Sequence record: NC_061451.1
DNA length: 64,000 nt
Direction: 5' to 3' (one strand)
Part shown: one piece after another, positions 1-64,000 of the stretch
Numbering within the stretch: the first letter of the stretch is position 1
Layout of the letters: each line of letters begins with the position of its first letter
The notes under the pieces: model-generated
Told to the model about the DNA's origin: nothing
Seen by the model: only the letters and a program-made list of their open reading frames with translations
Database searches by the model: none
Position numbers and translations under genes: made by a program

Positions 1-452
1 AGATCACTGATTTTAACTACAGGCGATTGTTGCAATTCAGCCTGAGTAGGATTGCGTACACCACCACCAATAACAAGACCGTTGTACGTCGGGTTTAGGG
101 ACGCACCAAGCGGCATTGCATCAACGCCTTGCGTGAAGAAGCGATAGTCCAGCGTCTTCTTGCGAGGTACGGTGAAGATACGAGAAGCTGAATGAACCAG
201 CATCCAGTTGTCACCGTCTTTGTAATAGACGACTACAGGCTGGGTTGTTGTCTCATCAACAGTGATAGTTGCCTTGAGCGATACTGCATACACAGAACCA
301 GTAGGCGTAATGTCAATCTGAGATGTGTTGTTGCTAAACGTACCACCAGCAACACGAAACGTCAGGACGTCGGTATGACCAGAAATCGTTACGCTATCTG
401 ACCACGTAACTGGACCGCTGGCTTGCTCGACTACAGGAATCAATTCAGCCAT
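1..452 (-). CDS. Hypothetical (probable virion) protein, runs off the window edge
   Basis: ATG at 452 with RBS GAGGA; frame open to position 1 (MAELIPVVEQASGPVTWSDSVTISGHTD...); absent from the ORF track because there is no stop in the window. Confidence 0.75.
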   Translation of the reverse strand, partial: MAELIPVVEQASGPVTWSDSVTISGHTDVLTFRVAGGTFSNNTSQIDITPTGSVYAVSLKATITVDETTTQPVVVYYKDGDNWMLVHSASRIFTVPRKKTLDYRFFTQGVDAMPLGASLNPTYNGLVIGGGVRNPTQAELQQSPVVKISD

Positions 453-477
453 TGCTTTTCCTCACGATGTAGAAACT

Positions 478-500
478 AAAAAGGGCGGCCGAAGCCACCC
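478..500 (-). terminator. Intrinsic terminator with cUUCGg loop
   Basis: Minus strand GGGTGGC-TTCG-GCCGCCC-TTTTT just after the stop of 515..1687. Confidence 0.85.
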
Positions 501-514
501 TGTGAGGAATAGGC

Positions 515-1687
515 TTAGGCGCCTGAAGTTGGAGCTGGGTCTGCCGCTTTGTAGCCACGCAGGAAGAAGACACGCATACCGGTGTTGTTCGGACTGTTAG
601 CAGTCAGAGCTTTATAGGTACGCTTCTTCGGCGTAGTGCCATCGCTTTCCATCTCGTTGTACACCTGCACGTCGAGGTCGGTACCGTTCGATACAACGTC
701 AGCAGACGCGTAACCAACAATATCCATCTCGTACGGGTAGCTGTAGCGCTGCGTGTTGAAGCCTGCAGGCAGACGGAAGTCGAAGTGGTTATCCTCAGAG
801 AATGGAACCATCTGATACGGGTTGATAACCGCAGAGCAGTCAGCACTGTGCAGATGCGCAGGAGCTGGAGCAGTCGGCGCATTCACGTCAGACTCACGCA
901 CGGTAAAGCGCATAAGCTGGTACGAACCTGGGCTGTACGTGATAGGACGCACTTCGGTGTTGTTGTCCGCAGCGCCGCCACCGTTAACGGTGAACATACA
1001 GAACAGAGGAGCTTTACCATCGACAACCACAGTACCATCACTGTTGATAGCACGCTGAACAACGAACCATGCAGCACGGCAGCCATCAGAGTCATGGCCT
1101 TCTGCCTGAATGTGAACAGCGAAGCCGTGCTCAGTCAGAGAGATGTGGTAAGTGAACGGCGTAGCTTCCGGGTCAGCGAAGATCAGACTGTCTGGGTTAG
1201 TCTGAGTTGGCGTGGTAACGTTCTGTGGGAACGCCATAGTGCCGCTGTAGTAAACGCTGTTTTGGTTAGCGCCAGCAATGCCGCGATGCCAGAAGCATAC
1301 TTCGGTATCACCAGTTGCACCCTGAGTACCAGTGAAGCGAGCACCAATCTGACCTGAATACTCAGGCATAGAGTTGGAGGTGGTGCCAGTAGTGCCAGTC
1401 TTAGACACAGTGCCAGTGTCAGAGATCTGAGTAGGCGAAGCAACATAAAGCTGCGTGCGCTTATCAGTTCCCTTCATGGCAACACGCCATTTCTGCGTAG
1501 CAGCCAGCGGGTCAATGGTATCAGTCGCTTCAATTACGAAGGACGACAGGTCGGTAGAAGGCACAGTGGCCGCTGCCGTACCGTTGAAGCTAATCAGCTT
1601 AAAGCCATTGGCCAACAAATCATTCAGAATGTCTTTCCACATCTTCAGGTTGTTGGTGTAGCCTGATTTAACAATCAGTTTGTTCAT
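515..1687 (-). CDS. Putative virion fibre/structural protein, paralog of 1706..2692
   Basis: 390 aa, Thr/Gly-rich; shares blocks with its neighbour (DPL...QKW, EG.D..G...WFVVQR, PLF..FS..GGG, INP.Q, N..GMR). Confidence 0.65.
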   Translation of the reverse strand: MNKLIVKSGYTNNLKMWKDILNDLLANGFKLISFNGTAAATVPSTDLSSFVIEATDTIDPLAATQKWRVAMKGTDKRTQLYVASPTQISDTGTVSKTGTTGTTSNSMPEYSGQIGARFTGTQGATGDTEVCFWHRGIAGANQNSVYYSGTMAFPQNVTTPTQTNPDSLIFADPEATPFTYHISLTEHGFAVHIQAEGHDSDGCRAAWFVVQRAINSDGTVVVDGKAPLFCMFTVNGGGAADNNTEVRPITYSPGSYQLMRFTVRESDVNAPTAPAPAHLHSADCSAVINPYQMVPFSEDNHFDFRLPAGFNTQRYSYPYEMDIVGYASADVVSNGTDLDVQVYNEMESDGTTPKKRTYKALTANSPNNTGMRVFFLRGYKAADPAPTSGA

Positions 1688-1705
1688 GTTTCAAATCCCC
1701 TAAGA

Positions 1706-2692
1706 TTAAGCTGAATCGCCGGCAGCAACAGGAAGCATCAGACGCATACCACGGTTGTCTTTACCGTTAGCGTTCATACCCTGATACACGGTCTTATCAG
1801 CAGCTTTCAGCGGGTTCAGTTGTACCTGAGAGCCAGAAGACAGCACGTCGGCAGAGGTGTAGCCCAGCATGTCCAGTGTAGCGAAGTACACGTAACGCTG
1901 AGTGTTGATCATCTGCGGGAACAGCACGATAGCGCGGTTACCTTCGGCAATCATAACCTGTTGCATTGGGTTGATGATTGGGCCGCAGTCAGCGCTTGCC
2001 TGTACAGCAGACACAGGAACTGTAGCAGCATAGATGCCGTTCTCGATAACAACGTAGCGCTGAATAGATTCAGGCTTCAATGTATCAGGGTCACCAGCCA
2101 GACCGCCGCCACATGAGAACACAGCGAACAACGGACTCTGGTCACCAGGCTTAGTGTCACCTTCCTGAACGCCGCGCTGAACAACGAACCACGAGAACGC
2201 AGTACCGGTGTTGTCGAAGCCTTCTGCATTCACATGCAATGCTACGCCGTGGTCAGTAACAACCAGATCGTAGGTCAGTGGGTAAGCGGTAATATCAGCG
2301 GCCGCATCCATCTTCCAGTCAGCAATCTGATCGATGAAGAAGCTGGTCAGCAAACCAGACTTAGCCATACGACCGACCTGAACTGTAGCAGAACGCATAG
2401 CAGCAGTGTAGTCTTCGGCATCAACCTGAAGATCAGGCAGGACGTTGACCGACATCTGTTTGTTTGCGTTATCAGCGGTCAGGATGATGCCCCATTTCTG
2501 AGAGGCATACAGCGGGTCTACTGAGGCACTAGCCAGCAGATAGAACGACTTGCCGGTAGGGGTGACAGTAGTGCCAGCCTTACCATCGACAGCGACCAGG
2601 GCAAAGCCTGACGTGATCAATTTAGCAACCAAGTCACGGGTCAGTGCTTCCAGACCGATGAGCTTAGTCACATTAGTGTGTTGAATTGCCAT
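1706..2692 (-). CDS. Putative virion fibre/structural protein, paralog of 515..1687
   Basis: 328 aa; aligns by eye with its neighbour over its full length. Confidence 0.65.
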   Translation of the reverse strand: MAIQHTNVTKLIGLEALTRDLVAKLITSGFALVAVDGKAGTTVTPTGKSFYLLASASVDPLYASQKWGIILTADNANKQMSVNVLPDLQVDAEDYTAAMRSATVQVGRMAKSGLLTSFFIDQIADWKMDAAADITAYPLTYDLVVTDHGVALHVNAEGFDNTGTAFSWFVVQRGVQEGDTKPGDQSPLFAVFSCGGGLAGDPDTLKPESIQRYVVIENGIYAATVPVSAVQASADCGPIINPMQQVMIAEGNRAIVLFPQMINTQRYVYFATLDMLGYTSADVLSSGSQVQLNPLKAADKTVYQGMNANGKDNRGMRLMLPVAAGDSA

Positions 2693-2699
2693 ATGTCAA

Positions 2700-3485
2700 T
2701 CACTCCAATACAAGATAGGTGACAGTGAGTTTAGGTTTTGCAGGGGACGTGCCGATATTCTTCATCCGCCACGAAACAACGTTGGTGTTATCTCGGTTAG
2801 CCAAGAAGCTATAACGACGCAGCTTTTTCAAGACAGGGTTACCGTCAGCATCCTCGTCGTAGAATACGCCATCATCTACCAAGAAATTAGCAGTAGAGCG
2901 GAATAAATACGGGTTTCTGTCAGAACGATCAGAGGATTCGAACGCAGATAACTCAATGTCGATAGCATTTGTCTCCACGCGTATGAGCATACACGATTTG
3001 TTCATCGTCAGGTCGAAGTCAAGTTGTTGGCCAGGCGTTAGATACGCACCAGCTTCGAACTCAACAGTTTTACGCACGCCCTGGTTTTCGTTGCCGCTCA
3101 TATCAACCCACATCATCGTACCGTTAGCACCAGAGGTGAGGGTCATACCCGCATACTCAGGTTCAGGCACTTGCTTATTGGGGTCGATACCAACAACAGT
3201 TAAACCAGTTTCATCTACAGCGGTTACGAACGGAGCATCAAAACGATAGTTCGATCCTCCGAATTTCGCTTCCTCCCATGTTACGTTGTCTGTACCAAGT
3301 TGATACATCTTCTTGGTCTCTGTGACGTAACACAACATCCCAGGCTTTTTATTACCTACAGACATTGCGTTACGATCAGCAAGAGTTGGCAGACAGCGCA
3401 TACCCCCTCGAAGATATTTGTCCTCGAGGAGATATGGGAGAGCTGTAGATGCAGGCACCAAGAACGAAGTCATGTTGACCGGCAT
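2700..3485 (-). CDS. Putative tail-fibre-associated structural protein
   Basis: N-terminal GGMRCLPTLADRNAM...GMLCYV...YQL module typical of phage fibre/adaptor proteins; lies in a fibre operon. Confidence 0.55.
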   Translation of the reverse strand: MPVNMTSFLVPASTALPYLLEDKYLRGGMRCLPTLADRNAMSVGNKKPGMLCYVTETKKMYQLGTDNVTWEEAKFGGSNYRFDAPFVTAVDETGLTVVGIDPNKQVPEPEYAGMTLTSGANGTMMWVDMSGNENQGVRKTVEFEAGAYLTPGQQLDFDLTMNKSCMLIRVETNAIDIELSAFESSDRSDRNPYLFRSTANFLVDDGVFYDEDADGNPVLKKLRRYSFLANRDNTNVVSWRMKNIGTSPAKPKLTVTYLVLE

Positions 3486-3497
3486 CTACTTTCTCCT

Positions 3498-6400
3498 TTA
3501 CGCAGTACCTGAGCCTGGGGTAGAAGAACCATAGGTCAGTTTGAACGTATACGCCAGATTATCAAACGGGAAGTCGTTGCGGTAAACAACATAGTCCACG
3601 CCGTTAATCTGAACTTCCGCAGGACCTGCAAAGTTGAAGTCGTCAAACTCCAACGCGCCATCCCATGAACCAGCAAAGCCCTGTGCAGACTCCACGAAGT
3701 AACCGTAACCCAGAGACTTAGGCCACGCAACGTAGAAGAACACGTTGTTGCTACTTGTACTGGTGTTAGCAGGGCACGTCAGCGTCTGTTGACCGCTAAG
3801 CGTCAGCGCATTTTGCAGACCAGAAACGAACTGTGCATCATAGTTCGTAACAGAGGTCACCTTAGTGCGATAGCCGAAGCGAGCACCCAGGTCAGCAACC
3901 TGCTCTTTCTTCAACGTCACATCTTTGGTTGCAGTCTTGCTCACACCGTTTTTGGTGTAAACCAGAGTGATTGTGACAACAGCATCAGCAGTCACTTTGT
4001 CAGACTTGAGCAAGCCGCCTACAACGCTCAGGCCAGTAGCAGTACCAGACTTAACAGCAACAGACCATACGCTACCACTATCAGCGGTTACGTCAGGCGT
4101 GGTGCCATCAGACATAGTAGCAGTACCAGTGTACTGAGTGTTCACGCCGCCGATGATTGAATCACTACCAGTGATAGTAACTGAATCAGGTGTTGCAGGA
4201 GCAGGCGTGTTCGTTACAGTCAGGTTCGCAGTTTGCGCTTGGCTGTTATACGAAGCAGTACCAACGATGATCGTCTGTTGCGCGGACGTCACAGTGTTAC
4301 CAACGATCTTATCCGTGCCGTTAAACGTAAACGCAGTAGAGCTACCGCTTGAACGGCTAACAACAGGAGTCAGGTCAACCGTGCTACCGCCAGAAAGAGT
4401 CAGACGCAGAACATAAGTGCCGGTCTCACCTTTGTTGACAGCAGTTGGACCCACCAGCTCGCGCTTAGTGATAGTCTCAGCTTGGTTGATAATCTGAATC
4501 GTTTTCTCTGGGGTGTATGCCGTACCATCAACAGTGACGTTAGCAGCACGTAGCGTTGCAGTTTGGTTCTGGCTGATCGTGTTCGCAGGAACATTAACTT
4601 TCGTGCGACTTGCGGTCGTGCCAGACAGCAACTGAGCATACGCAGCACCCTGAGGCAGTGTCCACGTTGGGTTAGTAGCGGTGTATTCTACCACAGTGCC
4701 AGACAGACGAGTCACACGCACATAATATTCACCAGCAGTACCACCCTCAGTGATCGAGTCAGGACCCACAATGTCTACAGTGCTTACGGTGTCAGTCGGA
4801 CCAGTTACAGTGAAGCTAACAGTACCAGTCTTCGTCACGCCACCAACAGTTGCAGTAACGTTGATGGTGAACGTCAGACTTCCGTAGAACCCGTTAAGAG
4901 CTTTCGTGGTACGAATGCGCCAGCCAGTTGTTCCACCAGCAACGATCTCGAAATACTGAGCAGTCGCAGCAGGCAAGGTGTAGCTGAGTTCCGCACTTGT
5001 GCCTTCACGCGTAGAGTTATCGCTGAACGTCAGAGTGCTATGCAGGTCCTTCGCAGTCTGTGCAGCATCGTTGAATGCATACGCAGGCGTAGGAGCAGCA
5101 GGCTGAACCGACAGCAGACTGATAACAACCACGTTCTTGATCAACACGGATTTCTGTGCAGTCAAGCCACCAGCAGTCGCACGAATCAATGCAGTGCTAT
5201 CCTGAGTTACTTCGCCAGCAGTCAACACACCCGTTTGAGCGATTGATGCGAATGCGCTACCCTGAATAACAGACCACGTAGGTGAGGCCACCTGAACTTC
5301 ACTTCCATCACTGTAGATTGACCATGCAGTGTATGGGCTGGTGGAGTTCTCGTTCATCTGATCTGCGCCACGCACTTCCAGACTAACAACAGTCGGTGGA
5401 TTACCAACGATTGATACAGGCAGCGTTGCAGTCTTCGTAATACCGTTTTCAGTATACGAGGCGTAGATGGTCACGCTGGACGTAGCAACAGGAACAGCAC
5501 CAACAGTCAACGTTGAGTTATCGAATGTAGCGTACTGGTTAGTCGCTTGCAGACGGAACTCATTCGGGCTAACTGTTTCGGTATGACCATCAGAGTAAGT
5601 AGCGAGCACGGTGTAACCCGTCTGCGTCTTTTCTTGCACTGACGATGGACCGATAATCTGAATCTTCGTCAGGTCAACTACAGGCACCACGTTAACGACA
5701 GTCAGATTGAGCGTAGCGTTGACCGTGTGCGTACCTTCTTTGTAAGAAGCGGACAGCACGACAGGAACGTCAGCAGTCACAGTACCAGCAGTAACGGTCT
5801 TGTTGACGATGGTCACAATATCCAGACGGTCAGCAGTAAACGTCAGAGGGTCAACGGTACGCGTGTGACCATCAGAGTAAGTTGCGAGGAACGTGTAGTT
5901 CGCGCTCTCACCGCTGCGAATCGTGTTCGCACCCTGAATCGCCAGAGCAGTAACGAAGATTTCTTCTGCTTCATGGATGATTGTGATAGGCTTGGTGCCT
6001 GTAATCGTCTGCGAGCCTGACGTGTAACTTGCATTCAGAGTAACAGCGCGATCTTGTGCTGTCTCTTTGCGTGCAGTAACGACATTGGCATCGATAGCGG
6101 TGTAGGTAGCAGGAGAAGCTGTGAATGAATTGGCTGTTACCATTTCAGTGTCACCGTTCGACCAAGTTACCTTGAACGTGTACGAGGCAGAAGCCTGCGA
6201 CGCGATGGTATCTTGTCCGAGAATCTCCAGCTTAGTCATCACCTGCGCCTTGACTGTTACGTCTTTGGTTGCTGTGAAGTCTACGCCGTTATAGGTGTAC
6301 GTTGCAGTCAGAGTAGAAACGGTATCAGTCGCAACTTTCTGCGCGGTACCCACCAGACCAACAAGCGACAGCACATCCGTTTTAGATGAGGTGAAGTTGT

Positions 6401-7511
6401 TAGGCTGGACAGTTGCAACAGCGCCTGACTTATAGCGAGCAGTCACGCTATAGGTTTCTTTCTGCTTGTACAACAGGCTGTTAGAACCAATGATGGCGAT
6501 AGATACCAGCTCATCATTTGGGATGAATGCGTTCTTGATCAGCAGGTCGTAAGTAGCTGTTACTGTATTACCGTACACAGGGTCAATCTTGGTCGCAGTC
6601 ACTTTGAGAACTACGTCAGCAGACAAATCAGGCGCGGTAACAGTACCGTCTTCTGAGATAGTCACACCGATAACGTTCTCTTGAATCGTCCACACAACAC
6701 CAGTAGGATTGTGCTCGATACGGTCAGACCATTCAGCGTCGATAGCCAGCTTAACACTAGAGTTATCTGACATGTACGAAGCTGAACCAGGCAGGCTGAT
6801 ACGCAGATTCATTAAGTGAGGAGATTCCCACTCAACGTTATCTGATACAGGCTTAATCCACTTACCAATGTATTTGTTCGCATTGGCTGGGTCCTGATCA
6901 ACGATTGCCAGAACATAACCAGGCTGCGGCTGATTCGAAGAAGCTACCTCAACAAACGCTGAGGAGTTCAGACGAATCATCGTGCGAGGATAGTCTGGGT
7001 GATCGTGATTGGTCGGATAACGTGGGTCTGACATACGTGGGTCAGAGCCAGATACCGCAATCGGGTCTTCTGCATCAGCAGGGTCCGTCTTCGTCTGTAC
7101 ACTACCGATACGATTCGTAGTAGCGTGAGGGATTTCGAGATCCCCTTCTTCGATGCCCAGGTCACCAGCATTCTCCACAACGCGTCGGAAGAACTGCTTA
7201 GAGTTGAACAGCGAAGCGTAGTCAGGAACGGACACCCAAGAACCACGGTGGTTGCCGTCAGACACATGGCTGGTGCGGCGCAGCACATACTGATACTGTG
7301 GGCTGCCTGAGTTAGCATCAATCCAAATCAGATTGTATGGCTTCTCAGAGAATGACGGCTCTGTCAGAGACACTACAACTTGATACACATCGGTCTGATC
7401 GTTCGCATTAGGACGAAACAGGAACGTGATTGGGTTGCGTGGAGTCAGGCCGCGAGTACGGGCCAAAGCGATGTACTGCTTGGCGAATCCGTCAATGGTG
7501 GTCACACTCAT
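3498..7511 (-). CDS. Large Ig-like repeat virion protein (about 10 Ig-like domains)
   Basis: 1337 aa; ~95-100 aa repeats with pattern L.I.G...I......Y...A.YSDG; N- and C-terminal domains shared with neighbouring genes. Confidence 0.85.
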   Translation of the reverse strand: MSVTTIDGFAKQYIALARTRGLTPRNPITFLFRPNANDQTDVYQVVVSLTEPSFSEKPYNLIWIDANSGSPQYQYVLRRTSHVSDGNHRGSWVSVPDYASLFNSKQFFRRVVENAGDLGIEEGDLEIPHATTNRIGSVQTKTDPADAEDPIAVSGSDPRMSDPRYPTNHDHPDYPRTMIRLNSSAFVEVASSNQPQPGYVLAIVDQDPANANKYIGKWIKPVSDNVEWESPHLMNLRISLPGSASYMSDNSSVKLAIDAEWSDRIEHNPTGVVWTIQENVIGVTISEDGTVTAPDLSADVVLKVTATKIDPVYGNTVTATYDLLIKNAFIPNDELVSIAIIGSNSLLYKQKETYSVTARYKSGAVATVQPNNFTSSKTDVLSLVGLVGTAQKVATDTVSTLTATYTYNGVDFTATKDVTVKAQVMTKLEILGQDTIASQASASYTFKVTWSNGDTEMVTANSFTASPATYTAIDANVVTARKETAQDRAVTLNASYTSGSQTITGTKPITIIHEAEEIFVTALAIQGANTIRSGESANYTFLATYSDGHTRTVDPLTFTADRLDIVTIVNKTVTAGTVTADVPVVLSASYKEGTHTVNATLNLTVVNVVPVVDLTKIQIIGPSSVQEKTQTGYTVLATYSDGHTETVSPNEFRLQATNQYATFDNSTLTVGAVPVATSSVTIYASYTENGITKTATLPVSIVGNPPTVVSLEVRGADQMNENSTSPYTAWSIYSDGSEVQVASPTWSVIQGSAFASIAQTGVLTAGEVTQDSTALIRATAGGLTAQKSVLIKNVVVISLLSVQPAAPTPAYAFNDAAQTAKDLHSTLTFSDNSTREGTSAELSYTLPAATAQYFEIVAGGTTGWRIRTTKALNGFYGSLTFTINVTATVGGVTKTGTVSFTVTGPTDTVSTVDIVGPDSITEGGTAGEYYVRVTRLSGTVVEYTATNPTWTLPQGAAYAQLLSGTTASRTKVNVPANTISQNQTATLRAANVTVDGTAYTPEKTIQIINQAETITKRELVGPTAVNKGETGTYVLRLTLSGGSTVDLTPVVSRSSGSSTAFTFNGTDKIVGNTVTSAQQTIIVGTASYNSQAQTANLTVTNTPAPATPDSVTITGSDSIIGGVNTQYTGTATMSDGTTPDVTADSGSVWSVAVKSGTATGLSVVGGLLKSDKVTADAVVTITLVYTKNGVSKTATKDVTLKKEQVADLGARFGYRTKVTSVTNYDAQFVSGLQNALTLSGQQTLTCPANTSTSSNNVFFYVAWPKSLGYGYFVESAQGFAGSWDGALEFDDFNFAGPAEVQINGVDYVVYRNDFPFDNLAYTFKLTYGSSTPGSGTA

Positions 7512-8140
7512 GCTTTTTTCTCCAGAATATCGGTCGCAAGCAATTGACCATATGAAGCCTTAACTGTCGAATCAGCAACAAACGTAGAACCATTCTGACC
7601 GACGGTAGCATCCATGTTGACTTTATCCTGCACGGTCTTCACTTCGACCAGAGGCTTCTCTGGGTGCATCTCATCATGAGGCAGAGGTGTACGCTTGTCA
7701 GTATTGCGTGGGTCAGAGACAGCAACAAACGTTGGACGACCAACAGAAGCAGGCTCAGTTGTGAGACGAGCAATACCATACTCATCCACAGCAGCATTAG
7801 GAATATCTGCGCCGCCTTCAAGGTCAGCCGGATCGTAATACTGCGGTGCCCAGAACGAGTTGAAGTTCTTCACTTCTTCCCACGTGTTCTGATAACCACC
7901 AGACGGTTGCTTGTTCTTACGCGCAATGAACTTGCGGTAGAAGGCGCTGTTAACATCCATGCACAGCCAGACGACATTCATCGGCAACACAACGCCAACA
8001 GGCTCTTGCGAGGCAACAATGTGCGTGCAGCTAATGTTGAGTGTTGGGTTAATCTGACGCACGATTTGGTCTTTCGTCGTATCGTCAGCGAAACCAGTAA
8101 CGGCCAACAGAGCAGCGGCCAGATCATTCAGTGTAGTCAT
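7508..8140 (-). CDS. Virion protein sharing the N-terminal domain of the Ig-repeat protein
   Basis: Probable start ATG 8140 (GGAG RBS; MTTLNDL...); WLCMD..S..YR and DPRNTDKRTPLPHDEMHPEKP match WID..S and DPRMSDPRYPTNHDHPDYP in 3498..7511. Confidence 0.75.
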   Translation of the reverse strand: MTTLNDLAAALLAVTGFADDTTKDQIVRQINPTLNISCTHIVASQEPVGVVLPMNVVWLCMDVNSAFYRKFIARKNKQPSGGYQNTWEEVKNFNSFWAPQYYDPADLEGGADIPNAAVDEYGIARLTTEPASVGRPTFVAVSDPRNTDKRTPLPHDEMHPEKPLVEVKTVQDKVNMDATVGQNGSTFVADSTVKASYGQLLATDILEKKA

Positions 8141-8150
8141 AACCGCTCCA

Positions 8151-8789
8151 TTAGTTGGAAGGTGAGGCGAGTTCGGACTCACGCACTTTACGCCATTGAA
8201 GCGTGTTGTCTTCAAGCACCATAATCTGGTTAACTTGAGGTACGTTCTGGTCCTTAATCGGAACAAACTCTTCGCCGTAGCTACCGTTGATACTGATCAT
8301 GGTGGCAGGCTTCTCGGGGTGCGTGTGATCTTTCGGGTCACGGTTATTCGTCAGTGTTTCATCACCTTCGAGGATAACACGAGATTCAGCTTCTGGATAA
8401 GACAGATAGCCGACACCGCGAGTAAGAGAAGTGGCCAGAGGAGGCAGCGACTGGTTAATGACTTTGAGATCATCTGGGTCATATTGCTGGTCAGTCATTG
8501 CATCTTCATAGAAGTACAGCTGGGTCCATACGTCTTTGTACGGATCGATTGGGTCTTTCACTGTACGCTTGAAAGCAGTACGGAAAGTGGAAGACTCTGG
8601 GTCCAAGTCAATCCAGATACCATTGACAGGCAGGACCACATAACGCGGAATCGCATACGAGCAGTAGAACAACAGACCTAACTGCGAACCGTCTTTGGGT
8701 AGACGAAACATGATTGGGTTTTTGTTCTGCTGGTGGATATTCGTAAGCAACTCAACGTTACTGATGAACTGTTCAAGTTTCAGTTCCAT
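8151..8789 (-). CDS. Virion protein, third member of the same N-terminal-domain family
   Basis: 212 aa; IWIDLDPESSTFR and RDPKDHTHPEKP motifs. Confidence 0.75.
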   Translation of the reverse strand: MELKLEQFISNVELLTNIHQQNKNPIMFRLPKDGSQLGLLFYCSYAIPRYVVLPVNGIWIDLDPESSTFRTAFKRTVKDPIDPYKDVWTQLYFYEDAMTDQQYDPDDLKVINQSLPPLATSLTRGVGYLSYPEAESRVILEGDETLTNNRDPKDHTHPEKPATMISINGSYGEEFVPIKDQNVPQVNQIMVLEDNTLQWRKVRESELASPSN

Positions 8790-8821
8790 TGTGTTCTCCG
8801 TGTAACCATAAGCGGTGATTA

Positions 8822-8829
8822 AAATTATA
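8822..8829 (-). promoter_or_regulatory. Putative late promoter (TAATTT class)
   Basis: TATAATTT 33 nt upstream of ATG 8789; overlaps the upstream stop codon. Confidence 0.4.
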
Positions 8830-9511
8830 CAGGGTCGCCGGACTTGTTGCTGGTACTGCCGTATTTAATACGGAATACATAATCGAGGCTGTCGAATGGG
8901 AAGTCGTTACGATAAACGACATAATCATAACCGCCTAAAGATACTTCGGCTGCGCCTTCAAAGTTGAAGTCGTCGAACTCCATTGCACCATCCCACGAGC
9001 CTGTAAAGCCTTGTGCTGTCTCTTGGAAGAACCCATACATGAGACGCTTAGGCCAAGCAACGTAGAAGAAGCGTTTGTTGTCAGACGTCGATTCATCTGG
9101 AGGGCACGTAATGAGCTGGTCGCCTGTCTCTGTGAGAGTAGCGAGCGTAAGCGATCGGAAGAATGCGTCATCGTAATCGGTAAGTGACATAACTTTGTCA
9201 TGAATACCGAAGCGAGGGCCGTACTCACCGCTGAACGGAACGGAGACATGCACTGTGTTTGAGACACGCAGTGGCGTATCTGTATTGCCATACACCTTAG
9301 CAGTCAATCGATGTTCGCCTGTATCAAGCGTCAGGTCCGGTGCGAGTAGCCGAGAAGCGCCCGAACTTGTGTACAGGACCTTACCGTTCTGATCTTCGAT
9401 TGTTGTTTTGGTGACGCCCGTAGTGTTGTCATTAGAAATGGTTGACTGCATAGAGTACGCACGAGGGAGCGCAATATAATCCATGCTGTTACCAACGGCC
9501 AAAATGAACAT
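8825..9511 (-). CDS. Virion protein whose C-terminal domain duplicates the C-terminus of the Ig-repeat protein
   Basis: FFYVAWPK...YG.F.E.AQGF.GSWDGA.EFDDFNF.G.AEV...G.DYVVYRNDFPFD.L.Y.F in both proteins. Confidence 0.8.
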   Translation of the reverse strand: MFILAVGNSMDYIALPRAYSMQSTISNDNTTGVTKTTIEDQNGKVLYTSSGASRLLAPDLTLDTGEHRLTAKVYGNTDTPLRVSNTVHVSVPFSGEYGPRFGIHDKVMSLTDYDDAFFRSLTLATLTETGDQLITCPPDESTSDNKRFFYVAWPKRLMYGFFQETAQGFTGSWDGAMEFDDFNFEGAAEVSLGGYDYVVYRNDFPFDSLDYVFRIKYGSTSNKSGDPV

Positions 9512-9527
9512 ATGACCTCACAATACG

Positions 9528-9550
9528 AAAAAGGAGGACCGAAGCCCTCC
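9528..9550 (-). terminator. Intrinsic terminator with UUCG loop
   Basis: GGAGGGC-TTCG-GTCCTCC-TTTTT after the tail sheath stop. Confidence 0.85.
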
Positions 9551-9557
9551 CTTATGA

Positions 9558-11234
9558 TTACAGACTCAGACTGGTGGAGGTGCTGCCTGATGGGTTGATG
9601 TTGAAACGATAGATCAGACGCTTAGTGGTACGCGTCGGGTCAAGAACAATATCCAGAATCAGGTCGCCATTAGCGATTGTCTGATTGGTGTTGTTCGTAT
9701 CGTCACACACAACTTGATAGCCACGAGAACCAGAGCTACCACCACGCAAGCCACGAGCCAGTTTGATCTCTTCGAGGAACTTCTCGACCATCGCTTTAAG
9801 CTGCTCACGCAACACGTTATCGTTGGGATCAAACAGGCCAGTACGCGCTGAACGAGAACACACTTCAAGCACATAGCCAACCATACGCTGAATCTGAATC
9901 TGCTGGAAGGCAGAACTCTGATTGTACAGCGTACTCGCTTCCCACACTGCAAAGCCACCGCCACTAATATCAGGCAGCTTGCGGATGTAGTTGACCTGCT
10001 CACGGGTCAGCGCATCACGGTCGTCCTGATCATACTTCTGAGTAAGAGCAAGAATGTTCAGTGGACTTGATGCAGTGATACCAGCAGGTGCGAACCAGCT
10101 ACCGCGATTGTTATCAGTGTACGCGAACACAGCACAGATCTGACCAACACAAGCCACCAGCAAGTAGCGACCAGTGTCTTCGTCGAAGATCTTAATGTCA
10201 GGTGTATACAGTGCCATATTGGTATCGTTCAGGTTCAGCGTCTGGCGGCGATAACGAATCGCTTTAGATACTGACTGCTCCGAAGTAGGAATACCACAGA
10301 TAACAAAGCAGTTGATGTGGGCAGCAGCGGCAGCTTTCATGCCACGATGCACGATGTAGTCCTGGATAGGGCTAAGCAGCAACGTAACGCGAATCTCTTC
10401 AGGGTCACCGAAGTAATCCTGATAAGCAGCAGCCAGCTGGTCGGAGGTAACAGTATCACCGTCAGCACCACCTTTGAAGAAGATGAAGTCTGAGCCGAAG
10501 AAACTGATATCCGTAGTGAAGTACGGGTTACGGATGAAACGATAGTTGGAGCTTTCGTTTTCCATAACTGTATCAAGGCGGTACTGACGATCAAACTCAT
10601 CGGAGTAATCGTACAGGCTTGCCTGATAGCTGTTTACAGGGTTAGACCCGTTGATGTAGTTCTCGTACTCGTCGATGTAGAACAGTTTGCTGTTATACTT
10701 CGTACGGTCGTCAAACGCAGACAGGCCTTTAGGCACGGCAGAACGAATCTGGAGCGCCATGTTGTTGTTCCAGTCACCTGGGTTTTCCAGACAGATGTAG
10801 CCGATGATGTTATCATTCAGCGGGTCAGTCGGCAGGAAGCCCAATTGAGCTGGGTCGTCAACGCCAACAACGTTACCGTCTGCGTCAGTGTATGGAGTTA
10901 CACGAACAACAGGCTGCAATGCAGTTGGGTCGTCAACAGTCAGCACACCAACAGCATACTTGGCGTTCTTAGTGATACGCACATAGGTAAGCTGGTTGGT
11001 TTGCTCTGAAACAGGAAGAGCCAGATACAGGCCTAGACCGTATTTTGGATCTTTGGAACCGAAAGTGTTTTTCAACACGTCTTTACTGCGAACAGAAACA
11101 CGCTGGTTAACAGGGCCACGAGAAGCCTGTCCAACGATGCCTACTACTGCTGTAGATAAAGACGTTGCACCAACGGAGAGATCCTTGACACCAGTGTAGA
11201 CACCAGCAGAGGGATGCGTTGAGTTAACGGGCAT
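9558..11234 (-). CDS. Contractile tail sheath protein
   Basis: 558 aa; N-terminal PGVY-like (SAGVYT) and GQASRGP; C-terminal WFAPAG, VNYIR, VCDDTNNT..TIA.G.L, typical of sheath C-terminal domains. Confidence 0.92.
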   Translation of the reverse strand: MPVNSTHPSAGVYTGVKDLSVGATSLSTAVVGIVGQASRGPVNQRVSVRSKDVLKNTFGSKDPKYGLGLYLALPVSEQTNQLTYVRITKNAKYAVGVLTVDDPTALQPVVRVTPYTDADGNVVGVDDPAQLGFLPTDPLNDNIIGYICLENPGDWNNNMALQIRSAVPKGLSAFDDRTKYNSKLFYIDEYENYINGSNPVNSYQASLYDYSDEFDRQYRLDTVMENESSNYRFIRNPYFTTDISFFGSDFIFFKGGADGDTVTSDQLAAAYQDYFGDPEEIRVTLLLSPIQDYIVHRGMKAAAAAHINCFVICGIPTSEQSVSKAIRYRRQTLNLNDTNMALYTPDIKIFDEDTGRYLLVACVGQICAVFAYTDNNRGSWFAPAGITASSPLNILALTQKYDQDDRDALTREQVNYIRKLPDISGGGFAVWEASTLYNQSSAFQQIQIQRMVGYVLEVCSRSARTGLFDPNDNVLREQLKAMVEKFLEEIKLARGLRGGSSGSRGYQVVCDDTNNTNQTIANGDLILDIVLDPTRTTKRLIYRFNINPSGSTSTSLSL

Positions 11235-11260
11235 GATTTATCTCCTTTTAAGACTGGTAG

Positions 11261-11268
11261 AAATTATC
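11261..11268 (-). promoter_or_regulatory. Putative late promoter (GATAATTT)
   Basis: 27 nt upstream of the sheath ATG; the same motif recurs before other structural genes. Confidence 0.55.
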
Positions 11269-11288
11269 GTCAATTAGGAGATAAATGC

Positions 11289-11314
11289 AAAAAGGGCAGC
11301 CGAAGCCACCCTTT
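11289..11314 (-). terminator. Intrinsic terminator with UUCG loop
   Basis: GGGTGGC-TTCG-GCTGCCC-TTTTT. Confidence 0.85.
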
Positions 11315-11317
11315 AGG

Positions 11318-12397
11318 TTAACATGCACAGCTTGCTTGTTCGTGATCGAATTTGACATTCAGATCAATGGTCGGATAAGCAGCCACAAACTCTTCCAGAC
11401 TTACGTTAAAGCCTGCGGCATTCGCATGACCATCACCGCCATGCAGACGCGCTGTATGTTTCGCAGAACCCGACTCAGCACCTGTTTTGAAATAACCACT
11501 ACGCACTGAAATATACACACGGTCTTTGTTCTCACCGCCGAGACGCGGCATAATAACTGTGTGGAAGCGATTGTGGTTTTCGTAGACGTAGGCAGCGAGT
11601 TGAGAACCGATACCACGACCAGCAGGAACAACAACGTGAGGTCCGTGACAGATCTCATTAGCTTCTGAGAAGAACGCGTGTTCATTCAAATGCTCTTGGA
11701 ACTTCTGCTCACGGTTTTCAGCACGTTTCTGGCCCAGAGTAATGATCTGCTCAATGTCACCGTGAACCAGAACATCGATAGCACGTTCAACAGTGCTTGG
11801 CGTGCTCACGTACAACACACCGTGCGGTTCCACCTTCTTAAACGTTTCCGGTGCGTGACCGTCGTAGAAGAAGAACGCACGTTTGTTCTGGCGCTGCCAC
11901 GTATCGTAATCAGACACCAACTGAGCCATGCGAATGACGTTGTTAGCGCTACGACCAGATAGCGACTGGAAGCGAGAGATATGATGGAAGTAGGCAAGCA
12001 GTGCACCACTACCACCAGCAGTGAAAGTAAGCTGTAGAGGCTGTGCACCAATGCGGCGACACTCTTCGGCATACAGTTCATGCGAACGGCAGTTGTGGTG
12101 GTCAAGCACAACAAAGTTGGCTTGATAGCGCTGCGTCAACACAGCCATCTGGCGTTCGGTCAATGAGAAGTCAACGATGATGATCTCTTTGTACAGAGCG
12201 TCAACGTCTTTGTCTGATTGTCGAACTCCTACCATGTCTTCGATAGCTGTACCATCAGCAAGAGCAATAGGTGCATTGTCTTTTGCGTAATGGGCAGGCA
12301 GGTAATGGATGTCGTCAGTCGAACGCGCTAGTGCGGTGATGGCTGCTGCGAAAGAACCATCCGCACATCCTTGATGATAAATCACAAGTGTAGTCAT
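11318..12397 (-). CDS. DHH/DHHA1-family phosphoesterase
   Basis: YH..CADG, IVDFS, LDHH, D.DTW and C-terminal GGDGHANAAGF. Confidence 0.9.
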   Translation of the reverse strand: MTTLVIYHQGCADGSFAAAITALARSTDDIHYLPAHYAKDNAPIALADGTAIEDMVGVRQSDKDVDALYKEIIIVDFSLTERQMAVLTQRYQANFVVLDHHNCRSHELYAEECRRIGAQPLQLTFTAGGSGALLAYFHHISRFQSLSGRSANNVIRMAQLVSDYDTWQRQNKRAFFFYDGHAPETFKKVEPHGVLYVSTPSTVERAIDVLVHGDIEQIITLGQKRAENREQKFQEHLNEHAFFSEANEICHGPHVVVPAGRGIGSQLAAYVYENHNRFHTVIMPRLGGENKDRVYISVRSGYFKTGAESGSAKHTARLHGGDGHANAAGFNVSLEEFVAAYPTIDLNVKFDHEQASCAC

Positions 12398-12400
12398 TGC

Positions 12401-13246
12401 TTATGCCCAATGAGTAAAGGAAGATTGTTCAGGCGGGTTGGTGATTTTGTTCACCATTTCCTGAAGGCCCGCAATTGTTGCGTCTAAGCCCATCTGGTAC
12501 TGCTTATGTGCAGTATCAAGACCGTACCGCATTGCCACACAGTACAACTGCCATTCGTCAGAGGACTGGAGCATGGCAATCTTTTTGCGGTAAGCATCAC
12601 GCTTCTGGCGAGCACGCAACAGACGCTGCATCAAATTAAGATTTGAGACAATTCCAGTCAGCTTCTCTAACAACTGCTCCAGACCTTCGAGGTCATCAAC
12701 CATCAACTTGAGTTTAGCATCAAGGAAGATTGCTTGACGCTCCGCGCGTTGATCTACGGAGAGATTGCGGCAGCGGTCTGGATGAGTCAGCTTAGCGATC
12801 TTGCGATAGACCTGCTTGCATTTGATTTGCAGTAGTGTCGCTTCGACTTCACCTGCATTCATACCATCTCTGGTAGCTTCGTCGTCATCTTCTACGACAA
12901 AGTTTTCTTCCATCTCTTTGCGCAGTTCTTCCGCAGCCAGCTTGTCTTCCAGATCATCTGATTCATCCAGATTGATTTGGTGCGCTTCAAGGATAGCAGT
13001 CAGACGGTTTACTTCCGCGATACGATCACGGTTAAACTCGTTCAGCTTGTTGATGCAGTTCGTGCAGCGGTCGCGGTCAGCAGTGAAGCGAAGTTCAAGA
13101 GCATCGGCTTCGGCCTTGACGTCTTCGAGAGTTTCGTCAGCTTCTGCCTGTTCGAATGCCTGTTGATCTTCGTACTCTGCCAGCTCAGTAGAACCGTGAA
13201 CAATCAGGCCGTGTTCAGCCACAACAACCAGTTCAGTTCCTGTCAT
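12401..13246 (-). CDS. Coiled-coil protein with a DnaJ-type J-domain
   Basis: YRKIAKLTHPDR (HPD motif); likely start ATG 13246 in an ATGA overlap with the upstream stop. Confidence 0.75.
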   Translation of the reverse strand: MTGTELVVVAEHGLIVHGSTELAEYEDQQAFEQAEADETLEDVKAEADALELRFTADRDRCTNCINKLNEFNRDRIAEVNRLTAILEAHQINLDESDDLEDKLAAEELRKEMEENFVVEDDDEATRDGMNAGEVEATLLQIKCKQVYRKIAKLTHPDRCRNLSVDQRAERQAIFLDAKLKLMVDDLEGLEQLLEKLTGIVSNLNLMQRLLRARQKRDAYRKKIAMLQSSDEWQLYCVAMRYGLDTAHKQYQMGLDATIAGLQEMVNKITNPPEQSSFTHWA

Positions 13247-13437
13247 GGGCGAGTAAGCTCCGAGATAGGTTTGGCTAAGAGTTCTGTAATGCGTGCCGGG
13301 CACTCAGGGTTACGCTTCAAGTTCTTGTGCAACCACTGCAAGTTACCGCCTGACGCAGATACTTCGCTACGGAACGCAGGAAGTTTCAGTACAGCGCCGT
13401 GCTTGTTCAGCAACGCATTCAGTTCTTTCAGTAACAT
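13243..13437 (-). CDS. Hypothetical protein (64 aa)
   Basis: AAGGA RBS; ATGA coupling to the next gene. Confidence 0.7.
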   Translation of the reverse strand: MLLKELNALLNKHGAVLKLPAFRSEVSASGGNLQWLHKNLKRNPECPARITELLAKPISELTRP

Positions 13438-13446
13438 CGTTTATCC

Positions 13447-14079
13447 TTAAAGAGATGAGGTCATTAAATCGAGAAGGTTTGAGACTACATGAGCAGGACC
13501 AATTGAGATACCCGCTTGCACGGGCAGATGAACACGACGAGTAAACAACTCCATCGGGTCTGGGCCACCGCCAGTCACTACGATACGAGGTATCTTTGGA
13601 AACATCTCAAGGATATCACGCAGTCTTTCAATTTTATAGCTGGTGCTGTCTATCGTCACGTTCGATATGATCAGCATTGACGGTCGCTTGCTTTTGAGTT
13701 GTTCATAGTCGAAGCGATCACCATACAGCGTAACCCAACGCGGCTTCAAGGCTGTTGTCTCTGAATCTTCAACAGCCGCATGGAAGATAGATAACGCCGC
13801 CATCTTCGCACGGTAGTCTGACGGGAAGCTACTGATAACCGTGATGCGTGGGTCAAGGCCAAACGGACTTTCAATCATCTTTGCAAGATGCGTCATCTGC
13901 TTGGTCTTTGAAAAAATCTTGCCTTTAAAGTAAGGCGACATTGGCTTAAAATCTTGTGAGGCTTCGACCACATCGAATGTCTCACGTTTGCCGAAAAGAA
14001 GCTGAGGGTCAACTCCCAGCGTCTGCATCTGCTTTGCTACTGCGGGTTCAAAGTCAAAAGTTAACACAATACCCTCCAT
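13447..14079 (-). CDS. Degenerate DnaC/IstB-like AAA+ protein (putative helicase loader)
   Basis: Strand/helix pattern MLIISNV..DST.YKIERLRDILE..PKIPRIVVT resembles DnaC; Walker A and B are not canonical. Confidence 0.45.
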   Translation of the reverse strand: MEGIVLTFDFEPAVAKQMQTLGVDPQLLFGKRETFDVVEASQDFKPMSPYFKGKIFSKTKQMTHLAKMIESPFGLDPRITVISSFPSDYRAKMAALSIFHAAVEDSETTALKPRWVTLYGDRFDYEQLKSKRPSMLIISNVTIDSTSYKIERLRDILEMFPKIPRIVVTGGGPDPMELFTRRVHLPVQAGISIGPAHVVSNLLDLMTSSL

Positions 14080-14095
14080 TGTTCTTATCGGGTAT

Positions 14096-14452
14096 TTACA
14101 GTTTCTGCGGCACACGCTGCCATACGGCGAACTTCACGTTCAATGCGCATTCTTCAAGCTCAGCCTCACGTCTAGGCTCGTACTTAGGTGCGTATTGCTG
14201 TAGGTGCACAGGACGCTCTACTGAGGCAAGACTGAATACACGTATCGGGTTCGTCACCTGAGAGTACGAATAGTCTTCAATGATAACGAGATTTTCGATG
14301 CGGAGAACACCAGAAACTTCAAACACTTCAGGCAAGGTGCTGGGTTCGATTACTGTCCCCATAACCTTTTCTTGATAGTCAACAAGTGCCTTAATTAAAG
14401 CACGACCAACACTAGTAGACAGTGTAAGATTATACTCTGTGCGGAATTCCAT
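14096..14452 (-). CDS. Hypothetical protein
   Basis: 118 aa; GAGGAG RBS; packed in an operon. Confidence 0.75.
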   Translation of the reverse strand: MEFRTEYNLTLSTSVGRALIKALVDYQEKVMGTVIEPSTLPEVFEVSGVLRIENLVIIEDYSYSQVTNPIRVFSLASVERPVHLQQYAPKYEPRREAELEECALNVKFAVWQRVPQKL

Positions 14453-14468
14453 GGTGTTCTCCTCAGTA

Positions 14469-14849
14469 TTACATCAGCGCCAGAGTCGGGTCGACGTAGG
14501 TGTATTGAAACACTACGTTCCAGCCCGATGGCGTGTTTCTGTTTGGGTGATAGCGATAGCCATACACCATGATAATGCCTTTCACTTTGTCTGGGTCTTC
14601 GAGAGTAGGATTGTATTCAACGTAAGACGGTTCCAGTTTGAGTGCGTCGGCGATATTGATTGCCCAGTCGTCTAAGTCGTAAGGACTGTCCGGCACTGGC
14701 CATGAATACGAATACTTAGGCCAGTGCTCAGCCTGCATATCGGTATCTTTTGAAATCCAATCCAGATGGCGGTAACCCATACGAAGGGCGACAGCATGAA
14801 TCAGGCCTCGGTTGTTCATGTAGCTTTGAAGCTGCTTGACAGTAAGCAT
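14469..14849 (-). CDS. Hypothetical protein
   Basis: 126 aa; GGAG RBS. Confidence 0.75.
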   Translation of the reverse strand: MLTVKQLQSYMNNRGLIHAVALRMGYRHLDWISKDTDMQAEHWPKYSYSWPVPDSPYDLDDWAINIADALKLEPSYVEYNPTLEDPDKVKGIIMVYGYRYHPNRNTPSGWNVVFQYTYVDPTLALM

Positions 14850-14867
14850 GGAAGTTCTCCATCAGGT

Positions 14868-14895
14868 AAAAGACAACAGGCACCGAAGTGCCCGT
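14868..14895 (-). terminator. Intrinsic terminator with UUCG loop
   Basis: GGCAC-TTCG-GTGCC followed by TGTTGTCTTTT. Confidence 0.65.
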
Positions 14896-14920
14896 CAGAA
14901 TCTCAGCGAGATGGCTTAAA

Positions 14921-15391
14921 TTACTTACTAAGTCCGCGCAGCAGGATAGTTGCTGTTTTAACGAATTGCTTGCGCTTATCGTCAGGCAGTTTGGCATACT
15001 CACGCAGCAGGTCCTGCACTTCTTTTTCGTTCCCGACGTAACTATCAGTACCGCGATCACCTTCGATACCATCAATGCCTTTCAGCACATTGGTCTTAGT
15101 GACACGCATCTTGAAGGTAGCGCGAACAACATCACAGGCACGCGTCCTATCAGGAGTGGTGCTGATAGTGGAAATGTCGTAGATTGCCTGCACAGAAAAA
15201 CCTTCAGGATAAGCAGCGAACACTTCTGCCAGATCGATATGAGCCATGTTATTAGGAGCTGGAATTTTAGCTTCCATACTAACAGTGAACGTCTCGCCGT
15301 CTTCGGTACTGTTGTTACCATCGAAGGCGATTTTACCATCCTGTCGCATAGTGTATGCAATCAGTTGATACAGTGGATCAACTAAACTCAT
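14921..15391 (-). CDS. Hypothetical protein
   Basis: 156 aa; translationally coupled to the helicase. Confidence 0.75.
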   Translation of the reverse strand: MSLVDPLYQLIAYTMRQDGKIAFDGNNSTEDGETFTVSMEAKIPAPNNMAHIDLAEVFAAYPEGFSVQAIYDISTISTTPDRTRACDVVRATFKMRVTKTNVLKGIDGIEGDRGTDSYVGNEKEVQDLLREYAKLPDDKRKQFVKTATILLRGLSK

Positions 15392-16992
15392 CAGAATCTC
15401 CTCATGCCCAAGTTGGACGGTTGTCCTTTAACAGGGGCTTCTGGTTCAAAAAAGTCAGGCAGTTCAGCATCGAGCGCTTCTCCTCTCGATATGACTCCCA
15501 TCCAGTTACGCAGTTTCTTCGGCGTGCGTTTGGCTTTCGCATAACCAAACTTCCAACAGAACTTCAATACACCCCGCGCGAAGCCCATCGACTTCTCCAT
15601 CTTAGGATCGATGAAGACACGAATCACAGGCGTGCGCTTGTTATCCATCGGCGTAAGAATACGACACGACTCCTGTTTCCAGTTCGGTTCGTTGTTCATC
15701 GGCATGATGTAATACAACGTATCCCAACGAGGAACGTTCAGGCCGCGCTGCATCAGCTTACGCATACCTACCACACAACGAATCTTACCAGCACGCGCAT
15801 CATCGATAATCGGCTTACGGCGCTTCGCTTCTTTAGCTCCGCCTAAGAACACAGCCGCCACTTCTTCCATGTAGTGTTCGTTGATACGCTGCACAAGCCG
15901 TCGTGCCTGATCGGTAAAGTTGATTGGGATAGCAAGAGAGCGACCCGCATCAAGATCTCGAATAATCCACTCAAAGATCTTATCGTTACGATCAGGGTGG
16001 TTGGCAAGGAACTTACAGAAGTTCGTCCAACCCGCTTTGCCTGTGAACTTGTTGTTGCTTTGCACCTTCTTCGACGTTTTATGAATCGTCACTTTAGGCA
16101 CAAGCTCCTCAACAAACGCTTCGGCAATCACAGGACCGAAGATTGATTCAATCAAATAGTGACGACCGTCTTTACGCTTCGGCGTTGCTGTCAGACCAAA
16201 TCGATACTTCATTTTAAGAGACGCCAGCACACGGCTGTAACAGCTTGCGTTACCAGCATGGCACTCATCGACAAACAGCGTACCGTAGTTCTCGTTCAAC
16301 AACTTGAGTCGCTTCTTCGAGTTCTTACTGTCGCTAATCAATGACTGATAGGTCACCAGAATGATCTGGAAGTTCTTATAGTCATCGAGTGTCTTTGGAA
16401 AACCATACAACTTCTTGCCGTACTTTTCTTCAAGCTCAGGCAAGTTCGTCATCTGCTGGATAGTCTCTAAGAAACCATCAAGGAAGTCTTTCTGGTCAGC
16501 CATGATAACTGTACGGAAACCCGAATGACATGCACCCGCAGTACCGATAACAGTCTTACCAGAACGTGGAGGTGCTTTGAACACACCACACAGTTCATCG
16601 AACATATCCGCGAACGGTTGCTCTTGGTACTCACGCAGCTTACCTGTGAACTTCACTTTATAATCGTACGGCACACGACTCGTACCGTTAACGAACTTCA
16701 CCTCGCTCAGACTAAGACCAGCAGTCTTTTCGAAGCGGTGCATCTCACCGTACGGGATCGAAACGTAGCGCTTACCCTTAATCTCAGAGTATTTGGCAAG
16801 GACGGTAATATCAATCAGGCCACCACGAGAACACGAACGGCATTCTTCTGATGGTCGAATTGAACGAAACTCACAGCCCTTACACGCAGCATTATCGAAC
16901 TCGTAGTGAGTCATCTTCTTTATGATGTTATCGGCATCAACGGCCTTAACAGGAATGTGCAGACGACTATCGACCAGTACTTTTGCGGTCAC
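15391..16992 (-). CDS. Superfamily 2 DExH helicase (UvsW-like) with N-terminal Cys cluster
   Basis: LREYQ Q-motif, APPRSGKT Walker A, VDECH, GLTATPKR, RGLNVP; CKGC...CRSC. Confidence 0.9.
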   Translation of the reverse strand: MTAKVLVDSRLHIPVKAVDADNIIKKMTHYEFDNAACKGCEFRSIRPSEECRSCSRGGLIDITVLAKYSEIKGKRYVSIPYGEMHRFEKTAGLSLSEVKFVNGTSRVPYDYKVKFTGKLREYQEQPFADMFDELCGVFKAPPRSGKTVIGTAGACHSGFRTVIMADQKDFLDGFLETIQQMTNLPELEEKYGKKLYGFPKTLDDYKNFQIILVTYQSLISDSKNSKKRLKLLNENYGTLFVDECHAGNASCYSRVLASLKMKYRFGLTATPKRKDGRHYLIESIFGPVIAEAFVEELVPKVTIHKTSKKVQSNNKFTGKAGWTNFCKFLANHPDRNDKIFEWIIRDLDAGRSLAIPINFTDQARRLVQRINEHYMEEVAAVFLGGAKEAKRRKPIIDDARAGKIRCVVGMRKLMQRGLNVPRWDTLYYIMPMNNEPNWKQESCRILTPMDNKRTPVIRVFIDPKMEKSMGFARGVLKFCWKFGYAKAKRTPKKLRNWMGVISRGEALDAELPDFFEPEAPVKGQPSNLGMRRF

Positions 16993-16994
16993 AT

Positions 16995-17543
16995 CTATTT
17001 CCTTGAGTTCGGTAGACCGTACTCACGCTGATTGATGATGTTCAGAGTATCGACAAGCGCACGATAAGCAAACCCGCACTTGTCAATGTCCTTGATATAG
17101 AGGTCAAGCTCTGCGACCACCGTTTCGAGATTATCAGCGTAGCGGTAGTATTCCACCATTACGTTTCTGACACAGCGCTCACGTTCTTTCGCAGCACCTA
17201 CGGCTTTCAAGTCTTTGGCATACGTAACCGAAGCATAATCTTGAAAACGTTCCAGCATATCATTTAACAGTTTTGAGGCTGAATGAATGGTGGTCAGTAT
17301 CTCGGTCATGCGGCTACGATAAGCCTGGTCTTGAATTATCGACTCAGCCACTTTGCTTAGCGCGTTAGTATCAGAGATATTCAACGTTCTGATCTTACGC
17401 ATCTTAAACAGTTTGCGAGCTTCTTCTTGGTACTCAGCCAGAGGCAACTGGAACAAGTCGTTGGTTTTGAAAATGTCGCGGACTTTTTTGTAGCGCTTAT
17501 CGTCCTTAATCTTTAGGCGAATGCGTTTTAGATCGTCCATCAA
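16995..17543 (-). CDS. Helical protein, possibly a UvsY-like recombination mediator
   Basis: 182 aa, all-alpha, next to the UvsW-like helicase; assignment mainly from context. Confidence 0.4.
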   Translation of the reverse strand: MMDDLKRIRLKIKDDKRYKKVRDIFKTNDLFQLPLAEYQEEARKLFKMRKIRTLNISDTNALSKVAESIIQDQAYRSRMTEILTTIHSASKLLNDMLERFQDYASVTYAKDLKAVGAAKERERCVRNVMVEYYRYADNLETVVAELDLYIKDIDKCGFAYRALVDTLNIINQREYGLPNSRK

Positions 17544-17974
17544 TCACCTTTATCAGTAACGAGCAGCGGACTTTCAGGTGTCTTGTGCGGCATAGCAAAG
17601 AAGCTGCCGTGATCATCACGATACACGAGCAAGCCACCAGACGGACCTTCAGTCGGGCATGTAAAGTTAAACAAACGTTCAAGCGGAGGCATGTAGCCTA
17701 CAGACACAGCATTGAACGTACACCACTTGGCAGATACTTCAATCAGTGAACCGACAACTGTTTCAGCGAGGCGCAGATACGATTGACGGAAGTGATAGCT
17801 GTGCTCGATTGGAGACGCGCTATCAATCACTAACTCATTGCCGTACACTGCTTTATAGATCAGGCAGAAGCGACGGCGACCACGAGGTGCATTCGGTATT
17901 TCATACAGCACATCATGTATGATGGAAGAAACGTCCCCAACGAGAACGTTTCTTTTGACAGCAAGGCTGATCAT
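17540..17974 (-). CDS. Hypothetical protein
   Basis: 144 aa; overlapping start/stop with both neighbours. Confidence 0.7.
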   Translation of the reverse strand: MISLAVKRNVLVGDVSSIIHDVLYEIPNAPRGRRRFCLIYKAVYGNELVIDSASPIEHSYHFRQSYLRLAETVVGSLIEVSAKWCTFNAVSVGYMPPLERLFNFTCPTEGPSGGLLVYRDDHGSFFAMPHKTPESPLLVTDKGD

Positions 17975-19149
17975 TGAGGCAGATAACCGAAGTACAACAG
18001 GCTGTGCGTGTCGAACTTGTAGTTAAGGCTGAACGCCGTTAACTTGTTGATGTTCGCACCGTGGAAACCCATCGCGTGTTTTTCTTCGCGTCCGATAGAC
18101 TTCAACAGCTCACGCATGATACGCAGATCGAGGTGCGTGCTCAGTTCGCGTTCAACAGGCTTGGCCAGTGACATACTGTCCTGCACGTTACCTGCATCAG
18201 TACCAAACTTGAACTTGATCTCTTTCTTCTTCAAGATGATCTTTGCACTGGTGTTACCCTTCTTCTCAATCAACGTCGAGATGTTGGTGAACGGTGCAGA
18301 CAGGTCACCTTTGACAACAACGCCAATCAACGGCTTGCCGAGTTGCACCAGCATGTTATCCATGTAACGGTAATCTTCATCACTTGCCTGAATCGGAGGC
18401 AGCGTCAAAACGAATGAATCAGACTCAGCAGCAAACGAACTACTGTCAACGTGGAACGTTACCTTCTCTTCACCACAGAAGCGGTAAACGAGGTCGAACA
18501 TCGCACCTGTCAGACTGAAACGGAACGGCTCTGCTTTCTTTTTCAGATCGCAAGTATAACGAGAAGACGTCCAGTGACCCGGACTTTGAATCTTCATCGA
18601 TTTACCATCACACACAACACGACAGATAATGGTCTGGTTAGTGATCGTATCTTTCATGCTAGTCAGACGCACACCCTGAGTCATTGCGTCGATTACTTCA
18701 CGCGACATAGGATGACCGCCGGAGATGTGGTGCTTGAGACCCTGCTCAACCATCGGGATCTGTTCGTCAGACAGAGGACGGATTTTGAAATCAGCTTTGT
18801 ACTTACCGTTCTGCTCTGCGATAGCAACTTGCTTACCATCAAACGTCAAGGTCAATTCTTTACGCTTGGTGATCAGACCGTTCAGGCTGTTCGGGTCGAT
18901 GTTGAACACCGTATCAGTGTCAGCAGTTGCGCCAGGTACCTGATAAGCAACGAACGTATCAGGTGTACGGCCCAGAACGAAAACATCCGACTTGTAGGTT
19001 ACGATCAGATGGATGTGCGTCAGCTTATCATCTGATTCAGAGAAACGAGTAACGCTATCAACACGCTTTAAAATGTCAGACAACAACGTGCCTGTAAGCG
19101 TAATGTTGCAGGACTTTGATGGTTTTTTAGGAAGTCGGCAGGTCTTCAT
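17971..19149 (-). CDS. Sliding clamp, DNA polymerase III beta-like
   Basis: 392 aa with three ~125-aa alpha/beta repeats like DnaN; near the polymerase; DnaX is present in the same window. Confidence 0.55.
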   Translation of the reverse strand: MKTCRLPKKPSKSCNITLTGTLLSDILKRVDSVTRFSESDDKLTHIHLIVTYKSDVFVLGRTPDTFVAYQVPGATADTDTVFNIDPNSLNGLITKRKELTLTFDGKQVAIAEQNGKYKADFKIRPLSDEQIPMVEQGLKHHISGGHPMSREVIDAMTQGVRLTSMKDTITNQTIICRVVCDGKSMKIQSPGHWTSSRYTCDLKKKAEPFRFSLTGAMFDLVYRFCGEEKVTFHVDSSSFAAESDSFVLTLPPIQASDEDYRYMDNMLVQLGKPLIGVVVKGDLSAPFTNISTLIEKKGNTSAKIILKKKEIKFKFGTDAGNVQDSMSLAKPVERELSTHLDLRIMRELLKSIGREEKHAMGFHGANINKLTAFSLNYKFDTHSLLYFGYLPQ

Positions 19150-19411
19150 TTTTGTCCTCTAAAACAAATTGGAGAATACCCTCAATGTTTACAGCTTTCA
19201 GTTGCTGTCCTGTCTGCATCAACAGACCATTGAGCACGCCGAGTAAATCAGCGCTGTGGCAATTGGGTGCAATCTGATGAACGAAAATATCGTCAGGGAT
19301 ATCACCAGGATTAAGCTGCCAAGCAGTACGCAAGGCAGCTCCCATGAATGACGGTCGTTCCACCAGTTGCTTGTTCAGAAACGAACAAACATCTTCGGCG
19401 CTCAACATCAT
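19127..19411 (-). CDS. Hypothetical protein
   Basis: 94 aa; coupled to the polymerase stop. Confidence 0.7.
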   Translation of the reverse strand: MMLSAEDVCSFLNKQLVERPSFMGAALRTAWQLNPGDIPDDIFVHQIAPNCHSADLLGVLNGLLMQTGQQLKAVNIEGILQFVLEDKNEDLPTS

Positions 19412-22400
19412 TTCTTCGTAATCCTCTTGACTGCGTTCTTGAGGAGACTGCGGCTGATTTTGATTTTCTTCTTCGCATCACCAGCAGCTGCGGCAGCTTT
19501 CTTAGCCTTCTCTTCGGCTTCGTATGCTTCCCACTGCTTGATGTTCTTCGGAAGTTCTTTCTTCCACAGATCAATGTTCTTCTGATCTTTCTTGGTCAGA
19601 GGATTCACTTTGCCCATAGAACGAATCTTGATGCCATTAGCCCACAGTTGCTTCTGCATCCACGTGGACATGAGATGGTACTGGTCTTCCATGATGCTAT
19701 CAAGTTTCTTATCGACGTCGAGATCAGCTTCGCCCAACTCATCACGCTTCTGCTCAAGGCCAGCACGAATATGCTTCCTGAGTTGTTCGTAAGAGAAGTC
19801 CCAGCCTTCAACATCTTTCTCTGATGCACCGATCTCAAAGTCGATCTCAGGGACAGATGTGAACTCAAACCCTGGATGACGTTTCTGTACAAGTTCGACC
19901 ACTGCACTTGTCATGGCACGCTCAATCATATCAAGCGCGAGGAAAATCCAATCGTAGTGACAGTCAACGGTCAAGGAGTCATGCACCGATACGTTCATAT
20001 CAAAGTCAGGATAGACACCGTTTGCTTTCCAGTACTCAAACTTCATGCGGTCCAGAATACGAATCGCACTCATCATCAAGTCAGAACCAAAGCCCTGAAC
20101 GGGACTGTTTACCGCACGACGGTTACATGCTGCATGAACCATGTTCGCGTCTTTGTGCGACTCAGGTAACATGAAGCCCCACAGGTAACGACGACGACCA
20201 ACAGGCGATTCAACGAAGAAGTTCTGATGAGCAAAACTCTGAATCTTATCAAACCACTTCAAGCCAACAGGGAAGCGTTTAAGGAACTTGCCTTTGATCT
20301 CTTCGATCTCACCAACTTCACGTCCAGTTGACTTCGCAAGACCTTTGTTACCCTGCTGGTAGATCAGTCCGAAGATTACTGTCTTAACCGCGTTACGTAC
20401 GGACTTTGTTACGTCCATTACGTTTGGAATACCGAAGAAGTATGCGGCGTTAATCTTATGCACGTCACCTTCTGCTTCTACGCGGTGCTTAATCCACGGG
20501 TCAGGCACGGTACGATAACGATGACGCAACTCACGACCTTGTTCGAATACGTCTGCTACACCTTGGTCACCCGAGATGATTGACCAACCTCTAACTTCGT
20601 GCGCCGAGTAGTCGACCTTGATTAACAGGCGATTCTTACGCGCAATCAGAATACGTTTGATCAACTTACCCATCTCGCTACGACTCGGAACCTGTTGCAA
20701 GTTCGGGTCAGATGCAGATGTACGACCTGTCACAACTTTTAGATAGCTGTACGTTGGTCGAATCGAACGGTCATGCTTGAAGTCCTCACTCTCGCCCCAC
20801 AGCTTCAACAGGCTGTTAACGTAGGCGTTCTTGAGTTTGTACGCTTTACCTAACTTGGTATACAGCGAGACAAGAGGAAGTTCTTTGTACGCCTCTTGGA
20901 AGTCTTTATCGAGCTTCGCAGACTTCTTACCGTTATCACGGAGTTGCTCGCCTTCCTTGAGAGGTTTCAGGCGCATCACATCGATGAACAGGATTTGCTT
21001 ATGCTCCTGCTTCGACATATCGAACTTCGTGACCTCGACTTTGCCCATAAGACCCATCTTAGGAACATTGTCGTCTCTGCATATCACGGCGTTCGCTGCT
21101 TTAACTTCAGGACTCGACATGAACTCGCGTTCAACGTTTCGAATCTCTTCATTGATTGGACTGTTTGGCAAGTTGAGCTTAAACAGGTAATCAATGTCGG
21201 CACCAGCGCCTGTTGTCTCCAAGACACTGAACGCATGAATCTGGTCGGAGATTTGCTCACCCACCAGCGACTCATACTTCGTGTACTTGCTATCGACGCC
21301 ACGCTTAATCTGCGACAGATAGATACGGAACGGAACGATAACGTCAAGGCCCGCATACTCCTGTACAGCTTCGTCAAGGTCAGAGTCGGCGATTGTCGCA
21401 CGCATCTCTTTACCAAACGATACTTCGTGATAAACAGTCGTACCGTACTGCATTGCAAGGTTGGCTAAGTTGTAGTAACCTTGGCCAGTAACGGTCAACA
21501 GCGATTTCGCGTTTTCATCGTTACCAAACTCACCCGCTTGAATATCCCAGACGTCAGCGCAATAACTACGAATGCCAAAGTTGGAACGCATTACGTTCAG
21601 GTCAAACTTCGCATTCGTATAGATCTGAACCTTGTTGTCGTTGTCTTCGAAGTAGTCACGGAACATATCACTAATTCGACGCAACTCTTTACCGCTGAAC
21701 GGACTGTCTCTGTGATAGATTGGAATCACATAGGCTGTCTCACCGTCGCACGACAACTGCACGGTCTGAATCTTGTTTTTGATTCGATTCAGGTTCTCGG
21801 TTTCGGTATCGACTGCGACCAGCTTAGCACGCTTCATCTTTTTCAAGATCTTCTCAAGCTGCTTAACTTTGGTCACATACACCAGCTTCCAGTTGCGATC
21901 TTTACCGCAGGTCACTGGCTTGATCGCATAGCGCATACCCTTGTTGAGCCACGGCAACATCCAACGTGCCATGTAACCCAGAGTATACGACGATGCGTTT
22001 ATCACAGCAGGGTTCAGGACTGTGTGATAACTGACGTTCGGCAGATGAATGAAGCTATGCTTCTTGCCATCGTGCTTGAGCTTGGTGGGTATCTCAACTC
22101 CGTACCAGTGCTCATAGTGTTCTTTTGAATACTGAATCCTTTCATTGTTGAGCGCCTTGAACGGAGCTTTACCAAAAGTCAGAACGTAGTCTGGCTTGTA
22201 GTCAACAATCAGATCACGAATACGATCAGCGAATGCTTGGTCAGCATCTTCCTTGTACTGCTCAGACTTATCATACGTCTTGAACATGTTGTAGCTAACA
22301 ACGAGGAAGTTCCAATCGTCTAACGTGGTCTTTGTCGGGAACACGTCTTCGAGATACTGAATCTGATTCAAGAACAAATCGCCTTCTGTGCTGCTAAAGA

Positions 22401-22572
22401 TCTTACCATTACGCAGGTCTTCAGTTGGCATGTGATCGAGGACAAGTAGTGCTTTACCGCCTTTGGCGCTTTTACTAACGCCTTTTAAAATACGAACCCC
22501 GTCATAAGTCTGCACGTCGGCAAACTGTTCAGGTGGATCGAAGTCAAGAGCAACGTGCTTGATTTTCACCAT
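19408..22572 (-). CDS. polA: Family A DNA polymerase with 3'-5' exonuclease and N-terminal UDG-like domain
   Basis: ExoI VDTET, ExoII NAKFD, ExoIII YAGLD; TGRTSASDPNLQQVP; motif A DYSAHEVR, motif B R..VK..IFGLIY, motif C VHDS. Confidence 0.95.
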   Translation of the reverse strand: MVKIKHVALDFDPPEQFADVQTYDGVRILKGVSKSAKGGKALLVLDHMPTEDLRNGKIFSSTEGDLFLNQIQYLEDVFPTKTTLDDWNFLVVSYNMFKTYDKSEQYKEDADQAFADRIRDLIVDYKPDYVLTFGKAPFKALNNERIQYSKEHYEHWYGVEIPTKLKHDGKKHSFIHLPNVSYHTVLNPAVINASSYTLGYMARWMLPWLNKGMRYAIKPVTCGKDRNWKLVYVTKVKQLEKILKKMKRAKLVAVDTETENLNRIKNKIQTVQLSCDGETAYVIPIYHRDSPFSGKELRRISDMFRDYFEDNDNKVQIYTNAKFDLNVMRSNFGIRSYCADVWDIQAGEFGNDENAKSLLTVTGQGYYNLANLAMQYGTTVYHEVSFGKEMRATIADSDLDEAVQEYAGLDVIVPFRIYLSQIKRGVDSKYTKYESLVGEQISDQIHAFSVLETTGAGADIDYLFKLNLPNSPINEEIRNVEREFMSSPEVKAANAVICRDDNVPKMGLMGKVEVTKFDMSKQEHKQILFIDVMRLKPLKEGEQLRDNGKKSAKLDKDFQEAYKELPLVSLYTKLGKAYKLKNAYVNSLLKLWGESEDFKHDRSIRPTYSYLKVVTGRTSASDPNLQQVPSRSEMGKLIKRILIARKNRLLIKVDYSAHEVRGWSIISGDQGVADVFEQGRELRHRYRTVPDPWIKHRVEAEGDVHKINAAYFFGIPNVMDVTKSVRNAVKTVIFGLIYQQGNKGLAKSTGREVGEIEEIKGKFLKRFPVGLKWFDKIQSFAHQNFFVESPVGRRRYLWGFMLPESHKDANMVHAACNRRAVNSPVQGFGSDLMMSAIRILDRMKFEYWKANGVYPDFDMNVSVHDSLTVDCHYDWIFLALDMIERAMTSAVVELVQKRHPGFEFTSVPEIDFEIGASEKDVEGWDFSYEQLRKHIRAGLEQKRDELGEADLDVDKKLDSIMEDQYHLMSTWMQKQLWANGIKIRSMGKVNPLTKKDQKNIDLWKKELPKNIKQWEAYEAEEKAKKAAAAAGDAKKKIKISRSLLKNAVKRITKK

Positions 22573-22612
22573 CTAGTCCTATCAGAGTGTGTAACACAAT
22601 ATGATGGCTGTT

Positions 22613-22620
22613 ATTTACAG
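22613..22620 (-). promoter_or_regulatory. Putative middle promoter (CTGTAAAT class)
   Basis: Intergenic, 41 nt upstream of the polymerase ATG; recurs before other DNA-metabolism genes. Confidence 0.55.
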
Positions 22621-22633
22621 ATTTAGAAACGAG

Positions 22634-22657
22634 AAAGGGCAGCCGAAGCCACCCTTT
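22634..22657 (-). terminator. Intrinsic terminator with UUCG loop
   Basis: GGGTGGC-TTCG-GCTGCCC-TTT. Confidence 0.85.
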
Positions 22658-22663
22658 GTGTTT

Positions 22664-23911
22664 TTATTTACATGCTTTGATTGCATCAGTGATAAGGTAC
22701 TGCATGTTAAGCAGAGTAGGCTTGTTCACAGATTTAGCTCCAGTGAACTTGCCGCCCATCGTCTGAGCGGTGATCTCCCAATCATTGATATCGCCATCAA
22801 AGGCAGAGAACGGAGCCTGAATAGCGACCGTCTTGCACTTGTGATCTTCGATAGTCGCTTCATAGTACCAGTCCGGGCCTTGGCCCATACCATCGGTATG
22901 AACTGCGCGGAACTTGTATTTGCCACCTGTAGCACGCGTCAATTGATCTGCGATTTTGTTGTGTTGCGCCTGCGTGAACTTTTCAAACTTAGCAGGGGTA
23001 ACTTGCGCAAAGGCAATGTCGCCGCCCAATGGCTGGACAGGTGGGAACAGAACATATGGACCCTTCTTAGCTGCACCGCCTTTACCGTCCGTGCTTTGCA
23101 CGCCAGCAACGAATGCAGCGAACGCCTTGTCGAAGTCGTTGAACGTACCCAGCTGCTTAGCTTTGCGATTGTCTGGATGACCGTGAACTACTTCTTCAAT
23201 GTGCTCACCGAACTTCACGCTAGCCACAGTGAATCTACCTTTGCCTATGAGATCCTTATAGGAGAATTTCATGTCAGCGCTTTCACCGAAAATGATAGCA
23301 GTGTTCGGTCCGTCTGGCGACGGTGCATAGAAGTAGAAGGAGTCACTTGAGCCATCATCGGCCATGCCCCCGATAGCGGAGCCAGGAACTTTCTTCAATC
23401 CCGAGAACTTAGCAATACGCTTACCTGACAATACGTCATCGCCATCATCAGGCTCAAACAGAGTTTGGAATTGTTCCATCGTGTGAACGACTACGCCGGA
23501 AGCAGCAGAGCCAGCAGCCTTGCCCGACTTAGCATTAGTAGCAGCTACACCACGCTTGGTCGTAGCAGCAACAGCATTACCCGCAGCAGGTTTGATTTTG
23601 ATCGCACGCAGAGCATTGATGGTAGCCACCAGCGTCTTCGCCTTGTACAAGTTACGCACAGCGGTGACGAGGGTTTTACCAGCAGCTTTCTTGGCGAGGC
23701 TCTGAGTAGCATCTTCGTCTTTCAGCAGCTCAAGCAGCGTAGACAACTTAGACGTGTCTAGCTCTTTGATCTTAACCAGCTCTTCCAGACGTTTGGTAAT
23801 CACAGCAGCGTTCTTACCAAACAGGATAGCGGCGTTAGCCAGCTGCGGCTTAGTCGCAGATTCAGACTTAACCGTCTGCTCTTTATCGAAATTCAATTTA
23901 ATCAGTGACAT
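22664..23911 (-). CDS. Lys/Ala-rich putative internal head protein
   Basis: 415 aa; N-terminus MSLIKLNFD...VKSESA resembles 42356..43477 and 43488..44489. Confidence 0.6.
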   Translation of the reverse strand: MSLIKLNFDKEQTVKSESATKPQLANAAILFGKNAAVITKRLEELVKIKELDTSKLSTLLELLKDEDATQSLAKKAAGKTLVTAVRNLYKAKTLVATINALRAIKIKPAAGNAVAATTKRGVAATNAKSGKAAGSAASGVVVHTMEQFQTLFEPDDGDDVLSGKRIAKFSGLKKVPGSAIGGMADDGSSDSFYFYAPSPDGPNTAIIFGESADMKFSYKDLIGKGRFTVASVKFGEHIEEVVHGHPDNRKAKQLGTFNDFDKAFAAFVAGVQSTDGKGGAAKKGPYVLFPPVQPLGGDIAFAQVTPAKFEKFTQAQHNKIADQLTRATGGKYKFRAVHTDGMGQGPDWYYEATIEDHKCKTVAIQAPFSAFDGDINDWEITAQTMGGKFTGAKSVNKPTLLNMQYLITDAIKACK

Positions 23912-23920
23912 GTTAAGTCC

Positions 23921-24472
23921 TTACTTGCGGTTTTTAGTCCAGTTAGAGTTCTGAGGTTTCTTTTCGCTTTGTGGCGAAGTGTTTTCCTCGTTAATCTCCT
24001 CCTCGTCCTCATCTTCGTCCTCGACGACAGGCTCAGCAGCAGGCGCGGCTTCGATCTTAGTCACTTCGAGAATTTGAGAGGGCAGTGGATTCTGATTTAC
24101 AGATGAAGCGACAGCAGCAGGTTCGCTTACTGTAGGCTCTACAGCAGCAGTCGCACCTACAACATGTTCGTGGACGATCTGCTTAGTCAGCAACGCGCCT
24201 TTCTCAGCGAGAATCTGATCAGCACGTTCTTGGTCCCACTTAACCCACAGGATATCGAGACCCTTGTGTGCGTACATGAAACCCTGAGGCAGCTTACCAC
24301 GGCCGTTGAATGGCAGACCGTTAGAAGGAACGCCAGGCTCGAACTCGTCCATCAGTTCCCACTTGCGCTTAGCCGTGATACACTTCGGCCCCCACACGCC
24401 ATCACATGCACCATCATACAGATCGAGCATGGTCATGATGACTTGGAGCTTCTGATAGAATTTATTCAGCAT
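23921..24472 (-). CDS. Protein with PG_binding_1-like N-terminus and acidic tail
   Basis: KLQ.IM..LDLYDGACDGVWGPKC..A..KW matches the LQ..L...G.Y.G..DG..GP.T..A pattern. Confidence 0.55.
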   Translation of the reverse strand: MLNKFYQKLQVIMTMLDLYDGACDGVWGPKCITAKRKWELMDEFEPGVPSNGLPFNGRGKLPQGFMYAHKGLDILWVKWDQERADQILAEKGALLTKQIVHEHVVGATAAVEPTVSEPAAVASSVNQNPLPSQILEVTKIEAAPAAEPVVEDEDEDEEEINEENTSPQSEKKPQNSNWTKNRK

Positions 24473-24734
24473 CTTTCTTTTTCTCCGGACGAGGGACGTC
24501 TTTGCCGATGATACGTTTGAACAAACGCAGAGCCATAACAGCTTCGGTTTGAGCCATGCGAGATTGCTGCTGGAACTGCATCGGATTTTCTTTCATCCAA
24601 TCAACTACACGCTGCAACTCACGCGCATTAATCAGCTTTTGGGCCAGCTTACCTTGAAGGTACACACGAACACCAGTAGTGGTGATCTTCGCTGCACTGG
24701 TGCTCTCTGCCAAATTGATCACAATCTTAGTCAT
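24462..24734 (-). CDS. Small hypothetical protein with the shared N-terminal signal
   Basis: MTKIVINLAESTSAAK. Confidence 0.7.
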   Translation of the reverse strand: MTKIVINLAESTSAAKITTTGVRVYLQGKLAQKLINARELQRVVDWMKENPMQFQQQSRMAQTEAVMALRLFKRIIGKDVPRPEKKKDAE

Positions 24735-24746
24735 TATCTTTTCCTT

Positions 24747-24770
24747 AAAAGAAAGGGGCCGAAGCCCCTT
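24747..24770 (-). terminator. Intrinsic terminator with UUCG loop
   Basis: AAGGGGC-TTCG-GCCCCTT-TCTTTT. Confidence 0.8.
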
Positions 24771-24773
24771 ATC

Positions 24774-27700
24774 TTACACTGACTTGTCTTTCGACGCAGT
24801 GAGTTTCAGTTTGGTCAATGCAGCCAGACACTGTTTCATGTTCGGGATGCTGTAGCCAGCTTTCTGAATACGGTTGATACGCGCTTTCGCACCAGCAACG
24901 TTCTTCACGAAACTAATCCACATACCAGACGACAGGCTGAACGTACCGAACTTACGAGTGTTCGGGATTTTCGTTCCCACGAAGCGTTTCACTTTCGGGT
25001 TAGTCGCAAGGTCGAACATGATGCGCAGACGATCTTCCATCACCATCGGATATGCTTTGATGTGCTTAACATCTTTCGCAGAGGTATGACGAATCTGGAA
25101 GAACTGTTTCAACTGCGACTGCGCCTTAACAGCCAGCTGGTAGTTGAAGCTCAGCTTAGGCGTAGACTCATCGAAGAAGTCCTGAACGAACTCCAGACGG
25201 CGAGAGGACGGACCGTCAAAGTCCAGCTTCTTAGCCTCGATGAAGTCCAAGAACTTCTCAAAGTCAGAGTAGTACGCGCAGTCGATATACACGTAATCCC
25301 CGAACTCGGTGAACTCGAAGTCCTTGAGCGCTTTCGCATCTGGGTCGGTCGCATCAGCATACAGAGCAACGAAGCCGTTGTACACAGTAGGCGTCAGCTC
25401 CAGAGACATATCGGTACCGTCGTCCAGTGTAACAGCAGTACCACGAACAGCCTTGCGCACTTTGTTGTCCAGCGGAGGAAGTTCAGCAGCCTTACGACGA
25501 CGAACACGGGCAGCTGCCTGCTCTACGCCTTCGTTGATTGGCTTACCTTCTTCTTTGTTCGCTTTACGTTGAGTAACGCGGGCGTTCTTACGCTCTTGAG
25601 CCTCAACTTTCTTCTCGGTTGCTTTCGAGTCGGCAGTTTGAGTCTCATCGGTCACGGTGTCTTCGACTTCAACGCGCTTGGCTTCTGCCTCAACACGCTT
25701 GCGGTCTTTAGCTGTCGCCCACGGCTTACGCACTTCAAAGAAGCGTTTCAGATCAGCAGGGGATACCTTACCAGCGTAATGCACTTTGTTCGCAGGCACA
25801 GTAACGATTTCCTCGCCACCAGCAAGACGAACACGCACGGTACTGATAGGGCTGTCCGCACGCAGCTTACCGTCAGCAGTACGAACCGTAACGCTCACGA
25901 TGATACCGTTACCGAACTCAGTCACAACAGGTGCACGGTTCAGCGCGTCTTTCACGTTCTCGCCACTTGAGAAGTTCTGGTTGCGTGCCCAATCAAGCAG
26001 ACGCTCCAGTCCCCAGTTATGACGGTCTGGGATCTTCTGGTTAGCAACGATAGGTACCTGCTCCATGATACGGAAGTCACGCAGAGCCGGAGTAGCAGGC
26101 AGCGGCTGCATTGCTGCAATCGTTGTCTTACGCATCTCTTGGAACTCTTGCGCTTCAATATCGTTCAGGTCACGCTTGGCCAGGAAGTACGGCTTAAAGT
26201 CTTCCATCGTGTTGTTATCGATCAACAGACTTGCATTCATCTTGATTGGAGCAAGCTGATACTGGTCGAGTTTCTCGTAACGCTGGTTACCTTTCTCGTC
26301 GAAACGAGTTTTCTCCAGCGTCTTCCACATCAGACGTGCAACCTTACCTACTTCAAGAGTCTTGTTCGTCATCACCCAATCGATGAACACGGCTTCGCGT
26401 TTCATATCGCCTGGCTTACCGTTCTCATCAAGCACGGCAGCAGCAACATCAGGACGGAAGATACGCGCAGTAGACTGATCGTATGTACCCGGCGACCACG
26501 GTGTGTCACAGCGAATGATACGACTACCCATCTGCATGTTGTGGCCTTCACTGATTGCCTGTTCGTTAGCAATCAGAATCTGCACACGGTCATCGGTCTT
26601 GAACGCGTCAAGGTTGGCCTCTTTGTTCTGGCCTAACTTACCGACTTCACCGTGATACACAACAGCGACCTTCTTATAGTTCTCAGGCAGAGAGTTATAG
26701 ATTGCGTTTGCAGCACGCGTGTAGCGAGTGAACACAATCAACTTGCCCTGAACCTCTGGTTTCCAGTAGTCCGGGTCTTCCGGAGGTGGAACCATTGAAG
26801 GTGGCAGTGTTTGACGCTGGAACTCTTCGGACTGTTTACGCGCCAGATACTTCTGACCCTGATAGACAGCCATATCAAGTTCACGAGGAGTAACGCCCTG
26901 CGTCCAGTTAAAGATTTGTTGCTCTTTGACCAGCGGGTCACGTTCAGGCTGCACTTCAAAGTGCTTGCGAATACGCTCGATGATGGTCAGGACTTTAGCA
27001 GAGACGAACTTGGTGACGCCCGCGTTTTCAAACGTCAGACGAGCAACGTCATCACCCATCGGGTCGGTCAGCATCATCTCCATGCGCTGGAAGTACATGT
27101 TGAGGTCAGCGTTACCTGCGAGCAATGCGCCCAGGTCATCACCTTCTTCAATATCATCTTCGTCAATGTCGTCAGAGGCAGTAGCTTCTGCACCATCCTC
27201 TTCGTCATCTTCACCAGCAGATGCAGCACGGCGTTTGGCGTTGTTAGCAGCTTCCTGCAACTTCTCCAACACCTGAGCATACATCGCGTTATACACCTCT
27301 TGGTGCAGCGATGAGTTAGGCACAGTCGGGTCATCAATCTCAACCTGAATGAAGGTATCGATTGGGTTCGGCAACATGAACGCCCAGTTCTTACGCTTGA
27401 ACGAGATGAACGCCGTGTGGTTAGACATACGCGAGTGAGCACGACGAATCATTTCAATGTCGTCTTTCGCGCCGTCGTATGCAACGTCGAGAGAGTCACC
27501 GAACATCGCAGGCGTCATCAGTGCAGCCTGACCAACAATGTCACGCACGCGGTCAGTTACCAGAGTACCAGTAGCGATACGCGCATAGCGAACAGATGGT
27601 GCGGTGAATACTGCTTTGGTGTTGAAGTGCACCTGAGAGCCTGACTGGCCTCCAGAGAAGTTCTTAACCTTATGCGACTCATCCAGCATAACGTAGCTGA

Positions 27701-30608
27701 AATTGAAGCGGTTAACGAACTCAACAGCACCACGTACGCGAACACGCACGCCACCAATGTCAACGTTGAACGTACCAGTCTGCAAGAAGCTCAGGCCAAC
27801 GATGAAGAGGGTGTTCTGGGGAGCCTGCTTAATCACGTCGTACATACGGTCTTCACCCCAGGAGTTCACGGTGTCAGACGTAATAGGTACGGCGTTCCAA
27901 CCATCAGCAATCTTGTGCAAGTCATCACACCAGTTCGATACGAGGTTGGTAGGGCAGATGATCAGAGGACGAATGTTCTCTTCACCCAGGTCATTCAGCT
28001 CCTGAATGGTAGCAGCAATATCGGACAGACCAATGATTGTCTTACCACCGCCAGGCGCGATAAAGACTGTAGCGTAACGCGGACGGCGGCGCAGTGTTTT
28101 GTGCGCTTCTACCTGATGTGGTAAGAGTGCAGCACCAGCTTTGAGTCCAGGAATACGAATGTCTTCAATCGTGATACCCTGATCAGGCTTAAGGCGTTCA
28201 ATCTCAGTTTCCGCAGATTCGAAGATCTCCAGAGACTTAGGAATGACCGCGCTGTACATCTTGGAGAACGGCAGAATGATTTGCTGCAAACGTTCTGCGC
28301 CTGGCGCTTCGTCGCTTTCAACCAGAGAGCTAAACAGCTTCTTACGATCAGCATTGCCGATAGCAGCAGCCAGCTCACGATACAGCGCACCACCGAAGTA
28401 GTTGTTCAGTCGCGCCATGTCGCTGATTTTGGCAGTCTGACCCATCACAAAGTAATGCGTGTGATTAGGCAGAGACTCCATAGCACCAGCAATGTCACCG
28501 CTCATCTCAGTAACGGTAGTCGCTACCATGTTCGAGCCGCGCAGGCCAGACGCATCGTTGAGCACGCGTAGCATGATACGCATAGCAATCAGACCAGAAT
28601 CACCCTGAGCCAGAGTAAAGTCATTCTCAATCAGACCCGCGTACAGGTTGTTGTCGAGAGAGCTTTCGGTCAGTGACGCGTTCTCTGCATCCATACCGAT
28701 TGCAGCACGCGCTTGCTTGATCAGCGTAGGCAGATCAGGCACCAGCTTGTGGTTGAATGCGAAAGAATACGCAGCCACAGTCTGTGCGATGATGCTAACA
28801 AGGCCATCAACTTCCGAGTCTTCGGTAGTCGTGAACACGATGGTCTTATCGTTGACGCTATCGATCAGTTTGCCCTTCGCAGCTTCCAGTTTAGCCGCCT
28901 GCAACAGCAGGTCATTAGCAACACGATACGAGGTCATGTTACCGCTAGACTGGTTGCTCATGATGTTGCGGATAACGTTCGACGCTGAGCGGAAGTTAGG
29001 CGTTTCGCCAGGCTCTGCAAAGTCGTAACCAAGCATATCAGCAACGTCTAACGAGTTAGGCGCTTTCATACCGACAGTACGGGTTTCGTTAACCGACAGG
29101 CCACCACCGTTCGAGGTGTTAACCACCAGCGCGAAGTCTGGGTCGACGCCGATACACACGTTGCTGAATCGCGTTAACGATTTGGCTTCCGCCTGCATCG
29201 AGTTATCGAAATCGAGGTTGCCGTTCTGAATAGCGAAGATGTTGGTACGCAGCGTCTGGTGTTCAGTAGACAGCGGTACGCCTTTCGCAAACAGATGTTC
29301 CAGCACGCGGTTCAATTCGGTTTCGTAGTTGCGCACCATCTCAACGTCAATGTCTTCACGGCGCGGCAACACAGACAGCGTACCGTTAGGCATGATGGTC
29401 AGATCGTTCTCATCTGCCACAACATCATGGACAGCGTAGCCGAACTTCTCACGCAGTTGTTTGAGCGCAGGCAGACCAGTAGCAGAGGTAACGTAACGTG
29501 GGATACGCGCAGCACGCGTGATACCAGTACGAGTAGAACCACTGATACGGAAGTAATAGCTCGTCCAGCCCTGGAACCAACGATACAGACACATGGTCTG
29601 AGTGTCAGCACCCTGAGAGATGTACTCAACCATCTCTTTGCTCAGGTTAACAATCAGGCCGCCTTCTGCGCGAATGTCGGTAGCAATTGCTACTTCGTTG
29701 AACTCCAGCGGATAGTCGTGGCTGATCTTCATCGCTTCGAGTTTGCGATCAATCATCTGCTTGCCTGGGATAGAGCGCAGGCCCAGAGTCATGAAGTCGC
29801 CGAGCGCATCAACAACGTCTTTGTCCAGATTACGGAACAGGTTGATATCCAGATTGTGCATCTTCGGGTGAACACCACGAAGCGCCGCGTTGTAGATAGA
29901 CCAGTCTTTGCCGAGAGGGATACGAACAACTTTGGTCTGGAACACGTTGGCGTTGGTACGCGCTTCACCGAAGATATCCTTGTACAGGGTCTTCGCGGCG
30001 TTGATAGCTGCCTGAGCAATATCAGAGCTATACACCTGAATGTTCATCTGCTCAAAGTTAGAGTCGTTATCGACACGAGGACGATCACTACCCTGACTGT
30101 TCGTAACGTTGAAGTTACCCGCACCAGCAGCTGGAGACTGCGGGCATGGCGTGCCTGACATGATAATGTCTTTGCCGCCTGGGTACACGGTACTGTTTTC
30201 GATGATAGCGCCTGAGGTATTACTCAAGTTCTCCGCTAACGCCGTTTTGATTTCACGCGACAGCTTACCGCTGTTCAGCAGCACCTGAATCTTGTTCGTG
30301 GACATGTCCACATATTGCTGCACACGCTTGGTGAACTCTTCTGGCGCTACTTCCAGAATGTCTTCGAACTCAGCACCATTACGGATGATGTAGTTGAGCA
30401 AGTCGAATGCTGCATAGATACGGGCGACAGTTGACGCAGAGAACACGGCCAGTGTTTCATAGTGACGGCGTGCTTTGCCTGTCACGTACATCTTGGACAT
30501 GAGCTGCTCGGAGCCGAACGGTACAGGTTTTACCGCCAGCGCCTGATTAAAGCTATCAGCAATTTGCTGGGTCGCTGTGGCGGAGGTACTGATAATCTGA
30601 TTCATCAT
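24774..30608 (-). CDS. Giant SWI2/SNF2-family ATPase/helicase (1944 aa)
   Basis: LLPHQ, APGGGKT, LIICP.NL..NW, LDESH, ATGT, VFTRY, EGHNMQ, WSPGTYDQSTARIFR; ~820-aa uncharacterised N-terminus. Confidence 0.88.
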   Translation of the reverse strand: MMNQIISTSATATQQIADSFNQALAVKPVPFGSEQLMSKMYVTGKARRHYETLAVFSASTVARIYAAFDLLNYIIRNGAEFEDILEVAPEEFTKRVQQYVDMSTNKIQVLLNSGKLSREIKTALAENLSNTSGAIIENSTVYPGGKDIIMSGTPCPQSPAAGAGNFNVTNSQGSDRPRVDNDSNFEQMNIQVYSSDIAQAAINAAKTLYKDIFGEARTNANVFQTKVVRIPLGKDWSIYNAALRGVHPKMHNLDINLFRNLDKDVVDALGDFMTLGLRSIPGKQMIDRKLEAMKISHDYPLEFNEVAIATDIRAEGGLIVNLSKEMVEYISQGADTQTMCLYRWFQGWTSYYFRISGSTRTGITRAARIPRYVTSATGLPALKQLREKFGYAVHDVVADENDLTIMPNGTLSVLPRREDIDVEMVRNYETELNRVLEHLFAKGVPLSTEHQTLRTNIFAIQNGNLDFDNSMQAEAKSLTRFSNVCIGVDPDFALVVNTSNGGGLSVNETRTVGMKAPNSLDVADMLGYDFAEPGETPNFRSASNVIRNIMSNQSSGNMTSYRVANDLLLQAAKLEAAKGKLIDSVNDKTIVFTTTEDSEVDGLVSIIAQTVAAYSFAFNHKLVPDLPTLIKQARAAIGMDAENASLTESSLDNNLYAGLIENDFTLAQGDSGLIAMRIMLRVLNDASGLRGSNMVATTVTEMSGDIAGAMESLPNHTHYFVMGQTAKISDMARLNNYFGGALYRELAAAIGNADRKKLFSSLVESDEAPGAERLQQIILPFSKMYSAVIPKSLEIFESAETEIERLKPDQGITIEDIRIPGLKAGAALLPHQVEAHKTLRRRPRYATVFIAPGGGKTIIGLSDIAATIQELNDLGEENIRPLIICPTNLVSNWCDDLHKIADGWNAVPITSDTVNSWGEDRMYDVIKQAPQNTLFIVGLSFLQTGTFNVDIGGVRVRVRGAVEFVNRFNFSYVMLDESHKVKNFSGGQSGSQVHFNTKAVFTAPSVRYARIATGTLVTDRVRDIVGQAALMTPAMFGDSLDVAYDGAKDDIEMIRRAHSRMSNHTAFISFKRKNWAFMLPNPIDTFIQVEIDDPTVPNSSLHQEVYNAMYAQVLEKLQEAANNAKRRAASAGEDDEEDGAEATASDDIDEDDIEEGDDLGALLAGNADLNMYFQRMEMMLTDPMGDDVARLTFENAGVTKFVSAKVLTIIERIRKHFEVQPERDPLVKEQQIFNWTQGVTPRELDMAVYQGQKYLARKQSEEFQRQTLPPSMVPPPEDPDYWKPEVQGKLIVFTRYTRAANAIYNSLPENYKKVAVVYHGEVGKLGQNKEANLDAFKTDDRVQILIANEQAISEGHNMQMGSRIIRCDTPWSPGTYDQSTARIFRPDVAAAVLDENGKPGDMKREAVFIDWVMTNKTLEVGKVARLMWKTLEKTRFDEKGNQRYEKLDQYQLAPIKMNASLLIDNNTMEDFKPYFLAKRDLNDIEAQEFQEMRKTTIAAMQPLPATPALRDFRIMEQVPIVANQKIPDRHNWGLERLLDWARNQNFSSGENVKDALNRAPVVTEFGNGIIVSVTVRTADGKLRADSPISTVRVRLAGGEEIVTVPANKVHYAGKVSPADLKRFFEVRKPWATAKDRKRVEAEAKRVEVEDTVTDETQTADSKATEKKVEAQERKNARVTQRKANKEEGKPINEGVEQAAARVRRRKAAELPPLDNKVRKAVRGTAVTLDDGTDMSLELTPTVYNGFVALYADATDPDAKALKDFEFTEFGDYVYIDCAYYSDFEKFLDFIEAKKLDFDGPSSRRLEFVQDFFDESTPKLSFNYQLAVKAQSQLKQFFQIRHTSAKDVKHIKAYPMVMEDRLRIMFDLATNPKVKRFVGTKIPNTRKFGTFSLSSGMWISFVKNVAGAKARINRIQKAGYSIPNMKQCLAALTKLKLTASKDKSV

Positions 30609-31102
30609 TCACCCAGTTTAGTGTAGTTGTCAATCACTGACTGCCACAAAGCAGGCACCTGAAGGCGACGATCAGCAGCAATGTCCGAGAGAGTCATTGC
30701 CAATGCGTATGCACGCAGAGGTTTGAGTCCTTCAAACTTATCACGAGTGAACACCGAACCTAATTGCTCGTTGGTCAGTTCGTTATACTGCTCGCGGTAT
30801 TCTGCACGATACTTAACGTAGTTACCGTCATCAACAGGAGTGGTGTCAGGCGCGGACTGTGCGAATTGAATCGTCTTAGCCATAGCATCCATCAACAGCA
30901 GAAGGTCTGCTTGATCGTATGGCGAAATGTCAGGCACGCCAGCTTTACCCAAAAGGTCCACAACTGATTGCGGCAATTGGATAGGCTCACGCGAATCTGA
31001 CACGGACTGCATAATCCCTTGAGCTGCACCAGCGTAGCGTTTATCACTACCAGCCAGTTCAGCCAAGAGAGAAACGAGTCGTGCGTTAATCTCTAAACTC
31101 AC
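30605..31102 (-). CDS. Hypothetical protein
   Basis: 165 aa; GTG start with AGGAG RBS. Confidence 0.75.
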   Translation of the reverse strand: MSLEINARLVSLLAELAGSDKRYAGAAQGIMQSVSDSREPIQLPQSVVDLLGKAGVPDISPYDQADLLLLMDAMAKTIQFAQSAPDTTPVDDGNYVKYRAEYREQYNELTNEQLGSVFTRDKFEGLKPLRAYALAMTLSDIAADRRLQVPALWQSVIDNYTKLGE

Positions 31103-31112
31103 GGTGATTCTC

Positions 31113-31895
31113 CTAAGTAAAAATGCTCTTGACCAAACTGTTGAGTTTCTTCTCTACGGCGGTGCGCTTGTGAGAAGTCAAAAAACAGCACAGTCTGCGA
31201 GACTGTAAGTGCAACGCAAAAGCATTACCCTTAACGCGCATACAGCTAATCCCCAGGTCCAGATTCCATGGATGCCACTGACGTGGTAATAACATGGCTT
31301 GCTGAATCGCCGGATAAGTGTCCGTAACAACAGGCGAAGGGGACTTTGCAAGTTTCTGAGTCAAATTATCAGTCTTGAACAAAGCCTTAGGCTGTTTGTT
31401 AGAAAACCAGTAAGGAACCTGTCTGTGGAGTATCTCACCCACTTTCGGGATTCCTGTGCGATTAGTCTGCGGCACGTATACCAAGTATATATCAACTGTC
31501 GTGTTAATGCAATTGGCTACGCGATTAAAATCGCTGGTGGTTCGTGAGTGTACCTCAGCAAGACGAAACTTGCTATTGAACTCAATACGTTGCAGCCAGC
31601 GTTTCAGATCTGTCTGTTGCAGTTTAAGCAGCGCACGCGCACTATCGATTGAATGACGAGTGACACGCGGCACAGGACGAATCAAATACTTTGTGCTGGT
31701 GCGAGACAGAGAAGACAGGAAGCCATCAACAACACGTTCCATGCCAAGAGGCTGTGGCAGCGAGTTGAACAAATCTACCGCTGTTTGTGTTGAGATGTAC
31801 GATCCCCAAGCATCAAGATACTCAGGGTCTACACAATCAGGGAAGTTCCGCAGATCGAGACCGACAGCAGAACCATAGGCTTTCAAACGACTCAC
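31113..31895 (-). CDS. Hypothetical protein
   Basis: 260 aa; GTGA overlap with the HNH gene stop. Confidence 0.7.
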   Translation of the reverse strand: MSRLKAYGSAVGLDLRNFPDCVDPEYLDAWGSYISTQTAVDLFNSLPQPLGMERVVDGFLSSLSRTSTKYLIRPVPRVTRHSIDSARALLKLQQTDLKRWLQRIEFNSKFRLAEVHSRTTSDFNRVANCINTTVDIYLVYVPQTNRTGIPKVGEILHRQVPYWFSNKQPKALFKTDNLTQKLAKSPSPVVTDTYPAIQQAMLLPRQWHPWNLDLGISCMRVKGNAFALHLQSRRLCCFLTSHKRTAVEKKLNSLVKSIFT

Positions 31896-32257
31896 CGTCT
31901 ACCTCCATGAAGCAACTTCGAACCTCTTCGGTTCGCTGAGCCTATCTGGTTATTATCACAATCATGGCACAGCAGCTCCAGATTGTGTTTGAGATTGCTT
32001 CCACCACGTGAGTGGGGAACTTTGTGGTTAAGAATCAGTTGTGGTGTACGCTTACCGCAACGTTCGCACGCTTGACCACGCTCATCGATGATCTGCATTT
32101 TGAATGCGTGCCACTCTGAACGGTCCATACGAACATGCGTACCAGCACGCGCACGCTCCATGCCTGAAACACCAGCAAGGCGTTGAGTAGTAGACAGGCT
32201 ACGACCCCGACCGCCATTCTGTCTTGCAGCGATACCGCCACGCGCTCTATATACCAT
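31892..32257 (-). CDS. HNH endonuclease (possibly packaging-associated)
   Basis: CERC...LNHKVPHSRGGSNLKHNLELLCHDC. Confidence 0.88.
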   Translation of the reverse strand: MVYRARGGIAARQNGGRGRSLSTTQRLAGVSGMERARAGTHVRMDRSEWHAFKMQIIDERGQACERCGKRTPQLILNHKVPHSRGGSNLKHNLELLCHDCDNNQIGSANRRGSKLLHGGRR

Positions 32258-32290
32258 GAGAACCTCCTACAGTTTATTTTACAGTTGTTT

Positions 32291-33112
32291 TTATGCTGAG
32301 GAGCTGAATATCTCAACTGTTTTATTCAAGCCCGCCTGGTACGCCATCTCAATGTCTTTGGCAGCGTTACGGATAATCTGCGTAACAGCAGCATCGGCTT
32401 TGGCGATCTCTTCGATAGCGAGGTTCTTTTTGTTCCACGCTTTGATCAGATGGTTAACACCAACAAGAATCGTACCAGCAGACTCTGCAAATGGACCCAT
32501 AACTTCGGCATTAAGGATTTCAGCAAGCTGGGAAACGTCACGCAACGCACGAAGGTCAGCAATGATTTCACGCATCTGATTGTATAGCTGCATCAGCGCA
32601 TAAATGTCACGGCTTTGTTTCTTGTCGCGGTAGTTCTCCTCACAGATACGAGCCATAGACTGACACTGACCAAACATTGTCATGTACTCGGCGATCTGTT
32701 CATTCTCTTGCTTGATAACGTCAGGTACTTCGGACAGCACTTCCATCAGTTCGCCTTCTAAGGCAACGAGGTCAGTACCACCCATAGACTTGACTTTCTT
32801 TTTCTTCTTCGCCTCTTTGATTGTCTCAACGGCGTTAGTTTTCTTCTTCTTTTTCTTCGCTTTCTTTTCTTCTTTCACGGCCAATGCTTTCTGTGTGGCC
32901 GCAATATCCGCATACATCTCATCGGCATCAATGCGCGTAGGCATAATGTCTTTCGAGCTATCGGATTTCTTTTTCTTTTTAACCTTCACGCCTTTGCTAA
33001 CTGTCTTAGCTTTCTTGACGGAAGTCTTTGCCTTCACCGTAGCCTTCTTTTTCTTCTTGACAGGAAGAGGCTGAGCGTGTGAGCCAATGTCGTCCAAGCT
33101 TATGGCTGGCAT
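32291..33112 (-). CDS. Hypothetical protein with poly-Lys N-terminal half and helical C-terminus
   Basis: 273 aa; several KKKKK runs. Confidence 0.75.
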   Translation of the reverse strand: MPAISLDDIGSHAQPLPVKKKKKATVKAKTSVKKAKTVSKGVKVKKKKKSDSSKDIMPTRIDADEMYADIAATQKALAVKEEKKAKKKKKKTNAVETIKEAKKKKKVKSMGGTDLVALEGELMEVLSEVPDVIKQENEQIAEYMTMFGQCQSMARICEENYRDKKQSRDIYALMQLYNQMREIIADLRALRDVSQLAEILNAEVMGPFAESAGTILVGVNHLIKAWNKKNLAIEEIAKADAAVTQIIRNAAKDIEMAYQAGLNKTVEIFSSSA

Positions 33113-33134
33113 AGTGAAATCCTCTGAGGAAATG

Positions 33135-33162
33135 AAAAAGGGAACCCTGTTAGGCTCCCTTT
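33135..33162 (-). terminator. Intrinsic terminator
   Basis: AAAGGGAGCC-TAACA-GGGTTCCCTTTTT. Confidence 0.7.
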
Positions 33163-33170
33163 AGGGTTTG

Positions 33171-33977
33171 TTAGAAGCTGTGTGCGCGAATACGATCAGC
33201 CAGAAGCGAGAAGTATTCAGGGCTGTAGCGATACACCTTAGCATAGTAGTCGAGCAGCTTAGGCACATCAACACCAGCAGCGGCAGACACGCTATCCAGC
33301 GCAGGGAACTGGCGCTCGTCAAGCTCATCGCTCGGCAGCACAGCCACCATTGAAGCTGAGGTGATTTGCTCGTTGTTACCTTCGAAGTCAACAACAAGGA
33401 AGCTGTTGTCGTCAGTAACACGCGCAGCAACGAAGCCAACGGTCAACGCACCAGACGCAGACACGAAGCTAATCATGTCACCACCCTGAGCACCAGCACG
33501 GTCAGCAGCATTAGCAGACAGAGCCTGGGCAACTTCTGGCAGACGTGCGTTCAGGTTGAAAGCAGCAGCGCCAGACACAGAACGAATCATATCGATCAGG
33601 TCGGCGTTATCGTTTGCTTCTGACTGGCGCACCAGAACATCTTCACCGCTTTCAGATTTGCGAACAGCCCACATGCGCTCTTGTTTGTCCATATACATGT
33701 TCTTGGACAGAGCCTGGAACTCATCGCCCATCTGAGCAACAGGAACGATATCCTGCATGCGGGTCAGAATGGTACGAACGAAGCTGGAGGTTTTACCCTG
33801 CTCAATCATCGAGGTCGCACCCTGAACAGGCATGAACTCGCGATCACAGGAAGCGCTCACGATAGCACCGAAGTTATCGGTAATATCTTCGTTTGGGGTA
33901 TGTGTAACTTGCACGATGGCCACACTCTGAGTGTCGTTGAGCTGGTCAATCTGCTTGATGAAAGCGTCCATTGTCAT
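33171..33977 (-). CDS. Putative virion structural protein
   Basis: Likely start ATG 33977 after CAGGAG; has its own TAATTT motif and terminator. Confidence 0.6.
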   Translation of the reverse strand: MTMDAFIKQIDQLNDTQSVAIVQVTHTPNEDITDNFGAIVSASCDREFMPVQGATSMIEQGKTSSFVRTILTRMQDIVPVAQMGDEFQALSKNMYMDKQERMWAVRKSESGEDVLVRQSEANDNADLIDMIRSVSGAAAFNLNARLPEVAQALSANAADRAGAQGGDMISFVSASGALTVGFVAARVTDDNSFLVVDFEGNNEQITSASMVAVLPSDELDERQFPALDSVSAAAGVDVPKLLDYYAKVYRYSPEYFSLLADRIRAHSF

Positions 33978-34002
33978 CTCCTGGGATATGTTTGACAATA
34001 TG

Positions 34003-34010
34003 AAATTAGT
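34003..34010 (-). promoter_or_regulatory. Putative late promoter (ACTAATTT)
   Basis: 26 nt upstream of ATG 33977. Confidence 0.55.
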
Positions 34011-34020
34011 ATTTCGAGGG

Positions 34021-35217
34021 TTACCTGGTCACGCTGTAACGCGCATTTACCCAGATACTTCGGTTACCAACAGTTGCCCACTTGGTAGTAGGAGCGTTTG
34101 TGATGCCGAGCTTGCCGAGAGAACGCGCGCCATCGATAGCACCAGAACCCTGAGAACCATCACCATCGTTGATACCAGCTTTCGACAGTTTGTTCTTCAA
34201 GTTGGTGACAGGACCTTGTATCTGTGTTTCGATTCTGCCCAAAGCAGCTTCGATAGCAGGGGTGCGGTCCATATTGAGGTTGACTACTTGCCCAGTGAAG
34301 TCAAAGGCCATACTGCCCTCTGCTTGCAACTGAGCGGCGAGCGCATAGTAACACGCACACGTTAGCCAACCATCAAGTATTGTACCTTGCATGTTCGTAC
34401 CACTAAAGCCCGTAACACGAGGGCCTACCATGTTGAACAGCGCAAGGCCACGATAGAGATAACCAATCAGATCAGCCTGAGTGTATTCCAACTCAGGTAT
34501 CACGTTAAATGCACGCGCTTTGTTTATATGGTCTTCGACAAAGGAAGCAGCGAGCAACACTTGAGGAGTGATTACCCACAGCTTATACGTGTACATCTTG
34601 GTTGTCTTACGTGTCGCAGAAGTGTGTGAGGCGATAAGCGAGATAGGTTCGAGGCGACGAGTCGCTACCCATACAGGCACTTTGAACACGCAGGTATCGG
34701 CGCGGTTCACAATCATCTTAACACCTGCATCGCTGGAACTAATGTCCGTCGCAATGATTTGGTTGTTGAGAGATAACTGGAAGCGCAGCTTATCGCCACG
34801 AGTATCAAAATGAAAAGGCAACGTTAGCTCAAACGTTTCTTCATCGCCAAACAAACACACAATGTCTGTTACACGGTTTTCAGTCAGAGGCTCAACGGTC
34901 AGTTCTTGGCGCGACTGCACGAGTCCCTCTTCGGACTCATATCGCCATGAGACAGTCAGACGTTTAGCGTCCGTAAGCCCCATGTTAGGAACTGCAAGGT
35001 CTGCGGTCCAATAGCCAGGCACTTCACCTGTCGTGGCAACCACTTGAGCAAGCACAGAACGATCTGAGGGATCGATGAGCGTTACCACAGGCCCCATGTC
35101 GTCTGACTGAGGATAAATCGGTTCGTCTAGGTCGTTGAAGAAACCTTCCTCAATGACCAATACGTTACCTTCAACAGTGCGCATATCAACCTGCCTTAGT
35201 GAGTCCCAGGTACTCAA
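34021..35217 (-). CDS. Putative head-tail connector/neck protein with Ig-like N-terminal region
   Basis: 398 aa; beta-rich N-terminus and helical adaptor-like C-terminus; call is tentative. Confidence 0.4.
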   Translation of the reverse strand: MSTWDSLRQVDMRTVEGNVLVIEEGFFNDLDEPIYPQSDDMGPVVTLIDPSDRSVLAQVVATTGEVPGYWTADLAVPNMGLTDAKRLTVSWRYESEEGLVQSRQELTVEPLTENRVTDIVCLFGDEETFELTLPFHFDTRGDKLRFQLSLNNQIIATDISSSDAGVKMIVNRADTCVFKVPVWVATRRLEPISLIASHTSATRKTTKMYTYKLWVITPQVLLAASFVEDHINKARAFNVIPELEYTQADLIGYLYRGLALFNMVGPRVTGFSGTNMQGTILDGWLTCACYYALAAQLQAEGSMAFDFTGQVVNLNMDRTPAIEAALGRIETQIQGPVTNLKNKLSKAGINDGDGSQGSGAIDGARSLGKLGITNAPTTKWATVGNRSIWVNARYSVTR

Positions 35218-36292
35218 TTAAATTGCGTAGCTGGTCATTGAACCCACCGGATATAAGCGCTCTCGCCATATTCAAGTGATTCGAAGAAACTGCACGCACA
35301 ACCTTAGCCTGATACTCTGGAACGTTTTGCATGTTCTGAGTCAGGTTGTAGAAATAGCTGCGCACAAAGTTAGTTCGCTCCACATTGCTCGCTTCCATAT
35401 CAGACGTATCTTGCGTCGGAGTAAGAAGCATATACAGGGCAGCAAGCAGTTCAGGAGTCGGGTCAACAATCTGCGATGCGATAGCGGCACTAAGTTTCAT
35501 CATGCCTTTCGCAACGAAGTCCGCGACAGTTTTGTCGATATACTCGGTGCCAGACTTGCCTACGTTCGGAAGGTACAGTTTCGGCAGAATGTACATGCAG
35601 AAGTAAAGAGGGAAGTCTTTACGCATAACGTCCGAGATAAGCATCTCTGAATAGTCTTTCCAGATGTTCACGTTGTAGTGCCATTCATCGTACGGCACAG
35701 TGCGCATCAGGTTAGACACACTCAGGTCGAGCACCTGATTGGCTGTCGTAGCCAAGTCGATGTAGTTTGCAGCAGGCGAAAGGGACGCACTCGAAACCAA
35801 TTGAACGTAGTTACGAGTCACAGCACCAACAGTGTTATAAATAACATTGAGGAACTCAAGTCCGTTGCCGTTAAGCGCGAACAACACAGAGCGAGGTAGA
35901 CCGACAGTCAGGTATTCGTTATTGTCAGCTACACCCCATAAACGCCAATAGCGCCCACGACCAAGCTGCGTCAGAGGTTGAGGCAGCACGCGGTTGGGGC
36001 GCGGCTTGAGGCAAAACGTGAAGCAGATACCGCTGTCAATCATGATCACTGAATCATCGGGACGATTCGAGTAACCCATCGACATTTGATTGTCGGTACT
36101 GAATACGTTAACCAGAGTGAAGTTCAGAGCTTTGGTGAAAGGCATCTGAGCTTCAATTATCTGGGAGATGACTTGGCGCAAGATAGTGTCAAGCACATAA
36201 GGAGAAGCACTTCGCATTTGTTGCGGTCGATACTGACCACCGAAAGTGCTTTCCTTGAATGTGCGATCTACCTTGTAGTGGGTCATTGCCAT
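35186..36292 (-). CDS. Hypothetical (probable structural) protein
   Basis: 368 aa in a co-directional late block. Confidence 0.7.
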   Translation of the reverse strand: MAMTHYKVDRTFKESTFGGQYRPQQMRSASPYVLDTILRQVISQIIEAQMPFTKALNFTLVNVFSTDNQMSMGYSNRPDDSVIMIDSGICFTFCLKPRPNRVLPQPLTQLGRGRYWRLWGVADNNEYLTVGLPRSVLFALNGNGLEFLNVIYNTVGAVTRNYVQLVSSASLSPAANYIDLATTANQVLDLSVSNLMRTVPYDEWHYNVNIWKDYSEMLISDVMRKDFPLYFCMYILPKLYLPNVGKSGTEYIDKTVADFVAKGMMKLSAAIASQIVDPTPELLAALYMLLTPTQDTSDMEASNVERTNFVRSYFYNLTQNMQNVPEYQAKVVRAVSSNHLNMARALISGGFNDQLRNLIEYLGLTKAG

Positions 36293-37581
36293 TACTTGAC
36301 CGACTGTTTAAGCAGACGCTTCTGTTGAGGACTCAGACCCATAACGTCGGAGATTTGATCAATCTTCGCCAGAGTCAGAACGCCTTTAGCAGTACCGCTA
36401 GAACCAGTCAGGCTGATCTTAACGAACTCACGTCCTTCACGACCTGTGACCAGCTGGTGGATAAGAGTGTTCTTACCGCTACGGCCTGCACGCAATGCGC
36501 TGCTTGCCATGCCCAGAATCTCGGTAACAGCTTCGCGCTTCTCAGAAGGAGACAGGCCAGGAACGAGACGCACATAAAGGCTGTCGTTCTGCACACGCAC
36601 GGAGTCGAAGATTTCTTTGTTACGACCACGAACGGTATGCTGGCGTTGACCCAACTGAGTCATGTTACGCAGGTCATCAGTCGAACGATTGATAGGCTTA
36701 CGTTCGCTGTAGTTCAGGAATCCATCCAGAGCCATCAGCTGGTTGATAGCACGCTTCATTTCAGGAGCGGTTTCAATCAGACGGCCAAGTGGGAACGAGT
36801 TAGGAACTTTCTCATCCACCAGCGAGGTGATGTAGTTTTCACTCAGACCAGTAGCCACTGCAATCTTGGTAGAGACTACGATAGCATAGGTCGGATAGTG
36901 CAGGCCGTCAGAGTTCACGAAGTTATCGATGAACACATAGGTCTGGAAGATGATTGGGTCAGTACCCTGCGCGATGAAAGTACGTGTACGAATCTTAGAG
37001 TAATCTTCTTTACTCAGAATCTTCGACAGGTAGTTAGCGATGGTAGCAGCCAACTTGGTGTGTTCTTTCGGTGCGCCGTTCTTAACGTCAATGCTCATCA
37101 AACGCACCAGCTGGGTCTGCTGGTCTTTGGCCTGATTGATAACACTAAGCAGTGACTTGGAAGCGCCTGTCTGATCTTTGAAGGCACTGAACGTTTTGCT
37201 ATTCAGAATCTGATAAGCAACGGACAACTCGCCGATAGCCTGAGACAACTGACTGACCTGAGCGTTATATTTAGCTTTGTTCTGGACGTCAGAAATATCA
37301 ATCTTCGACAAGTCGATCACTTGGTTCAGATCGATTGACTTGGCCTGTTTACCTTTGATTGAGCCTTCCAGATCAGAAAGTTCAATCGCTTTAGGGCTGG
37401 CGCTAACAGACAGCAGCTTCTTAGGAATGGTTACAGAAGTAGCAAGAGAGATAACGTTTTCAAGTACCTTCTTGAACTCTTTAGCAGTACGTGCATTACG
37501 CAACGCCACCATGTTCCCAGAGCCGTAATCAACGGATGCGCTGATGCTGCTAACTTCATTGTTTTTGGCAGTCTTAGCCAT
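36292..37581 (-). CDS. Putative virion/head protein
   Basis: Likely start ATG 37581 (GAGGA RBS); SSISA and LSVSA motifs near the N-terminus; GCTAATTT upstream at 37620-37627. Confidence 0.6.
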   Translation of the reverse strand: MAKTAKNNEVSSISASVDYGSGNMVALRNARTAKEFKKVLENVISLATSVTIPKKLLSVSASPKAIELSDLEGSIKGKQAKSIDLNQVIDLSKIDISDVQNKAKYNAQVSQLSQAIGELSVAYQILNSKTFSAFKDQTGASKSLLSVINQAKDQQTQLVRLMSIDVKNGAPKEHTKLAATIANYLSKILSKEDYSKIRTRTFIAQGTDPIIFQTYVFIDNFVNSDGLHYPTYAIVVSTKIAVATGLSENYITSLVDEKVPNSFPLGRLIETAPEMKRAINQLMALDGFLNYSERKPINRSTDDLRNMTQLGQRQHTVRGRNKEIFDSVRVQNDSLYVRLVPGLSPSEKREAVTEILGMASSALRAGRSGKNTLIHQLVTGREGREFVKISLTGSSGTAKGVLTLAKIDQISDVMGLSPQQKRLLKQSVK

Positions 37582-37693
37582 GATTATCCTCGGCTGGGGC
37601 AATTGTTCGAATCGAGTAAAAATTAGCGACAAGGAGCTGTTTATTTCTGATCTTAGCGCAGGAAGACTTTACAAATTTTTGACTGAGAATGAC

Positions 37694-37721
37694 AAAAGGG
37701 CCACCCGAAGGCAGCCCTTTT
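37694..37721 (-). terminator. Intrinsic terminator with UUCG loop
   Basis: GGGCTGCC-TTCG-GGTGGCCC-TTTT. Confidence 0.85.
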
Positions 37722-37753
37722 GTTTTCGCATCTGTGTAGCTGACCGAAGTCAA

Positions 37754-38419
37754 TTAAACAGTTACTTTACCTTTTGCTTTAGTCTTGGCAGCTTTCTTAG
37801 CGCCAGTCTTCTGAGCAGCGGTACCTTTGTGGTGAACAGCTTTAGCAGTAGTCTGCTTGCCACCTTTCAGACGCGGTAACGGCTTAAGGGTAGGCTTCTT
37901 CAGGGTAACTGCCTTCGGCGCCACTTTCGGAGTCACGATCTTACCGGCCTTGATGGTCGGCTTGTTCGCTTTACGCGCGGCCAGACGAGCTTTCTGTTTC
38001 GCGATCAGGTTGCTGTAACCAGCTTTCTGTTTCGCGGCCAGGTTGCTACGTGCAACTTTCTGACGGGCCAGCAGCAGTTTACGCACACGGCTCTGAGAAG
38101 CTTGGGTAGCTTTCAGACCTTTGGCGTATTTAGCCTGGCGCTCTTTCAGACGCTGCTCAATGCTTTTGCCTTTGGCGCGAGCTTTGGTTTTACGCAGGTG
38201 GGTAGCACGTTCACCGTCGAACTTTTTCTCAGCAGCGGTTTTCTTCGCAGCAGGCTTTTTAGCCGCAGCTTTTTTCGCTGTTGGAGTTTTGGTGCCAGCA
38301 GTTTTAGGCTTACGTGCAGTGGTTTTCTTCGCAGCAGGTTTTTTAGCAGCGGTTTTCTTGGCTTTAGATCCACCTTTAACCGGGTCGGTAGGTGAAGTCA
38401 GTTTGCGTTTTACGGCCAT
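37754..38419 (-). CDS. Histone H1-like Lys/Ala-rich DNA-binding protein
   Basis: KKTAAKKPAAKK repeats; extremely basic; monocistronic between ACTAATTT (38486-38493) and a terminator. Confidence 0.75.
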   Translation of the reverse strand: MAVKRKLTSPTDPVKGGSKAKKTAAKKPAAKKTTARKPKTAGTKTPTAKKAAAKKPAAKKTAAEKKFDGERATHLRKTKARAKGKSIEQRLKERQAKYAKGLKATQASQSRVRKLLLARQKVARSNLAAKQKAGYSNLIAKQKARLAARKANKPTIKAGKIVTPKVAPKAVTLKKPTLKPLPRLKGGKQTTAKAVHHKGTAAQKTGAKKAAKTKAKGKVTV

Positions 38420-38534
38420 GATTATATCCTCAAGTTACAATGAAACTTCGTCCTATGGACATTAAGTTTTGAAATCAGCAAGTAAAAATTAGTATAATCC
38501 CCGTAGGAATAAACAGGAAATTTCCTAAACATTT

Positions 38535-39614
38535 TTACTGTACTGTATATCCGATTTCAGACAACACCGCGTCCAATTCTTTCCGTGCTCGCACACGCAA
38601 AGACTTTTTAATTCCCGATGCCTTAAGGTAATCCTTTAGGCCATCACGTGGGTCGATATCCGCAAGCGCCAACTCACTAACATCAACTGTATCTATATTA
38701 TCGAGATCGACACGTTTATTCGTGGAATTTATTTGGGAAATGTTAGGCACGCGTGTGCGTATGTCTGCTGGGATAGAGACTTCTTCTTTCACTATAACTC
38801 GATAACGAATAGCAGAGTTGGCTTCGAGACGCGACCAATCCTTTTGAGTTTCAATCAATACTGTTTCCAGTCTAAAGCCAGGCTTGCTGTCAACAAACTT
38901 CTGCTTGACCACCAGCTCTTTGTTCTTGTACTGCGCCTTGAAGTGAATGAAACCTTTAGGCAGGGACTCGCCGAATGTCTTTTGATACGGTGCACCGCAG
39001 TACGTGAAGCGTTTCTTCTCCAGCACTTGATGCAAATGGATGTGCCCACTGATCGTGTAGTCGCGTGGGTCAACCTTAATGTCGTGCTTAGCTTTGAGAG
39101 GACGACCGTTATCGCCCAGCGCACCAACAGCTTCAACGTGACAGAAGTTAAGACACGGCTTCTTGTGCTTGATGCTTTCCTTTGCAGGGTGCGGCAGGAA
39201 GTTAACAACGATGCCGTCAATCTCAACCTGTTCTGGTCTGAGGTAGATGTGCAGCGACTTGAGGAACGACCACTCACAGAATGTTTTAATCAGGTCCATG
39301 CTGGTGGTTGTCATGTCCGCCCAGTCATGGTTGCCGCCACAGTAATGACTTTCAATGATACCGTCATACTTGAGGAAGTGCTGCATCAATCTGCGCTTAG
39401 TCTCATCGTCCATGCGGAACTTATCAGTAATGTCGCCTGGGATAAAGATGTGTTTGATGCCGTGCTCAAGGGCATACTGGTAGATGCGATCAATTGTTTC
39501 GAGTTGACGGTCAACGTGATCTTGTGGGAAGTGATTCGATAAACCTTCCAAGTGCCAGTCAGCGGTTGCAAGTGCTTCAATGAACGCAGTGGCGATCTTA
39601 CTCTTTTTCATCAT
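38535..39614 (-). CDS. sbcD: SbcD/Mre11-like metallophosphoesterase nuclease
   Basis: ADWHL, PGDITD, GGNHD, FCH, SGHIH motifs. Confidence 0.9.
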   Translation of the reverse strand: MMKKSKIATAFIEALATADWHLEGLSNHFPQDHVDRQLETIDRIYQYALEHGIKHIFIPGDITDKFRMDDETKRRLMQHFLKYDGIIESHYCGGNHDWADMTTTSMDLIKTFCEWSFLKSLHIYLRPEQVEIDGIVVNFLPHPAKESIKHKKPCLNFCHVEAVGALGDNGRPLKAKHDIKVDPRDYTISGHIHLHQVLEKKRFTYCGAPYQKTFGESLPKGFIHFKAQYKNKELVVKQKFVDSKPGFRLETVLIETQKDWSRLEANSAIRYRVIVKEEVSIPADIRTRVPNISQINSTNKRVDLDNIDTVDVSELALADIDPRDGLKDYLKASGIKKSLRVRARKELDAVLSEIGYTVQ

Positions 39615-39641
39615 TCTGTTCCATACGTTTTAGTGTAAGCT

Positions 39642-39649
39642 ATTTACAG
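39642..39649 (-). promoter_or_regulatory. Putative middle promoter (CTGTAAAT)
   Basis: 28 nt upstream of the sbcD ATG, immediately after a terminator hairpin. Confidence 0.55.
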
Positions 39650-39652
39650 AAT

Positions 39653-39673
39653 AAAGGGCAGCCGAAGCCGCCC
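39653..39673 (-). terminator. Intrinsic terminator with UUCG loop
   Basis: GGGCGGC-TTCG-GCTGCCC-TTT; a second hairpin at 39711-39733. Confidence 0.75.
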
Positions 39674-39735
39674 AATGTTGGTCAGATGATAAAAATTATT
39701 GTACAAATAGAAAACGCCCCGTTAGGAGCGTTTGC

Positions 39736-40506
39736 CTATAGATCAGTATAGGAGCGAGTGAAGTACGACTGTACCATAGGCCGAGTACCTGCAATCAAGT
39801 TTTGACCGAAGAATATATCGTCAGCACTGAATCGAAACAGTCGATTGTTAAACACGCATTCATACTTGAAGGGATTTCGTGGCGTATCGTTTTCTGTCGT
39901 GTCCAAATACAGAATCATGTCGGAATCATCATAGCTGGTGTAGCTGTATGATGAGGCATTGATAGTCATAGACTCACAGCGAATGTAACGGAAGGTGGGC
40001 GGGTTATCCACGAAGTTATAGGTGTCTAGTTCGACCTTACCTACTCGCGCAACACGAAAACTATTATTGGCATCCGTTACCATCAATGCGCTAATAGTCA
40101 GAGAAGGCGACTGGGCCCCTGTACGAACATGCGTGCGCCCGTAAAACATCCGACTGCGTAACGTTGTATCGTTAGAAAAGAAAATTGTATTGCACGGAGT
40201 CCATGCAAGCGCAGTCACCTCTTGACCTAGAGAACAACCTCCAGCCAGAGTAGTGCCCGTGTGGATGTTGCTTGCGTTAGGCGTAGCAGTGTATGCCCAC
40301 TTTAGGTTTGACGCAAAGCGCTTGGACGCGGCCACACCACTAACAGTATTAGCCTGACCATTTATGCCAAGCGTGAACAGCGATTTGTTTACGACGTCTA
40401 ACGGCGAAGCCACGTTGTCAAGCAGTGAGGTCTGATCGTCAAACGCAAACACTTGAGGACACAGCTTGTCGAATATACCGTAATTGGTTAGATGATATTG
40501 CATCAT
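39736..40506 (-). CDS. Hypothetical protein
   Basis: 256 aa, Ser/Thr/Asn-rich, beta-rich. Confidence 0.7.
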   Translation of the reverse strand: MMQYHLTNYGIFDKLCPQVFAFDDQTSLLDNVASPLDVVNKSLFTLGINGQANTVSGVAASKRFASNLKWAYTATPNASNIHTGTTLAGGCSLGQEVTALAWTPCNTIFFSNDTTLRSRMFYGRTHVRTGAQSPSLTISALMVTDANNSFRVARVGKVELDTYNFVDNPPTFRYIRCESMTINASSYSYTSYDDSDMILYLDTTENDTPRNPFKYECVFNNRLFRFSADDIFFGQNLIAGTRPMVQSYFTRSYTDL

Positions 40507-41015
40507 GACCTCTCTTTAAATCTCAGCCAGTCATTCCACCAGTAATCAACAGGAATGGATTTGCGTAGCGCATAGTCAATGCAGTTCTGAGTTCCTGAAG
40601 GAGCACCACAGCACAATGATGCAAGTCTGTCTGTGTTATCTACCATGAAGTGATTGCGCTTGTTCAACGCGAACCCTACATTGCCGTCCATGTGAAGCAC
40701 ATCTTCTTTCGAGCTGACTATGTGGACTTCGTGGCTTTTGTTCAGCAGCACATCGAGATCCCAAACGCTCTCAGTAGGCCAGCGTTCATTGAAGCCTAAA
40801 TAAGGAATGCAAGACACGATGCGGTGACCCTGAGCAAGACCAGCAGCAGCGACAGCTTGGTCGAAGCCTAACGCACAGCCTACCCAGAGCTCCACATCTG
40901 TGTCTATCTTTAACAACTGACGATGGGCGAACTTATAGAGGCGTTGCTTTGCCTCAGAACCGTACCCACCTAAATACTGTGGACGGTGACCAGTGAATGA
41001 AAGTTTCATGATCAC
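40503..41015 (-). CDS. YspA-like SLOG-superfamily protein (DUF1273-like)
   Basis: SFTGHRP, GCALGFDQ, IPY.G..ERWP, RNHFMVD, SGT.NC..YA. Confidence 0.82.
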   Translation of the reverse strand: MIMKLSFTGHRPQYLGGYGSEAKQRLYKFAHRQLLKIDTDVELWVGCALGFDQAVAAAGLAQGHRIVSCIPYLGFNERWPTESVWDLDVLLNKSHEVHIVSSKEDVLHMDGNVGFALNKRNHFMVDNTDRLASLCCGAPSGTQNCIDYALRKSIPVDYWWNDWLRFKERS

Positions 41016-41018
41016 TAT

Positions 41019-41843
41019 TTACAGTTGTATTGTGGCTCTACTGCGTATCGAAAGTGAAGGCTTTGTGCCCGGTGCTACAGGCAAATTGATCTGATCGCTT
41101 ACTACCAGTTCGTCTTTGAGTTTGACGATCACCTTTAGTGCTGGAGAGTACATGATGCCCAAGTCCAGTATAGGCTTTTCGTCCTCAGGCACGAAATTGC
41201 CTGTCAGCCAAGAGATGCAGTTAGAGTTTATCAGAGCGGCACGTCCACCGTAGCCAGGACGTTCGTGGCCGTAAGAGGCTTGACCTCGCATGATAAGCAG
41301 CTCAGGCAGAACTGGACCAAATGAATATTTGGGATTGTCGTAGCGATAGGTTTCGTAAGAGGCAGTGTTGCCTAGCGTGTATATGTCAGGGCCTGTGATA
41401 GTATTCATTCGAGCAACGAATGTGTAGGAGTAACCGCCACCATATGCGCCATAGCAACCGAACATAGGCATAGACATTGCAACTGTTGAGTCACGCGCAA
41501 CCTCAGGAAAAACAGTAGCCAAAGAGTTTGTGTTTTGGTGAGCTACACCCATAACAGTATCTGCACCAACGTTATACGAACCTATCACAGGGTTCGTTAT
41601 CATGTCACTGAATTTTGTTCGGCGGGTATTGAACATGAAATTGGTCATATAGTAGTTGTTGCCTAGTTGGCCTACAACGCCATTGACGAATGTTCTGCCT
41701 GCAATGCCTCGTGCTTTGGGCGTCAGTGCAACTATCTGATCAGGTGACTCTATCTCATCGATGTTGATTGCATCGCGTGAGTCAAACATTACCAGCTCAC
41801 CAAATTGTTCGAATGTAGTATTTGCTTGCGCTAGATATAGCAT
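41019..41843 (-). CDS. Hypothetical protein
   Basis: 274 aa; AAGGA RBS. Confidence 0.7.
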   Translation of the reverse strand: MLYLAQANTTFEQFGELVMFDSRDAINIDEIESPDQIVALTPKARGIAGRTFVNGVVGQLGNNYYMTNFMFNTRRTKFSDMITNPVIGSYNVGADTVMGVAHQNTNSLATVFPEVARDSTVAMSMPMFGCYGAYGGGYSYTFVARMNTITGPDIYTLGNTASYETYRYDNPKYSFGPVLPELLIMRGQASYGHERPGYGGRAALINSNCISWLTGNFVPEDEKPILDLGIMYSPALKVIVKLKDELVVSDQINLPVAPGTKPSLSIRSRATIQL

Positions 41844-41943
41844 ACAAAATTCCTTAGAGGCAGGTCAGAGCAAACGTGGAACGCTTACTTGCTGAACTTT
41901 GGAGGGAGTTAGGCACAGAGCACTTCCATGTGCTCACCTACTG

Positions 41944-42309
41944 TTACGCGATGACTGTGATCTCGTGGTCTTTAGACGCCCACACTTTCTCACGGATGTT
42001 ACGAGGCATAACGATGCAACCGTTAGACGCTGTGCCTGGTGCTTTGATGCTATCGCCATGCATCTGGAAAGACGCACGACCAAACATCTCATTGTCCTTG
42101 TGCGGCACTAAGTCCATAATGTACGGACCAGTCTTCTGGCTAGTGCGTGGAGGGCTGCACGTATAAGTACCCTGGGGCAATGGGCCTTCATTCTTGACTG
42201 CTTGCGACTGAGGGTCATTCTTGTGAGCACCCAGACCAGCATAACCACGAGCCACCAGCTGGTGGTTGGCGTCAAACAATTCGCCTGTACTCTGTTTATA
42301 AGTCCACAT
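41944..42309 (-). CDS. Tlde1/DUF2778-like L,D-transpeptidase-fold peptidoglycan enzyme
   Basis: W.Y.QSTG, GYAG.G...NDP, GPLP.G.Y, GR..F.MHGD.....G.ASNGCI (His...Cys catalytic motif). Confidence 0.82.
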   Translation of the reverse strand: MWTYKQSTGELFDANHQLVARGYAGLGAHKNDPQSQAVKNEGPLPQGTYTCSPPRTSQKTGPYIMDLVPHKDNEMFGRASFQMHGDSIKAPGTASNGCIVMPRNIREKVWASKDHEITVIA

Positions 42310-42330
42310 AAGATTCTCCTGAGAAATGAG

Positions 42331-42351
42331 AAAGCCCCAATTAAGGGGCTT
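42331..42351 (-). terminator. Hairpin terminator
   Basis: AAGCCCC-TTAATT-GGGGCTTT. Confidence 0.7.
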
Positions 42352-42355
42352 GTGA

Positions 42356-43477
42356 TTAATGCCAAGAATTTTGAGCAGCCATGCGGTCTACTTTCTTAAA
42401 CTTCTGCAATTTCTTGATCGATGTTTCAAGAGCTTTGCGGGCGCTTGCGTAAGGTGCACCTGGATTAGAGCCACCGCCATTGCCACCGAAGTTAGCATAA
42501 CTATTCCATTTGCCTGTCTTACTATCCTTGCTCATACGGTAGCTTGCTGTGCCGAGTTTGTACTCAATGCTGTTCGCTTTAACCACGAACTTACCTTTCG
42601 ACACGCCACCTTTCTCGATCAAGTTCTTAACGATGTTCTTGACTTCTTTCGAAGCTGGCCAGTGGTCATGAGCTTGGATAGTTACCTTGGTACCCGGTAC
42701 TTTCTTAGTGCTATAACTGTCGAGAACAGTTTTACCAAGCATTGGCTTATCTTTAGACGGATCGCCAGCCATTGCGTCATCTAAAGAACTGGCTTTGGGC
42801 TTACCCAGAAGTTTTTCTGCACGATCAGCTTTGATTGCACGTTTCTTCTCTGGTGAATAAGCACCGCCGCCTACAAGATCTTTACGCTTCTTAGTAGAGG
42901 CTTTCGCAACAGGAGCTTTCTTCGCTGCTTTGGTCACAGTCTTACTACCCAGCGCATCGAACTTAGCAGAAGCCAGGAACTTAGGCTTGAACTGACCGCG
43001 CTTGCCAGTAACGCCGAACTCGTTCAGCTTGGCAGTACGCAATGCAGCTAATACCTTAGGAGCTTTTTCAGTAATGCCCTGAAGAGAAGTTGAGGTCAGT
43101 CCCATCTTCAAGCCAGACAGTCCGTGCTTACGCGCATAAGACGCAGACTCTTTCAGATGCAGCTTGGCTTCTTTGAGTGCGGCGCTGCCTTTAGCTTTAT
43201 AGTCAGCAGCTTTGGCAGAAGCGCGAGATTTTGCATCACCGGTCAGCGTTTTGACTTTAGCGCGGGCCTTGCTCCACGCATCGATGTTACGCGCAGCACT
43301 AACGCCAGCAGTCTTAGCTTTCTTCAAATGACCGAGGATGGTCGTCAGTTCTGCTTTCTTCTCTGAGTTAATAACCAGAGTAGCAACGCCATTCACCTTA
43401 GCGATTTTGTAGCTAGGCTTTTTAGCAGCAGACTCAGACACAACGTGATCTGCAAGATTGATTTTAATGAGTGACAT
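42356..43477 (-). CDS. Lys/Ala-rich putative internal head protein
   Basis: MSLIKINLADHVVSESAAKK; N-terminal domain paralogous to 43488..44489. Confidence 0.65.
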   Translation of the reverse strand: MSLIKINLADHVVSESAAKKPSYKIAKVNGVATLVINSEKKAELTTILGHLKKAKTAGVSAARNIDAWSKARAKVKTLTGDAKSRASAKAADYKAKGSAALKEAKLHLKESASYARKHGLSGLKMGLTSTSLQGITEKAPKVLAALRTAKLNEFGVTGKRGQFKPKFLASAKFDALGSKTVTKAAKKAPVAKASTKKRKDLVGGGAYSPEKKRAIKADRAEKLLGKPKASSLDDAMAGDPSKDKPMLGKTVLDSYSTKKVPGTKVTIQAHDHWPASKEVKNIVKNLIEKGGVSKGKFVVKANSIEYKLGTASYRMSKDSKTGKWNSYANFGGNGGGSNPGAPYASARKALETSIKKLQKFKKVDRMAAQNSWH

Positions 43478-43487
43478 AGAGATGACC

Positions 43488-44489
43488 TTATGCGTTGTAT
43501 TGAGTCAATGGCCGTGGCTTACGCTTCGGCAAACGTTTTGTTTTTATACCAGCAGCTTTATCTGAGGCGCGTTTATCTTCGCGTGCAGAGATGCCAACTG
43601 TTTGTGACAGGTAGCTGGTCAATGAAGCCTTAGACAAGGTTTCTTTGCGCTTGCCTGAGTCAACAACATATGAATTGCCCGAAGCGTGCGTGATCTTGAG
43701 CTTGAGCTTACCATTATCATAATGGATGTTGCCGTCAGCATCACCGTACAGTTTGGCAGACGCAGCTTTTTCCTGATACTTCTCCAGCTTGTCGATAATG
43801 CTACGCAGAGCGCTACTGCTTTTGTAGATATTGTTCAGATGCTTCTTACCTTCGTCCACTTTAGGCGCGGCAGCTTTCTTCGTCACAGGCTTTGTAACTA
43901 AACGCTTGGTAGTTTTCACAGCAGGTGCTTTACCCGAAGCTGCGATCTTCTCACCAATCTTATCGAACTTATCACCAGTAGCATATCGAGGCTTCAAAGG
44001 TACTGTGCGATGTGCACCGTCTTTTGCACGGAAACTATCAGGCTTCGCTTTACTGATCTTGCCTAACGTATAGGTCGGGTCAGTTTGTGTGATATACGAC
44101 GCTTTGATGGACAGGTCGAGCGCACTCAAGCCAGCTTTCTTCAAAAGATCAGCAGCAGCTTTAGCAAGTGCTTTGGCTTCTGTTACACCGTGCTTGATAG
44201 CTGCTTTGTTATCACTAATCTTTTCACGAATAGGCGCTTTCTTTGCAGGGGTCTGAGCCTGACTTAGCTTGAGTTTCAATTTCTCAGTAGCAACACCAAG
44301 CTTTGCCGCAGACACACCGAGAGTTTTGGCCTTCTTGAGATTAGCAACGGCCTTCGTAACAGCGGACTTGTGTTTGCTGTCAATTACGAGGGCCTGTGCA
44401 CCGCCGATAGGAACGAGATGATAAGCTGGCTTGGCTTTGGCCGATTCAGATACTGCAAACTCCGCCAAATTGATTTTGATAAGTGACAT
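43488..44489 (-). CDS. Lys/Ala-rich putative internal head protein
   Basis: MSLIKINLAEFAVSESAKAK; shares KP.Y...LVI.S..K...LKKAK..GVSAA with its neighbour. Confidence 0.65.
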   Translation of the reverse strand: MSLIKINLAEFAVSESAKAKPAYHLVPIGGAQALVIDSKHKSAVTKAVANLKKAKTLGVSAAKLGVATEKLKLKLSQAQTPAKKAPIREKISDNKAAIKHGVTEAKALAKAAADLLKKAGLSALDLSIKASYITQTDPTYTLGKISKAKPDSFRAKDGAHRTVPLKPRYATGDKFDKIGEKIAASGKAPAVKTTKRLVTKPVTKKAAAPKVDEGKKHLNNIYKSSSALRSIIDKLEKYQEKAASAKLYGDADGNIHYDNGKLKLKITHASGNSYVVDSGKRKETLSKASLTSYLSQTVGISAREDKRASDKAAGIKTKRLPKRKPRPLTQYNA

Positions 44490-44498
44490 AGCTGTTCC

Positions 44499-45095
44499 TT
44501 AGACTCTGCCGGTCATAGTAAATTCTTTGCCCGCAGAGTAATCTCCTAAGGCCGCATAAAGAGAATCACGCAACATCTTCTGAATGATATCCGAGTTATA
44601 CGCGGACGCGTCGCGGAAAGCGACTTCAACAGTTTCAGTGCGTGGGTTGATTACAGCATAACGTAGAGGAGCAATCTCCTGAGCGTCACACCACAGATCG
44701 ACAACGTGCTGTAGTCCAGGCGTCATCTGAATTTTGAAATCAGACAGCAGGAACACAGCACTTTGAATTGGCGGCGGAGCAGACTGAGAGACAACAGCAT
44801 TGTCTCCAAGTTTCTCCATAGCCATAGACGCATTGTACACTGAGGAGAATTTCGTTTTCAGTGCAGAGGTCTGTACTACCTTATAGCTATTCGATGAAAT
44901 GCCCTGACGGCGCAGCTTGGCGATACGCACAACGTAATCACCAGAATCGTCTGAGGCAAATGCAACGTAAGCGTAGCTCACGAAGCCAGGCTCCTCACTA
45001 AGCAGCTTGTGGTCGAGGGCACGAACACCCAAGACAGCACTAAGTGCCTGTAGGCCCATCTGAACTTCGCGGGACAGAGACACGTACATTTCCAT
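44499..45095 (-). CDS. Hypothetical protein with the shared N-terminal signal
   Basis: Likely start MEMYVSLSR at 45095; the longer track ORF overlaps the lysin. Confidence 0.6.
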   Translation of the reverse strand: MEMYVSLSREVQMGLQALSAVLGVRALDHKLLSEEPGFVSYAYVAFASDDSGDYVVRIAKLRRQGISSNSYKVVQTSALKTKFSSVYNASMAMEKLGDNAVVSQSAPPPIQSAVFLLSDFKIQMTPGLQHVVDLWCDAQEIAPLRYAVINPRTETVEVAFRDASAYNSDIIQKMLRDSLYAALGDYSAGKEFTMTGRV

Positions 45096-45102
45096 TAGCG
45101 AA

Positions 45103-45672
45103 TTATTTAACCCCCACGTGTTTAGCCAGATTGATAACGCGAGTAACCCAACCATACACGTTCTCTTCTTGGTCTTCTGACTTCTTCGCCAGATTAAGCA
45201 AGAATGCTTTACGCATGGAGTTGAAGCTATCTGTAAGTACAGAAATGTCACGCACCTTAGCGTACAGGCCTAAGGTCGATAACGTTTTAGGTCCGATGTT
45301 TGGTGCAGGCACAAAATCGGGATACAACTTCTGGCGATTGTTGAATACGTTCAGCAAGCCTTGAAGCTCCAGCGCAGCAGTACCCGCACCTGAGTTGACT
45401 GCATAGTCAAACACATAGATGGCGAGTTCTTCGCTGTACTTGGCAATGTCATCGCACTTGCACAAGTCCCAATAGTTCTTGGCATAGATCGCTTCTGCGG
45501 TTTCACGAGGCAATACTTTCATATCACCCTGATAACCATAAGCGCGAGCGACTGGCTGAGTGATACCCCAGCGAGTGGGGCCGCCACGGTCAGCAGCGCG
45601 ATTTGTGTAACGTTCGCCACCTTCTCTGTCGATAAGCTCTGAGGTAGCGCGAATAGCTAATTGACTAGGCAT
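45103..45672 (-). CDS. Glycoside hydrolase family 108 lysozyme (endolysin) with C-terminal PG-binding region
   Basis: REGG...ADRGGPTRWGIT, Y...YWD, FD.AVNSG, GW..R; start ATG 45672 with AAAGG RBS and GATAATTT at 45701-45708. Confidence 0.9.
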   Translation of the reverse strand: MPSQLAIRATSELIDREGGERYTNRAADRGGPTRWGITQPVARAYGYQGDMKVLPRETAEAIYAKNYWDLCKCDDIAKYSEELAIYVFDYAVNSGAGTAALELQGLLNVFNNRQKLYPDFVPAPNIGPKTLSTLGLYAKVRDISVLTDSFNSMRKAFLLNLAKKSEDQEENVYGWVTRVINLAKHVGVK

Positions 45673-45720
45673 GATATTTACCTTTACGAAGTGTACGAGA
45701 AAATTATCATAGGGAACGAC

Positions 45721-45740
45721 AAAAGGGGCCGAAGCCCCTT
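45721..45740 (-). terminator. Intrinsic terminator with UUCG loop
   Basis: AAGGGGC-TTCG-GCCCCTTTT. Confidence 0.8.
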
Positions 45741-46078
45741 CAGAATAGCCATCTAATTGAATAGCAGAACAAGCCTGACCAAAAACCAATATGAGCGCAG
45801 TATGCGTGTTGCATGAAACGTGATTGCACATACGGCTTTAGGAAGCAATCATACAGCGCACCATACATACCACCGAGTGCTGCGAACACTAGCATCGTAC
45901 AGGCAAGCTGCATCTGAGGCATATCTACGACAAAGATACCAACAAGGACGATCAGCACTTCAACGATTACCAGATGATAGATGTTCAGCGGTTTGGTGAA
46001 GCCTCCGCACACAAGAGGTCTGAGGTCAGCAGACGCAACCATCAAAAACAGGATTAGAAATTGATAGTCGATTGACAT
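45740..46078 (-). CDS. Small multi-pass membrane protein
   Basis: 112 aa with 3-4 hydrophobic segments. Confidence 0.65.
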   Translation of the reverse strand: MSIDYQFLILFLMVASADLRPLVCGGFTKPLNIYHLVIVEVLIVLVGIFVVDMPQMQLACTMLVFAALGGMYGALYDCFLKPYVQSRFMQHAYCAHIGFWSGLFCYSIRWLF

Positions 46079-46383
46079 GCGTGATCGACCTCATCGGTTG
46101 TGATGCGTTGTTGACGTCTGGCCTTGAGGGCGACTTGTGCCATCATACCGTTCTTGACCATTTGCTGCAACTCTTCCTCAGTCAGTGCGCTCATTGCCTG
46201 TTTGATATGACTAAGGTTAGCGAGGTCGCGAGGGTCGAAGTGGTCAGAATGTTTGTGGACGACAGCACTGCCAAGACGACCAACATCCATTCCTGCACAA
46301 CGATGCCAGACTTCATCCGCATCAGGGTCAGTCTGCACAAGCAGCGTGCCGTGACGCTCAACGTCATGAATGTTACGACTCAT
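46054..46383 (-). CDS. Hypothetical protein
   Basis: Likely start MSRNIHD at 46383 after GGGAG. Confidence 0.65.
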   Translation of the reverse strand: MSRNIHDVERHGTLLVQTDPDADEVWHRCAGMDVGRLGSAVVHKHSDHFDPRDLANLSHIKQAMSALTEEELQQMVKNGMMAQVALKARRQQRITTDEVDHACQSTINF

Positions 46384-46384
46384 A

Positions 46385-47098
46385 TCAAACTCCCTGATTA
46401 GCAACGTAGGTGTCGGTGATGTTCGCAGTCTTCTCAACGTTACCGCGAATGTAACCTATCTCAAACACCTGCACATTATGTTTGACCACAGCTTCACCGT
46501 CAGTCTCACACGCACCGCTATGAATGTCCAAGAAAGCCTGACACAATCGGTCAGTAACAGGCTTAGCTAAGATCTTCATCAGCGTATGCTTCTGGACAGC
46601 AGTCATCTTGATCGGCAGTGCATCAATCTCACGCTCGATAGACTTGCGCCCGCCACCGTACACCCAACGACAAATAGTGTTAGTGATTGGCTTCTGGTGC
46701 GTCTTGCTCGGCAGCTTATAGATGAATGTCATCAGGCTATAGAACAAGCTGCCATCGACTGCGCGTTTCTTCAAGTCATCAAGATAAGCACCGACAGGTG
46801 ACAGCTTACCTTTCTGAGGAACTAATTGGTCGAGCTTGAGATCAACATCAAGCCCGTATCGGTTAAGCACCTCAGAGTGACCGAACACAAAGACGATGTG
46901 CTCTGGCAGATCACGAATCGCAATCGCGTTGCGACTGTAATCACGCGAGCCTACAATGAAAATGTATTTGCGGTATTTCTTCGCTGGATTTAAGAACCCA
47001 TTGGACGGCACAAAGGTGACGCGCTGTGCTTCACCTTTCTTTTTAAGCCACCCCATCACCTGCTCTGGGCTCTGTCGCGTTACTGCAATTACTGGCAT
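46385..47098 (-). CDS. Hypothetical protein
   Basis: 237 aa; coupled to the sbcC stop. Confidence 0.75.
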   Translation of the reverse strand: MPVIAVTRQSPEQVMGWLKKKGEAQRVTFVPSNGFLNPAKKYRKYIFIVGSRDYSRNAIAIRDLPEHIVFVFGHSEVLNRYGLDVDLKLDQLVPQKGKLSPVGAYLDDLKKRAVDGSLFYSLMTFIYKLPSKTHQKPITNTICRWVYGGGRKSIEREIDALPIKMTAVQKHTLMKILAKPVTDRLCQAFLDIHSGACETDGEAVVKHNVQVFEIGYIRGNVEKTANITDTYVANQGV

Positions 47099-49419
47099 CA
47101 GATCACCTTACGACTAAGAGACGACACACCAGACTTCTTAGTGACCGTCCACTGATTGTTAGAGAAGTGCTCAACATCGTTTGGAGTTATCCAGTAGATG
47201 TTAGGAATGATCTGCTTGAGAATCGGCAGGAAGTTGTTGACGATGTGACTGCTCACAGCAGGACTGCAACTGTTGTCCGGCTCATCAAGAACGATGAAGT
47301 TGGTGCGACGGTTAGCCGGAATGAACGGCATGATCGCTACAGCAAACAGCAATCTAAAACAGTTCGTCTCTGCACCACTCATGATACCAATGTCCGTAGT
47401 CTTCTTAGAGATCATACGAGTCACGGTAGCACCAACACCCTGCTTGGTCGTGAACAAATCAAAGTGCATCGGTTCAGGGAACACAAGCGAGGAGTATTCG
47501 TTCAGCTTCTTCTCAATCTGTTTCAAACGACCTTCGACGGCTTTCAGTTTCAGCGCGTTGTTCGAGTATGCTTTGTATAGCACCTCAAACACTTTGCGCT
47601 TATCGATCAGAGGCTGCAAGTCCGCGAGCTTGCCACGAAGTTCCTTGAGAGTCTCCTCGTAGTGCTCATGCTCTTGGATGCGCATCTTGATCTTCTGGGC
47701 CTTGTGCTCTTTCTTATCAATGTCGTCTGTCAGCTTCTCAACTTCCTGAGTAACCTTCTTGAACTCGGCATCAAGCAGATAGAAGTCGTTGGAAGGTTTG
47801 CCTACAGCTTTGAGCGCACCAAGCAATTCACGCAACGTCTCAAGGTCTTCGATGCGACCCTCAATGACTTTACGTTTCTTCTTCGGCTTCTCAATCTTCT
47901 TCGGCTTCTTCAATGAATCGAGGCGAGTGTTGAGCTTGTCATACTTCTTGGCAGACTCAAACTGCTCTTCCATTTTATCCAACAGCTTACCGACCTTCTT
48001 CATACGAGCTTGAAGTTCTTCACGGTCGAGCTTCGGCTTCTTGACCTTGTTGTCCTTGAGAGCCTGGAGTTCAGCAGACAACGCATAGTAGTCCAGAGCT
48101 TCGATGCAGTCATCAACAGTAGCCCGTGCACGGGTTGCCGCTTTAGCCATCGACTTCATATCAACATCCTGAGAACACGTAGGGCACTTTGTACCTTCAA
48201 CATGTTCGGACAGATGCTCAAATGCTTTTACGATTGCTCGCGCTTCTGCTCGCGCATCACGAGCTTCTTCCTCAGTTCGTTTAGGACTTTTGAGCTTAGA
48301 TAGCCGCTTTTCCAATTGTTTGACTGAGGACTGCCATGCTCGGTATTCTTCTTGCTGGCCATCAATCTCCTCCAGGAGCTGTTCGATTTCTTCCTCTTCG
48401 GCCACCAGCTTGCGATGCTTCTTGCTTGCGGCTTTGCTATCAAAGTCCGAGCAATCGCCGAGTTCTTCAAGTTGCTTGTGCAGCTTTTTCAGATCTGCCT
48501 TATACTCTTCCAGCAGTTCCTCATACTCGGCGTACATGTCGTGCAGTGCAAGGTCGGAGCGGAGTTTCTTTAGCTCCTGTTTGGGATCATCTGACTCAAT
48601 GCCAAGCGTGTCGAGTTGATGTTTAATCTTCTCATACTTCTTGGCAGTGTTACGTTCGGTACTTACTTCAACCAGACGCTCGGACAAGTTGTTACGCTTG
48701 GCCTTGAGCTTGTCGATCATGCTGATAATACTTTTCAGCGTGTTCTTTTCTTCTGCATGGATGTCCAGCGCGTTTTGTTTACGCTGCATAACGTCCAGCA
48801 TATCGGCCAGGCCTTTAGATTCTGTCTCGGCATCTTTTGCCAGATCAAGTTTCTTCTTGAGCGCTGCGCGAATGTTATCGAACACATCGAGGTTGAACAA
48901 GCTGGTCAGGTACTTGAGACGATCAGCAGGAGCAGCACGCTGGAACGGATGAGAGATCTGCGACTGGATGTAGCAGTAGCTGTAGAACTCATCTTTAGAC
49001 AGAGGCCAGTGCTTCTGTACCCAAGAGCGTGCAACGTCCTGACGACCAACCTTCTGGTCTTCGCCGTTGTAGAATACCTGATACTTGGTAGACGACTGCA
49101 CGACACGAACGATGCCACCAAGCGGTGACTTCCATGACAGGTCAATCGAGCTACCCTTGCCGAGCATGTTACCCTTGTCTTTCTTTTTCATCGCAAGGGG
49201 ATCAGCTTCATACAGCAAGGTAGGTATTGCAGCGAACAGCATACTCTTACCTACGCCGTTCGTGTTTTCCTTAACGTCTGGACTATCGAGGTTCTTCCCG
49301 CAGATTGTTGCGAAGCCCTCTTTGTCAAGGCCATCAATGTCGAGTTCCTTGTATACGCCAACGTCGCGCAAGTGAATCTCTTTCAGGCCAATACCGTGTT
49401 GCTGTTTTACTTTCGCCAT
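47098..49419 (-). CDS. sbcC: SbcC/Rad50-like ABC-ATPase with coiled coils and zinc hook
   Basis: NGVGKS Walker A, YIQSQ Q-loop, CPTC hook, MSGAE signature, IVLDEP Walker B. Confidence 0.9.
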   Translation of the reverse strand: MAKVKQQHGIGLKEIHLRDVGVYKELDIDGLDKEGFATICGKNLDSPDVKENTNGVGKSMLFAAIPTLLYEADPLAMKKKDKGNMLGKGSSIDLSWKSPLGGIVRVVQSSTKYQVFYNGEDQKVGRQDVARSWVQKHWPLSKDEFYSYCYIQSQISHPFQRAAPADRLKYLTSLFNLDVFDNIRAALKKKLDLAKDAETESKGLADMLDVMQRKQNALDIHAEEKNTLKSIISMIDKLKAKRNNLSERLVEVSTERNTAKKYEKIKHQLDTLGIESDDPKQELKKLRSDLALHDMYAEYEELLEEYKADLKKLHKQLEELGDCSDFDSKAASKKHRKLVAEEEEIEQLLEEIDGQQEEYRAWQSSVKQLEKRLSKLKSPKRTEEEARDARAEARAIVKAFEHLSEHVEGTKCPTCSQDVDMKSMAKAATRARATVDDCIEALDYYALSAELQALKDNKVKKPKLDREELQARMKKVGKLLDKMEEQFESAKKYDKLNTRLDSLKKPKKIEKPKKKRKVIEGRIEDLETLRELLGALKAVGKPSNDFYLLDAEFKKVTQEVEKLTDDIDKKEHKAQKIKMRIQEHEHYEETLKELRGKLADLQPLIDKRKVFEVLYKAYSNNALKLKAVEGRLKQIEKKLNEYSSLVFPEPMHFDLFTTKQGVGATVTRMISKKTTDIGIMSGAETNCFRLLFAVAIMPFIPANRRTNFIVLDEPDNSCSPAVSSHIVNNFLPILKQIIPNIYWITPNDVEHFSNNQWTVTKKSGVSSLSRKVI

Positions 49420-49613
49420 TAGATATACTCGAAGGCTTCTTCCTGAATCAAACCTTTACCGTGAGTCTGCTCGAAGATTTCGATTTCATCATCGGTGTAA
49501 GGCTCAGCAGATTCTGCGATTACGTGATACGCAATGCTTTCATCGCGGTTGGCCAGATGCTCAGGCTTTACGATACGCCACACTGGAACTTGAATTGGTT
49601 CGCGATCAATCAT
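49419..49613 (-). CDS. Small acidic hypothetical protein
   Basis: MIDREP start at 49613 overlapping the upstream stop. Confidence 0.6.
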   Translation of the reverse strand: MIDREPIQVPVWRIVKPEHLANRDESIAYHVIAESAEPYTDDEIEIFEQTHGKGLIQEEAFEYI

Positions 49614-49822
49614 TGGTAAACAGTCTCCGTTACTACCCACATGTCAGGGTCATTATACTTTTGACGCAGTTCTTGGAGAGCTTCGTCGGAAAGAGGTTGG
49701 CTGGTGGTGCAGACGCATTGAGCAACGACCTCCGGCTTAGAAGTAACAGGGTTAATGTCGTGATCGTGACGCATCACGTTCCACTGTTGCTTAGGGGTCA
49801 TTGAAATATAAAGGTGTTCCAT
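49610..49822 (-). CDS. Small hypothetical protein
   Basis: 63-70 aa; CTGTAAAT at 49861-49868 upstream. Confidence 0.6.
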   Translation of the reverse strand: MEHLYISMTPKQQWNVMRHDHDINPVTSKPEVVAQCVCTTSQPLSDEALQELRQKYNDPDMWVVTETVYQ

Positions 49823-49892
49823 AGCGCTTGCCTATGTGTAGTGTATTGTTGATGGACGTTATTTACAGTATTTGAGGCATACAGACAAAAAG

Positions 49893-49917
49893 AAGGGCCA
49901 CCATCTAGGCAGCCCTT
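49893..49917 (-). terminator. Hairpin terminator
   Basis: AAGGGCTGCC-TAGAT-GGTGGCCCTT-CTTTTT. Confidence 0.75.
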
Positions 49918-49924
49918 GCATGTC

Positions 49925-50371
49925 TTAATATCTACGAGGCTTCTTAGGCTTCTTGATCGTAGACTTAGGACGCTTGATAGCCCGCAGTGCTTTGCGTGCT
50001 TCCACAATTTGTTTGGCTACAGTGGAACGACGAGCTTTGACCTGGTCTGTATCTTGGTCAGTGCCTTTCAGCTTATCGAGTCTGTTCCATTCTTGCACCA
50101 GACGATCAACAACACCAGCACGACCTACGCGTTGCTGGTTGATGCGCACAATGTCCTGATGAGTCTTCACGGAGTTTTGTGCGTCTTTCTGTTTAGCACG
50201 CGCAGATGCAACGTGGTCAGAGTTACCCTCAGCAGACTTCTCGTTAAGCTGCTTACGTCTAAGTGCCAGACGGCGTTGCGCTTGCTTGAGTTCGTCTTTG
50301 GAGTTCTCCAGTTGCGTCTGCATGTCTTCAAGAGGACTTGAGCGTGCGCTCAGACTAACGAGAAGTTCCAT
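49925..50371 (-). CDS. Basic coiled-coil protein with the shared N-terminal signal
   Basis: Start MELLVSLSAR at 50371 with GAGGA RBS. Confidence 0.7.
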   Translation of the reverse strand: MELLVSLSARSSPLEDMQTQLENSKDELKQAQRRLALRRKQLNEKSAEGNSDHVASARAKQKDAQNSVKTHQDIVRINQQRVGRAGVVDRLVQEWNRLDKLKGTDQDTDQVKARRSTVAKQIVEARKALRAIKRPKSTIKKPKKPRRY

Positions 50372-50378
50372 AAGTTCC

Positions 50379-50930
50379 TCACACAGGCTGTATGGTAATG
50401 ATCTGGACGCCTTGTTCATTACGCGACTTGAGAATGCGGAAGCGGAAGTCTATTGGATAAATCCATTCGAGTTCATCCATAAGACCATCAAGAATCATCT
50501 CACGTTCTTCTTCGTCACCACCGAATTCTTTATCAAGATCAGCAGCCATGATAAGATTGTACGTGCGTTGCCAATAGTTGAAGGCTTTGTTCTTTGGCCC
50601 AGGAAGAATCTCCAGCATCGTATCTGTCTTGCCTGCCTTTGCAAAACCTTTAGCAGTAGCGAAGTCTTGACTGAACGACAGGTACTTGTTGATCATCACG
50701 AAAGGATTCTTAGCCTGCTTAAACAGAGCCATGAGTTCTTTTTCGTACAGACCACGATACAGAGGCATCTCAGGACGTTCGGGATATTTAGCGATCAGAT
50801 CATCAAGCGCAGGGCTGGAGCGATTAGCGTCAATCACATGCCCTTTATCGTGGAGCATCGTCCACATAATGTCTTGCTGTCTGTCTGTGTAGGCAGGTAT
50901 CTTAGCACTGAGGCTAACCATAAGTTCCAT
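50379..50930 (-). CDS. R-S-E clade ADP-ribosyltransferase (Alt/ModA/Vip2-like catalytic domain)
   Basis: PLYRGL (Arg), YLSFS (S-x-S), DELEWIYP (E-x-E), C-terminal F.I....I.I strands; N-terminus MELMVSLSA. Confidence 0.78.
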   Translation of the reverse strand: MELMVSLSAKIPAYTDRQQDIMWTMLHDKGHVIDANRSSPALDDLIAKYPERPEMPLYRGLYEKELMALFKQAKNPFVMINKYLSFSQDFATAKGFAKAGKTDTMLEILPGPKNKAFNYWQRTYNLIMAADLDKEFGGDEEEREMILDGLMDELEWIYPIDFRFRILKSRNEQGVQIITIQPV

Positions 50931-50946
50931 GCATGTTCCTTAAAAG

Positions 50947-50969
50947 AAAAGGCGGACCGAAGCCCGCCT
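50947..50969 (-). terminator. Intrinsic terminator with UUCG loop
   Basis: AGGCGGGC-TTCG-GTCCGCCT-TTTCTTTT. Confidence 0.8.
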
Positions 50970-51058
50970 CTGAGTAATGTGCGCTATGCACTCGACGGTT
51001 AAGTCTCCTGCTATTGTTTTACCTCGTTGCAGTAAACGAGGAGATAAGGATCACCTCC

Positions 51059-51595
51059 TCAGACGGTACCTAATACTTCAAGCACATCTTCGTCGTCCAC
51101 ACTTGCAGACCACGAACGCATAACAGAAGCATTGCCTCGATTGCCTGTCAGCATTGATTTAACTGCTGGTGTGGCTTCGATTTCGGCATAGTGTTCCAAG
51201 AGAGCTTTGTCATCTTTGAACCACATAATGGAGTTACCATCCTTAGGGACGATCAAGAATTGGGTAGGCTTCTGGGTGACGTTTAACGTCAGGTAGTAAT
51301 CACCAGCACCTTTAGGAGTCAGCATCGGCATTGGCTTCATCGCATACATGAAGTCCTTAGCGTGCATGAGTTTCTGATCGCCGAGCAACCAGATTGCGCC
51401 TTCTTCGCCTTGACGCACAGCAGACAAATCGCCTTTACGTGTTGCAATCGTTCCGAATACATCTTTATCGAAACGTGACAGACCGAAGATCAGCGAGGCG
51501 AGACGCTTCAGGTCCGGGGTCGTGCATGGACTGTTGATCACAGCCATACCCTCAGACCCAAGTGTGAATTTAGAGAGTGAAATAAAGAGTTCCAT
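51059..51595 (-). CDS. Hypothetical protein with the shared N-terminal signal
   Basis: MELFISLSK at 51595 (alternative start 51607); ACTAATTT at 51630-51637. Confidence 0.7.
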   Translation of the reverse strand: MELFISLSKFTLGSEGMAVINSPCTTPDLKRLASLIFGLSRFDKDVFGTIATRKGDLSAVRQGEEGAIWLLGDQKLMHAKDFMYAMKPMPMLTPKGAGDYYLTLNVTQKPTQFLIVPKDGNSIMWFKDDKALLEHYAEIEATPAVKSMLTGNRGNASVMRSWSASVDDEDVLEVLGTV

Positions 51596-51660
51596 CGTAA
51601 CGTCCATACCGTCTTATGAATGTATGGTAAAATTAGTGTTCCTTAAGACATTTCTGAAAT

Positions 51661-51690
51661 AAAAAAGGGCGACCCTTAGGCCACCCTTTT
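51661..51690 (-). terminator. Hairpin terminator after dnaX
   Basis: AAAAGGGTGGCC-TAA-GGGTCGCCCTTTTTT. Confidence 0.75.
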
Positions 51691-51705
51691 GTTAGTTATT
51701 TACCA

Positions 51706-52989
51706 CTACTTCTTCTTCTTTTTCTTTTTCTTCTTGGGCTTTTCGTCTTCGTCGTCATCTTCGACTTCGTTACCCAATTTCACAGACAGTTTGCCTTCAT
51801 AAATGTCGGCCATCAGACTGAGGATAGTTGATTCCAACATAATGTCAGCAGGCACGGAGGTACTGTTGAATGCTACCTCTGCTTCTGCCAGTGCTTTCTG
51901 CAAATAGATCAGGCAAACAAGATTGACCTTAATCTTCTCTTGCTTAACCATATTCAGGAACATCTTGAGTCCAGCAGACTGCCACTTGTTTGTGTCAGAG
52001 TAATGACCAAGCGCACCGTGAAGTATCCAGCGTGCTTTCGCTACGATTGCTCGTGGGTTGTTTGCTTCACGCAGGAACTGAATGACGCCGATAAGGTCCA
52101 TCGCAATGAACGCACCGATAGTCTGAACTGCTTTGCCTTCCATTTCGATTTCAGGATCGGCCGCTGCAAGTTCTGCCACCAGCTTCTTATCAAACGCTTC
52201 ACCACCTTTAACTGACGCAAAGATGTTTTGCATCATCGTGATTGCGCCACGCATCTGACCACCAGCATACTCTGCTACTTGGTGCAGTGCGGATTCGGCT
52301 TTATCACGCGCTTTGTCTTTCTTCGGCATGATGCCAAGCGTGTCTGCAATCTCGGACAGTCGCTTCGCAATGATGTCGGTAGGAATCGGCCTGATAGGAA
52401 GTTGTGTCATACGACTGATCATCGTATCTTTCATCTTCTCAGGGTTCGTGGTCACAAAGATGAACACGACATGAGCTGGTGGTTCTTCAATGATCTTGAG
52501 GAACTTCGATTCGGCTGCGCTCGACATAAGGTGCGCTTCATCGAGAATGAACACACGGCGCTTGAACGTAGCCGCCAGTGGTGCTGAGTCAACGATACGC
52601 TGTGAGCCTTCAACTTTACCAGAGTCGCTACCCATATCGAACTCTTGCACGTCAGGGTGCTGGCCGTTATTGTACACCATGCGACACGAGGCACACTTAC
52701 CACACGCGCTAAACGAATCACAGTTGATGTACTTTGCGACGAGACGCGCAAACGTTGTTTTACCACTACCCAGATGGCCTGTAATGATCATCGTTGATGG
52801 AACTGTTTTCGACTTCTGCCAACCGTTCATGATCTTAACGATGTGGTCTTGACCTACATAGTCTTCGATGCGTTTCGGTCGAAACTGAGCGGCAAAGTTT
52901 ACCGTAGTCAGTTCAGTAGAAGATTCGGACTTGGAACTATCTGAACCAAAGTCGCGTTTCTTCTTCTTTTTCTTTTCTTCTTTCGCCAT
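51706..52989 (-). CDS. dnaX: Clamp loader, DNA polymerase III gamma/tau-like AAA+ subunit
   Basis: FRPK...VGQ, GHLGSGKTT, C..(C)GKC.SC zinc module, LDEAHLM, KIIEEPP, ISR arginine finger, G.MR sensor 2. Confidence 0.93.
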   Translation of the reverse strand: MAKEEKKKKKKRDFGSDSSKSESSTELTTVNFAAQFRPKRIEDYVGQDHIVKIMNGWQKSKTVPSTMIITGHLGSGKTTFARLVAKYINCDSFSACGKCASCRMVYNNGQHPDVQEFDMGSDSGKVEGSQRIVDSAPLAATFKRRVFILDEAHLMSSAAESKFLKIIEEPPAHVVFIFVTTNPEKMKDTMISRMTQLPIRPIPTDIIAKRLSEIADTLGIMPKKDKARDKAESALHQVAEYAGGQMRGAITMMQNIFASVKGGEAFDKKLVAELAAADPEIEMEGKAVQTIGAFIAMDLIGVIQFLREANNPRAIVAKARWILHGALGHYSDTNKWQSAGLKMFLNMVKQEKIKVNLVCLIYLQKALAEAEVAFNSTSVPADIMLESTILSLMADIYEGKLSVKLGNEVEDDDEDEKPKKKKKKKKK

Positions 52990-53026
52990 GATGCTATTGC
53001 CCTTTAGTTTGATGCTTACTGTCGAT

Positions 53027-53034
53027 ATTTACAG
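53027..53034 (-). promoter_or_regulatory. Putative middle promoter (CTGTAAAT)
   Basis: 38 nt upstream of the dnaX ATG. Confidence 0.55.
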
Positions 53035-53130
53035 ATTTTAGACAAAAAGAAAGGACCACATCCAAAATGGAGGGTCCTTAAAAAGTCTATCTCTGGTATG
53101 GGACAGCTATCACTAGTGGCAACAGGTGAT

Positions 53131-53340
53131 TCATGCAAAGCTCATCTCCCAGCGGGGCGTCACGCGGGAAAAGAGTTTAAATTCTTCAGGTGGGTTAGAC
53201 TTGATTTCGTTGATGGCTGCTTCAACGTCATCGTAATCGTGAAGTCCAGCTTGTACGGTCTGCGTAACGAACGTACCATCTGAATTGATCAAGTCAGCGA
53301 CGACTCGATAACTTGGGCGACTCTGTTGCATCCTAAACAT
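53131..53340 (-). CDS. Small hypothetical protein
   Basis: 69 aa; CAGGAG RBS; CTGTAAAC at 53381-53388. Confidence 0.7.
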   Translation of the reverse strand: MFRMQQSRPSYRVVADLINSDGTFVTQTVQAGLHDYDDVEAAINEIKSNPPEEFKLFSRVTPRWEMSFA

Positions 53341-53419
53341 AACATCTCCTGAATATTAAACCTCAACGTTCTTGAATTATGTTTACAGATTGCTTCGGTC
53401 CGTCCTTGCGATTTAAAGT

Positions 53420-53785
53420 CAGAATAGTCTTAAACTCCAATAAGCTCTTGTTAGAACGTATTGGAGTCCACCCTGTCAGATGACGGTCATTCAGGGCTTT
53501 CTCCCCGCACACTTATATAGCGCCGTGCGGCAGGCTGCGCTCGCGAGGTCTTATGTTTTCCACAGCAGGTGGTCCAGGAGGTAGCGTCCTCTGAAAAGAT
53601 ACCCGCCGCACAACAGCCTCGCTATCGGCCAATCAGCGATACGCGGTGTTACGCTGAATCGACCTAAGTGACTCTGGCCGAGTCGTGTACAAAAAAGAGT
53701 TCGGTCCCAATCAAAAAGATGGCGAAAAAGAAAGGGACCGAACAAAAGGCACTCAGCGCAAACTCCTTATGCACTGTTTTTGTAC
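53420..53785 (-). ncRNA. Candidate structured non-coding RNA (unknown family)
   Basis: No credible ORF; at least nine predicted helices; ACTAATTT motif at 53792-53799; ends in a 9-bp hairpin followed by TTT. Confidence 0.45.
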
Positions 53786-53825
53786 TTGGGAAAATTAGTG
53801 ACATTCCCTTTTATTCAGAAAATTC

Positions 53826-54404
53826 TTAGTCGATGGTTAATTGCATCTGACGCAGAGTTTTGAGAAAATGTCTGCGTTGGAAAGACTCGATACGGTACGG
53901 ATGATCGATATGTTTGTTCCAGCCCTGATTAAATAGCATAATGTTGTCGGGCAATTTCTCAGCACCATTCCACTTCGGTTTATCATCTACAAGCAGGTAA
54001 TTGCCTGCACCATGAACCGAATCAAGGAACGCAATTTTATCAGGGTAAATCAGTGGACTAATCACATGGAAGTGATCTATCACGTGGAGAAGTCCGCGCA
54101 TCGCTAGGCGCGAGTAACGAGTTCCAAGTTCGTGATAGCCACGATGAGTGCAAACACCAACAGAGTAACCTTGCTGCACAAGATACTCCAACGTGCCCTT
54201 TGCATACTGACGCATACGCGCATCGAGCATGAACGTCGGACTGTTCAGTATCTCACTGAAATGAATACCGCCATTCTCAGGCGTAATGTATTCACCTTCA
54301 CCGATAGTAACTCCTTTGGCAGCAAGTTTCTTACGCATCACAGGGTGAGTCTCAAAAAACGTATCATCCAAATCGAAAAAGATTTTCTTTAGCTTTTGCA
54401 TCAA
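53826..54404 (-). CDS. HAD-superfamily 5'(3')-deoxyribonucleotidase-like protein
   Basis: FFDLDDTF (DxDxT), CTHRG, K, LVDDKP. Confidence 0.8.
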   Translation of the reverse strand: MMQKLKKIFFDLDDTFFETHPVMRKKLAAKGVTIGEGEYITPENGGIHFSEILNSPTFMLDARMRQYAKGTLEYLVQQGYSVGVCTHRGYHELGTRYSRLAMRGLLHVIDHFHVISPLIYPDKIAFLDSVHGAGNYLLVDDKPKWNGAEKLPDNIMLFNQGWNKHIDHPYRIESFQRRHFLKTLRQMQLTID

Positions 54405-54736
54405 TGCCTCGTGCTGTTAAAGAGCATGGGAATATCGTTGATGTGTCCGAGATTGAGAAGTAGGTCTGTGTGTAGCAGGCGCATCTCATCCGCGTTGCAA
54501 ATGACAATGACTTCTTGCAGTGGGTCAATTAAGAATCGAGGCACCTCAAGCAATTCGACGGTCATACCGTCATCAAGCTCATCAACAAGGTGCGCACCCT
54601 CCATCCATGTTCTACCTTCAGCATCATCTTTCAAATGACCGATAAAGTATTCGTCATCCAGCGCTACCATCATTAGCGTCAGGTGATCAGTTTCTAGATC
54701 ATCAAATTCAAAATGAAAGTCATCGTCGTTGCACAT
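54401..54736 (-). CDS. Acidic hypothetical protein
   Basis: 111 aa, Asp/Glu-rich. Confidence 0.7.
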   Translation of the reverse strand: MCNDDDFHFEFDDLETDHLTLMMVALDDEYFIGHLKDDAEGRTWMEGAHLVDELDDGMTVELLEVPRFLIDPLQEVIVICNADEMRLLHTDLLLNLGHINDIPMLFNSTRH

Positions 54737-54738
54737 GG

Positions 54739-55329
54739 CTATGCCCTCAGGTCAACCAATATAGATCCGCTTAGGTCACGCAGCATCTCTCTACCAAGAG
54801 GCGTGTACATGATTTGATGCACAGCAATACGTTCGAGGAACTGCTTGCTGGAATGTACATCGTGTCCTGTACGCTTTCGAACAAACTCTATGATCGAGGG
54901 AGCAGGTTGAATGAGGAACGTCAGTATCTCCGCATCGTGGAGAACACTACCCATGTCAGTGATTGGCTTTAGCTCAGTCTCCTGATCAAGGATATATCGG
55001 ATAACGCGTTCCTCGTTACCAGTTTTAGGATTATGCTTAAAGAAGGTGCGAGCAGATTCAACCATAAGTTTGAAATCATACTCGTCATCCGCAGTAGGCA
55101 TTCTGAGAAAGAGAGCAGCAAGCAACAAATTTATTTCCACCTGCGGACCACGTTCAATGTTGAGCATCGCGTGTGCGGTGAGCACTACATCAAGCGCATA
55201 GTCACGGGTATACAGAGGATGAGAGGCTACTGTTCTGTCAAAATAGTCAAGGGCTGTGCGAAGTCCGTGACGAGATAACAGGTGCTCTGCCTTAACACGA
55301 GCTAGGCGTTGCACCCTAGTCTTCTCCAC
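54739..55329 (-). CDS. Possible inactive HD-domain protein
   Basis: PLYTRDYALDVV...LLLAALFLRM...LHDAEIL parallels PYHN..H..DV...LLAALFHD...DADL with the His/Asp ligands lost. Confidence 0.4.
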   Translation of the reverse strand: MEKTRVQRLARVKAEHLLSRHGLRTALDYFDRTVASHPLYTRDYALDVVLTAHAMLNIERGPQVEINLLLAALFLRMPTADDEYDFKLMVESARTFFKHNPKTGNEERVIRYILDQETELKPITDMGSVLHDAEILTFLIQPAPSIIEFVRKRTGHDVHSSKQFLERIAVHQIMYTPLGREMLRDLSGSILVDLRA

Positions 55330-56290
55330 CGATCTCTTTGAGGCTGTTCTTGATTGCTTTGCGCAGCGTCTTGCCTACGTCAATGCCATCAACATGTTTT
55401 GCGAACACATGCGCAAACAGCGTCGTCGGATTTTTCATGATTGCTTTATCGAGGTCAGGACGACCCTCAGCGATTTGCATTTCGCCAGGCCACAGTTCAG
55501 CAACGGCGGAGCTATCGTTAGCGGCGATAAGCTCAAGCTCGCGGACTGAAATCGAGTTCTGGCGAGCAATCGTTCGGAAGATGAGATCAACGAACGGCAG
55601 GAGATCTTCTGACACAACGTTCTTCACGTCTTTGGCATCGCCAGCACGTTGGAAGTCTTCCATGAGATCTGTCAGGACTTTCTTGTCGATCTTATGCACG
55701 TTGCGCAGTTTGTTGAACAACACCATCCAGCGAACTTTACGCTTGGAACTAATCAGGTGCGTCCACACACTTTCGCCGAGAGCAATCAGCAAACGATTGT
55801 ACACGTCAACTGAAACTGACTCACGGCTAACGAACACGGTCAGCTCATCATGCCACTCGTCTTTCTTAAACTTAGAACGGAACGAGTGTGTCTTGGAGCC
55901 TGACTGCTGGACAAAGTTGATGCGCTTGCAACGGCGCAGTGCTTCATGCAGCTTGTACTTCTCGATCACTTTCGGGAGTCGCTTCACTCCCTTACGACAC
56001 GCTTTGGCGCAATCGGTTTCACGACCGTAGAGCGCAAGAGAAGGAAGGCCAGACATTACAGCGAGGCTCGCGTAAGGTCGGACGGTAACTCCACAAACAG
56101 ACATGCCGGGTTCCGGGTCTTTGCCCAGTACGGCAAGAACATCGCCTGCTTTAGGACTGAACTTAATTGACTCTGGGTCAGGAGTACCGAGTGTTGCAGC
56201 CAGAAGGCCGACGGTCTTGCCTGTCGCCAGAACCAAATGATTTTTGTTGCCCTGCCTCACGACAAGGTAATCTTGCTCACTATGTTTCAT
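55316..56290 (-). CDS. Possible inactive zincin-like metallopeptidase-domain protein
   Basis: LLIALGESVW versus canonical LLHELGH.VW; NPTTLFAHVFA versus N..E.FAE.FA. Confidence 0.4.
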   Translation of the reverse strand: MKHSEQDYLVVRQGNKNHLVLATGKTVGLLAATLGTPDPESIKFSPKAGDVLAVLGKDPEPGMSVCGVTVRPYASLAVMSGLPSLALYGRETDCAKACRKGVKRLPKVIEKYKLHEALRRCKRINFVQQSGSKTHSFRSKFKKDEWHDELTVFVSRESVSVDVYNRLLIALGESVWTHLISSKRKVRWMVLFNKLRNVHKIDKKVLTDLMEDFQRAGDAKDVKNVVSEDLLPFVDLIFRTIARQNSISVRELELIAANDSSAVAELWPGEMQIAEGRPDLDKAIMKNPTTLFAHVFAKHVDGIDVGKTLRKAIKNSLKEIGGED

Positions 56291-56301
56291 AACAACCCTA
56301 G

Positions 56302-56814
56302 TTAACGAGGAATGTAATCAGAGACGTTAGCTTCCTTAGCGTCTGCTGTACGGTGGCGCATCAGGCGACTTGTTGTATCTGCTGGTGGAAAGCAGACAAT
56401 AGGCTTGACGACCATGACTGTCAGTTGTTGAGGCCACATGTCGTGATCGATCATACGCGAGGCAATAATATGTGCGGCGCGTTCTGCATCTTCACGCAAA
56501 TGGTCAAACTCCAACAGCAACACCTGAGGCTTTTGATCAATCTCGTTAACAGCGTGATCAAGTTCCATCAGGTTCGTAGCAACATAGCTTCGGCAAGGCA
56601 GTGTTCCAGAGTAATCACGCGGTCCGATATAGACAACGTTCTCTGGGTCAACATCATCGATTGCATTGCAGATGAAATCAGGGACGAACTTGCCCAAGTC
56701 CCCTTCCAGTGCGACAAAAGACATATCAAAAGGATCGTGCCTCATAACGGTCATGACAGCACGTCCATAGCCAGACAGATAGTTCATCAGTCTGTATACG
56801 AGATCACTATGCAC
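56302..56814 (-). CDS. Hypothetical alpha/beta protein
   Basis: 170 aa; GAGG RBS; VLLLEFD is a Walker-B-like strand, but there is no Walker A. Confidence 0.65.
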   Translation of the reverse strand: MHSDLVYRLMNYLSGYGRAVMTVMRHDPFDMSFVALEGDLGKFVPDFICNAIDDVDPENVVYIGPRDYSGTLPCRSYVATNLMELDHAVNEIDQKPQVLLLEFDHLREDAERAAHIIASRMIDHDMWPQQLTVMVVKPIVCFPPADTTSRLMRHRTADAKEANVSDYIPR

Positions 56815-56825
56815 GTTAACCTCTT

Positions 56826-56981
56826 TTAGAATGCGGGGGTGTAGGTGTATTTGCGCTTCTTCAACTTCGCTGCCGCGTTTTCACGGTCTAAGTCGTCGAA
56901 GATACCTACCCGTCGGTGGTAACGAAATTTCGGATGAACGGAAATATGTTTGACGATAGCACTTACGGGTTCGGTAGGCAT
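56826..56981 (-). CDS. Small basic protein (51 aa), not on the ORF track
   Basis: GAGGTGA RBS, then MPTEPVSAIVKHISVHPKFRYHRRVGIFDDLDRENAAAKLKKRKYTYTPAF; fills the gap exactly. Confidence 0.7.
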   Translation of the reverse strand: MPTEPVSAIVKHISVHPKFRYHRRVGIFDDLDRENAAAKLKKRKYTYTPAF

Positions 56982-56992
56982 ATATCACCTCG

Positions 56993-58009
56993 TTACTTGT
57001 ACTGTCCCGTCACAACAAAGACGAGAGAATCAGGTTTCTTCCGTCCGTTAACAATGAGATACTTGAACGGACGTGTGGGTTCAAGCTGGCCTTCGACCAC
57101 TTGAGTGATTGCAATATCTTTGACTTCACCAAATGTCAGAGCGTTGTCCATCTGATCAAAGGAGAAGGCATTTGAAAGCGAAACAGAGTTGTGAGACTCT
57201 ACCGTAATACCTTCAGGCTTCTTGGATGCACTACGTTTCGAGTCCAGCCACTTCTGCCAATCGAACATCGCATGGTTCATTGAACGAGAGACGAGCGAAC
57301 GGGGCACTTTCCCTTTCAACGATTTGCGAAACTCGGTCACAACTTCCGACACAGGAGGACCAGCATTAACGCGACGACGATCTTTCAGAATCGTGCGCAT
57401 CTTATCAGACCAGTAGTTGTAGGCATCAACTCGAATCTGAATGTATTCTTCAAGGCGCTGAGCCTGTTCGAGGGTACACTCAATTTCGAACGTCACCTGA
57501 CTTCCACGTTCTGTGCCGTTGTGTTTGATAGCAGCTTTCTCTGCTTTCGTTTCGCTGATCAGTTTTTCTTTTACACACGCCGCCCATGCATATGCAAATG
57601 TGAGACGCATGTCAGGATAACGGTTCATCACCTGCACGCGTGTTTGAAGCAACAACGGAATGGCATAGCCCAGATGACAACGACGATCAATAAAGGCAGA
57701 ACGGAGTTCACCAATATCTTTGTCCAGCTCGTTGAGGTCATTGAACAAATAACCCGAGTCACGGTACGACTGAGAAATGTGGTTACCTTCACGAAGTACA
57801 TCGTCGATGGTCAAACCTTTTTCAACGATGCTGTTGTATGCTTCTTCCAAAGTAACATCAGGCCAAGTGCGATAACCTGTTTGGTCTAAAGTAAGATGAC
57901 GGAAGCAATACAATTCATACATGTGCAAAAAGTCCGCGAATGGCAGACTTTTGGGATATACGAATTTTTTAATCACCTTCTTCGGTTTGATAACTGCTTT
58001 CTTGATCAT
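56993..58009 (-). CDS. Protein with unknown N-terminal domain fused to a TnpB-like REC/WED region lacking RuvC
   Basis: Residues ~171-338 follow the TnpB N-terminal pattern (F.I..T.EQ...L.......YNYW...; see findings). Confidence 0.55.
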   Translation of the reverse strand: MIKKAVIKPKKVIKKFVYPKSLPFADFLHMYELYCFRHLTLDQTGYRTWPDVTLEEAYNSIVEKGLTIDDVLREGNHISQSYRDSGYLFNDLNELDKDIGELRSAFIDRRCHLGYAIPLLLQTRVQVMNRYPDMRLTFAYAWAACVKEKLISETKAEKAAIKHNGTERGSQVTFEIECTLEQAQRLEEYIQIRVDAYNYWSDKMRTILKDRRRVNAGPPVSEVVTEFRKSLKGKVPRSLVSRSMNHAMFDWQKWLDSKRSASKKPEGITVESHNSVSLSNAFSFDQMDNALTFGEVKDIAITQVVEGQLEPTRPFKYLIVNGRKKPDSLVFVVTGQYK

Positions 58010-59699
58010 TGCGTTCTCGCTGGAGTTTGGCGGCTATTTTGAGATATTCTCTATTTACAGTTTCTGGGTCTGTAGCGAACCCTCTCTTAGTGAACAGGTT
58101 ACGCTTGACCTTACCCATGCTATAGCCGTTATCCCAGAGTTTCATGAATATCAGACAGTTTAACGTCGGGTCCATGAATGGTTTTTCTTTCAGAGCAACG
58201 TCACCAGAATACTTGGTCAGCAGGATAGCGCCGTCGAACTCTGCGCTACACCACTCGGACTCAGCTAAGACCTTGAGCAGGTTGTAATTCTCCATACCCT
58301 GAATCAAATGACTAAGGATGGTATACTGGTCACGCTTATACCGAGCAACGGGAACTCGATGCGAACACCCCGAAGCATTTTTGAAGAAGTGATCTGTCGT
58401 GCGAGAATAAGAGGCGTTCTTAATTCTCAGGCACAACTCCTCAACGACAAGAGATGCAGGCTCGAACATAGCCTTCCACTTACCCCAGATTCGGGTGGCA
58501 TAGTTCTTGATTTCTTCCTCTGTCATTTTATACTTCTTGCCTACGTTTTGTACCTTAGTGTCAGATACAAGTTGACGGAAAATATCCGTCATCATAGCGC
58601 CGGGATCTTCTTTCTCCGAAGAGGTATCAAACGTCTGTTTGAAATACCTCTGATTACTCCACCCGCTATATATGCCGCCATAGTTCAAAGTCTTGGACGT
58701 GCCCCTCGTGATCTTTAGCGTCTTGGCCACGTAGTCATGATCAAGATGTTCAAGCATCGGACATTCGAGGCCGTACTCCGACATGAGGTCTAGCAGCAAA
58801 ACAATCTGGGCGTTCGGCATATCAAAGTTGCGACCATAAGAGTGATCGAAACATAGCAGCTTAACAATCTTCGGCAGTGCAGCCGCGGTACCGAATAGAC
58901 GACTACCAACATGGTTCATCGAATACTCGTCGTAGAACTCCACTAGCCTATCATTCGGGTTATCGTTGACAAGACGCAACCCAAAGCGGCAAATCTTCTT
59001 CAGGAAAGAATCAAGGCGCATGTGCAAACCGTAACGTCGGTTAGTACGAGCGTTCTCCTTAATGTCCAAGAAGCGGTCCAAATAAAATCTATAGGGACGC
59101 TGATTAGCCTGAGCACGATTGATAAGTTCAATCACTTCCCTGTTCTTGCTTTTGTGGTAGATAAAGTTATGAGGGCGTCTAAACGGCTTCGCCTTCACTT
59201 CTTTTTCAAAAGCGGCAGCAACCAAGTCATCCTGTGACTGAAAAATCGCCCTGCGACGATTTGGCTTCAACAAATTGTACATGGGCTCCTCAAGAGCACA
59301 TAAATCTGCTAAAGTTTGGGCCAGAACGGTATTGAGCGAATACTTACGGGCGATCCCCTTAATGTAATCAAAGCGGGTTTTGTTCACCTTACGGTCCAAC
59401 CAGGCACGAACACCGTCATTTTTCTGACGAACCATCGCATAACGCATCTTTTCATGAGCCCGCATGTAACTATAGGTCACTACGGTTTCATTATAGACGT
59501 TTCGTTTTTCCATCATGCGGGATTTATCGATCAAATGGATGAAAAACCACGCCAAACTTTCGTAAAACTTATCCGATTTAGCGTTCTTCGGCTTGGGGCA
59601 CGAATAAATCATGTCCCAGAAGAACTGATGAAAGGATTTAGGTACCGCGCCCACCCATCCTGGGGGCACAGCTTTCTTCCCGTACACGGGTTTGGCCAT
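57969..59699 (-). CDS. Divergent family-A-fold polymerase (TV-Pol-like), possible primase or replication initiator
   Basis: GSRLF, FDMPNAQ (motif A Asp), SKTLNYGGIYSG (motif B), L.H.IQG.E, EFDG (motif C Asp); wHTH-like N-terminal FDYIKGIARKYSL. Confidence 0.6.
   Translation of the reverse strand: MAKPVYGKKAVPPGWVGAVPKSFHQFFWDMIYSCPKPKNAKSDKFYESLAWFFIHLIDKSRMMEKRNVYNETVVTYSYMRAHEKMRYAMVRQKNDGVRAWLDRKVNKTRFDYIKGIARKYSLNTVLAQTLADLCALEEPMYNLLKPNRRRAIFQSQDDLVAAAFEKEVKAKPFRRPHNFIYHKSKNREVIELINRAQANQRPYRFYLDRFLDIKENARTNRRYGLHMRLDSFLKKICRFGLRLVNDNPNDRLVEFYDEYSMNHVGSRLFGTAAALPKIVKLLCFDHSYGRNFDMPNAQIVLLLDLMSEYGLECPMLEHLDHDYVAKTLKITRGTSKTLNYGGIYSGWSNQRYFKQTFDTSSEKEDPGAMMTDIFRQLVSDTKVQNVGKKYKMTEEEIKNYATRIWGKWKAMFEPASLVVEELCLRIKNASYSRTTDHFFKNASGCSHRVPVARYKRDQYTILSHLIQGMENYNLLKVLAESEWCSAEFDGAILLTKYSGDVALKEKPFMDPTLNCLIFMKLWDNGYSMGKVKRNLFTKRGFATDPETVNREYLKIAAKLQRERNDQESSYQTEEGD
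58053..58060 (-). promoter_or_regulatory. Putative middle promoter (CTGTAAAT)
   Basis: 44 nt upstream of ATG 58009, inside the end of the upstream gene. Confidence 0.5.
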
Positions 59700-60041
59700 C
59701 TTGGAACCTCAAAAAGCTCGTTCTCTTGGCTGATCTTTACAGAATCCTGCTTGTTCTACGTCAGAGACTCAAATTCTATCAGATAGTTGATTAGGTTAGG
59801 TAGATTAGGTATGGCATAGCATCTTATGCAGCATGAGCGCACTATATTCACACGGAATACAGCCTTCTCTCCCGAATCCCTAGCGCCTAGACGCATATCC
59901 CTCACCCATAGACATACCGTAGGGGTCGAAAACGCGAAAACCGCTTTAGCATGGTTATTTGGTGCCAATTCAGCGGAATTGATTTCTAAGCGCACTTTGA
60001 GACTATTCTTATTGCCGTAGGTCGATTCTGTAGGAAAGTGG

Positions 60042-60701
60042 TTATTTTTTGCGCGAAATTTGCTGATTCAGTTTTTTGCCGATCTGCGTCAAAACGCGCT
60101 CAACGGTCTCTCCGTCACGCTCACCGATAGCCATAGCGAGCCTTTCGCCCTGTTCACGCGATAGCTCAGGCATAATCAGCTTGAGCATCTTTGATCGCGC
60201 CTTTGCAGACTTTGATTTGCCTTTTGACAGCGATTGCGTTTCCATTTCGGCAGCAACACGGCTCATTGTGCGCTGCACGCGACGATCTGCGAATATATCA
60301 CCGAAGATATTGCCAAACAGGTCTTGGAACGAGCGTCCGCCACCAAATATCTCGTCCTTAGTGAAGCGCACTTCCTTTCCTAGCGCATTACGCTTAACGC
60401 TGTGCGTGCTTTCCACTTCGTTTTGGACGCGTGCACCTTCGATGAAGTTCTCATCAGGCCGTGATTTCTTACCTTCAGCACCGGGCTTAGTGACGCCGTT
60501 ACGCAGCTCAGCACGCCCCTCAACAGCCGCATCAGGGTCAAACATGTCATCAGTGTTGACGCTCTGATTAGGGTCAAAGGGAATCTTGTCTGTCAGCTTG
60601 TTTTCATCTGGCCACGAACGAGGGATATCCGACGCAGGTTGAGGGCTATTCGTCATATCACCGTTCTTCTCGCTGTTCAGACTCACATAAATCTTGGTCA
60701 T
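60042..60701 (-). CDS. Putative virion protein with the shared N-terminal signal
   Basis: MTKIYVSLNSE; AGGAG RBS. Confidence 0.65.
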   Translation of the reverse strand: MTKIYVSLNSEKNGDMTNSPQPASDIPRSWPDENKLTDKIPFDPNQSVNTDDMFDPDAAVEGRAELRNGVTKPGAEGKKSRPDENFIEGARVQNEVESTHSVKRNALGKEVRFTKDEIFGGGRSFQDLFGNIFGDIFADRRVQRTMSRVAAEMETQSLSKGKSKSAKARSKMLKLIMPELSREQGERLAMAIGERDGETVERVLTQIGKKLNQQISRKK

Positions 60702-60710
60702 TTGTTTCTC

Positions 60711-61817
60711 CTAGAGAATTTTAAAGCCCTTGAAAATGTTATACGCGTATTCTTTGCGCTGCACGGCACGGGTGGTGCACACCCATTCCCATTGATCGTT
60801 CTTTGCTGTGCGCTTCTTCGGCGCTTCCATCACTTTCAGCACATAGTTTTTGAAAGGCAGAACCAGCAGATCTTCAGGCTCAAGCGGACCGCAACGCGCA
60901 GGCAGAACAACTGTCAGGTTACCTACAGTCAGTTCCTGATCGTAATCCAGCACGTTTGCTTCTTCGCTGATATTGCCTTTGACGTAAGGCACGCCCAGAT
61001 CGAATATCATTGTGGCATGTGTGAAAGCCTCAACGCCACCGATTCTGATCGTTACGTTCTTGCCACGAAACTTATCCAGCGTTTCCGCTTTCAACTCGAC
61101 CGCTACGCCGTTCAGCATCAGCATAGGACGTGGGAAAGCAGGAAGCACTTTCTCATTCAATCTGACCGAATAAGTCGCCTGCGTAAAGTATTTTGGAATA
61201 AGCTGATCGAACTCAACGAAGCCGTCTTTGCGTACCTGACGGAACGTTGAAGGGCTGGTGGACTGATCGTATGTGTAGCCTTCAATGCGTAGCGCATGGT
61301 GCTGCATCATAACGTTGTACACGAAGCCTGTGCTAATGAATCCAGGCACAATGCCTTGACGAAAGCACACAGCACAGTTGGCGTTGTTACCGCCATCCCA
61401 TTTGACGCTCATCTCTTCTTCGGTGTCGCCCATGAGGTCTGCTGCGCTCAGCGTTGCGTTTTCGCCTTCGTCGAGGTCATCAAGGCTAACCGTTTGACGT
61501 CCACCACCAAACATGCCTTTCGACACAGTGTTCAGCTTGACGTTGCCCTGAGTGCCGAGGCTTGAACGGCCAACGCTTTTCATTCCACCCAAGTTGGAAT
61601 CAAAGTCGTCGTTGACTGTTTTGTTGCAACTGCACGTCAGACCGAATTTTGCTTTCTTGAATATGATAATGTCCGTAGCGTCAACAGCTAATGCCTGTTC
61701 TACCTTGGACTTGACCACTTCCTGAATGGAGTCGAGGCGCTGCTGCACTCGCTTTGTCTCGTAGGTCTTGTGGCGATCATATTTATTACGGGGTTTGCCA
61801 CGTTCAATCCAGCTCAT
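60711..61817 (-). CDS. Putative virion structural protein with Cys pairs
   Basis: 368 aa; CSC and CAVC pairs; AATAATTT at 61840-61847. Confidence 0.6.
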   Translation of the reverse strand: MSWIERGKPRNKYDRHKTYETKRVQQRLDSIQEVVKSKVEQALAVDATDIIIFKKAKFGLTCSCNKTVNDDFDSNLGGMKSVGRSSLGTQGNVKLNTVSKGMFGGGRQTVSLDDLDEGENATLSAADLMGDTEEEMSVKWDGGNNANCAVCFRQGIVPGFISTGFVYNVMMQHHALRIEGYTYDQSTSPSTFRQVRKDGFVEFDQLIPKYFTQATYSVRLNEKVLPAFPRPMLMLNGVAVELKAETLDKFRGKNVTIRIGGVEAFTHATMIFDLGVPYVKGNISEEANVLDYDQELTVGNLTVVLPARCGPLEPEDLLVLPFKNYVLKVMEAPKKRTAKNDQWEWVCTTRAVQRKEYAYNIFKGFKIL

Positions 61818-61915
61818 ATTAATCTCCTTTGTTGCTCTGAAATTATTGTGCTGTTTCCGTGCCTTTCACATCAAAAATATTTATTTAGTAGCACAATGAA
61901 AATACGGAGTTTCAT

Positions 61916-62464
61916 ATGCGCGTTCTTTCAGGCGACCCGGGTAAGGTTAACTTCGCGCTGTCTGTCCAGGAGTTCAAGGACAAACGCATTACTGTTATAG
62001 GCACGCGGATGTTCCGCAGTCCTATTCAGAACCTGCATTACGATATGCGTCAGCCCACAAAAGAGTTTCTTGCCGAGCTTGAGCTAATATGGAAACTCTA
62101 CGGACCGTTCGATGCCATGTGCTTTGAGCGCTTCCAGTCTCGTGGTCTTGGCGGCAACACCATTGAAGCTATCAGCCTCATGCTCGGTGTCATATCGTTC
62201 TTTGCGTTGAAGAAGAAATGCCCTCTTGATTTAATCACTGCTAGTCAGTGGAAAAATGCTTTCAACCGCAGCATGGACCTTAAAGGCTATTATGCGGAAT
62301 ACAATCTGACGTCAAAGAAAAGCCAAAAAGCAATTCATGAATTTGATGCGAGCCTTATTGGCGTCTATACCTTTTATCGTCATTCAGAAATCAAACCGTT
62401 TGCAGGCTTCAATCGTATCATCGATGCGTATGTTCCACGATTCCTGGAAGCACCTGTTCTTTGA
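61916..62464 (+). CDS. ruvC: RuvC-like Holliday junction resolvase
   Basis: LSGDPG..NFA (Asp1), CFERFQ (Glu), ITASQWK, HEFDA (Asp). Confidence 0.82.
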   Translation: MRVLSGDPGKVNFALSVQEFKDKRITVIGTRMFRSPIQNLHYDMRQPTKEFLAELELIWKLYGPFDAMCFERFQSRGLGGNTIEAISLMLGVISFFALKKKCPLDLITASQWKNAFNRSMDLKGYYAEYNLTSKKSQKAIHEFDASLIGVYTFYRHSEIKPFAGFNRIIDAYVPRFLEAPVL

Positions 62465-62473
62465 GGAAATGAA

Positions 62474-62809
62474 ATGAACATTGAACTTGAAACCCGTGTA
62501 ATGAACATGCTGGCAGGCATTAGCCGTCATCTGGTTAAGCTTGGTAAAGGTGATGTGGCTGCCTACCAAGATCGTTTCTTCTACGAGCATTCATTCAGTA
62601 CGCTGAACAAAGAAGACGACGAGACCGATGTGGTCGCTGTGTTGCGCGAAAAGATTGTGGCAGAACTTGCCGTGCGCGACATTGCACTGACCGAAGATTA
62701 TCAGCCTGTGCTTACCTACAGACCGATGATTTTGCATCCGACAAACGAAGGTGAGTTCGTGTCGATCGTGGTTGGTTTCCCACTCGACGCACCAGTGGTC
62801 CTGCCATAA
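62474..62809 (+). CDS. Hypothetical protein
   Basis: 111 aa; GAGGA RBS. Confidence 0.75.
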   Translation: MNIELETRVMNMLAGISRHLVKLGKGDVAAYQDRFFYEHSFSTLNKEDDETDVVAVLREKIVAELAVRDIALTEDYQPVLTYRPMILHPTNEGEFVSIVVGFPLDAPVVLP

Positions 62810-62812
62810 ATT

Positions 62813-62820
62813 CTGTAAAT
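62813..62820 (+). promoter_or_regulatory. Putative middle promoter (CTGTAAAT) on the plus strand
   Basis: 34 nt upstream of ATG 62854; orientation flips together with the genes. Confidence 0.55.
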
Positions 62821-62853
62821 GATCTTACTTGGTTAACCTGTAGGATATTTGCG

Positions 62854-63513
62854 ATGGCGAAGTCAGTGAAAGAACGAAAAGCGGTTACGAAGATCGCTAA
62901 AACAAAGAAGGGAAAAATTCCTATTCGCATTATCGAGGACACGCGCCCAATAATCATTTGCCCCGAGATGGAAGACAAACCTCGTCCGTTTCGTTTTCGC
63001 GGTCAGTGCCCGATAACAACCTGCCAGTATTGCACACGCGAAACTGCAACTGGCTGCATGTCGTTAGATCGTAAAGAGTCTTCCGACCGTTCTATCTCTA
63101 ACCGCGAGATTGCGTACTATAAGCGTAGCCTCTTTCCTGAACTTAAAGAGATGGATCAGAAACAGTTGGACACGACTGTTCGACGGGCACAGACTCGTAC
63201 CCGTACTGCTATCTGTCTCAATATGTTTATTGCCTCCGTTGATGATTCTGATTCTGATCGTTCATTTCAGTACGTGAAGGGCAGACACCCGTCAGTGGAC
63301 AATGTGCATAACTACATGGTTCAAACCTTTACCGACTACAGACCTTGGATGCTTGCCTATCTTGATGATGAGCAGCGCTTCGAAGAACTGGTCGGTAAGA
63401 TAGCAAATTCTGAATTTAATTTAGGTACAGCCTTGCGTCTTACGCCTCGTAAGTATCAGGTGTTCTGCAAAGCTCTAAACGACCTTAAACAATCTGGAGA
63501 AACCAATGAGTGA
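62854..63513 (+). CDS. Hypothetical protein with Cys cluster
   Basis: 219 aa; CPITTCQYC...GC. Confidence 0.7.
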   Translation: MAKSVKERKAVTKIAKTKKGKIPIRIIEDTRPIIICPEMEDKPRPFRFRGQCPITTCQYCTRETATGCMSLDRKESSDRSISNREIAYYKRSLFPELKEMDQKQLDTTVRRAQTRTRTAICLNMFIASVDDSDSDRSFQYVKGRHPSVDNVHNYMVQTFTDYRPWMLAYLDDEQRFEELVGKIANSEFNLGTALRLTPRKYQVFCKALNDLKQSGETNE

Positions 63514-64000
63514 TAACTTCATTACTCTTGAGCAATATCGCGCGATGATCGAACGCAACATCCTGACCGAACCCGCGATGTTAGTCAAGAACCAGACTCA
63601 GCCGCTTGGGCGAATCATCTTCCAAGCGCTGGGCGACAACATGCAGATGAAGGACATCATTGTTCCTGACTCTCGCAACGCGATTGACCTGACGCAGCAA
63701 GCGCCGCTGTCTAACCTGCTGGCCAGCTCGCAACTCAAGTCGCTGATTCAGCTTCGCCGTCTGGTAATCTTGAATCCGGATGATATGCCTGCACCAGAGC
63801 AAGGCATTAAGAAGCCTACTCTGTCGCAAGAGCCCGTTGCTGGCGCTACCTCGATCGATGGTACTACGATTCCAAACGCGACTGTTATCGTTGAGCAAAA
63901 CGGTAACGTCTGGACTGGTACTTCGAACGGTAGCGGTGCTTTCACTGTTGACGTGTCCGGACTTGCAGAAGGTCCATTCAGCGTAACAGTTACAGCCGAC
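63506..64000 (+). CDS. Ig-like-domain virion protein (partial)
   Basis: ATG 63506 with GGAG RBS; open to the window edge; GTTIPNATVIV...WTGTSNGSGAFTV is an Ig-like motif. Confidence 0.7.
   Translation, partial: MSDNFITLEQYRAMIERNILTEPAMLVKNQTQPLGRIIFQALGDNMQMKDIIVPDSRNAIDLTQQAPLSNLLASSQLKSLIQLRRLVILNPDDMPAPEQGIKKPTLSQEPVAGATSIDGTTIPNATVIVEQNGNVWTGTSNGSGAFTVDVSGLAEGPFSVTVTAD

Follow-up and report, generated by a model that had tools for sequence, protein, structure and literature searches.

A short S-x-S terminal tag on diverse proteins of an Erwinia jumbo phage: a candidate packaging and maturation propeptide

Peptides that load and mature phage head proteins

In phage T4, the internal proteins IPI-III and the ADP-ribosyltransferase Alt carry an N-terminal capsid-targeting sequence (CTS), which the prohead protease gp21 removes. 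For IPIII, the first 10 residues are enough for loading, and Alt is a substrate of the gp21 protease (PMC9026906; PMC3012670). The characterised gp21-type proteases, namely those of T4, phiKZ, 201phi2-1, and SPN3US, all cut after Glu. In the jumbo phages phiKZ, 201phi2-1, and SPN3US (proteases gp175 and gp245), many head proteins are internal or ejected. Their processing motif is repeated in the propeptides and in the protease, with Val favoured just upstream and small flanking residues, and it ends in Glu (AXE in SPN3US). The propeptides of these phages mostly span 111-254 residues and form paralog families.

Short terminal peptides also dock cargo inside HK97-fold shells in other systems, including the encapsulin cargo peptides, the C-terminus of the P22 scaffold, and the C-terminal tail of the HK97 protease. 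In the herpesviruses, the maturation and release sites of assemblin are cleaved at an Ala-Ser bond, which a hydrophobic residue precedes by a few positions. Assemblins belong to the fold superfamily of gp21.

Here we describe a short tag, with the core phi-phi-phi-S-x-S-[A/K] (phi, hydrophobic), on diverse proteins of an Erwinia jumbo phage. From its sequence, it appears to be a variation on the CTS principle, in which both loading and cleavage are predicted. As with the CTS, a peptide of about 10 residues sits at the N-terminus of diverse proteins, an ADP-ribosyltransferase among them, the carrier loci are hyperplastic between relatives, the protease appears to be of the gp21 fold, and capsid and core proteins bear the same processing motif as the cargo. 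Unlike the CTS, the tag has no conserved Glu, takes up as few as 6 residues (M-phi-phi-S-x-S), and has a second, longer class that also occurs C-terminally; among its candidate cargo are a DNA ligase, a nudix hydrolase, and a helicase of 220 kDa. Compared with the propeptides of the phiKZ type, it covers only 6-19 residues and is borne by unrelated bodies. The assemblin sites share with phi-S-x-S-A the small residues, the upstream hydrophobic residue, and the free middle position, although Ala and Ser come in the opposite order. Encapsulin peptides, unlike the propeptide proposed here, are not removed.

Tagged genes of the window

The window is a 64,000-nucleotide stretch of record NC_061451.1, the genome of the Erwinia jumbo phage pEa_SNUABM_7/14 (Snuvirus, 265.6 kb). 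According to its annotation, this phage has a sigma factor and T4-like replication genes and is not phiKZ-like; the annotation contains no virion RNA polymerase genes. A tRNA scan and an Rfam scan of the window were both empty. All 11 N-termini quoted in the original prediction were found at the given minus-strand starts, and the RefSeq gene starts match 10 of them. The eleventh, MEMYVSLSR at 45095, falls within annotated gp200 (start 45155) and agrees with the starts of the orthologs in phages Y3 and JA11. The annotated start is probably wrong, and translation would begin at the ATG at 45095.

A single consensus had been proposed for these N-termini. The shared motif is real, but it comes in two formats. 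The short tag (class B) reads M-x-phi-phi-phi-S-x-S-A, the commonest form, placed at the extreme N-terminus, and the long tag (class A) consists of SLIK[IL]N[LF] followed 4-8 residues further on by S-E-S-A. In a profile of 46 tags, S-x-S is invariant, and the three preceding positions (P-3 to P-1) are hydrophobic in 30-36. The middle residue x is free (L in 20, E in 11, T in 6, I in 5, V in 3, and M in 1), and the +1 residue is mostly A (30) or K (9). Met lies exactly 5 residues N-terminal of S-x-S in 25 of the 46. The tagged genes, and one untagged neighbour, are as follows.

gp180, 22664..23911, minus strand: basic protein of 415 aa; class A tag MSLIKLNFDKEQTVKSESA encoded at 23855-23911
gp182, 24462..24734, minus strand: 90 aa, pI 10.2; tag MTKIVINLAESTSA encoded at 24693-24734
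gp183, 24774..30608, minus strand: giant SNF2 helicase of 1944 aa; minimal tag MMNQIISTSA encoded at 30579-30608
gp191, 36292..37581, minus strand: 429 aa, pI 9.7; EVSSISAS at residues 10-16
gp192, 37754..38419, minus strand: untagged, very basic (pI 11.8)
gp198, 42356..43477, minus strand: Lys/Ala-rich protein of 373 aa, pI 10.3; class A tag MSLIKINLADHVVSESA encoded at 43427-43477
gp199, 43488..44489, minus strand: paralog of gp198, 333 aa, pI 10.2; class A tag MSLIKINLAEFAVSESA encoded at 44439-44489
gp200 from the ATG at 45095, 44499..45095, minus strand: 198 aa; class B tag MEMYVSLSR encoded at 45069-45095
gp208, 49925..50371, minus strand: coiled-coil-like protein of 148 aa, pI 10.7; class B tag MELLVSLSA encoded at 50345-50371
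gp209, 50379..50930, minus strand: ADP-ribosyltransferase-like protein of 183 aa; class B tag MELMVSLSA encoded at 50904-50930
gp210, 51059..51595, minus strand: 178 aa; class B tag MELFISLSK encoded at 51569-51595
gp221, 60042..60701, minus strand: 219 aa; variant tag MTKIYVSLNSE encoded at 60669-60701, with S-L-N replacing S-x-S

The helicase gp183 carries the Pfam domains SNF2 and Helicase_C, and gp209 matches phrog_832, 'RNA polymerase ADP-ribosylase' (E 2.6e-13). Second copies of the motif are present in gp191 (LLSVSAS at residue 56) and gp200 (AVVSQSA at residue 101). A terminator-like hairpin lies directly upstream of gp182 (24770-24753). The gp210 gene forms a unit of its own, with a hairpin at 51690-51663, the promoter-like element RCTAATTT at 51630-51637, the gene, and a second hairpin at 50971-50948, which is directly upstream of gp209.

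The count of about 10 tagged proteins given at first was too low. The genome-wide set comprises about 20. Among the additional members are a nudix hydrolase and a DNA ligase, as well as the products of three plus-strand genes that lie beyond the window. The description of their bodies as mostly unrelated holds, since BLASTP without the first 20 residues links only gp180 with gp254 (outside the window), gp198 with gp199, and gp141 with gp157. At least 14 bodies are without mutual relation. However, the genes at 42356 and 43488 are not the sole paralog pair, as had been thought: the long-tag proteins are largely paired (gp180/gp254 and gp198/gp199) and are related well beyond the tag. To call the set effectors was an assumption; the SNF2 helicase of 220 kDa, a nudix hydrolase, and a DNA ligase all belong to it. 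Our census table lists 21 proteins, 19 tagged ones and the untagged gp192 and gp146; pI exceeds 9 in 13 of these, against a proteome median of 6.4.

The tag as a selected peptide

An unbiased k-mer scan compared the N-terminal 25 residues with the rest of each protein. The top eight patterns included VSL, which ranked first (p 2.7e-7), VSLS (13.6-fold enriched), S.SA (3.9-fold, p 1.4e-5), and SESA (14.5-fold). [VI]SL begins at residue 5 or 6 in 10 of 278 proteins, with 0.38 expected (p 1e-11). The strict pattern ^M.{0,4}[VILFMY][VIL]S.S is likewise matched by 10 of 278 N-termini, with 0.53 expected (p 2.5e-10), whereas shuffled N-termini averaged 0.8 matches and never exceeded 5. On the whole genome, a chance origin of the tag is excluded. 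Both Ser positions of the tag (residues 6 and 8) are written with five codons each, drawn from the AGY and TCN families, and selection therefore acts on the peptide.

This codon usage bears on the idea that the peptide has no function and that gene starts instead share a nucleotide-level signal (for translation initiation, a promoter, or a recombination cassette) or duplicated 5' ends. The ribosome-binding sites of the tagged genes are indeed alike, TAAGGA(A/C), and several tagged proteins are paralogs. However, the hydrophobic positions vary in codon as well as residue, S-x-S is invariant in orthologs down to 39% identity, the motif also occurs inside proteins (the capsid linker and gp146) and at a C-terminus, and at least 14 of the tagged bodies are unrelated. 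We regard this idea as barely credible.

The tag does not look like a Sec/Tat or lipoprotein signal either, which would have a positively charged n-region and a hydrophobic core of at least 10 residues ahead of a small-x-small site. Its hydrophobic run is 3 residues long, it is over by residue 8-9, and Glu is frequent at residue 2; of these features, the tag shows the small-x-small rule alone.

Conservation in related phages

The tag is conserved across three genera, including the orthologs in Sasquatchvirus Y3 and Salmondvirus JA11, and non-orthologous proteins of Y3 and JA11 bear it too. The residue x differs among orthologs (T, V, M, A, E, L, I, Q, or H) and both Ser are fixed, which upholds the earlier view that the conserved element is Ser-based and not a Glu. 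In gp183, phi-phi-S-x-S-[AK] is N-terminal in all 24 orthologs (39-100% identity), with T, V, M, A, or E as x. The JA11 ortholog of gp180 reads MTTISLNVDSVSATK; its middle residue is thus V, not E. For gp199, the Y3 orthologs read MKIKLNVAETLASESA and MSLIRLKLDGSNIVSESA.

The other tags follow suit. In Y3 and JA11, respectively, the gp191 orthologs have EVSSISTA and AQLSASV, those of gp200 start with MKIFVSLAA and MEILVSISA, and those of gp208 with MKILISLSA and MQVLISLSK. Representatives of the gp210 family start with MEIFVSLSK, MQIVFSLSK, and MKVVLSVSA (29% identity), and one member is without the tag. The Y3 ortholog of gp221 starts with MRVMISLNSE, and that of JA11 begins differently, with MQTEIIFGSAD. 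JA11 gp180 (MKVILSLSA, 330 aa) was first taken as an ortholog of a class A body with a class B tag, that is, as a case of tag swapping. Its BLASTP similarity to class A bodies is insignificant (E 0.17-0.22), and so this claim was dropped.

The conserved Glu that precedes the cut in T4 (L/I-x-E), phiKZ (S/A/G-x-E), and SPN3US (A-x-E) is absent from the tags, where E is replaced by V or T between orthologs.

The motif in head-assembly proteins

S-x-S is also present in the linker of the capsid protein, the N-terminus of the portal, and the core-like gp146. In the capsid protein gp147, the HK97 model begins at residue 78, and S-x-S occupies residues 66-68 of the preceding linker, which is exposed and disordered and joins the N-terminal domain to the HK97 domain. 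This linker is otherwise variable, yet S-x-S is kept in all 21 aligned sequences with at least 55% identity to the protein of the window phage, including its 97%-identical stand-in P0001; x is Q, H, E, T, V, N, or L. In the AlphaFold capsid model, residues 67-72 are the sole internal segment with pLDDT below 50, and this segment starts inside the motif. A cut here would take off about 19% of the protein (about 68 residues). The capsid protein of phage PaBG loses about 20% on maturation (PMC7412058). Because the same motif stands at the likely capsid cut site, the tag is probably an address-and-cleavage label.

The acidic gp146, whose gene adjoins the capsid gene, has the motif three times (LVNSVSSA, VVSLNTSE, and VVDSESS). 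The last residues of gp146, SLIRLRLD, are the peptide that class A tags have at the N-terminus, a pattern found only 6 times in the proteome, and a class A-like peptide is conserved at this C-terminus in Y3 and JA11. By analogy with the shell-docking peptides, SLIRLRLD and the N-terminal SLIKINLA peptides would fit such a use.

The putative prohead protease gp151 (outside the window) has the PHROG label 'head maturation protease' (E 1e-125), and sequence searches of its family against Pfam, NCBIfam, and PDB gave nothing. In a structural model of the family (pLDDT 84.7), the top three Foldseek PDB matches are T4 gp21 (5JBL). The match is weak (probability 0.77-0.89, E about 0.03-0.08, TM 0.48) but is the only meaningful one, and it lends weak support to a gp21-type, assemblin-like fold for the prohead protease of this phage. 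Most of 30 homologs have phi-x-S-x-S-F near the disordered N-terminus. This motif spans homologs down to about 40% identity, and the most distant members are without it. Two further products of the head module are gp150, an HExxH metallopeptidase, and gp149, an ATPase by its PHROGs label. Neither Pfam nor PDB supports the label of gp149, so that a loading translocase stays speculation.

Several independent lines thus link the tag to head morphogenesis, indirectly but convergently. The address tag of the original prediction is real to the extent that the motif is peptide-selected, portable, and present on unrelated bodies; its tie to the head comes from these indirect lines.

In another reading, the tag only docks or incorporates its carriers and is not scissile, and the protease cuts after Glu or leaves most cargo uncut. 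Its cut sites would be S-E, before the second S, in class A tags and L-S-E, before A, at capsid residue 76. The gp21 fold is in keeping with this, since known relatives are all Glu-specific. S-E-S is present in every class A tag of pEa_SNUABM_7/14 and Y3, the capsid protein reads GLSE followed by AEK right before the HK97 domain, the fixed distance from Met to S-x-S is better suited to a signal read at a free N-terminus than to a cut site, and about 80% of SPN3US head proteins are uncleaved. However, the Glu is not conserved at the motif: JA11 has SVSA in the gp180 ortholog and FVSVSA in the gp141 ortholog, and x varies freely in the helicase orthologs. The capsid GLSE is lost even in Y3, which reads GLT-NEEK there, while S-x-S is kept in all close homologs. 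The Glu-based site was rejected on these grounds, and we consider this docking-only reading of the tag unlikely.

S-x-S could also be a sequon for covalent modification, such as O-glycosylation or phosphorylation. The two invariant Ser around a free residue would suit this, and a glycosyltransferase gene lies near the head maturation protease gene in pEa7, Y3, JA11, and PaBG. The strict need for three hydrophobic residues ahead and the terminal position are atypical of sequons, and in the capsid protein S-x-S coincides with the propeptide boundary. We consider a sequon very improbable.

Comparison with the PaBG virion and a promoter-like element

A literature search found no virion proteomics for Y3, AD1, fHe-Yen9-02, or the SNUABM phages, and the GenBank notes are empty in this respect. 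In the published virion proteome of PaBG, which is for head and tail together, band 1 is a giant helicase of 221 kDa and band 9 is gp83. The helicase is the ortholog of gp183 (28.6% identity over 1991 aa), with the N-terminus MGSLFTLNSLSA (...NSLSA), and gp83 starts with a class A tag, MLIKINLLEA. In the PaBG proteome as a whole, N-terminal S-x-S occurs 4 times with 1.9 expected, start calls being rough in this GC-richer genome, and the PaBG capsid linker is without S-x-S. The lack of enrichment and of the linker motif would agree with a clade-specific system, in this single comparison.

The tail sheath, PAAR, and baseplate genes are preceded at 30-75 nt by the element RCTAATTT, as are the tagged genes gp157, gp191 (37620-37627), gp210, and gp253. 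The element is conserved ahead of the same genes in Y3, JA11, and PaBG (for gp210, in the Y3 and JA11 orthologs). The tagged gp233, gp243, and nudix gp127, which are among replication or early-looking genes, are without it.

These data also bear on a role outside the capsid, in which the tag would be a degron or chaperone tag for an AAA+ machine or the metallopeptidase of the head module and would set lifetime or activation. The tag is short, hydrophobic, and terminal, and its occurrence at the N-terminus and, in class A, the C-terminus is degron-like. It is found on enzymes with no obvious structural role (the nudix hydrolase, the ligase, and plus-strand genes among replication genes), and gp150 and gp149 would provide candidate machinery. 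Against this, the motif is present in the capsid linker, the prohead protease, and gp146, the tag-bearing proteins of PaBG are stable virion components, tagged and structural genes share the promoter-like element in part, and the ATPase label of gp149 is itself unsupported. We judge a degron or chaperone tag to be improbable, though less so than a sequon.

Proposed mechanism and significance

We lean towards the reading that the tag is a terminal propeptide, which marks proteins for the prohead and is recognised by the gp21-like protease gp151. The tagged proteins would be made late in infection, alongside the structural proteins, and the hydrophobic strand would dock them to the assembling core or shell. 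In the long tag, SLIK[IL]N[LF] adds an amphipathic strand ahead of S-E-S-A. Once the shell is complete, the protease would cut at or beside S-x-S, the exact bond being our conjecture. Cuts at the same motif would release about 68 residues from the capsid protein and process gp146, the portal N-terminus, and the protease itself. The matured cargo, namely the SNF2 helicase, the ADP-ribosyltransferase, the nudix hydrolase, the DNA ligase, and Lys/Ala-rich basic as well as acidic proteins, would remain inside with the DNA and may be injected.

The selection on the peptide, its conservation in Y3 and JA11, the motif in gp147, the protease, and gp146, and PaBG bands 1 and 9 count in favour of this propeptide, as do the shared RCTAATTT, the high pI, and the T4 precedent. 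A Ser-based cut site is plausible. However, a Ser/Ala site would be unprecedented for phage proteases of the gp21 fold, and the assignment to this fold is itself weak (E 0.028). A docking signal of 6-8 residues is very short, and a cleavage site alone leaves the fixed Met distance unexplained. PaBG, the sole relative with virion data, shows neither S-x-S enrichment nor S-x-S in its capsid linker, and the location and upstream regions of gp233, gp243, and gp127 also count against the propeptide.

A bolder version is tentative. The S-x-S tag may be a dedicated packaging system of the Erwinia/Dickeya/Yersinia jumbo phage clade, in which a gp21-fold protease has switched from Glu to Ser/Ala, as in the herpesvirus assemblins. 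A peptide of 6-8 residues, N-terminal or, in its long form, C-terminal, would load about 20 enzymes for delivery with the DNA, including the 220-kDa chromatin-remodeller-like helicase, the DNA ligase, the nudix hydrolase, and the ADP-ribosyltransferase.

If the propeptide is borne out, the proteins that a widespread jumbo phage lineage packages, and may inject, could be read from the genome alone by a sequence rule. Several phages of this lineage are in development against fire blight and soft rot. A non-Glu specificity would be added to the gp21/assemblin protease superfamily in phages, and a very short tag would become available for placing reporter proteins within large capsids. It would also raise the question of why a DNA ligase, a nudix hydrolase, and a giant SNF2 helicase are brought into the cell with the DNA.

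The untagged gp192 is likely a co-packaged neighbour of the tagged proteins. BLASTP does not link it to PaBG_00191, its positional counterpart, which adjoins an SbcD-like gene and has the same upstream element (RCTAATTT at 38486-38493 for gp192). PaBG_00191 is band 8 of the PaBG virion.

The shared N-terminal motif

The window matches, base for base, positions 124001-188000 of Erwinia phage pEa_SNUABM_7 (NC_061451.1; pEa7), a Snuvirus of 265,635 bp whose host is E. amylovora. Nearly all genes in the window lie on the minus strand. Because the claim concerns a signal common to many proteins, the gene set was extended to the whole genome, and motif statistics were computed on its 278 likely genes rather than on the window alone. 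All 11 N-termini quoted in the original prediction were found. Ten are RefSeq starts, and the eleventh (45095) is the start of the orthologs in the relatives Y3 (Sasquatchvirus) and JA11 (Salmondvirus). This last protein, gp200 (window 44499-45155), has its RefSeq start at 45155 (MVGLLALS...), which is probably wrong, because the internal ATG at 45095 (MEMYVSLSR) agrees with the Y3 and JA11 ortholog starts.

In an unbiased scan, all three- and four-residue patterns in residues 1-25 were compared with the remainder of the same proteins. VSL ranked first, and VSLS, S.SA, SESA and SLSA were within the top ten. At residue 5 or 6, [VI]SL starts in 10 of the 278 proteins, where 0.38 would be expected (p 1e-11). 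The stricter pattern ^M.{0,4}[VILFMY][VIL]S.S also has 10 matches (0.53 expected, p 2.5e-10), while shuffled N-termini gave at most five. The observation of a shared N-terminal motif is thereby confirmed and extended. Each of the two tag Ser positions uses five codons, drawn from both Ser codon families; it is therefore the peptide and not the DNA that is under selection, and a nucleotide-level signal is barely credible.

The tag has two formats. The short one, class B, is M-x-phi-phi-phi-S-x-S-[A/K...], where phi is a hydrophobic residue and x is free. The long one, class A, is M-[ST]-L-I-K-[IL]-N-[LF] with [VK]-S-E-S-A 4-8 residues further on.

Carriers of the N-terminal tag in pEa7
gp200, gp208, gp209 (ADP-ribosyltransferase-like), gp210; window; class B
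gp221; window; variant of class B
gp183, giant SNF2 helicase; window; minimal form of class B
gp127, nudix; outside window; class B, MMLNVSLSAK
gp141; outside window; class B, MLIFLSESAS
gp156, NAD-dependent DNA ligase; outside window; class B, MKVRLSISAS
gp157; outside window; class B, MVLSESAS
gp233, gp243, gp253; outside window; class B
gp180, gp182, gp198, gp199; window; class A
gp254; outside window; class A

Without the first 20 residues, the only related pairs are gp180 and gp254, gp198 and gp199, and gp141 and gp157, the last through a common KMPT-N domain (each consists of the tag followed by KMPT-N). The tag is therefore found on at least 14 unrelated bodies, so the protein bodies are indeed mostly unrelated, as had been proposed. 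Our census covers 21 proteins, 19 with the tag and two, gp192 and gp146, without it; 13 of the 21 have a pI above 9, and the proteome median is 6.4.

Conservation of the tag among relatives

The tag is kept on orthologs in Y3 (capsid protein identity 88%) and JA11 (71%). Both phages also have tagged genes that pEa7 lacks: MQIFVSLSS (171 aa) in Y3, and MEIEVSLSA (595 aa) and MKTVVSISA (654 aa) in JA11. All 24 helicase orthologs, at identities down to 39%, start with (M)(0-5 residues)-phi-phi-S-x-S-[AK], with T, V, M, A or E as x, and a gp210 family member of 29% identity still begins MKVVLSVSA. A profile of 46 tags has three hydrophobic positions followed by S-x-S in all, with A (30) or K (9) as the next residue; Met lies exactly five residues before S-x-S in 25 of them. 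The middle residue is L in 20, E in 11, T in 6, I in 5, V in 3 and M in 1. A modification sequon is a highly improbable reading of the tag.

In the gp141 family, pEa7 and Y3 share FLSESA where JA11 has FVSVSA; in the gp180 family, KSESA of pEa7 corresponds to DSVSA of JA11. Since x swaps between Glu and other residues in orthologs, it is S-x-S-A that is conserved and not Glu, which bears out the proposed Ser-based consensus. Cleavage after Glu is common to the proteases of T4, phiKZ, 201phi2-1 and SPN3US (PMC9026906, among other sources). The pEa7 tags differ: they conserve the two Ser and the Ala/Lys that follows, with no fixed residue between the Ser. The main rival explanation, in which the tag only docks and any cutting follows Glu, keeps the cleavage rule of these phages; given the swaps at x, we regard it as unlikely. 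Herpesvirus assemblin sites have small residues around the scissile bond and a hydrophobic residue upstream, and the pEa7 tag recalls them, a likeness that serves as a lead.

The region that separates the DUF2778 gene from the endolysin is hyperplastic (window 41944-45672; 18480-22132 in the Y3 comparison sequence L008; 21705-28448 in the JA11 sequence L013). It holds three tagged genes in pEa7, four in Y3 (two extra small ones) and five in JA11, including two large proteins (595 and 654 aa) past the JA11 DUF2778 gene. T-even phages come to mind here, with their variable loci for internal proteins.

Indirect links to head morphogenesis

The original prediction took the tag for a capsid-targeting and maturation signal. 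This interpretation is partly supported. Its core, the link to head morphogenesis, has five indirect lines of evidence: the linker of the capsid protein gp147, the N-terminus of gp151 (head maturation protease), the protein gp146, the virion bands of PaBG and the element RCTAATTT.

In gp147, a linker of variable length separates a conserved N-terminal domain from residue 78, where the HK97-fold model begins. S-x-S follows directly on a conserved G-x-phi-phi in this linker in 21 of 21 aligned sequences at least 55% identical to the protein of the window phage (the 21 include P0001, a 97%-identical stand-in for gp147). Here x is Q, H, E, T, V, N or L, and the nearby GLSE is lost even in Y3. In the AlphaFold model (pLDDT 77.8), residues 67-72 are the sole internal segment with pLDDT <50; they come after a short strand (63-66) and start within the motif at 66-68. 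A putative cut there would remove about 19% of the protein, and a maturation loss of about 20% is reported for the PaBG capsid protein (PMC7412058). In PaBG, S-x-S is not enriched across the proteome and is missing from the capsid linker, which is compatible with an elaboration specific to one clade, although a single relative gives no real test of co-variation.

Most of the 30 homologs in the gp151 family have phi-x-S-x-S-F close to a disordered N-terminus. The motif extends to homologs of about 40% identity and is absent from the remotest ones (28-37%). Invariant positions of the family alignment, for example an invariant His, and a conserved Ser are candidate catalytic residues. The sole PDB match of the family model is T4 gp21 (5JBL), weak but specific (probability 0.89). 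The acidic gp146 (134 residues), whose gene adjoins the capsid gene, contains LVNSVSSA, VVSLNTSE and VVDSESS, and its last residues, SLIRLRLD, are the class A peptide. Only six matches to [ST][LVIK][IV][KRV][LIV].[LFV] exist in the proteome, at four class A N-termini, at the gp146 C-terminus and at one other N-terminus. Y3 (TLIRIRLD) and JA11 (GLRLRIK) retain this C-terminal peptide, each right behind S-E-S or S-S-S. The motif is also present in the portal N-terminus (IRSESS, LSQSA) and in the small gp005.

In the published structural proteome of PaBG, band 1 (221,162 Da, "gp202") is a 1969-residue helicase with a calculated mass of 221,159 Da and the N-terminus MGSLFTLNSLSA; it is 28.6% identical to gp183 across 1991 residues. 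Band 9 is gp83 (N-terminus MLIKINLLEA), and band 8 is a basic protein whose gene occupies the position equivalent to gp192. The reading of the N-terminal peptide as a degron or chaperone tag is quite improbable.

We find it reasonably likely that the tag is a terminal propeptide, which would dock cargo to the assembling prohead, after which the gp21-like protease would recognise it at S-x-S. The principle, a terminal peptide that docks and is recognised by a protease, would be the one established for the capsid targeting sequence of T4. For loading, the first 10 residues of T4 IPIII are enough (PMC9026906), and the T4 ADP-ribosyltransferase Alt is a gp21 substrate (PMC3012670). On this reading the pEa7 tags would be a variant of the T4-type tags for capsid targeting and maturation, and their motif for cleavage or recognition is probably a different one. 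If so, the packaged proteome of an entire lineage of jumbo phages could be read from the tag.

Further genes noted are listed below.

Window 37754-38419: gp192, pI 11.8, Ala/Lys-rich, without tag
NC_061451.1 108885-112100 (outside window): gp149 and gp150
NC_061451.1 114092-115324 (outside window): gp154, glycosyltransferase

The same-position PaBG counterpart of gp192 is a basic virion protein present in several gel bands, and gp192 may be an internal head protein that condenses DNA. A second head-module peptidase, gp150, has a KMPT-N domain and an HExxH motif. gp149 (690 aa), labelled ATPase by PHROGs, has many phi-x-S-x-S sites, and its Y3 ortholog has five D[IV][DE]SES[GS] repeats spaced along an acidic stretch. 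A glycosyltransferase gene is found no more than a few genes away from the head maturation protease gene in all four phages examined (pEa7, Y3, JA11 and PaBG).

A promoter-like element and intergenic features

RCTAATTT occurs 21 times in the genome, and 12 genes have a copy 30-75 nt upstream. Among these 12 are the genes of the tail sheath, PAAR and baseplate, as well as the tagged gp157, gp191, gp210 and gp253.

34003-34010, minus, RCTAATTT 30-75 nt upstream of gp188
37620-37627, minus, RCTAATTT 30-75 nt upstream of gp191
38486-38493, minus, RCTAATTT 30-75 nt upstream of gp192
51630-51637, minus, RCTAATTT 30-75 nt upstream of gp210
2884-2891, further RCTAATTT
53792-53799, further RCTAATTT

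The element is conserved ahead of the sheath, endolysin, gp192-like and gp210-like genes in Y3, JA11 and PaBG, and no sigma-70-like promoters were found at its sites. Its presence at both structural and some tagged genes suggests that the latter are co-expressed with structural genes, and it may be an element of late promoters. The copy at 53792-53799 falls in one of two non-coding gaps, 53341-53825 (about 485 nt) and 59700-60041 (about 340 nt), neither of which contains a tRNA, an Rfam family or an annotated gene.

Strong terminator-like hairpins flank gp210, gp209-gp208 and gp182.

51690-51663, minus, hairpin
50971-50948, minus, hairpin
49917-49893, minus, hairpin
24770-24753, minus, hairpin

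Those ahead of gp209 and gp182 have GCTTCGG loops; TTAAGGAA and the start codon come immediately after them, so that a promoter would not fit in between.

Follow-up and report, generated by a model that had tools for sequence, protein, structure and literature searches.

The tagged cassette and its flanking signals

The window analysed here is a stretch of 64,000 nucleotides of record NC_061451.1, from Erwinia phage pEa_SNUABM_7 (Snuvirus, 265.6 kb), and all coordinates are window positions. Three adjacent genes of the minus strand, gp210, gp209 and gp208, share the N-terminus M-E-L-x-[VI]-S-L-S (Table 1). This run of three tagged starts had been pointed out in an earlier note and is borne out by the ORFs, the RefSeq starts and the leader-bearing orthologues: the longest ORFs of gp210 and gp208 extend 4 and 16 codons further upstream, respectively, and the M-E-L start is the one used by RefSeq and by every leader-bearing orthologue examined. 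Once the leader was removed, blastp clustering gave no match among the three proteins, and the ADP-ribosyltransferase (ART) is thus flanked, as the same note had claimed, by two tagged but unrelated genes.

Table 1. Features of the window discussed in the text
Feature	Position	Strand	Description
terminator-like hairpin	51663..51690	-	intrinsic type; closes the clamp-loader (gp211) transcription unit
promoter-like motif A, CTAATTT	51630..51636	-	class that precedes virion genes; the gp210 M-E-L start codon follows 34 nt downstream
gp210	51059..51595	-	178 aa; tagged M-E-L-F-I-S-L-S; PHROG 31786; leader codons 51572-51595
structured intergenic element	50931..51058	-	conserved; between gp210 and gp209
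gp209	50379..50930	-	183 aa; ModB-like R-S-ExE ADP-ribosyltransferase; M-E-L-M-V-S-L-S; leader codons 50907-50930
gp208	49925..50371	-	148 aa; tagged M-E-L-L-V-S-L-S; PHROG 28362; leader codons 50348-50371
terminator-like hairpin	49893..49917	-	closes the tagged cassette
promoter-like motif B, TGTAAATA	49860..49867	-	class found before replication genes; opens the next unit (gp207 onward)
gp200	44499..45095	-	198 aa; tagged M-E-M-Y-V-S-L-S, the fourth such gene of the window; follows the endolysin gene directly
gp183	24774..30608	-	1944-aa SNF2-type helicase; short N-terminal leader ending I-S-T-S

The cassette sits between two replication-type units, next to the clamp-loader gene, and the tagged genes have replication genes as neighbours and are not part of the head module. 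gp208 is basic and coiled-coil-like with a K/R-rich C-terminus, and gp210 ends with a conserved hydrophobic-R-S-W-S and an acidic tail. The RefSeq start of gp200, 60 nt upstream of the leader start, is probably wrong; the protein contains a second site, V-V-S-Q-S, at residues 121-125 of the RefSeq-length ORF (101-105 from the leader start). The N-terminal leader of the helicase gp183 is conserved in five orthologues and is possibly a variant leader, less certain than the others. Pfam and PHROGs gave no function for gp210, gp208 and gp200, for the tagged proteins gp243 (acidic) and gp253, or for the 256-aa protein of Y3 and the 506-aa and 159-aa cargos of Alexandra; an ESM Atlas search with gp210 returned no result.

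Motif A is kept upstream of the gp210 orthologues in six genera. Within the genome CTAATTT is found 22-66 nt upstream of the starts of virion operons, gp210 and gp253, a placement seen for 12 of its 21 genomic copies with the ORF set (binomial p 9e-14) and for about 14 with the RefSeq gene table, and near-matches stand before the genes for capsid, scaffold, depolymerase and endolysin. In front of the neighbouring replication genes its place is taken by TGTAAATA, an arrangement that is kept in six genera. Two further candidates were discarded. TACATTCA, present upstream of both gp210 and gp253, has 8 genomic copies against 8 expected, and the invariant intergenic GTGCATAGCGC does not define a promoter class because it is unique in the genome.

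The structured element between gp210 and gp209 opens with 11 nt (51048-51058) that are perfectly complementary to the 3′ end of 16S rRNA. Next come a hairpin that shows compensatory changes and a small one that is invariant, and last a terminator-like hairpin (50948-50971), which immediately precedes the ribosome-binding site of the ART. No Rfam family matched the element. Upstream of gp243 and of the ART there is in each case a terminator-like hairpin and no separate promoter motif, so that the timing of both genes would depend on read-through. Transcript coverage came from one wastewater metatranscriptome and extended over a small share of the stretch.

The ADP-ribosyltransferase gp209 and its exchangeable slot

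Sequence comparison supports the assignment of gp209 as an R-S-ExE ADP-ribosyltransferase of the ModA/ModB family and as a full-length homologue of ModB. The protein matched PHROG 832, the family of T4 ModA and ModB, at 2.6e-13; tblastn found modB genes of T4-like phages with values down to 2e-6, and pairwise alignment with the ModB of the T4-type Enterobacter phage CIP9 gave 29% identity over residues 14-183 (2e-21). The residues R59, S85, S87, E153 and E155 are invariant in eight homologues, and the R, S-x-S and E-x-E motifs align to the corresponding positions of ModB. The structural model is poor (pLDDT 57, and below 50 for residues 1-43); with this weak model and TM-scores of only 0.3-0.4, all 59 Foldseek matches at E <0.001 were nevertheless R-S-E ARTs, among them HopU1, C3, VahC, CDTa, iota and ExoS. 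The 183-aa ART with these three motifs described in the earlier note is therefore upheld by PHROG 832, by the ModB alignment and by Foldseek. The motifs do not, however, stand directly after the tag as had been stated: they are located at R59, S85-x-S87 and E153-x-E155, in a domain that can be aligned to ModB from residue 14.

In a Pfam set without PF26816, no family scored above threshold for gp209 (the only hit, DRAT at E 0.09, fails the cut-off); its homologues carry precomputed PF26816. A profile search against solved structures gave no sequence match. The enzyme is probably arginine-specific. The ART by itself is ordinary, and gp209 is already named in RefSeq.

T4 ModA and ModB are early, intracellular, non-packaged enzymes that lack such a leader. 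gp209 resembles them in its homology over the full length, its similar size and its aligned catalytic positions. It differs from ModB in that the leader and a short linker replace the unrelated ModB N-terminus, and from both enzymes in that its gene belongs to a unit with a virion-type promoter motif.

The middle slot of the cassette is exchangeable between phages, as gene content indicates, and two ART families take part in the exchange. It holds the ModB-like ART in pEa_SNUABM_7 and pEa_SNUABM_32, a 256-aa protein without assigned function in Y3, and in Dickeya phage JA11 an ART-PolyVal (PF18760, 2.1e-27) of a different ART family from gp209, which bears the same leader; in other phages the slot is empty. 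ART-PolyVal domains belong to the polyvalent proteins of phages and conjugative elements, which are thought to be delivered with the incoming DNA. There the domain is one of several in a giant protein, whereas the JA11 protein is a stand-alone tagged protein of 225 aa. The leader itself can also be missing: the gp210 orthologues of Yoloswag and pEa_SNUABM_5 have none, and start almost exactly where the leader of the Yersinia phage orthologue ends.

Distribution and coding of the leader

The leader was searched for genome-wide with a degenerate DNA pattern, the reversed pattern serving as control. The strict pattern gave seven matches in pEa_SNUABM_7, five in Alexandra, seven in pEa_SNUABM_32 and four in Y3, and its reversed control gave none in any genome; for the loose pattern the reversed control gave 2-4 matches. 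One of the seven matches in pEa_SNUABM_7 (M-K-I-Q-V-T-L-C, at record position 89511) lies inside another gene and is due to chance, which leaves six tagged genes, the three of the cassette together with gp200, gp243 and gp253. Across six other genera, each relative carries the leader on 4-9 genes. The leader-like start of the NAD-ligase gp156 (M-K-V-R-L-S-I-S) is also attributed to chance, since it is absent from the orthologues. In PaBG, whose protease is 47% identical, the leader is not enriched. Literature searches found no description of this leader.

The tagged proteins are diverse. Clustering by blastp gave nine unrelated cargo families in four genomes alone, and adding the ART-PolyVal and a family of 78-94 aa brings the number to at least 11. 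The consensus reads M-[EKD]-[ILV]-x-[VI]-S-L-S; in 52 proteins of two unrelated families S6, L7 and S8 are invariant while residue 4 is free. These data support the view that the shared leader is a real, modular signal on unrelated cargos that acts at the level of protein.

Could the conserved object be a signal in the nucleic acid where the mRNA begins, serving to enhance translation initiation or as a recombination site, and not a peptide? The motif always occupies the first codons of the reading frame, and unusual conserved RNA elements occur near the cassette. However, the invariant serines are encoded by both AGY and TCN and the leucine by several codons, residue 4 varies next to an invariant S-L-S, and the same peptide motif recurs within the scaffold protein. 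We consider this explanation extremely improbable, and effectively refuted because of the codon usage. Since synonymous codons alternate at the invariant positions, the leader is kept at the protein level and not at the DNA level.

The leader-end motif, the prohead protease and proposed head loading

The leader ends in hydrophobic-x-S-x-S, and the same motif is concentrated in head proteins. The acidic, scaffold-like gp149 has 15 copies against 1.9 expected (Poisson p 9e-11; it ranks first in the proteome), one of which reads L-V-S-L-S, and 6 of the 17 S-Q-S of the proteome fall within the capsid protein, the scaffold and the portal. Across six genera, the orthologues of the capsid protein, the scaffold and the portal retain sites of the S-x-S type, which in the capsid protein and the portal lie at the N-terminus. 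The capsid protein is about 70 residues longer at its N-terminus than the solved capsid protein of phage G (6WKK), and the site V-H-S-Q-S68 stands at the end of this extension; the capsid protein of PaBG retains only the first S-x-S site. The motif thus appears at what we presume to be the maturation sites of the scaffold, the capsid protein and the portal. It is short, and we infer its cleavage from enrichment and conservation only. Not every match can be a site, since the regular expression also picks out the ART's catalytic Y-L-S-F-S.

A candidate for the enzyme is gp151, a member of PHROG 18299, a family of head maturation proteases. Its model (pLDDT 84.5) has the fold of T4 gp21, which was the best structural match (5JBL, Z 9.7, rmsd 2.9 over 140 residues), followed by herpesvirus proteases with Z 5-6. 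All known gp21-type proteases, those of T4, phiKZ and SPN3US, cleave on the C-terminal side of Glu (PMC9026906).

We consider it on balance probable that M-[EKD]-[ILV]-x-[VI]-S-L-S serves as an N-terminal propeptide by which proteins are singled out to be built into the prohead during its assembly. The tagged proteins would be made late in infection, gp210, gp209 and gp208 forming a late-transcribed cassette of head cargo, and would then enter the scaffold core of the prohead. There the gp21-fold protease gp151 would cut off the leader at or next to S-x-S, in the same proteolytic step that would process the scaffold-like gp149, the N-terminal extension of the capsid protein and the portal N-terminus. 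The cargo would be kept in the head with the DNA and enter the next cell together with it. If so, gp209 would work as T4 Alt does, as soon as the cell is infected and ahead of all phage gene expression, and its most plausible targets would be host RNA polymerase or translation proteins. The late timing, cleavage, packaging, injection and targets of the tagged cargo are what we infer; the GenBank records examined contained no mass-spectrometry notes. Several observations weigh against this reading: the Glu specificity of the known proteases of this type, the position of the tagged genes outside the head module, the dependence of gp243 and the ART on read-through, the lack of leader enrichment in PaBG, the non-packaged state of T4 ModA and ModB, and the poor model of the ART.

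Alternatively, the leader might be a docking peptide for some other partner, such as a chaperone, the sliding clamp or late-transcription machinery, a membrane or export factor or the peptidase gp216, and the cargos would then act in the producing cell and never be packaged. The cassette does adjoin the clamp-loader gene among replication genes, gp216 (the second conserved peptidase, of unassigned type) lies five genes away, and ModA and ModB, to which the ART is most closely related, work early and inside the cell. We nevertheless regard docking as unlikely: it leaves unexplained both the leader-end motif that is enriched and conserved in the scaffold and in the N-termini of the capsid protein and portal, and the virion-gene promoter motif of the unit, and the leader has neither a hydrophobic core of signal-peptide length nor a match to the usual clamp-binding consensus. 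Even less probable, in our judgement, is that the prohead protease or another protease removes the leader purely as a latency device that keeps the enzymes inactive until late, with no role in targeting or injection. A candidate cleavage motif at the leader end and the possible toxicity of an ART to the producing cell fit such a device, but most tagged cargos are small and do not look like enzymes (the basic gp208 and the acidic gp243, for example), and eight residues followed by the low-confidence, disordered stretch of the gp209 model would hardly block an active site some 50 residues away. Moreover, the prohead protease works inside proheads, so that cleavage of the leader by it already implies incorporation.

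By analogy, the leader looks like an undescribed counterpart of the T4 head-loading signal for injection. The T4 capsid targeting sequence has 10 residues and ends in a gp21 site, Alt loses an N-terminal propeptide of 7 residues, and the internal-protein cargo varies between T4 relatives (PMC9026906). As with IPI-III and Alt, a short N-terminal leader, of 8 residues as compared with 10 and 7 in T4, is carried by unrelated, often small basic proteins and ends in a motif of a gp21-fold prohead protease, in our case a candidate site for putative cleavage. The cargo genes are likewise scattered outside the head module, the cargo set differs between relatives and an ADP-ribosyltransferase is among the cargos. 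The leader has no sequence similarity, however, to that of T4, where the site is L/I-x-E; the candidate here is hydrophobic-x-S-x-S. As it lacks a terminal Glu, the leader is an analogue of the T4 leader and not a member of its class by sequence. The lineage also differs, comprising Snuvirus, Alexandravirus, Y3, Yoloswag and Salmondvirus and not Straboviridae, and packaging and cleavage are established by experiment in T4, whereas here they are predicted. The argument for leader-mediated loading as in T4 is circumstantial and draws on the S-x-S motif, the gp21 fold, the virion-type promoter motif and the exchangeable slot.

The jumbo phages phiKZ and SPN3US also possess a diverged gp21-type protease, and a short motif marks the cleavage points in many of their head proteins; scaffold or inner-body proteins contain several such sites, which are redundant. 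The counterpart sites here are candidates. Their proteases, unlike the predicted specificity of gp151, cut after Glu (S/A-X-E). We know of no uniform N-terminal leader on small cargos in these phages. In the regions of pEa_SNUABM_7 that were read, nothing pointed to an inner body or a virion RNA polymerase of the phiKZ type.

More broadly, and more tentatively, the Alexandravirus-Snuvirus-Y3-Yoloswag-Salmondvirus clade may possess an undescribed loading code, in which a leader ending in S-L-S is read by a gp21-fold protease that has shifted from Glu to hydrophobic-x-S-x-S. The injected proteome would then be readable from the genome; it would comprise two ART families that replace each other in a single slot, perhaps together with the SNF2 helicase of 1944 aa, and synthesis from the enzyme slot might be gated by the structured RNA. 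If the leader is a head-loading signal, this would be a second, independent case of the T4 logic of leader, protease site and exchangeable cargo, in a distant lineage and with a different protease specificity, and it would bear on how proteases of the gp21/assemblin type change their sites. The T4 leader has already been used to package chosen proteins; the tag of eight residues would offer a means of packaging chosen proteins into the head of a jumbo phage. The injected proteins of fire-blight and soft-rot phages could then be listed from sequence alone, and the ModB-like ART, the ART-PolyVal and the basic and acidic small proteins would provide small, tractable candidates for effectors of host takeover or anti-defence.

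An N-terminal leader shared by unrelated proteins

The window matches Erwinia phage pEa_SNUABM_7 (Snuvirus, 265,635 bp, host Erwinia amylovora, record NC_061451.1) at 100% identity. This phage carries a cassette of three consecutive genes, gp210, gp209 and gp208, which all start with M-E-L-x-[VI]-S-L-S, as an earlier note had described. Scanning all six frames of the complete genome added three genes with a leader of this type (gp200, gp243 and gp253). The degenerate DNA pattern of the leader gave 7 matches in pEa_SNUABM_7 (one due to chance), 5 in Alexandra, 7 in pEa_SNUABM_32 and 4 in Y3; its reversed control gave none in these four genomes. With a looser pattern, about 6 to 9 leader-like gene starts per genome, translated by eye, were found in Yoloswag, JA11, Yersinia phage fHe-Yen9-02 and pEa_SNUABM_5 (control: 2 to 4 matches). 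Among 52 database proteins of the ADP-ribosyltransferase (ART) and gp208 families, the consensus is M1, [KED]2, [ILV]3, any residue at position 4 and [VI]5, followed by an invariant S6-L7-S8. The invariant serines are encoded by both AGY and TCN codons and selection therefore acts on the peptide. There is no doubt that the leader functions as a peptide signal. The annotated RefSeq start of gp200 is probably wrong: it creates a 53-nt overlap with the endolysin gene, and the leader-type start (window 45095), 60 nt downstream, leaves an 8-nt gap and agrees with the pEa_SNUABM_32 orthologue.

Once stripped of the leader, the tagged proteins from four genomes group into nine families that are unrelated to one another. 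At the locus flanked by the clamp-loader gene gp211 and the SbcC-like gene gp205, the gp210 and gp208 families are always present and the content between or after them differs. This variable slot holds a ModB-like ART in pEa_SNUABM_7 and pEa_SNUABM_32 (the two being 43% identical), a tagged 256-aa protein without assigned function in Y3, and a tagged 78-94-aa protein in Alexandra, JA11 and Yoloswag; it is empty in some metagenomic relatives. JA11 and one metagenomic relative encode a tagged 225-aa ART-PolyVal protein (PF18760, 2.1e-27), which stands alone, with the same leader, in the slot held by the ModB-like ART in pEa_SNUABM_7. Of the comparative observations, the presence of two unrelated ART families with the same leader in one slot hints most strongly at effector cargo. 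In Yoloswag and pEa_SNUABM_5 the gp210 orthologues lack the leader and start almost exactly where the leader of the Yersinia phage orthologue ends. Five genes from the cassette lies gp216, a conserved 324-aa protein classified as a peptidase by PHROGs, also present in JA11 and without sequence match in Pfam or PDB.

Coordinates of the features discussed (window positions unless marked; window position = record position minus 124,000)
Feature	Position	Strand	Remark
gp210	51059-51595	minus	M-E-L-x-[VI]-S-L-S start
gp210 C-terminus	51059-51115	minus	possible S-x-S site and acidic tail
gp210-ART spacer	50931-51058	minus	structured element
gp209	50379-50930	minus	M-E-L-x-[VI]-S-L-S start
gp208	49925-50371	minus	M-E-L-x-[VI]-S-L-S start
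gp200	44499-45095	minus	M-E-M-Y-V-S-L-S start
gp200, RefSeq ORF	44499-45155	minus	
gp243	record 197846-198169		M-E-M-L-V-S-L-S start; 107 aa, acidic
gp253	record 207043-207702		M-K-I-F-V-S-L-S start
gp183	24774-30608	minus	SNF2-type helicase
gp216	55316-56290	minus	PHROGs peptidase
gp154	record 114092-115324		glycosyltransferase; outside window
CTAATTT	51630-51636	minus	promoter-like motif
Promoter-like motifs	49860-49867; 53026-53033	minus	examples in window
Gene-free gap	53341-53825		485 nt
CTAATTT in gap	53792-53798	minus	
Stand-alone ART-PolyVal	L034:4023-4700		Dickeya phage JA11
Stand-alone ART-PolyVal	L056:4314-4991		metagenomic contig

The ADP-ribosyltransferase and the layout of its cassette

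RefSeq names gp209 "RNA polymerase ADP-ribosylase" and lists gp210 and gp208 as hypothetical; the ART annotation is already known and not new. The proposal that gp209 is an ART with R, S-x-S and E-x-E motifs was borne out. The protein matched PHROG 832 (2.6e-13), tblastn retrieved modB genes of T4-like phages, and residues 14-183 align to ModB of Enterobacter phage CIP9 (29% identity, pairwise E 2e-21), with P-L-Y-R-G, S-F-S and E-L-E-W opposite their ModB counterparts. Residues R59, S85, S87, E153 and E155 do not vary among eight homologues. The AlphaFold model was poor (pLDDT 57, residues 1-43 disordered), and all significant Foldseek matches obtained with it were R-S-E ARTs. Because of these matches and invariant residues, gp209 is assigned to the ModA/ModB family. 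In the R-S-E class, E-x-E confers arginine specificity, and by this rule gp209 is probably arginine-specific. Its difference from ModB is confined to the N-terminus, where the leader and a short linker stand in place of the first 29 ModB residues.

Two promoter-like motif classes emerged from k-mer enrichment in upstream intergenic regions. Both lie about 22-66 nt ahead of start codons, and both are conserved in related genera. CTAATTT (virion class) lies at this distance ahead of virion-operon starts, such as those of the tail sheath homologue gp143, the PAAR protein gp122, gp118, gp188 and gp191, and also upstream of gp210 and gp253; near-matches are found ahead of the genes for capsid, scaffold, depolymerase and endolysin. 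Of the 21 copies in the genome, twelve occupy such a position with our own ORF set (p 9e-14), and two more, checked against the RefSeq gene table, bring the number to about 14. From the genes that it precedes, we infer that CTAATTT marks late genes. The motif also occurs in a gene-free gap of the window. The replication class, TGTAAATA, is found upstream of replication genes, among them the neighbouring gp211 and gp207, with 8 copies in the window versus 1.4 expected. The cassette runs in the order terminator, CTAATTT, gp210, structured spacer, gp209, gp208, terminator and TGTAAATA, a layout identical in six other genera.

The spacer is a structured element conserved in seven phages, unique in the genome and without match in Rfam. 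Its first nucleotides, GGAGGTGATCC, immediately follow the stop codon of gp210 and are perfectly complementary, over 11 nt, to the 3′ end of 16S rRNA. In the hairpin that follows, five of the six pairs show two-sided compensatory changes (in 1-3 of the seven sequences each); a second, small hairpin is invariant, and a third, terminator-like one immediately precedes the ribosome-binding site of the ART gene. This element may control whether the variable slot is transcribed or translated.

The S-x-S motif of the head proteins and proposed loading into the prohead

The leader was examined with the T4 head-targeting logic as a template. The T4 capsid targeting sequence comprises 10 residues and ends in the gp21 cleavage motif, which is found in the scaffold and capsid precursors too (PMC9026906). 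Here, the head module comprises the capsid protein gp147, gp148, the scaffold-like gp149 (acidic, 690 aa), gp150 and the protease gp151. The motif hydrophobic-x-S-x-S, in which the leader ends, occurs 15 times in gp149 versus 1.9 expected (p 9e-11), the first rank across the whole proteome; F-D-S-E-S is present four times and L-V-S-L-S, an exact match to the leader end, once. The tripeptide S-Q-S is rare, and 6 of its 17 proteome copies are in the capsid protein, scaffold and portal. Orthologues from five other genera keep S-x-S sites of these three proteins: the capsid-protein N-terminus has two, others lie at both ends and in the interior of the scaffold, and an F-x-S-x-S stands immediately ahead of the conserved portal core. 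The alignment of the capsid protein with that of phage G (6WKK, full length, 282 aa) starts only at about residue 73 of the former; thus its first ~70 residues are an add-on, which ends at V-H-S-Q-S68. The gp151 model (pLDDT 84.5) matched best T4 gp21 (Z 9.7, rmsd 2.9, 140 residues), then herpesvirus proteases (Z 5-6), and H124 and S181, invariant in 35 homologues, are its candidate catalytic residues.

Among the tagged proteins, gp200 contains a second possible site, V-V-S-Q-S. In five gp210 orthologues the C-terminus shows hydrophobic-R-S-[WT]-S and then an acidic tail of 13-16 residues, which is missing from both leaderless orthologues and from that of JA11, where the leader is kept. By analogy with T4 Alt, the conserved tail may be a C-terminal propeptide. 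A glycosyltransferase gene (gp154 in this phage) adjoins the genes of the prohead protease in pEa_SNUABM_7, Y3 and PaBG; alternatively, the S-x-S of the head proteins might be glycosylation sequons. The motif, fold and conservation data fit a protease that would read the S-x-S site, and a leader ending in that site.

The main rival explanation is that the leader serves as a docking signal for another partner, without packaging; it leaves unexplained both the S-x-S motif in head proteins and the promoter class of the cassette. Several points argue against prohead loading: cleavage by the known gp21-type proteases takes place after Glu, the nearest homologues of the ART are not packaged, hydrophobic-x-S-x-S is short, neither the ART gene nor gp243 is preceded by its own promoter motif, and no leader was seen in PaBG, which has a related protease. 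Loading of cargo into the prohead by the leader, which would be removed there, is the best single explanation, and we consider it on balance probable.

Full-text literature searches retrieved no description of the leader or of an S-x-S maturation motif. If the leader does load the head, it would extend the principle of T4 head targeting, in a form not described before, to another clade of jumbo phages. A short leader ending in [IF]-S-T-S also opens the 1944-aa SNF2-type helicase gp183 and five orthologues, in five genera. It may be a variant form of the leader for loading or cleavage; if so, gp183 would be a packaged giant ATPase.

Follow-up and report, generated by a model that had tools for sequence, protein, structure and literature searches.

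A 485-nt stretch without an annotated gene in Erwinia phage pEa_SNUABM_7 (Snuvirus, 265 kb) is best explained, with a probability of about 0.55, as a minus-strand gene for a new structured non-coding RNA that stands alone and whose core would be reached by read-through of an intrinsic terminator, T1. Judged from the alignment of homologous loci, the RNA fold (a leader hairpin, T1 and then the core) is under selection, and compensatory changes preserve the RNA in at least eight related phage lineages. We are highly confident that the minus strand specifies a conserved structured RNA, and the view that it represents a previously undescribed family, without a match to known ones, is well supported.

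The window analyzed here comprises 64,000 nt of NC_061451.1, in which all genes lie on the same strand and 4.4% of the sequence is non-coding. The gap, a single interval at 53341-53825, is bounded by a HAD-type phosphatase gene and by gp212 (53131..53340, minus strand), which encodes a conserved protein of 69 aa (65-70 aa across the group) and is consistently positioned a short distance downstream of the RNA and upstream of the clamp loader gene. The neighboring genes (Rad50-like protein, Alt-like ADP-ribosylase, clamp loader, and HAD phosphatase) correspond to a T4-like replication/recombination module.

Conserved fold of the core

The minus-strand RNA folds with a predicted free energy of -170.1 kcal/mol compared with -137 kcal/mol for dinucleotide shuffles (z -5.4, equaled by 0 of 100 shuffles), whereas the plus strand of the gap reached a z of only -1.8. 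The same strand asymmetry was found in five lineages, with z values against shuffled sequence of -5.3 to -7.4 for the minus strand and -1.6 to -4.3 for the plus strand. The fold includes numerous G-U pairs, which work on one strand only. An initial annotation of this DNA had proposed that the gene strand specifies a non-coding RNA dense in helices and had looked to covariation in related genomes; the minus-strand fold and the compensatory substitutions, which are abundant at the homologous loci, bear this proposal out.

The core of approximately 250-270 nt consists of Pa, Pb, P3, a pseudoknot (P4 and S1), P5, and P6, and compensatory changes back each of these elements as well as the leader hairpin and T1. 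Pa (53670..53684, minus strand) is a GACUC/GAGUC hairpin with a GGCC-containing loop that is present in the minimum free energy structure of every lineage and covaries in L207 only (GUCUC/GAGAC). Pb (53627..53664, minus strand) is a 12-bp bulged helix capping the invariant loop UAACACCGCGU (53651-53639), and its architecture is constant in about 10 lineages with different stem sequences. The Snuvirus lineage L203 carries double changes in Pb (A-U to U-A and G-C to A-U), in P3a (C-G to U-A), and in P3b (U-A to C-G). Indels sit in loops or bulges, as in the 3-nt deletion in the Pb bulge of SNU1. P3 (53543..53622, minus strand) is a long three-part helix (a, b, c) with an invariant GCUACC in the apical loop (53585-53580) and AUAAGAC in an internal bulge (53554-53548); in pEa_SNUABM_7 its apex holds an extra inserted hairpin. 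The P3 helices are 91-98% paired, and both sides have changed in nine pairs. Taken together, P3, P4, and S1 are 94.0% paired, as opposed to at most 56% with slid partners, and 16 of their pairs changed on both sides where 7.8 were expected (0 of 500 shuffles).

P4 (53534-53525 with 53512-53503) and S1 make up a predicted H-type pseudoknot (53503..53542, minus strand) with an A/U-rich third loop, followed by the invariant GGGGAGAA. S1a (AGCGC, 53540-53536) pairs with S1b (GCGCU) within the P4 loop, whose GGCGC lies at 53524-53520. The assignment is based on the order S1a-S2a-S1b-S2b and on covariation in both stems: both sides changed in four of the six P4 pairs, S1 is 97% paired, and the two strands of S1 change in concert in six lineages (GCGCU:GGUGC, ACGUU:GACGU, GGCGCC:GGCGCC, GGCGCG:CGCGCC, AGCGC:GCGCU, and AGCGCU:AGCGCU). 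Loops 1, 2, and 3, as read from the sequences, measure 0-6, 0-2, and 7-9 nt. An alternative hairpin given by RNAalifold at P4 (ACCG/CGGU) is disrupted in Y3, and the pseudoknot model took its place.

The P5 hairpin (53470..53497, minus strand) has both sides changed in five of its 12 pairs. Its loop, GACCGUCAUC (53488-53479), is common to pEa_SNUABM_7, Alexandravirus, and Sasquatchvirus and is replaced by other sequences in L203, Yoloswag, Rivsvirus, and the Yersinia phage. P6 (53432..53469, minus strand), a hairpin of approximately 17-20 bp, is 97% paired. Its lower stem (ACUCCAAU/AUUGGAGU) has an identical sequence in every lineage, and its upper stem shows covariation. P5 and P6 jointly are 94.8% paired compared with at most 55% for slid partners (0 of 500 shuffles). 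A 3' tail, AAGA..UCUGACUUUA (53414..53431, minus strand), is near-invariant in Alexandravirus, Sasquatchvirus, and Snuvirus and is not retained in Yoloswag, Rivsvirus, or the Yersinia phage.

All 12 inverted-repeat pairs listed in the initial annotation are perfect Watson-Crick complements, and five of them belong to the conserved fold: 53699-708/53734-743 (T1), 53434-42/53459-67 (P6), 53471-75/53492-96 (P5), 53505-10/53525-30 (P4), and 53670-74/53680-84 (Pa). The other seven do not. Two (53560-63/53569-72 and 53578-81/53588-91) fall inside a Snuvirus-only insertion, and the hairpin 53480-84/53486-90 would have a loop of a single nucleotide, which rules it out. The local pair 53619-23/53635-39 clashes with covarying helices, and its complementarity is missing in other genera. 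The three long-range pairs (53546-50/53661-65, 53532-37/53614-19, and 53525-31/53605-11) likewise clash with covarying helices, and only in Snuvirus are they complementary. A switch or pseudoknot through the last of these had been suggested, and this is a Snuvirus feature only; the H-type pseudoknot that is conserved is a different one and does not appear in the earlier list of pairs.

Leader hairpin, terminator, and promoter-like motifs

Upstream of the core lies a leader hairpin (53754..53776, minus strand), a 7-bp stem (CAGUGCA/UGCGCUG) closing a 9-nt loop, UAAGGAGUU, with an invariant GGAGU. All alignment cells of this stem (100%) are paired, and both sides changed in three of the seven pairs. 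In Y3, L207, Yoloswag, Rivsvirus, and the Yersinia phage the stem has other sequences, with the GGAGU loop retained. T1 follows at 53691..53743 (minus strand) with 10-bp arms (53743-53734/53708-53699, extendable to 14 bp) and then UCUUUUUU. A G+C-rich hairpin with an immediate U-run is the form of an intrinsic (Rho-independent) terminator, and we predict that T1 acts as one. Its U-run varies from 6 to 12 nt across phages, 98% of its cells are paired, and five pairs changed on both sides; stem and U-run are found in all lineages, Yoloswag, Rivsvirus, and the Yersinia phage included. The leader and T1 jointly are 98.8% paired, with both-side changes in eight pairs compared with 1.5 expected (0 of 500 shuffles). 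A candidate alternative pairing joins the T1 U-run and GUAC (53695-53687) to GUACAAAAA (53785-53777), and the sequence involved is invariant.

The promoter-like motif that the initial annotation had placed just upstream of the RNA is present as ACTAATTT at 53799-53792 on the gene strand. It coincides with a sigma-70-like promoter candidate, P1 (53794..53822, minus strand), in which a -35 element TTTTCT (53822-53817) and a -10 element ACTAAT (53799-53794) are separated by a 17-bp spacer. This block is near-invariant in 20 phages and reads TTGTCT at the -35 position in Alexandravirus and Sasquatchvirus. It agrees with the sigma-70 consensus at 7 of 12 positions here (TTTTCT-17-ACTAAT, missed by a generic promoter scan) and at 9 of 12 in Alexandravirus (TTGTCT-17-TCTAAT). 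By its sequence the motif looks like sigma-70 rather than the TGTAAAT class, and the late expression suggested in the initial annotation found no support. The heptamer CTAATTT occurs six times on the gene strand of the window and not at all on the other strand, and five of the six copies are intergenic, each 23-67 nt upstream of a gene start. Transcription from P1 would start at about 53787-53785.

A second promoter-like motif, P2 (CTGTAAAcATAAT, 53376..53388, minus strand), separates the RNA core from gp212, whose start is 42 nt further downstream; the core is thereby flanked by motifs of two classes. In the window, CTGTAAA has 13 copies on the gene strand and one on the other, and CTGTAAAT has nine copies, a count reached by 0 of 100 shuffles. 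Copies of this class typically lie about 27-45 nt upstream of start codons, after terminators. The P2 motif is invariant in the alignment and directly follows P6 in the Yersinia phage. The interval from T1 to Pa yielded no convincing promoter.

Distribution and comparison with known RNAs

The position of the gap is kept in 20 isolates. Among Alexandravirus, Sasquatchvirus, and Snuvirus its sequences share 69-81% identity, a level similar to the 58-89% of the flanking coding DNA. Diverged copies occupy the same site in Yoloswagvirus, Rivsvirus, and two new Logan lineages, and homologous loci were also found in new metagenome lineages. Searches with nhmmer recovered the Yoloswag and Rivsvirus loci (E 2.5e-10 and 1e-13, respectively), and a covariance model of P3 and P4 gave marginal scores on both (E 0.05-0.07). 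Neither nhmmer nor this covariance model matched the Yersinia phage, in which the two strands of the locus fold equally well; motifs, synteny, and pairings read by hand indicate that it probably has a copy at the same place. The pattern GGGGAG...ACTCCAAT...ATTGGAGT was found at 16 sites in 2.9 million viral contigs, all within the Alexandravirus-like phage group. A looser initial pattern gave many unrelated matches in IMG/VR, and scans for two invariant loops in metagenome and bacterial-genome collections returned the same phage group plus chance matches only. These searches place the family solely in Alexandravirus-like jumbo phages whose hosts are Erwinia and Dickeya, and probably Yersinia.

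As the initial annotation had anticipated, the RNA resembles no known family. None of the 4227 models of Rfam 15 (among them RNase P, tmRNA, 6S, riboswitches, ribozymes, HEARO, GOLLD, and ROOL) matched the window at gathering thresholds, E-value mode gave only scattered, non-recurring matches with E of at least 0.13, and the locus in seven other lineages had no match. ARAGORN predicted no tRNA or tmRNA gene in the window. Our literature search found no paper on this RNA, and the main text of a survey that lists over 10,000 putative RNA motifs from viruses (PMC10690425) does not name Erwinia or jumbo phages.

Several characterized systems share individual features with this locus. GOLLD and ROOL (10.1101/2024.12.08.627333) are also phage-borne non-coding RNAs without an assigned function that combine many helices with a pseudoknot and strongly conserved loops; however, they are approximately 580-800 nt long compared with approximately 250-270 nt for the core described here, and the core matches neither the sequence nor the structure of their Rfam models. 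The present RNA differs further in belonging to Enterobacterales jumbo phages, in not lying beside tRNA genes, and in having its own leader hairpin and terminator. The order of promoter, conserved hairpin, intrinsic terminator, and downstream sequence dependent on read-through, as predicted here, recalls lambda nut and HK022 put, although nothing here resembles boxA/boxB or put and the hairpin is single instead of double. The leader loop fits the A(N)GGA motif displayed in a hairpin loop, as in the CsrB/RsmB RNAs of Erwinia and relatives. A sponge of this kind was nevertheless rejected, as the 5-12 GGA per RNA correspond to the 7-8 expected from shuffles and no Rfam CsrB/Rsm model matched. The locus also lacks the riboswitch layout of an aptamer with an expression platform next to it, ahead of the regulated gene: the sole terminator precedes the core, a promoter-like motif rather than a platform follows it, and the core shows no conserved pairing to the gp212 ribosome site.

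Function and alternative explanations

In the mechanism we propose, transcription of the gap would begin at P1 and most polymerases would halt at T1, giving a leader RNA of approximately 97 nt, and read-through of T1 would give an RNA of approximately 355-375 nt that includes the core. Within the read-through RNA, the 5' GUACAAAA could pair with the T1 U-tract and GUAC, and the hairpin with the GGAG loop may govern the extent of read-through. Because T1 lies upstream of the core, synthesis of the core would require leakage at T1, an override of T1, or an unrecognized promoter. This specific attenuator-read-through route is a tentative part of the model. We consider the core to be an RNA in its own right rather than a gp212 leader because P2 separates the two and because the next gene differs between genera; that it acts in trans as a stand-alone RNA falls a little short of an even chance. 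The core could serve as a protein-binding or ribonucleoprotein (RNP) scaffold or as a decoy, and gp212, which is conserved alongside it, is a candidate partner. Homologues of gp212 are limited to the Alexandravirus-like phage group and had no match in Pfam, PHROG, or NCBIfam. An AlphaFold model of gp212 (pLDDT 87, from an alignment that omitted one Yersinia phage row) has a beta-beta-alpha-alpha-beta fold with no significant fold match in the PDB and offers no hint of RNA binding.

Large pseudoknotted RNAs with invariant loops are rare and have repeatedly proved to be ribozymes, riboswitches, or RNP cores. A more far-reaching version of our proposal, which we regard as a long shot, is that the RNA belongs to a new functional class, either a ribozyme (perhaps excising itself from the read-through transcript) or the RNA component of a phage RNP whose protein is gp212 or a different product of phage or host. 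In that case its role would lie in replication/recombination or counter-defense, with the leader and T1 as a new factor-controlled attenuator gating its synthesis.

The main rival to a stand-alone RNA is a long cis-acting leader, which we judge rather unlikely. Transcripts from P1 (early) or from read-through of the HAD operon would carry the fold as the 5' UTR of the next gene, either gp212 or the 107-121-aa gene that takes its place next to the RNA in Yoloswag and Rivsvirus; regulation by the fold would act on translation, processing, or stability, and later P2 transcripts would lack the fold. Dual-promoter control of genes e, soc, and 49 and the pseudoknot operator of gene 32 are parallels in T4. 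No terminator was found 3' of P6 before gp212, so the read-through RNA would continue into gp212 mRNA unless processed, which fits a leader as well, and the next terminator, T2, comes after gp212. A placement between two promoter classes, an H-type pseudoknot within a replication-gene cluster, an anti-SD-like CUCC in P6, and SD-like GGAG in the leader and J4/5 also speak for this reading. The conserved core, however, leaves the gp212 ribosome site unpaired, and the sole pairing predicted for that site involves a segment located upstream of P1, with only 4 bp conserved. The RNA is also kept while the adjacent downstream gene changes between genera, and its approximately 250 nt, eight helices, and invariant loops far exceed known phage translational operators. 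The T4 gene 32 operator resembles our element in having an H-type pseudoknot in untranslated RNA of a T4-like replication gene cluster, but it is approximately 30 nt long and directly precedes an unstructured leader and ribosome site, whereas the pseudoknot here is one domain of a far larger fold and promoter-like P2 precedes the next gene.

The gap might alternatively hold mere punctuation between operons, that is, a terminator with hairpins for RNase III/RNase E processing or stabilization and no higher-order RNA. T1 has the shape of a genuine terminator, P5 and P6 are extended, regular hairpins in the size range of RNase III substrates, and other gaps in the window also have a terminator followed by a promoter. 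Those gaps measure 35-170 nt, however, compared with 485 nt here, and punctuation needs no pseudoknot, no multi-part P3, no loops invariant across several genera (UAACACCGCGU, GCUACC, and GGGGAG), and no P6 stem invariant in sequence as well as in pairing. We regard this explanation as improbable.

Lower still do we place a replication origin or packaging signal, both raised in the initial annotation, or an origin-primer transcript like ColE1 RNA II or T4 oriF/oriG. The location in a replication/recombination module and a promoter leading into structured RNA would suit an origin. Against it, there is no AT-rich unwinding tract, the core (G+C 0.51-0.57) is the most G+C-rich segment of the area, and the G-U pairs are functional on one strand only. 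Searches revealed neither iterons nor repeats in excess of chance (GTAA[CG]ACCGCG and GACCGTCATC were considered as iterons and show no meaningful repetition in the window), the window has no gene-strand switch, and the skew does not turn in the profiled 51000-56000; no terminase gene lies nearby for packaging.

We give hardly any credence to a small protein gene concealed in the gap: ORFs are annotated over the RNA in three genomes (54 aa in Yoloswag, one on the opposite strand in SNUABM_5, and 68 aa in fHe-Yen9-02), but no ORF keeps its place, frame, or strand, the longest vary in all three by lineage (none above 41 aa in SNU2), independent gene callers left the gap empty in five further contigs, indels of 1-5 nt run throughout the alignment, and substitutions are compensatory for pairing. 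Practically negligible is the partnership with a TnpB-derived protein envisaged at first, or with an IscB-like nuclease, for which a size of a few hundred nucleotides, as in omega-RNAs, is the sole point in favor; omega-RNAs overlap or abut their nuclease gene, whereas here neither a nuclease gene nor transposon ends were recognized, Pfam and NCBIfam searches of more than 10 flanking proteins matched no TnpB, IscB, IS605, or transposase model, PDB sequence searches of gp216 and gp219 gave nothing TnpB-like, no Rfam omega-RNA or HEARO model matched, and the locus has been inherited vertically, in synteny, in every lineage.

This well-supported new RNA family brings with it natural variants from at least eight lineages, and it occurs in cultivable phages of the tractable hosts Erwinia amylovora and Dickeya solani, making direct tests possible. 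Recognition of the RNA also corrects annotation, since it underlies the spurious ORFs in the three deposited genomes. Together with the two classes of promoter-like motifs, the RNA provides a first sketch of the transcription signals of Alexandravirus-like phages.

Organization of the gap between gp213 and gp212

Erwinia phage pEa_SNUABM_7 (NC_061451.1) belongs to the genus Snuvirus and has a genome of 265.6 kb; the minus strand carries all annotated genes across the window (record position = window position + 124000). An RNA feature fills the unannotated 485-nt gap at 53341-53825. On one side is gp213 (53826-54401, minus), an HAD-type phosphatase (phrog_415 'polynucleotide kinase', E 8e-9; weak NT5C match), and on the other is gp212 (53131-53340, minus), which encodes a 69-aa protein of unknown function and is followed by a terminator and then the clamp-loader gene. 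Genes for a Rad50/SbcC-like ATPase and an Alt-like ADP-ribosylase also lie near the gap, which places it in a replication and recombination module of the T4 type. The 773-aa product of gp205 (47098-49419), annotated as hypothetical, matches Rad50/SbcC/SMC-type ATPase models (E 4e-18, below curated cut-offs) and is likely the analogue of T4 gp46.

Read 5' to 3' on the minus strand, the feature opens directly after the HAD stop codon with a near-invariant block, P1 (53822-53794), a candidate sigma-70-like promoter that reads TTGTCT-17 bp-TCTAAT in most genera and TTTTCT-17-ACTAAT in pEa_SNUABM_7. A leader hairpin with a 7-bp stem and an invariant GGAGU in its loop (53776-53754, minus) is followed by the predicted terminator T1 (53743-53699, minus), a G+C-rich hairpin of 10-14 bp and then 6-12 U. 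Just upstream of the leader hairpin, GUACAAAAA can pair with the U-run and GUAC in a predicted 5' closing helix, both sides of which are invariant. The U-run itself (53691-53698 and homologues; columns 134-145 of our alignment of gap homologues) varies from 6 to 12 residues among closely related phages, which looks like slippage and could tune terminator strength.

The core (53684-53432, minus) consists of the helices Pa, Pb, P3 and P4, an invariant GGGGAGAA, and the helices P5 and P6. Pb has the invariant loop UAACACCGCGU, P3 is a helix in three parts that has a UAAGAC bulge and is capped by a loop with an invariant GCUACC, and the lower stem of P6 (ACUCCAAU/AUUGGAGU) never changes in sequence. 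That the sequence of the P6 stem and of three loops stays fixed suggests that they are specifically recognized. A natural variant occurs in pEp_SNUABM_52, where a 10-nt tandem duplication of GUAACACCGC (alignment columns 186-195) doubles the conserved motif of the otherwise invariant Pb loop. A short conserved tail after P6 leads to P2 (53388-53376, minus), a promoter-like CTGTAAAcATAAT located 42 nt before the gp212 start codon.

Two promoter-like motif classes, which together may define the transcription program of this phage group, recur in the window; they are concentrated in its few intergenic gaps, usually directly behind a terminator and about 25-45 nt ahead of a start codon. CTAATTT occurs six times on the gene strand (including 34003, 37620, 38486, 51630, and 53792) and never on the other; five of the six copies fall within the non-coding 4.4% of the window, at distances of 23-67 nt from the start codons that follow. 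For CTGTAAA(T), the gene strand has 13 copies (22613, 39642, 49861, 53027, 53382, 59736, and others) and the opposite strand has one; typically a copy follows directly on a terminator and precedes a start codon by 27-45 nt. The count of CTGTAAAT in the window was reached by none of 100 shuffles. The T4 late promoter is TATAAATA, which the CTGTAAA(T) motif CTGTAAATA resembles. The usual order in pEa_SNUABM_7 is stop codon, terminator, promoter, next gene; in the 485-nt gap it is stop codon, P1, hairpin, T1, core, P2, gp212. Other unusually long non-coding gaps in the window are 59700-60041 (342 nt) and 37582-37753 (172 nt), the latter holding a terminator together with the motifs TTTGTAAAG and CTAATTT. 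At 53000-53080, the terminator downstream of gp212 and the CTGTAAAT that precedes the clamp-loader gene form a short segment with 87-98% identity among Alexandravirus, Dickeya phage AD1, and Snuvirus, far better conserved than the surrounding genes.

Folding, covariation and the pseudoknot

All 12 inverted repeats reported in the initial annotation proved to be perfect complements exactly where it had placed them. As RNA, the minus strand of the gap folds at -170.1 kcal/mol, compared with -137 ± 6 in dinucleotide shuffles (z -5.4), whereas the plus strand reaches a z of only -1.8. The minus strand exceeds the plus strand in stability by 26-43 kcal/mol in five lineages (z -5.3 to -7.4 vs. -1.6 to -4.3), as G-U pairs on one strand would bring about.

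For the pair counts, the structure was scored on plain MAFFT alignments that had not been adjusted to match it. For P5/P6, 94.8% of cells were paired (slid partners ≤55%) and eight pairs changed on both sides. P3, P4, and the pseudoknot stem S1 were 94.0% paired (slid ≤56%), with 16 both-side changes vs. 7.8 expected, and the leader hairpin and T1 were 98.8% paired (slid ≤44%), with eight such changes vs. 1.5 expected. The covariation score of each of these three sets was reached by none of 500 shuffles, a test that overstates significance because the lineages are related; stronger evidence comes from the slid-partner controls and from double changes that arose independently more than once. 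Pa and Pb were read sequence by sequence because MAFFT shifts them between lineages. Both hairpins form in every lineage with differing stem sequences. In a new Snuvirus-like lineage (L203), Pb shows double changes (A-U to U-A, G-C to A-U), and in a new Y3-like lineage (L207) the Pa stem is GUCUC/GAGAC in place of GACUC/GAGUC. Insertions and deletions in the gap alignment lie in loops and bulges. The fold of the gene-strand RNA is under purifying selection in at least eight lineages. In L203 (~1350-1385) the P5 stem is a perfect 10 bp and its loop is UACCCCCUGCAU instead of GACCGUCAUC, so the latter is inessential to the family.

The segment between P3 and P4 holds a palindrome that changes yet stays a palindrome (AGCGCU in Alexandravirus, AACGUU in Y3); its partner is the 5' portion of the P4 loop, which explains this pattern. 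The two strands of this stem, S1a:S1b, are GCGCU:GGUGC (or GGCGC) in Alexandravirus, ACGUU:GACGU in Y3 and L207, GGCGCC:GGCGCC in Rivsvirus, GGCGCG:CGCGCC in Yoloswag, AGCGC:GCGCU in the Yersinia phage, and AGCGCU:AGCGCU in L203. P4 covaries as well. From these pairings, S1 and P4 are predicted to fold as an H-type pseudoknot of the classical kind, whose three loops measure 0-6, 0-2, and 7-9 nt and whose third loop is A/U-rich. The nested alternative proposed by RNAalifold is broken in Y3. A nested alternative could also form in Yoloswag and Rivsvirus, but only the predicted pseudoknot fits all lineages.

Distribution among phages

A blastn search with the gap matched 37 Alexandravirus and Sasquatchvirus records at 68-73% identity over 77-99% of its length, and in none of them is the gap annotated. 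The 19 other loci that we fetched share a fixed order of clamp loader, small gene, gap of 465-487 nt, and HAD gene. Conservation of the gap (69-81% identity) equals that of its coding neighbors (gp212, 62-89%; HAD gene, 58-83%; clamp loader, 75-85%).

Using gp212 as a tblastn query added three more distant genomes: Yoloswag, pEa_SNUABM_5 (Rivsvirus), and Yersinia phage fHe-Yen9-02. In Yoloswag and pEa_SNUABM_5 the HAD gene is followed by a gap of 540-570 nt that has the same leader design and matches, by nhmmer, the gap profile from the P3 loop to P6 (E 2.5e-10 and 1e-13, respectively). The fHe-Yen9-02 locus gave no significant nhmmer match to this profile. At the same position, however, it carries, in order, a GGAG-loop hairpin, a terminator, GCUACC, UAAG, the pseudoknot, GGGGAG, the ACUCCAAU/AUUGGAGU hairpin, and CTGTAAA, and it is a probable copy of the RNA. 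The three-block pattern GGGGAG..ACTCCAAT..ATTGGAGT, which matches in fHe-Yen9-02, occurred at 16 places across IMG/VR, all in the Alexandravirus-like phage group. Scans of metagenome and bacterial-genome collections with two invariant loops returned only the same phage group and chance matches. Protein searches with gp212 and context look-ups yielded five more contigs with a gap empty of called genes in the same place, among them L203, which shares 84% identity with Snuvirus, and L207, which shares 78% with Y3.

Several features of the distant loci were also recorded. Yoloswag has an unannotated gp212 homologue (locus L197 2501-2707, record 170125-170331; 45% identity, E 4e-11). Yoloswag, Rivsvirus, and the Yersinia phage have an enlarged 5' domain (L197 ~1650-1735; L198 ~1630-1715; L199 ~2490-2540), with a possible second pseudoknot, CAUCGC..CUCUCAC..GCGAUG..GUGGGAG, whose second stem shows compensatory changes. 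In Yoloswag and Rivsvirus, a hairpin with the loop ACCGUCAU lies 5' of P3, and a similar loop caps P5 in Alexandravirus.

Possible roles and relation to other phage RNAs

The start of transcription from P1 is predicted at ~53787, which coincides exactly with the base of the first helix. An RNA ending at T1 would be ~97 nt long, and read-through would extend it to ~355-375 nt, up to P6 and the tail. Synthesis of the core would depend on polymerases from P1 reading through T1, a step that the GGAG-loop hairpin may gate. Our leading reading, to which we assign a probability of about 0.45, is that the core acts as a stand-alone RNA: gp212 has its own standard promoter-like P2 between itself and the core, the next gene after the RNA is a different one in Yoloswag and Rivsvirus, there is no pairing between the core and the ribosome site, and in size, pseudoknot, and invariant loops the core is closer to RNAs that bind proteins or ligands than to phage operators. 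The product of gp212 is a candidate partner, since its gene never lies far from the RNA and is limited to the phages that have it; the predicted protein fold offered no hint. The initial annotation had instead suggested a TnpB-derived partner, which was not borne out, as sequence searches of the neighbors turned up no TnpB or transposase-like protein.

The main rival, a long regulatory leader for early transcripts, is less likely but is kept alive by the lack of any terminator between P6 and the one after gp212; the dual-promoter genes of T4 offer a parallel. That the feature is simple punctuation seems improbable. A replication origin, also raised initially, is more improbable still: iterons and an AT-rich tract are both absent, and the local G+C content is highest in the core. 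The remaining readings rank lower.

GGA motifs are not enriched in the manner of a CsrB-type sponge, and the gap holds no conserved ORF that would indicate a hidden protein gene. Small ORFs have been called atop the RNA homologues in Yoloswag (gp204, L197 1717-1881), pEa_SNUABM_5 (gp214, L198 1708-1833, opposite strand), and fHe-Yen9-02 (106c, L199 2529-2735); none is conserved as a reading frame, and the calls are probably spurious. The initial judgement that no tRNA, tmRNA, or other consensus is recognizable held: tRNA and tmRNA are absent, and no Rfam family matches the RNA at the pEa_SNUABM_7 locus or in seven other lineages. We found no paper describing this RNA family in the literature. 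It is nonetheless of a known kind, the large conserved structured RNAs of unknown function carried by phages, of which GOLLD and ROOL are the nearest examples. The new family has no detectable relation to GOLLD, ROOL, or any Rfam family, and differs from GOLLD and ROOL in having its own architecture and its own host range.
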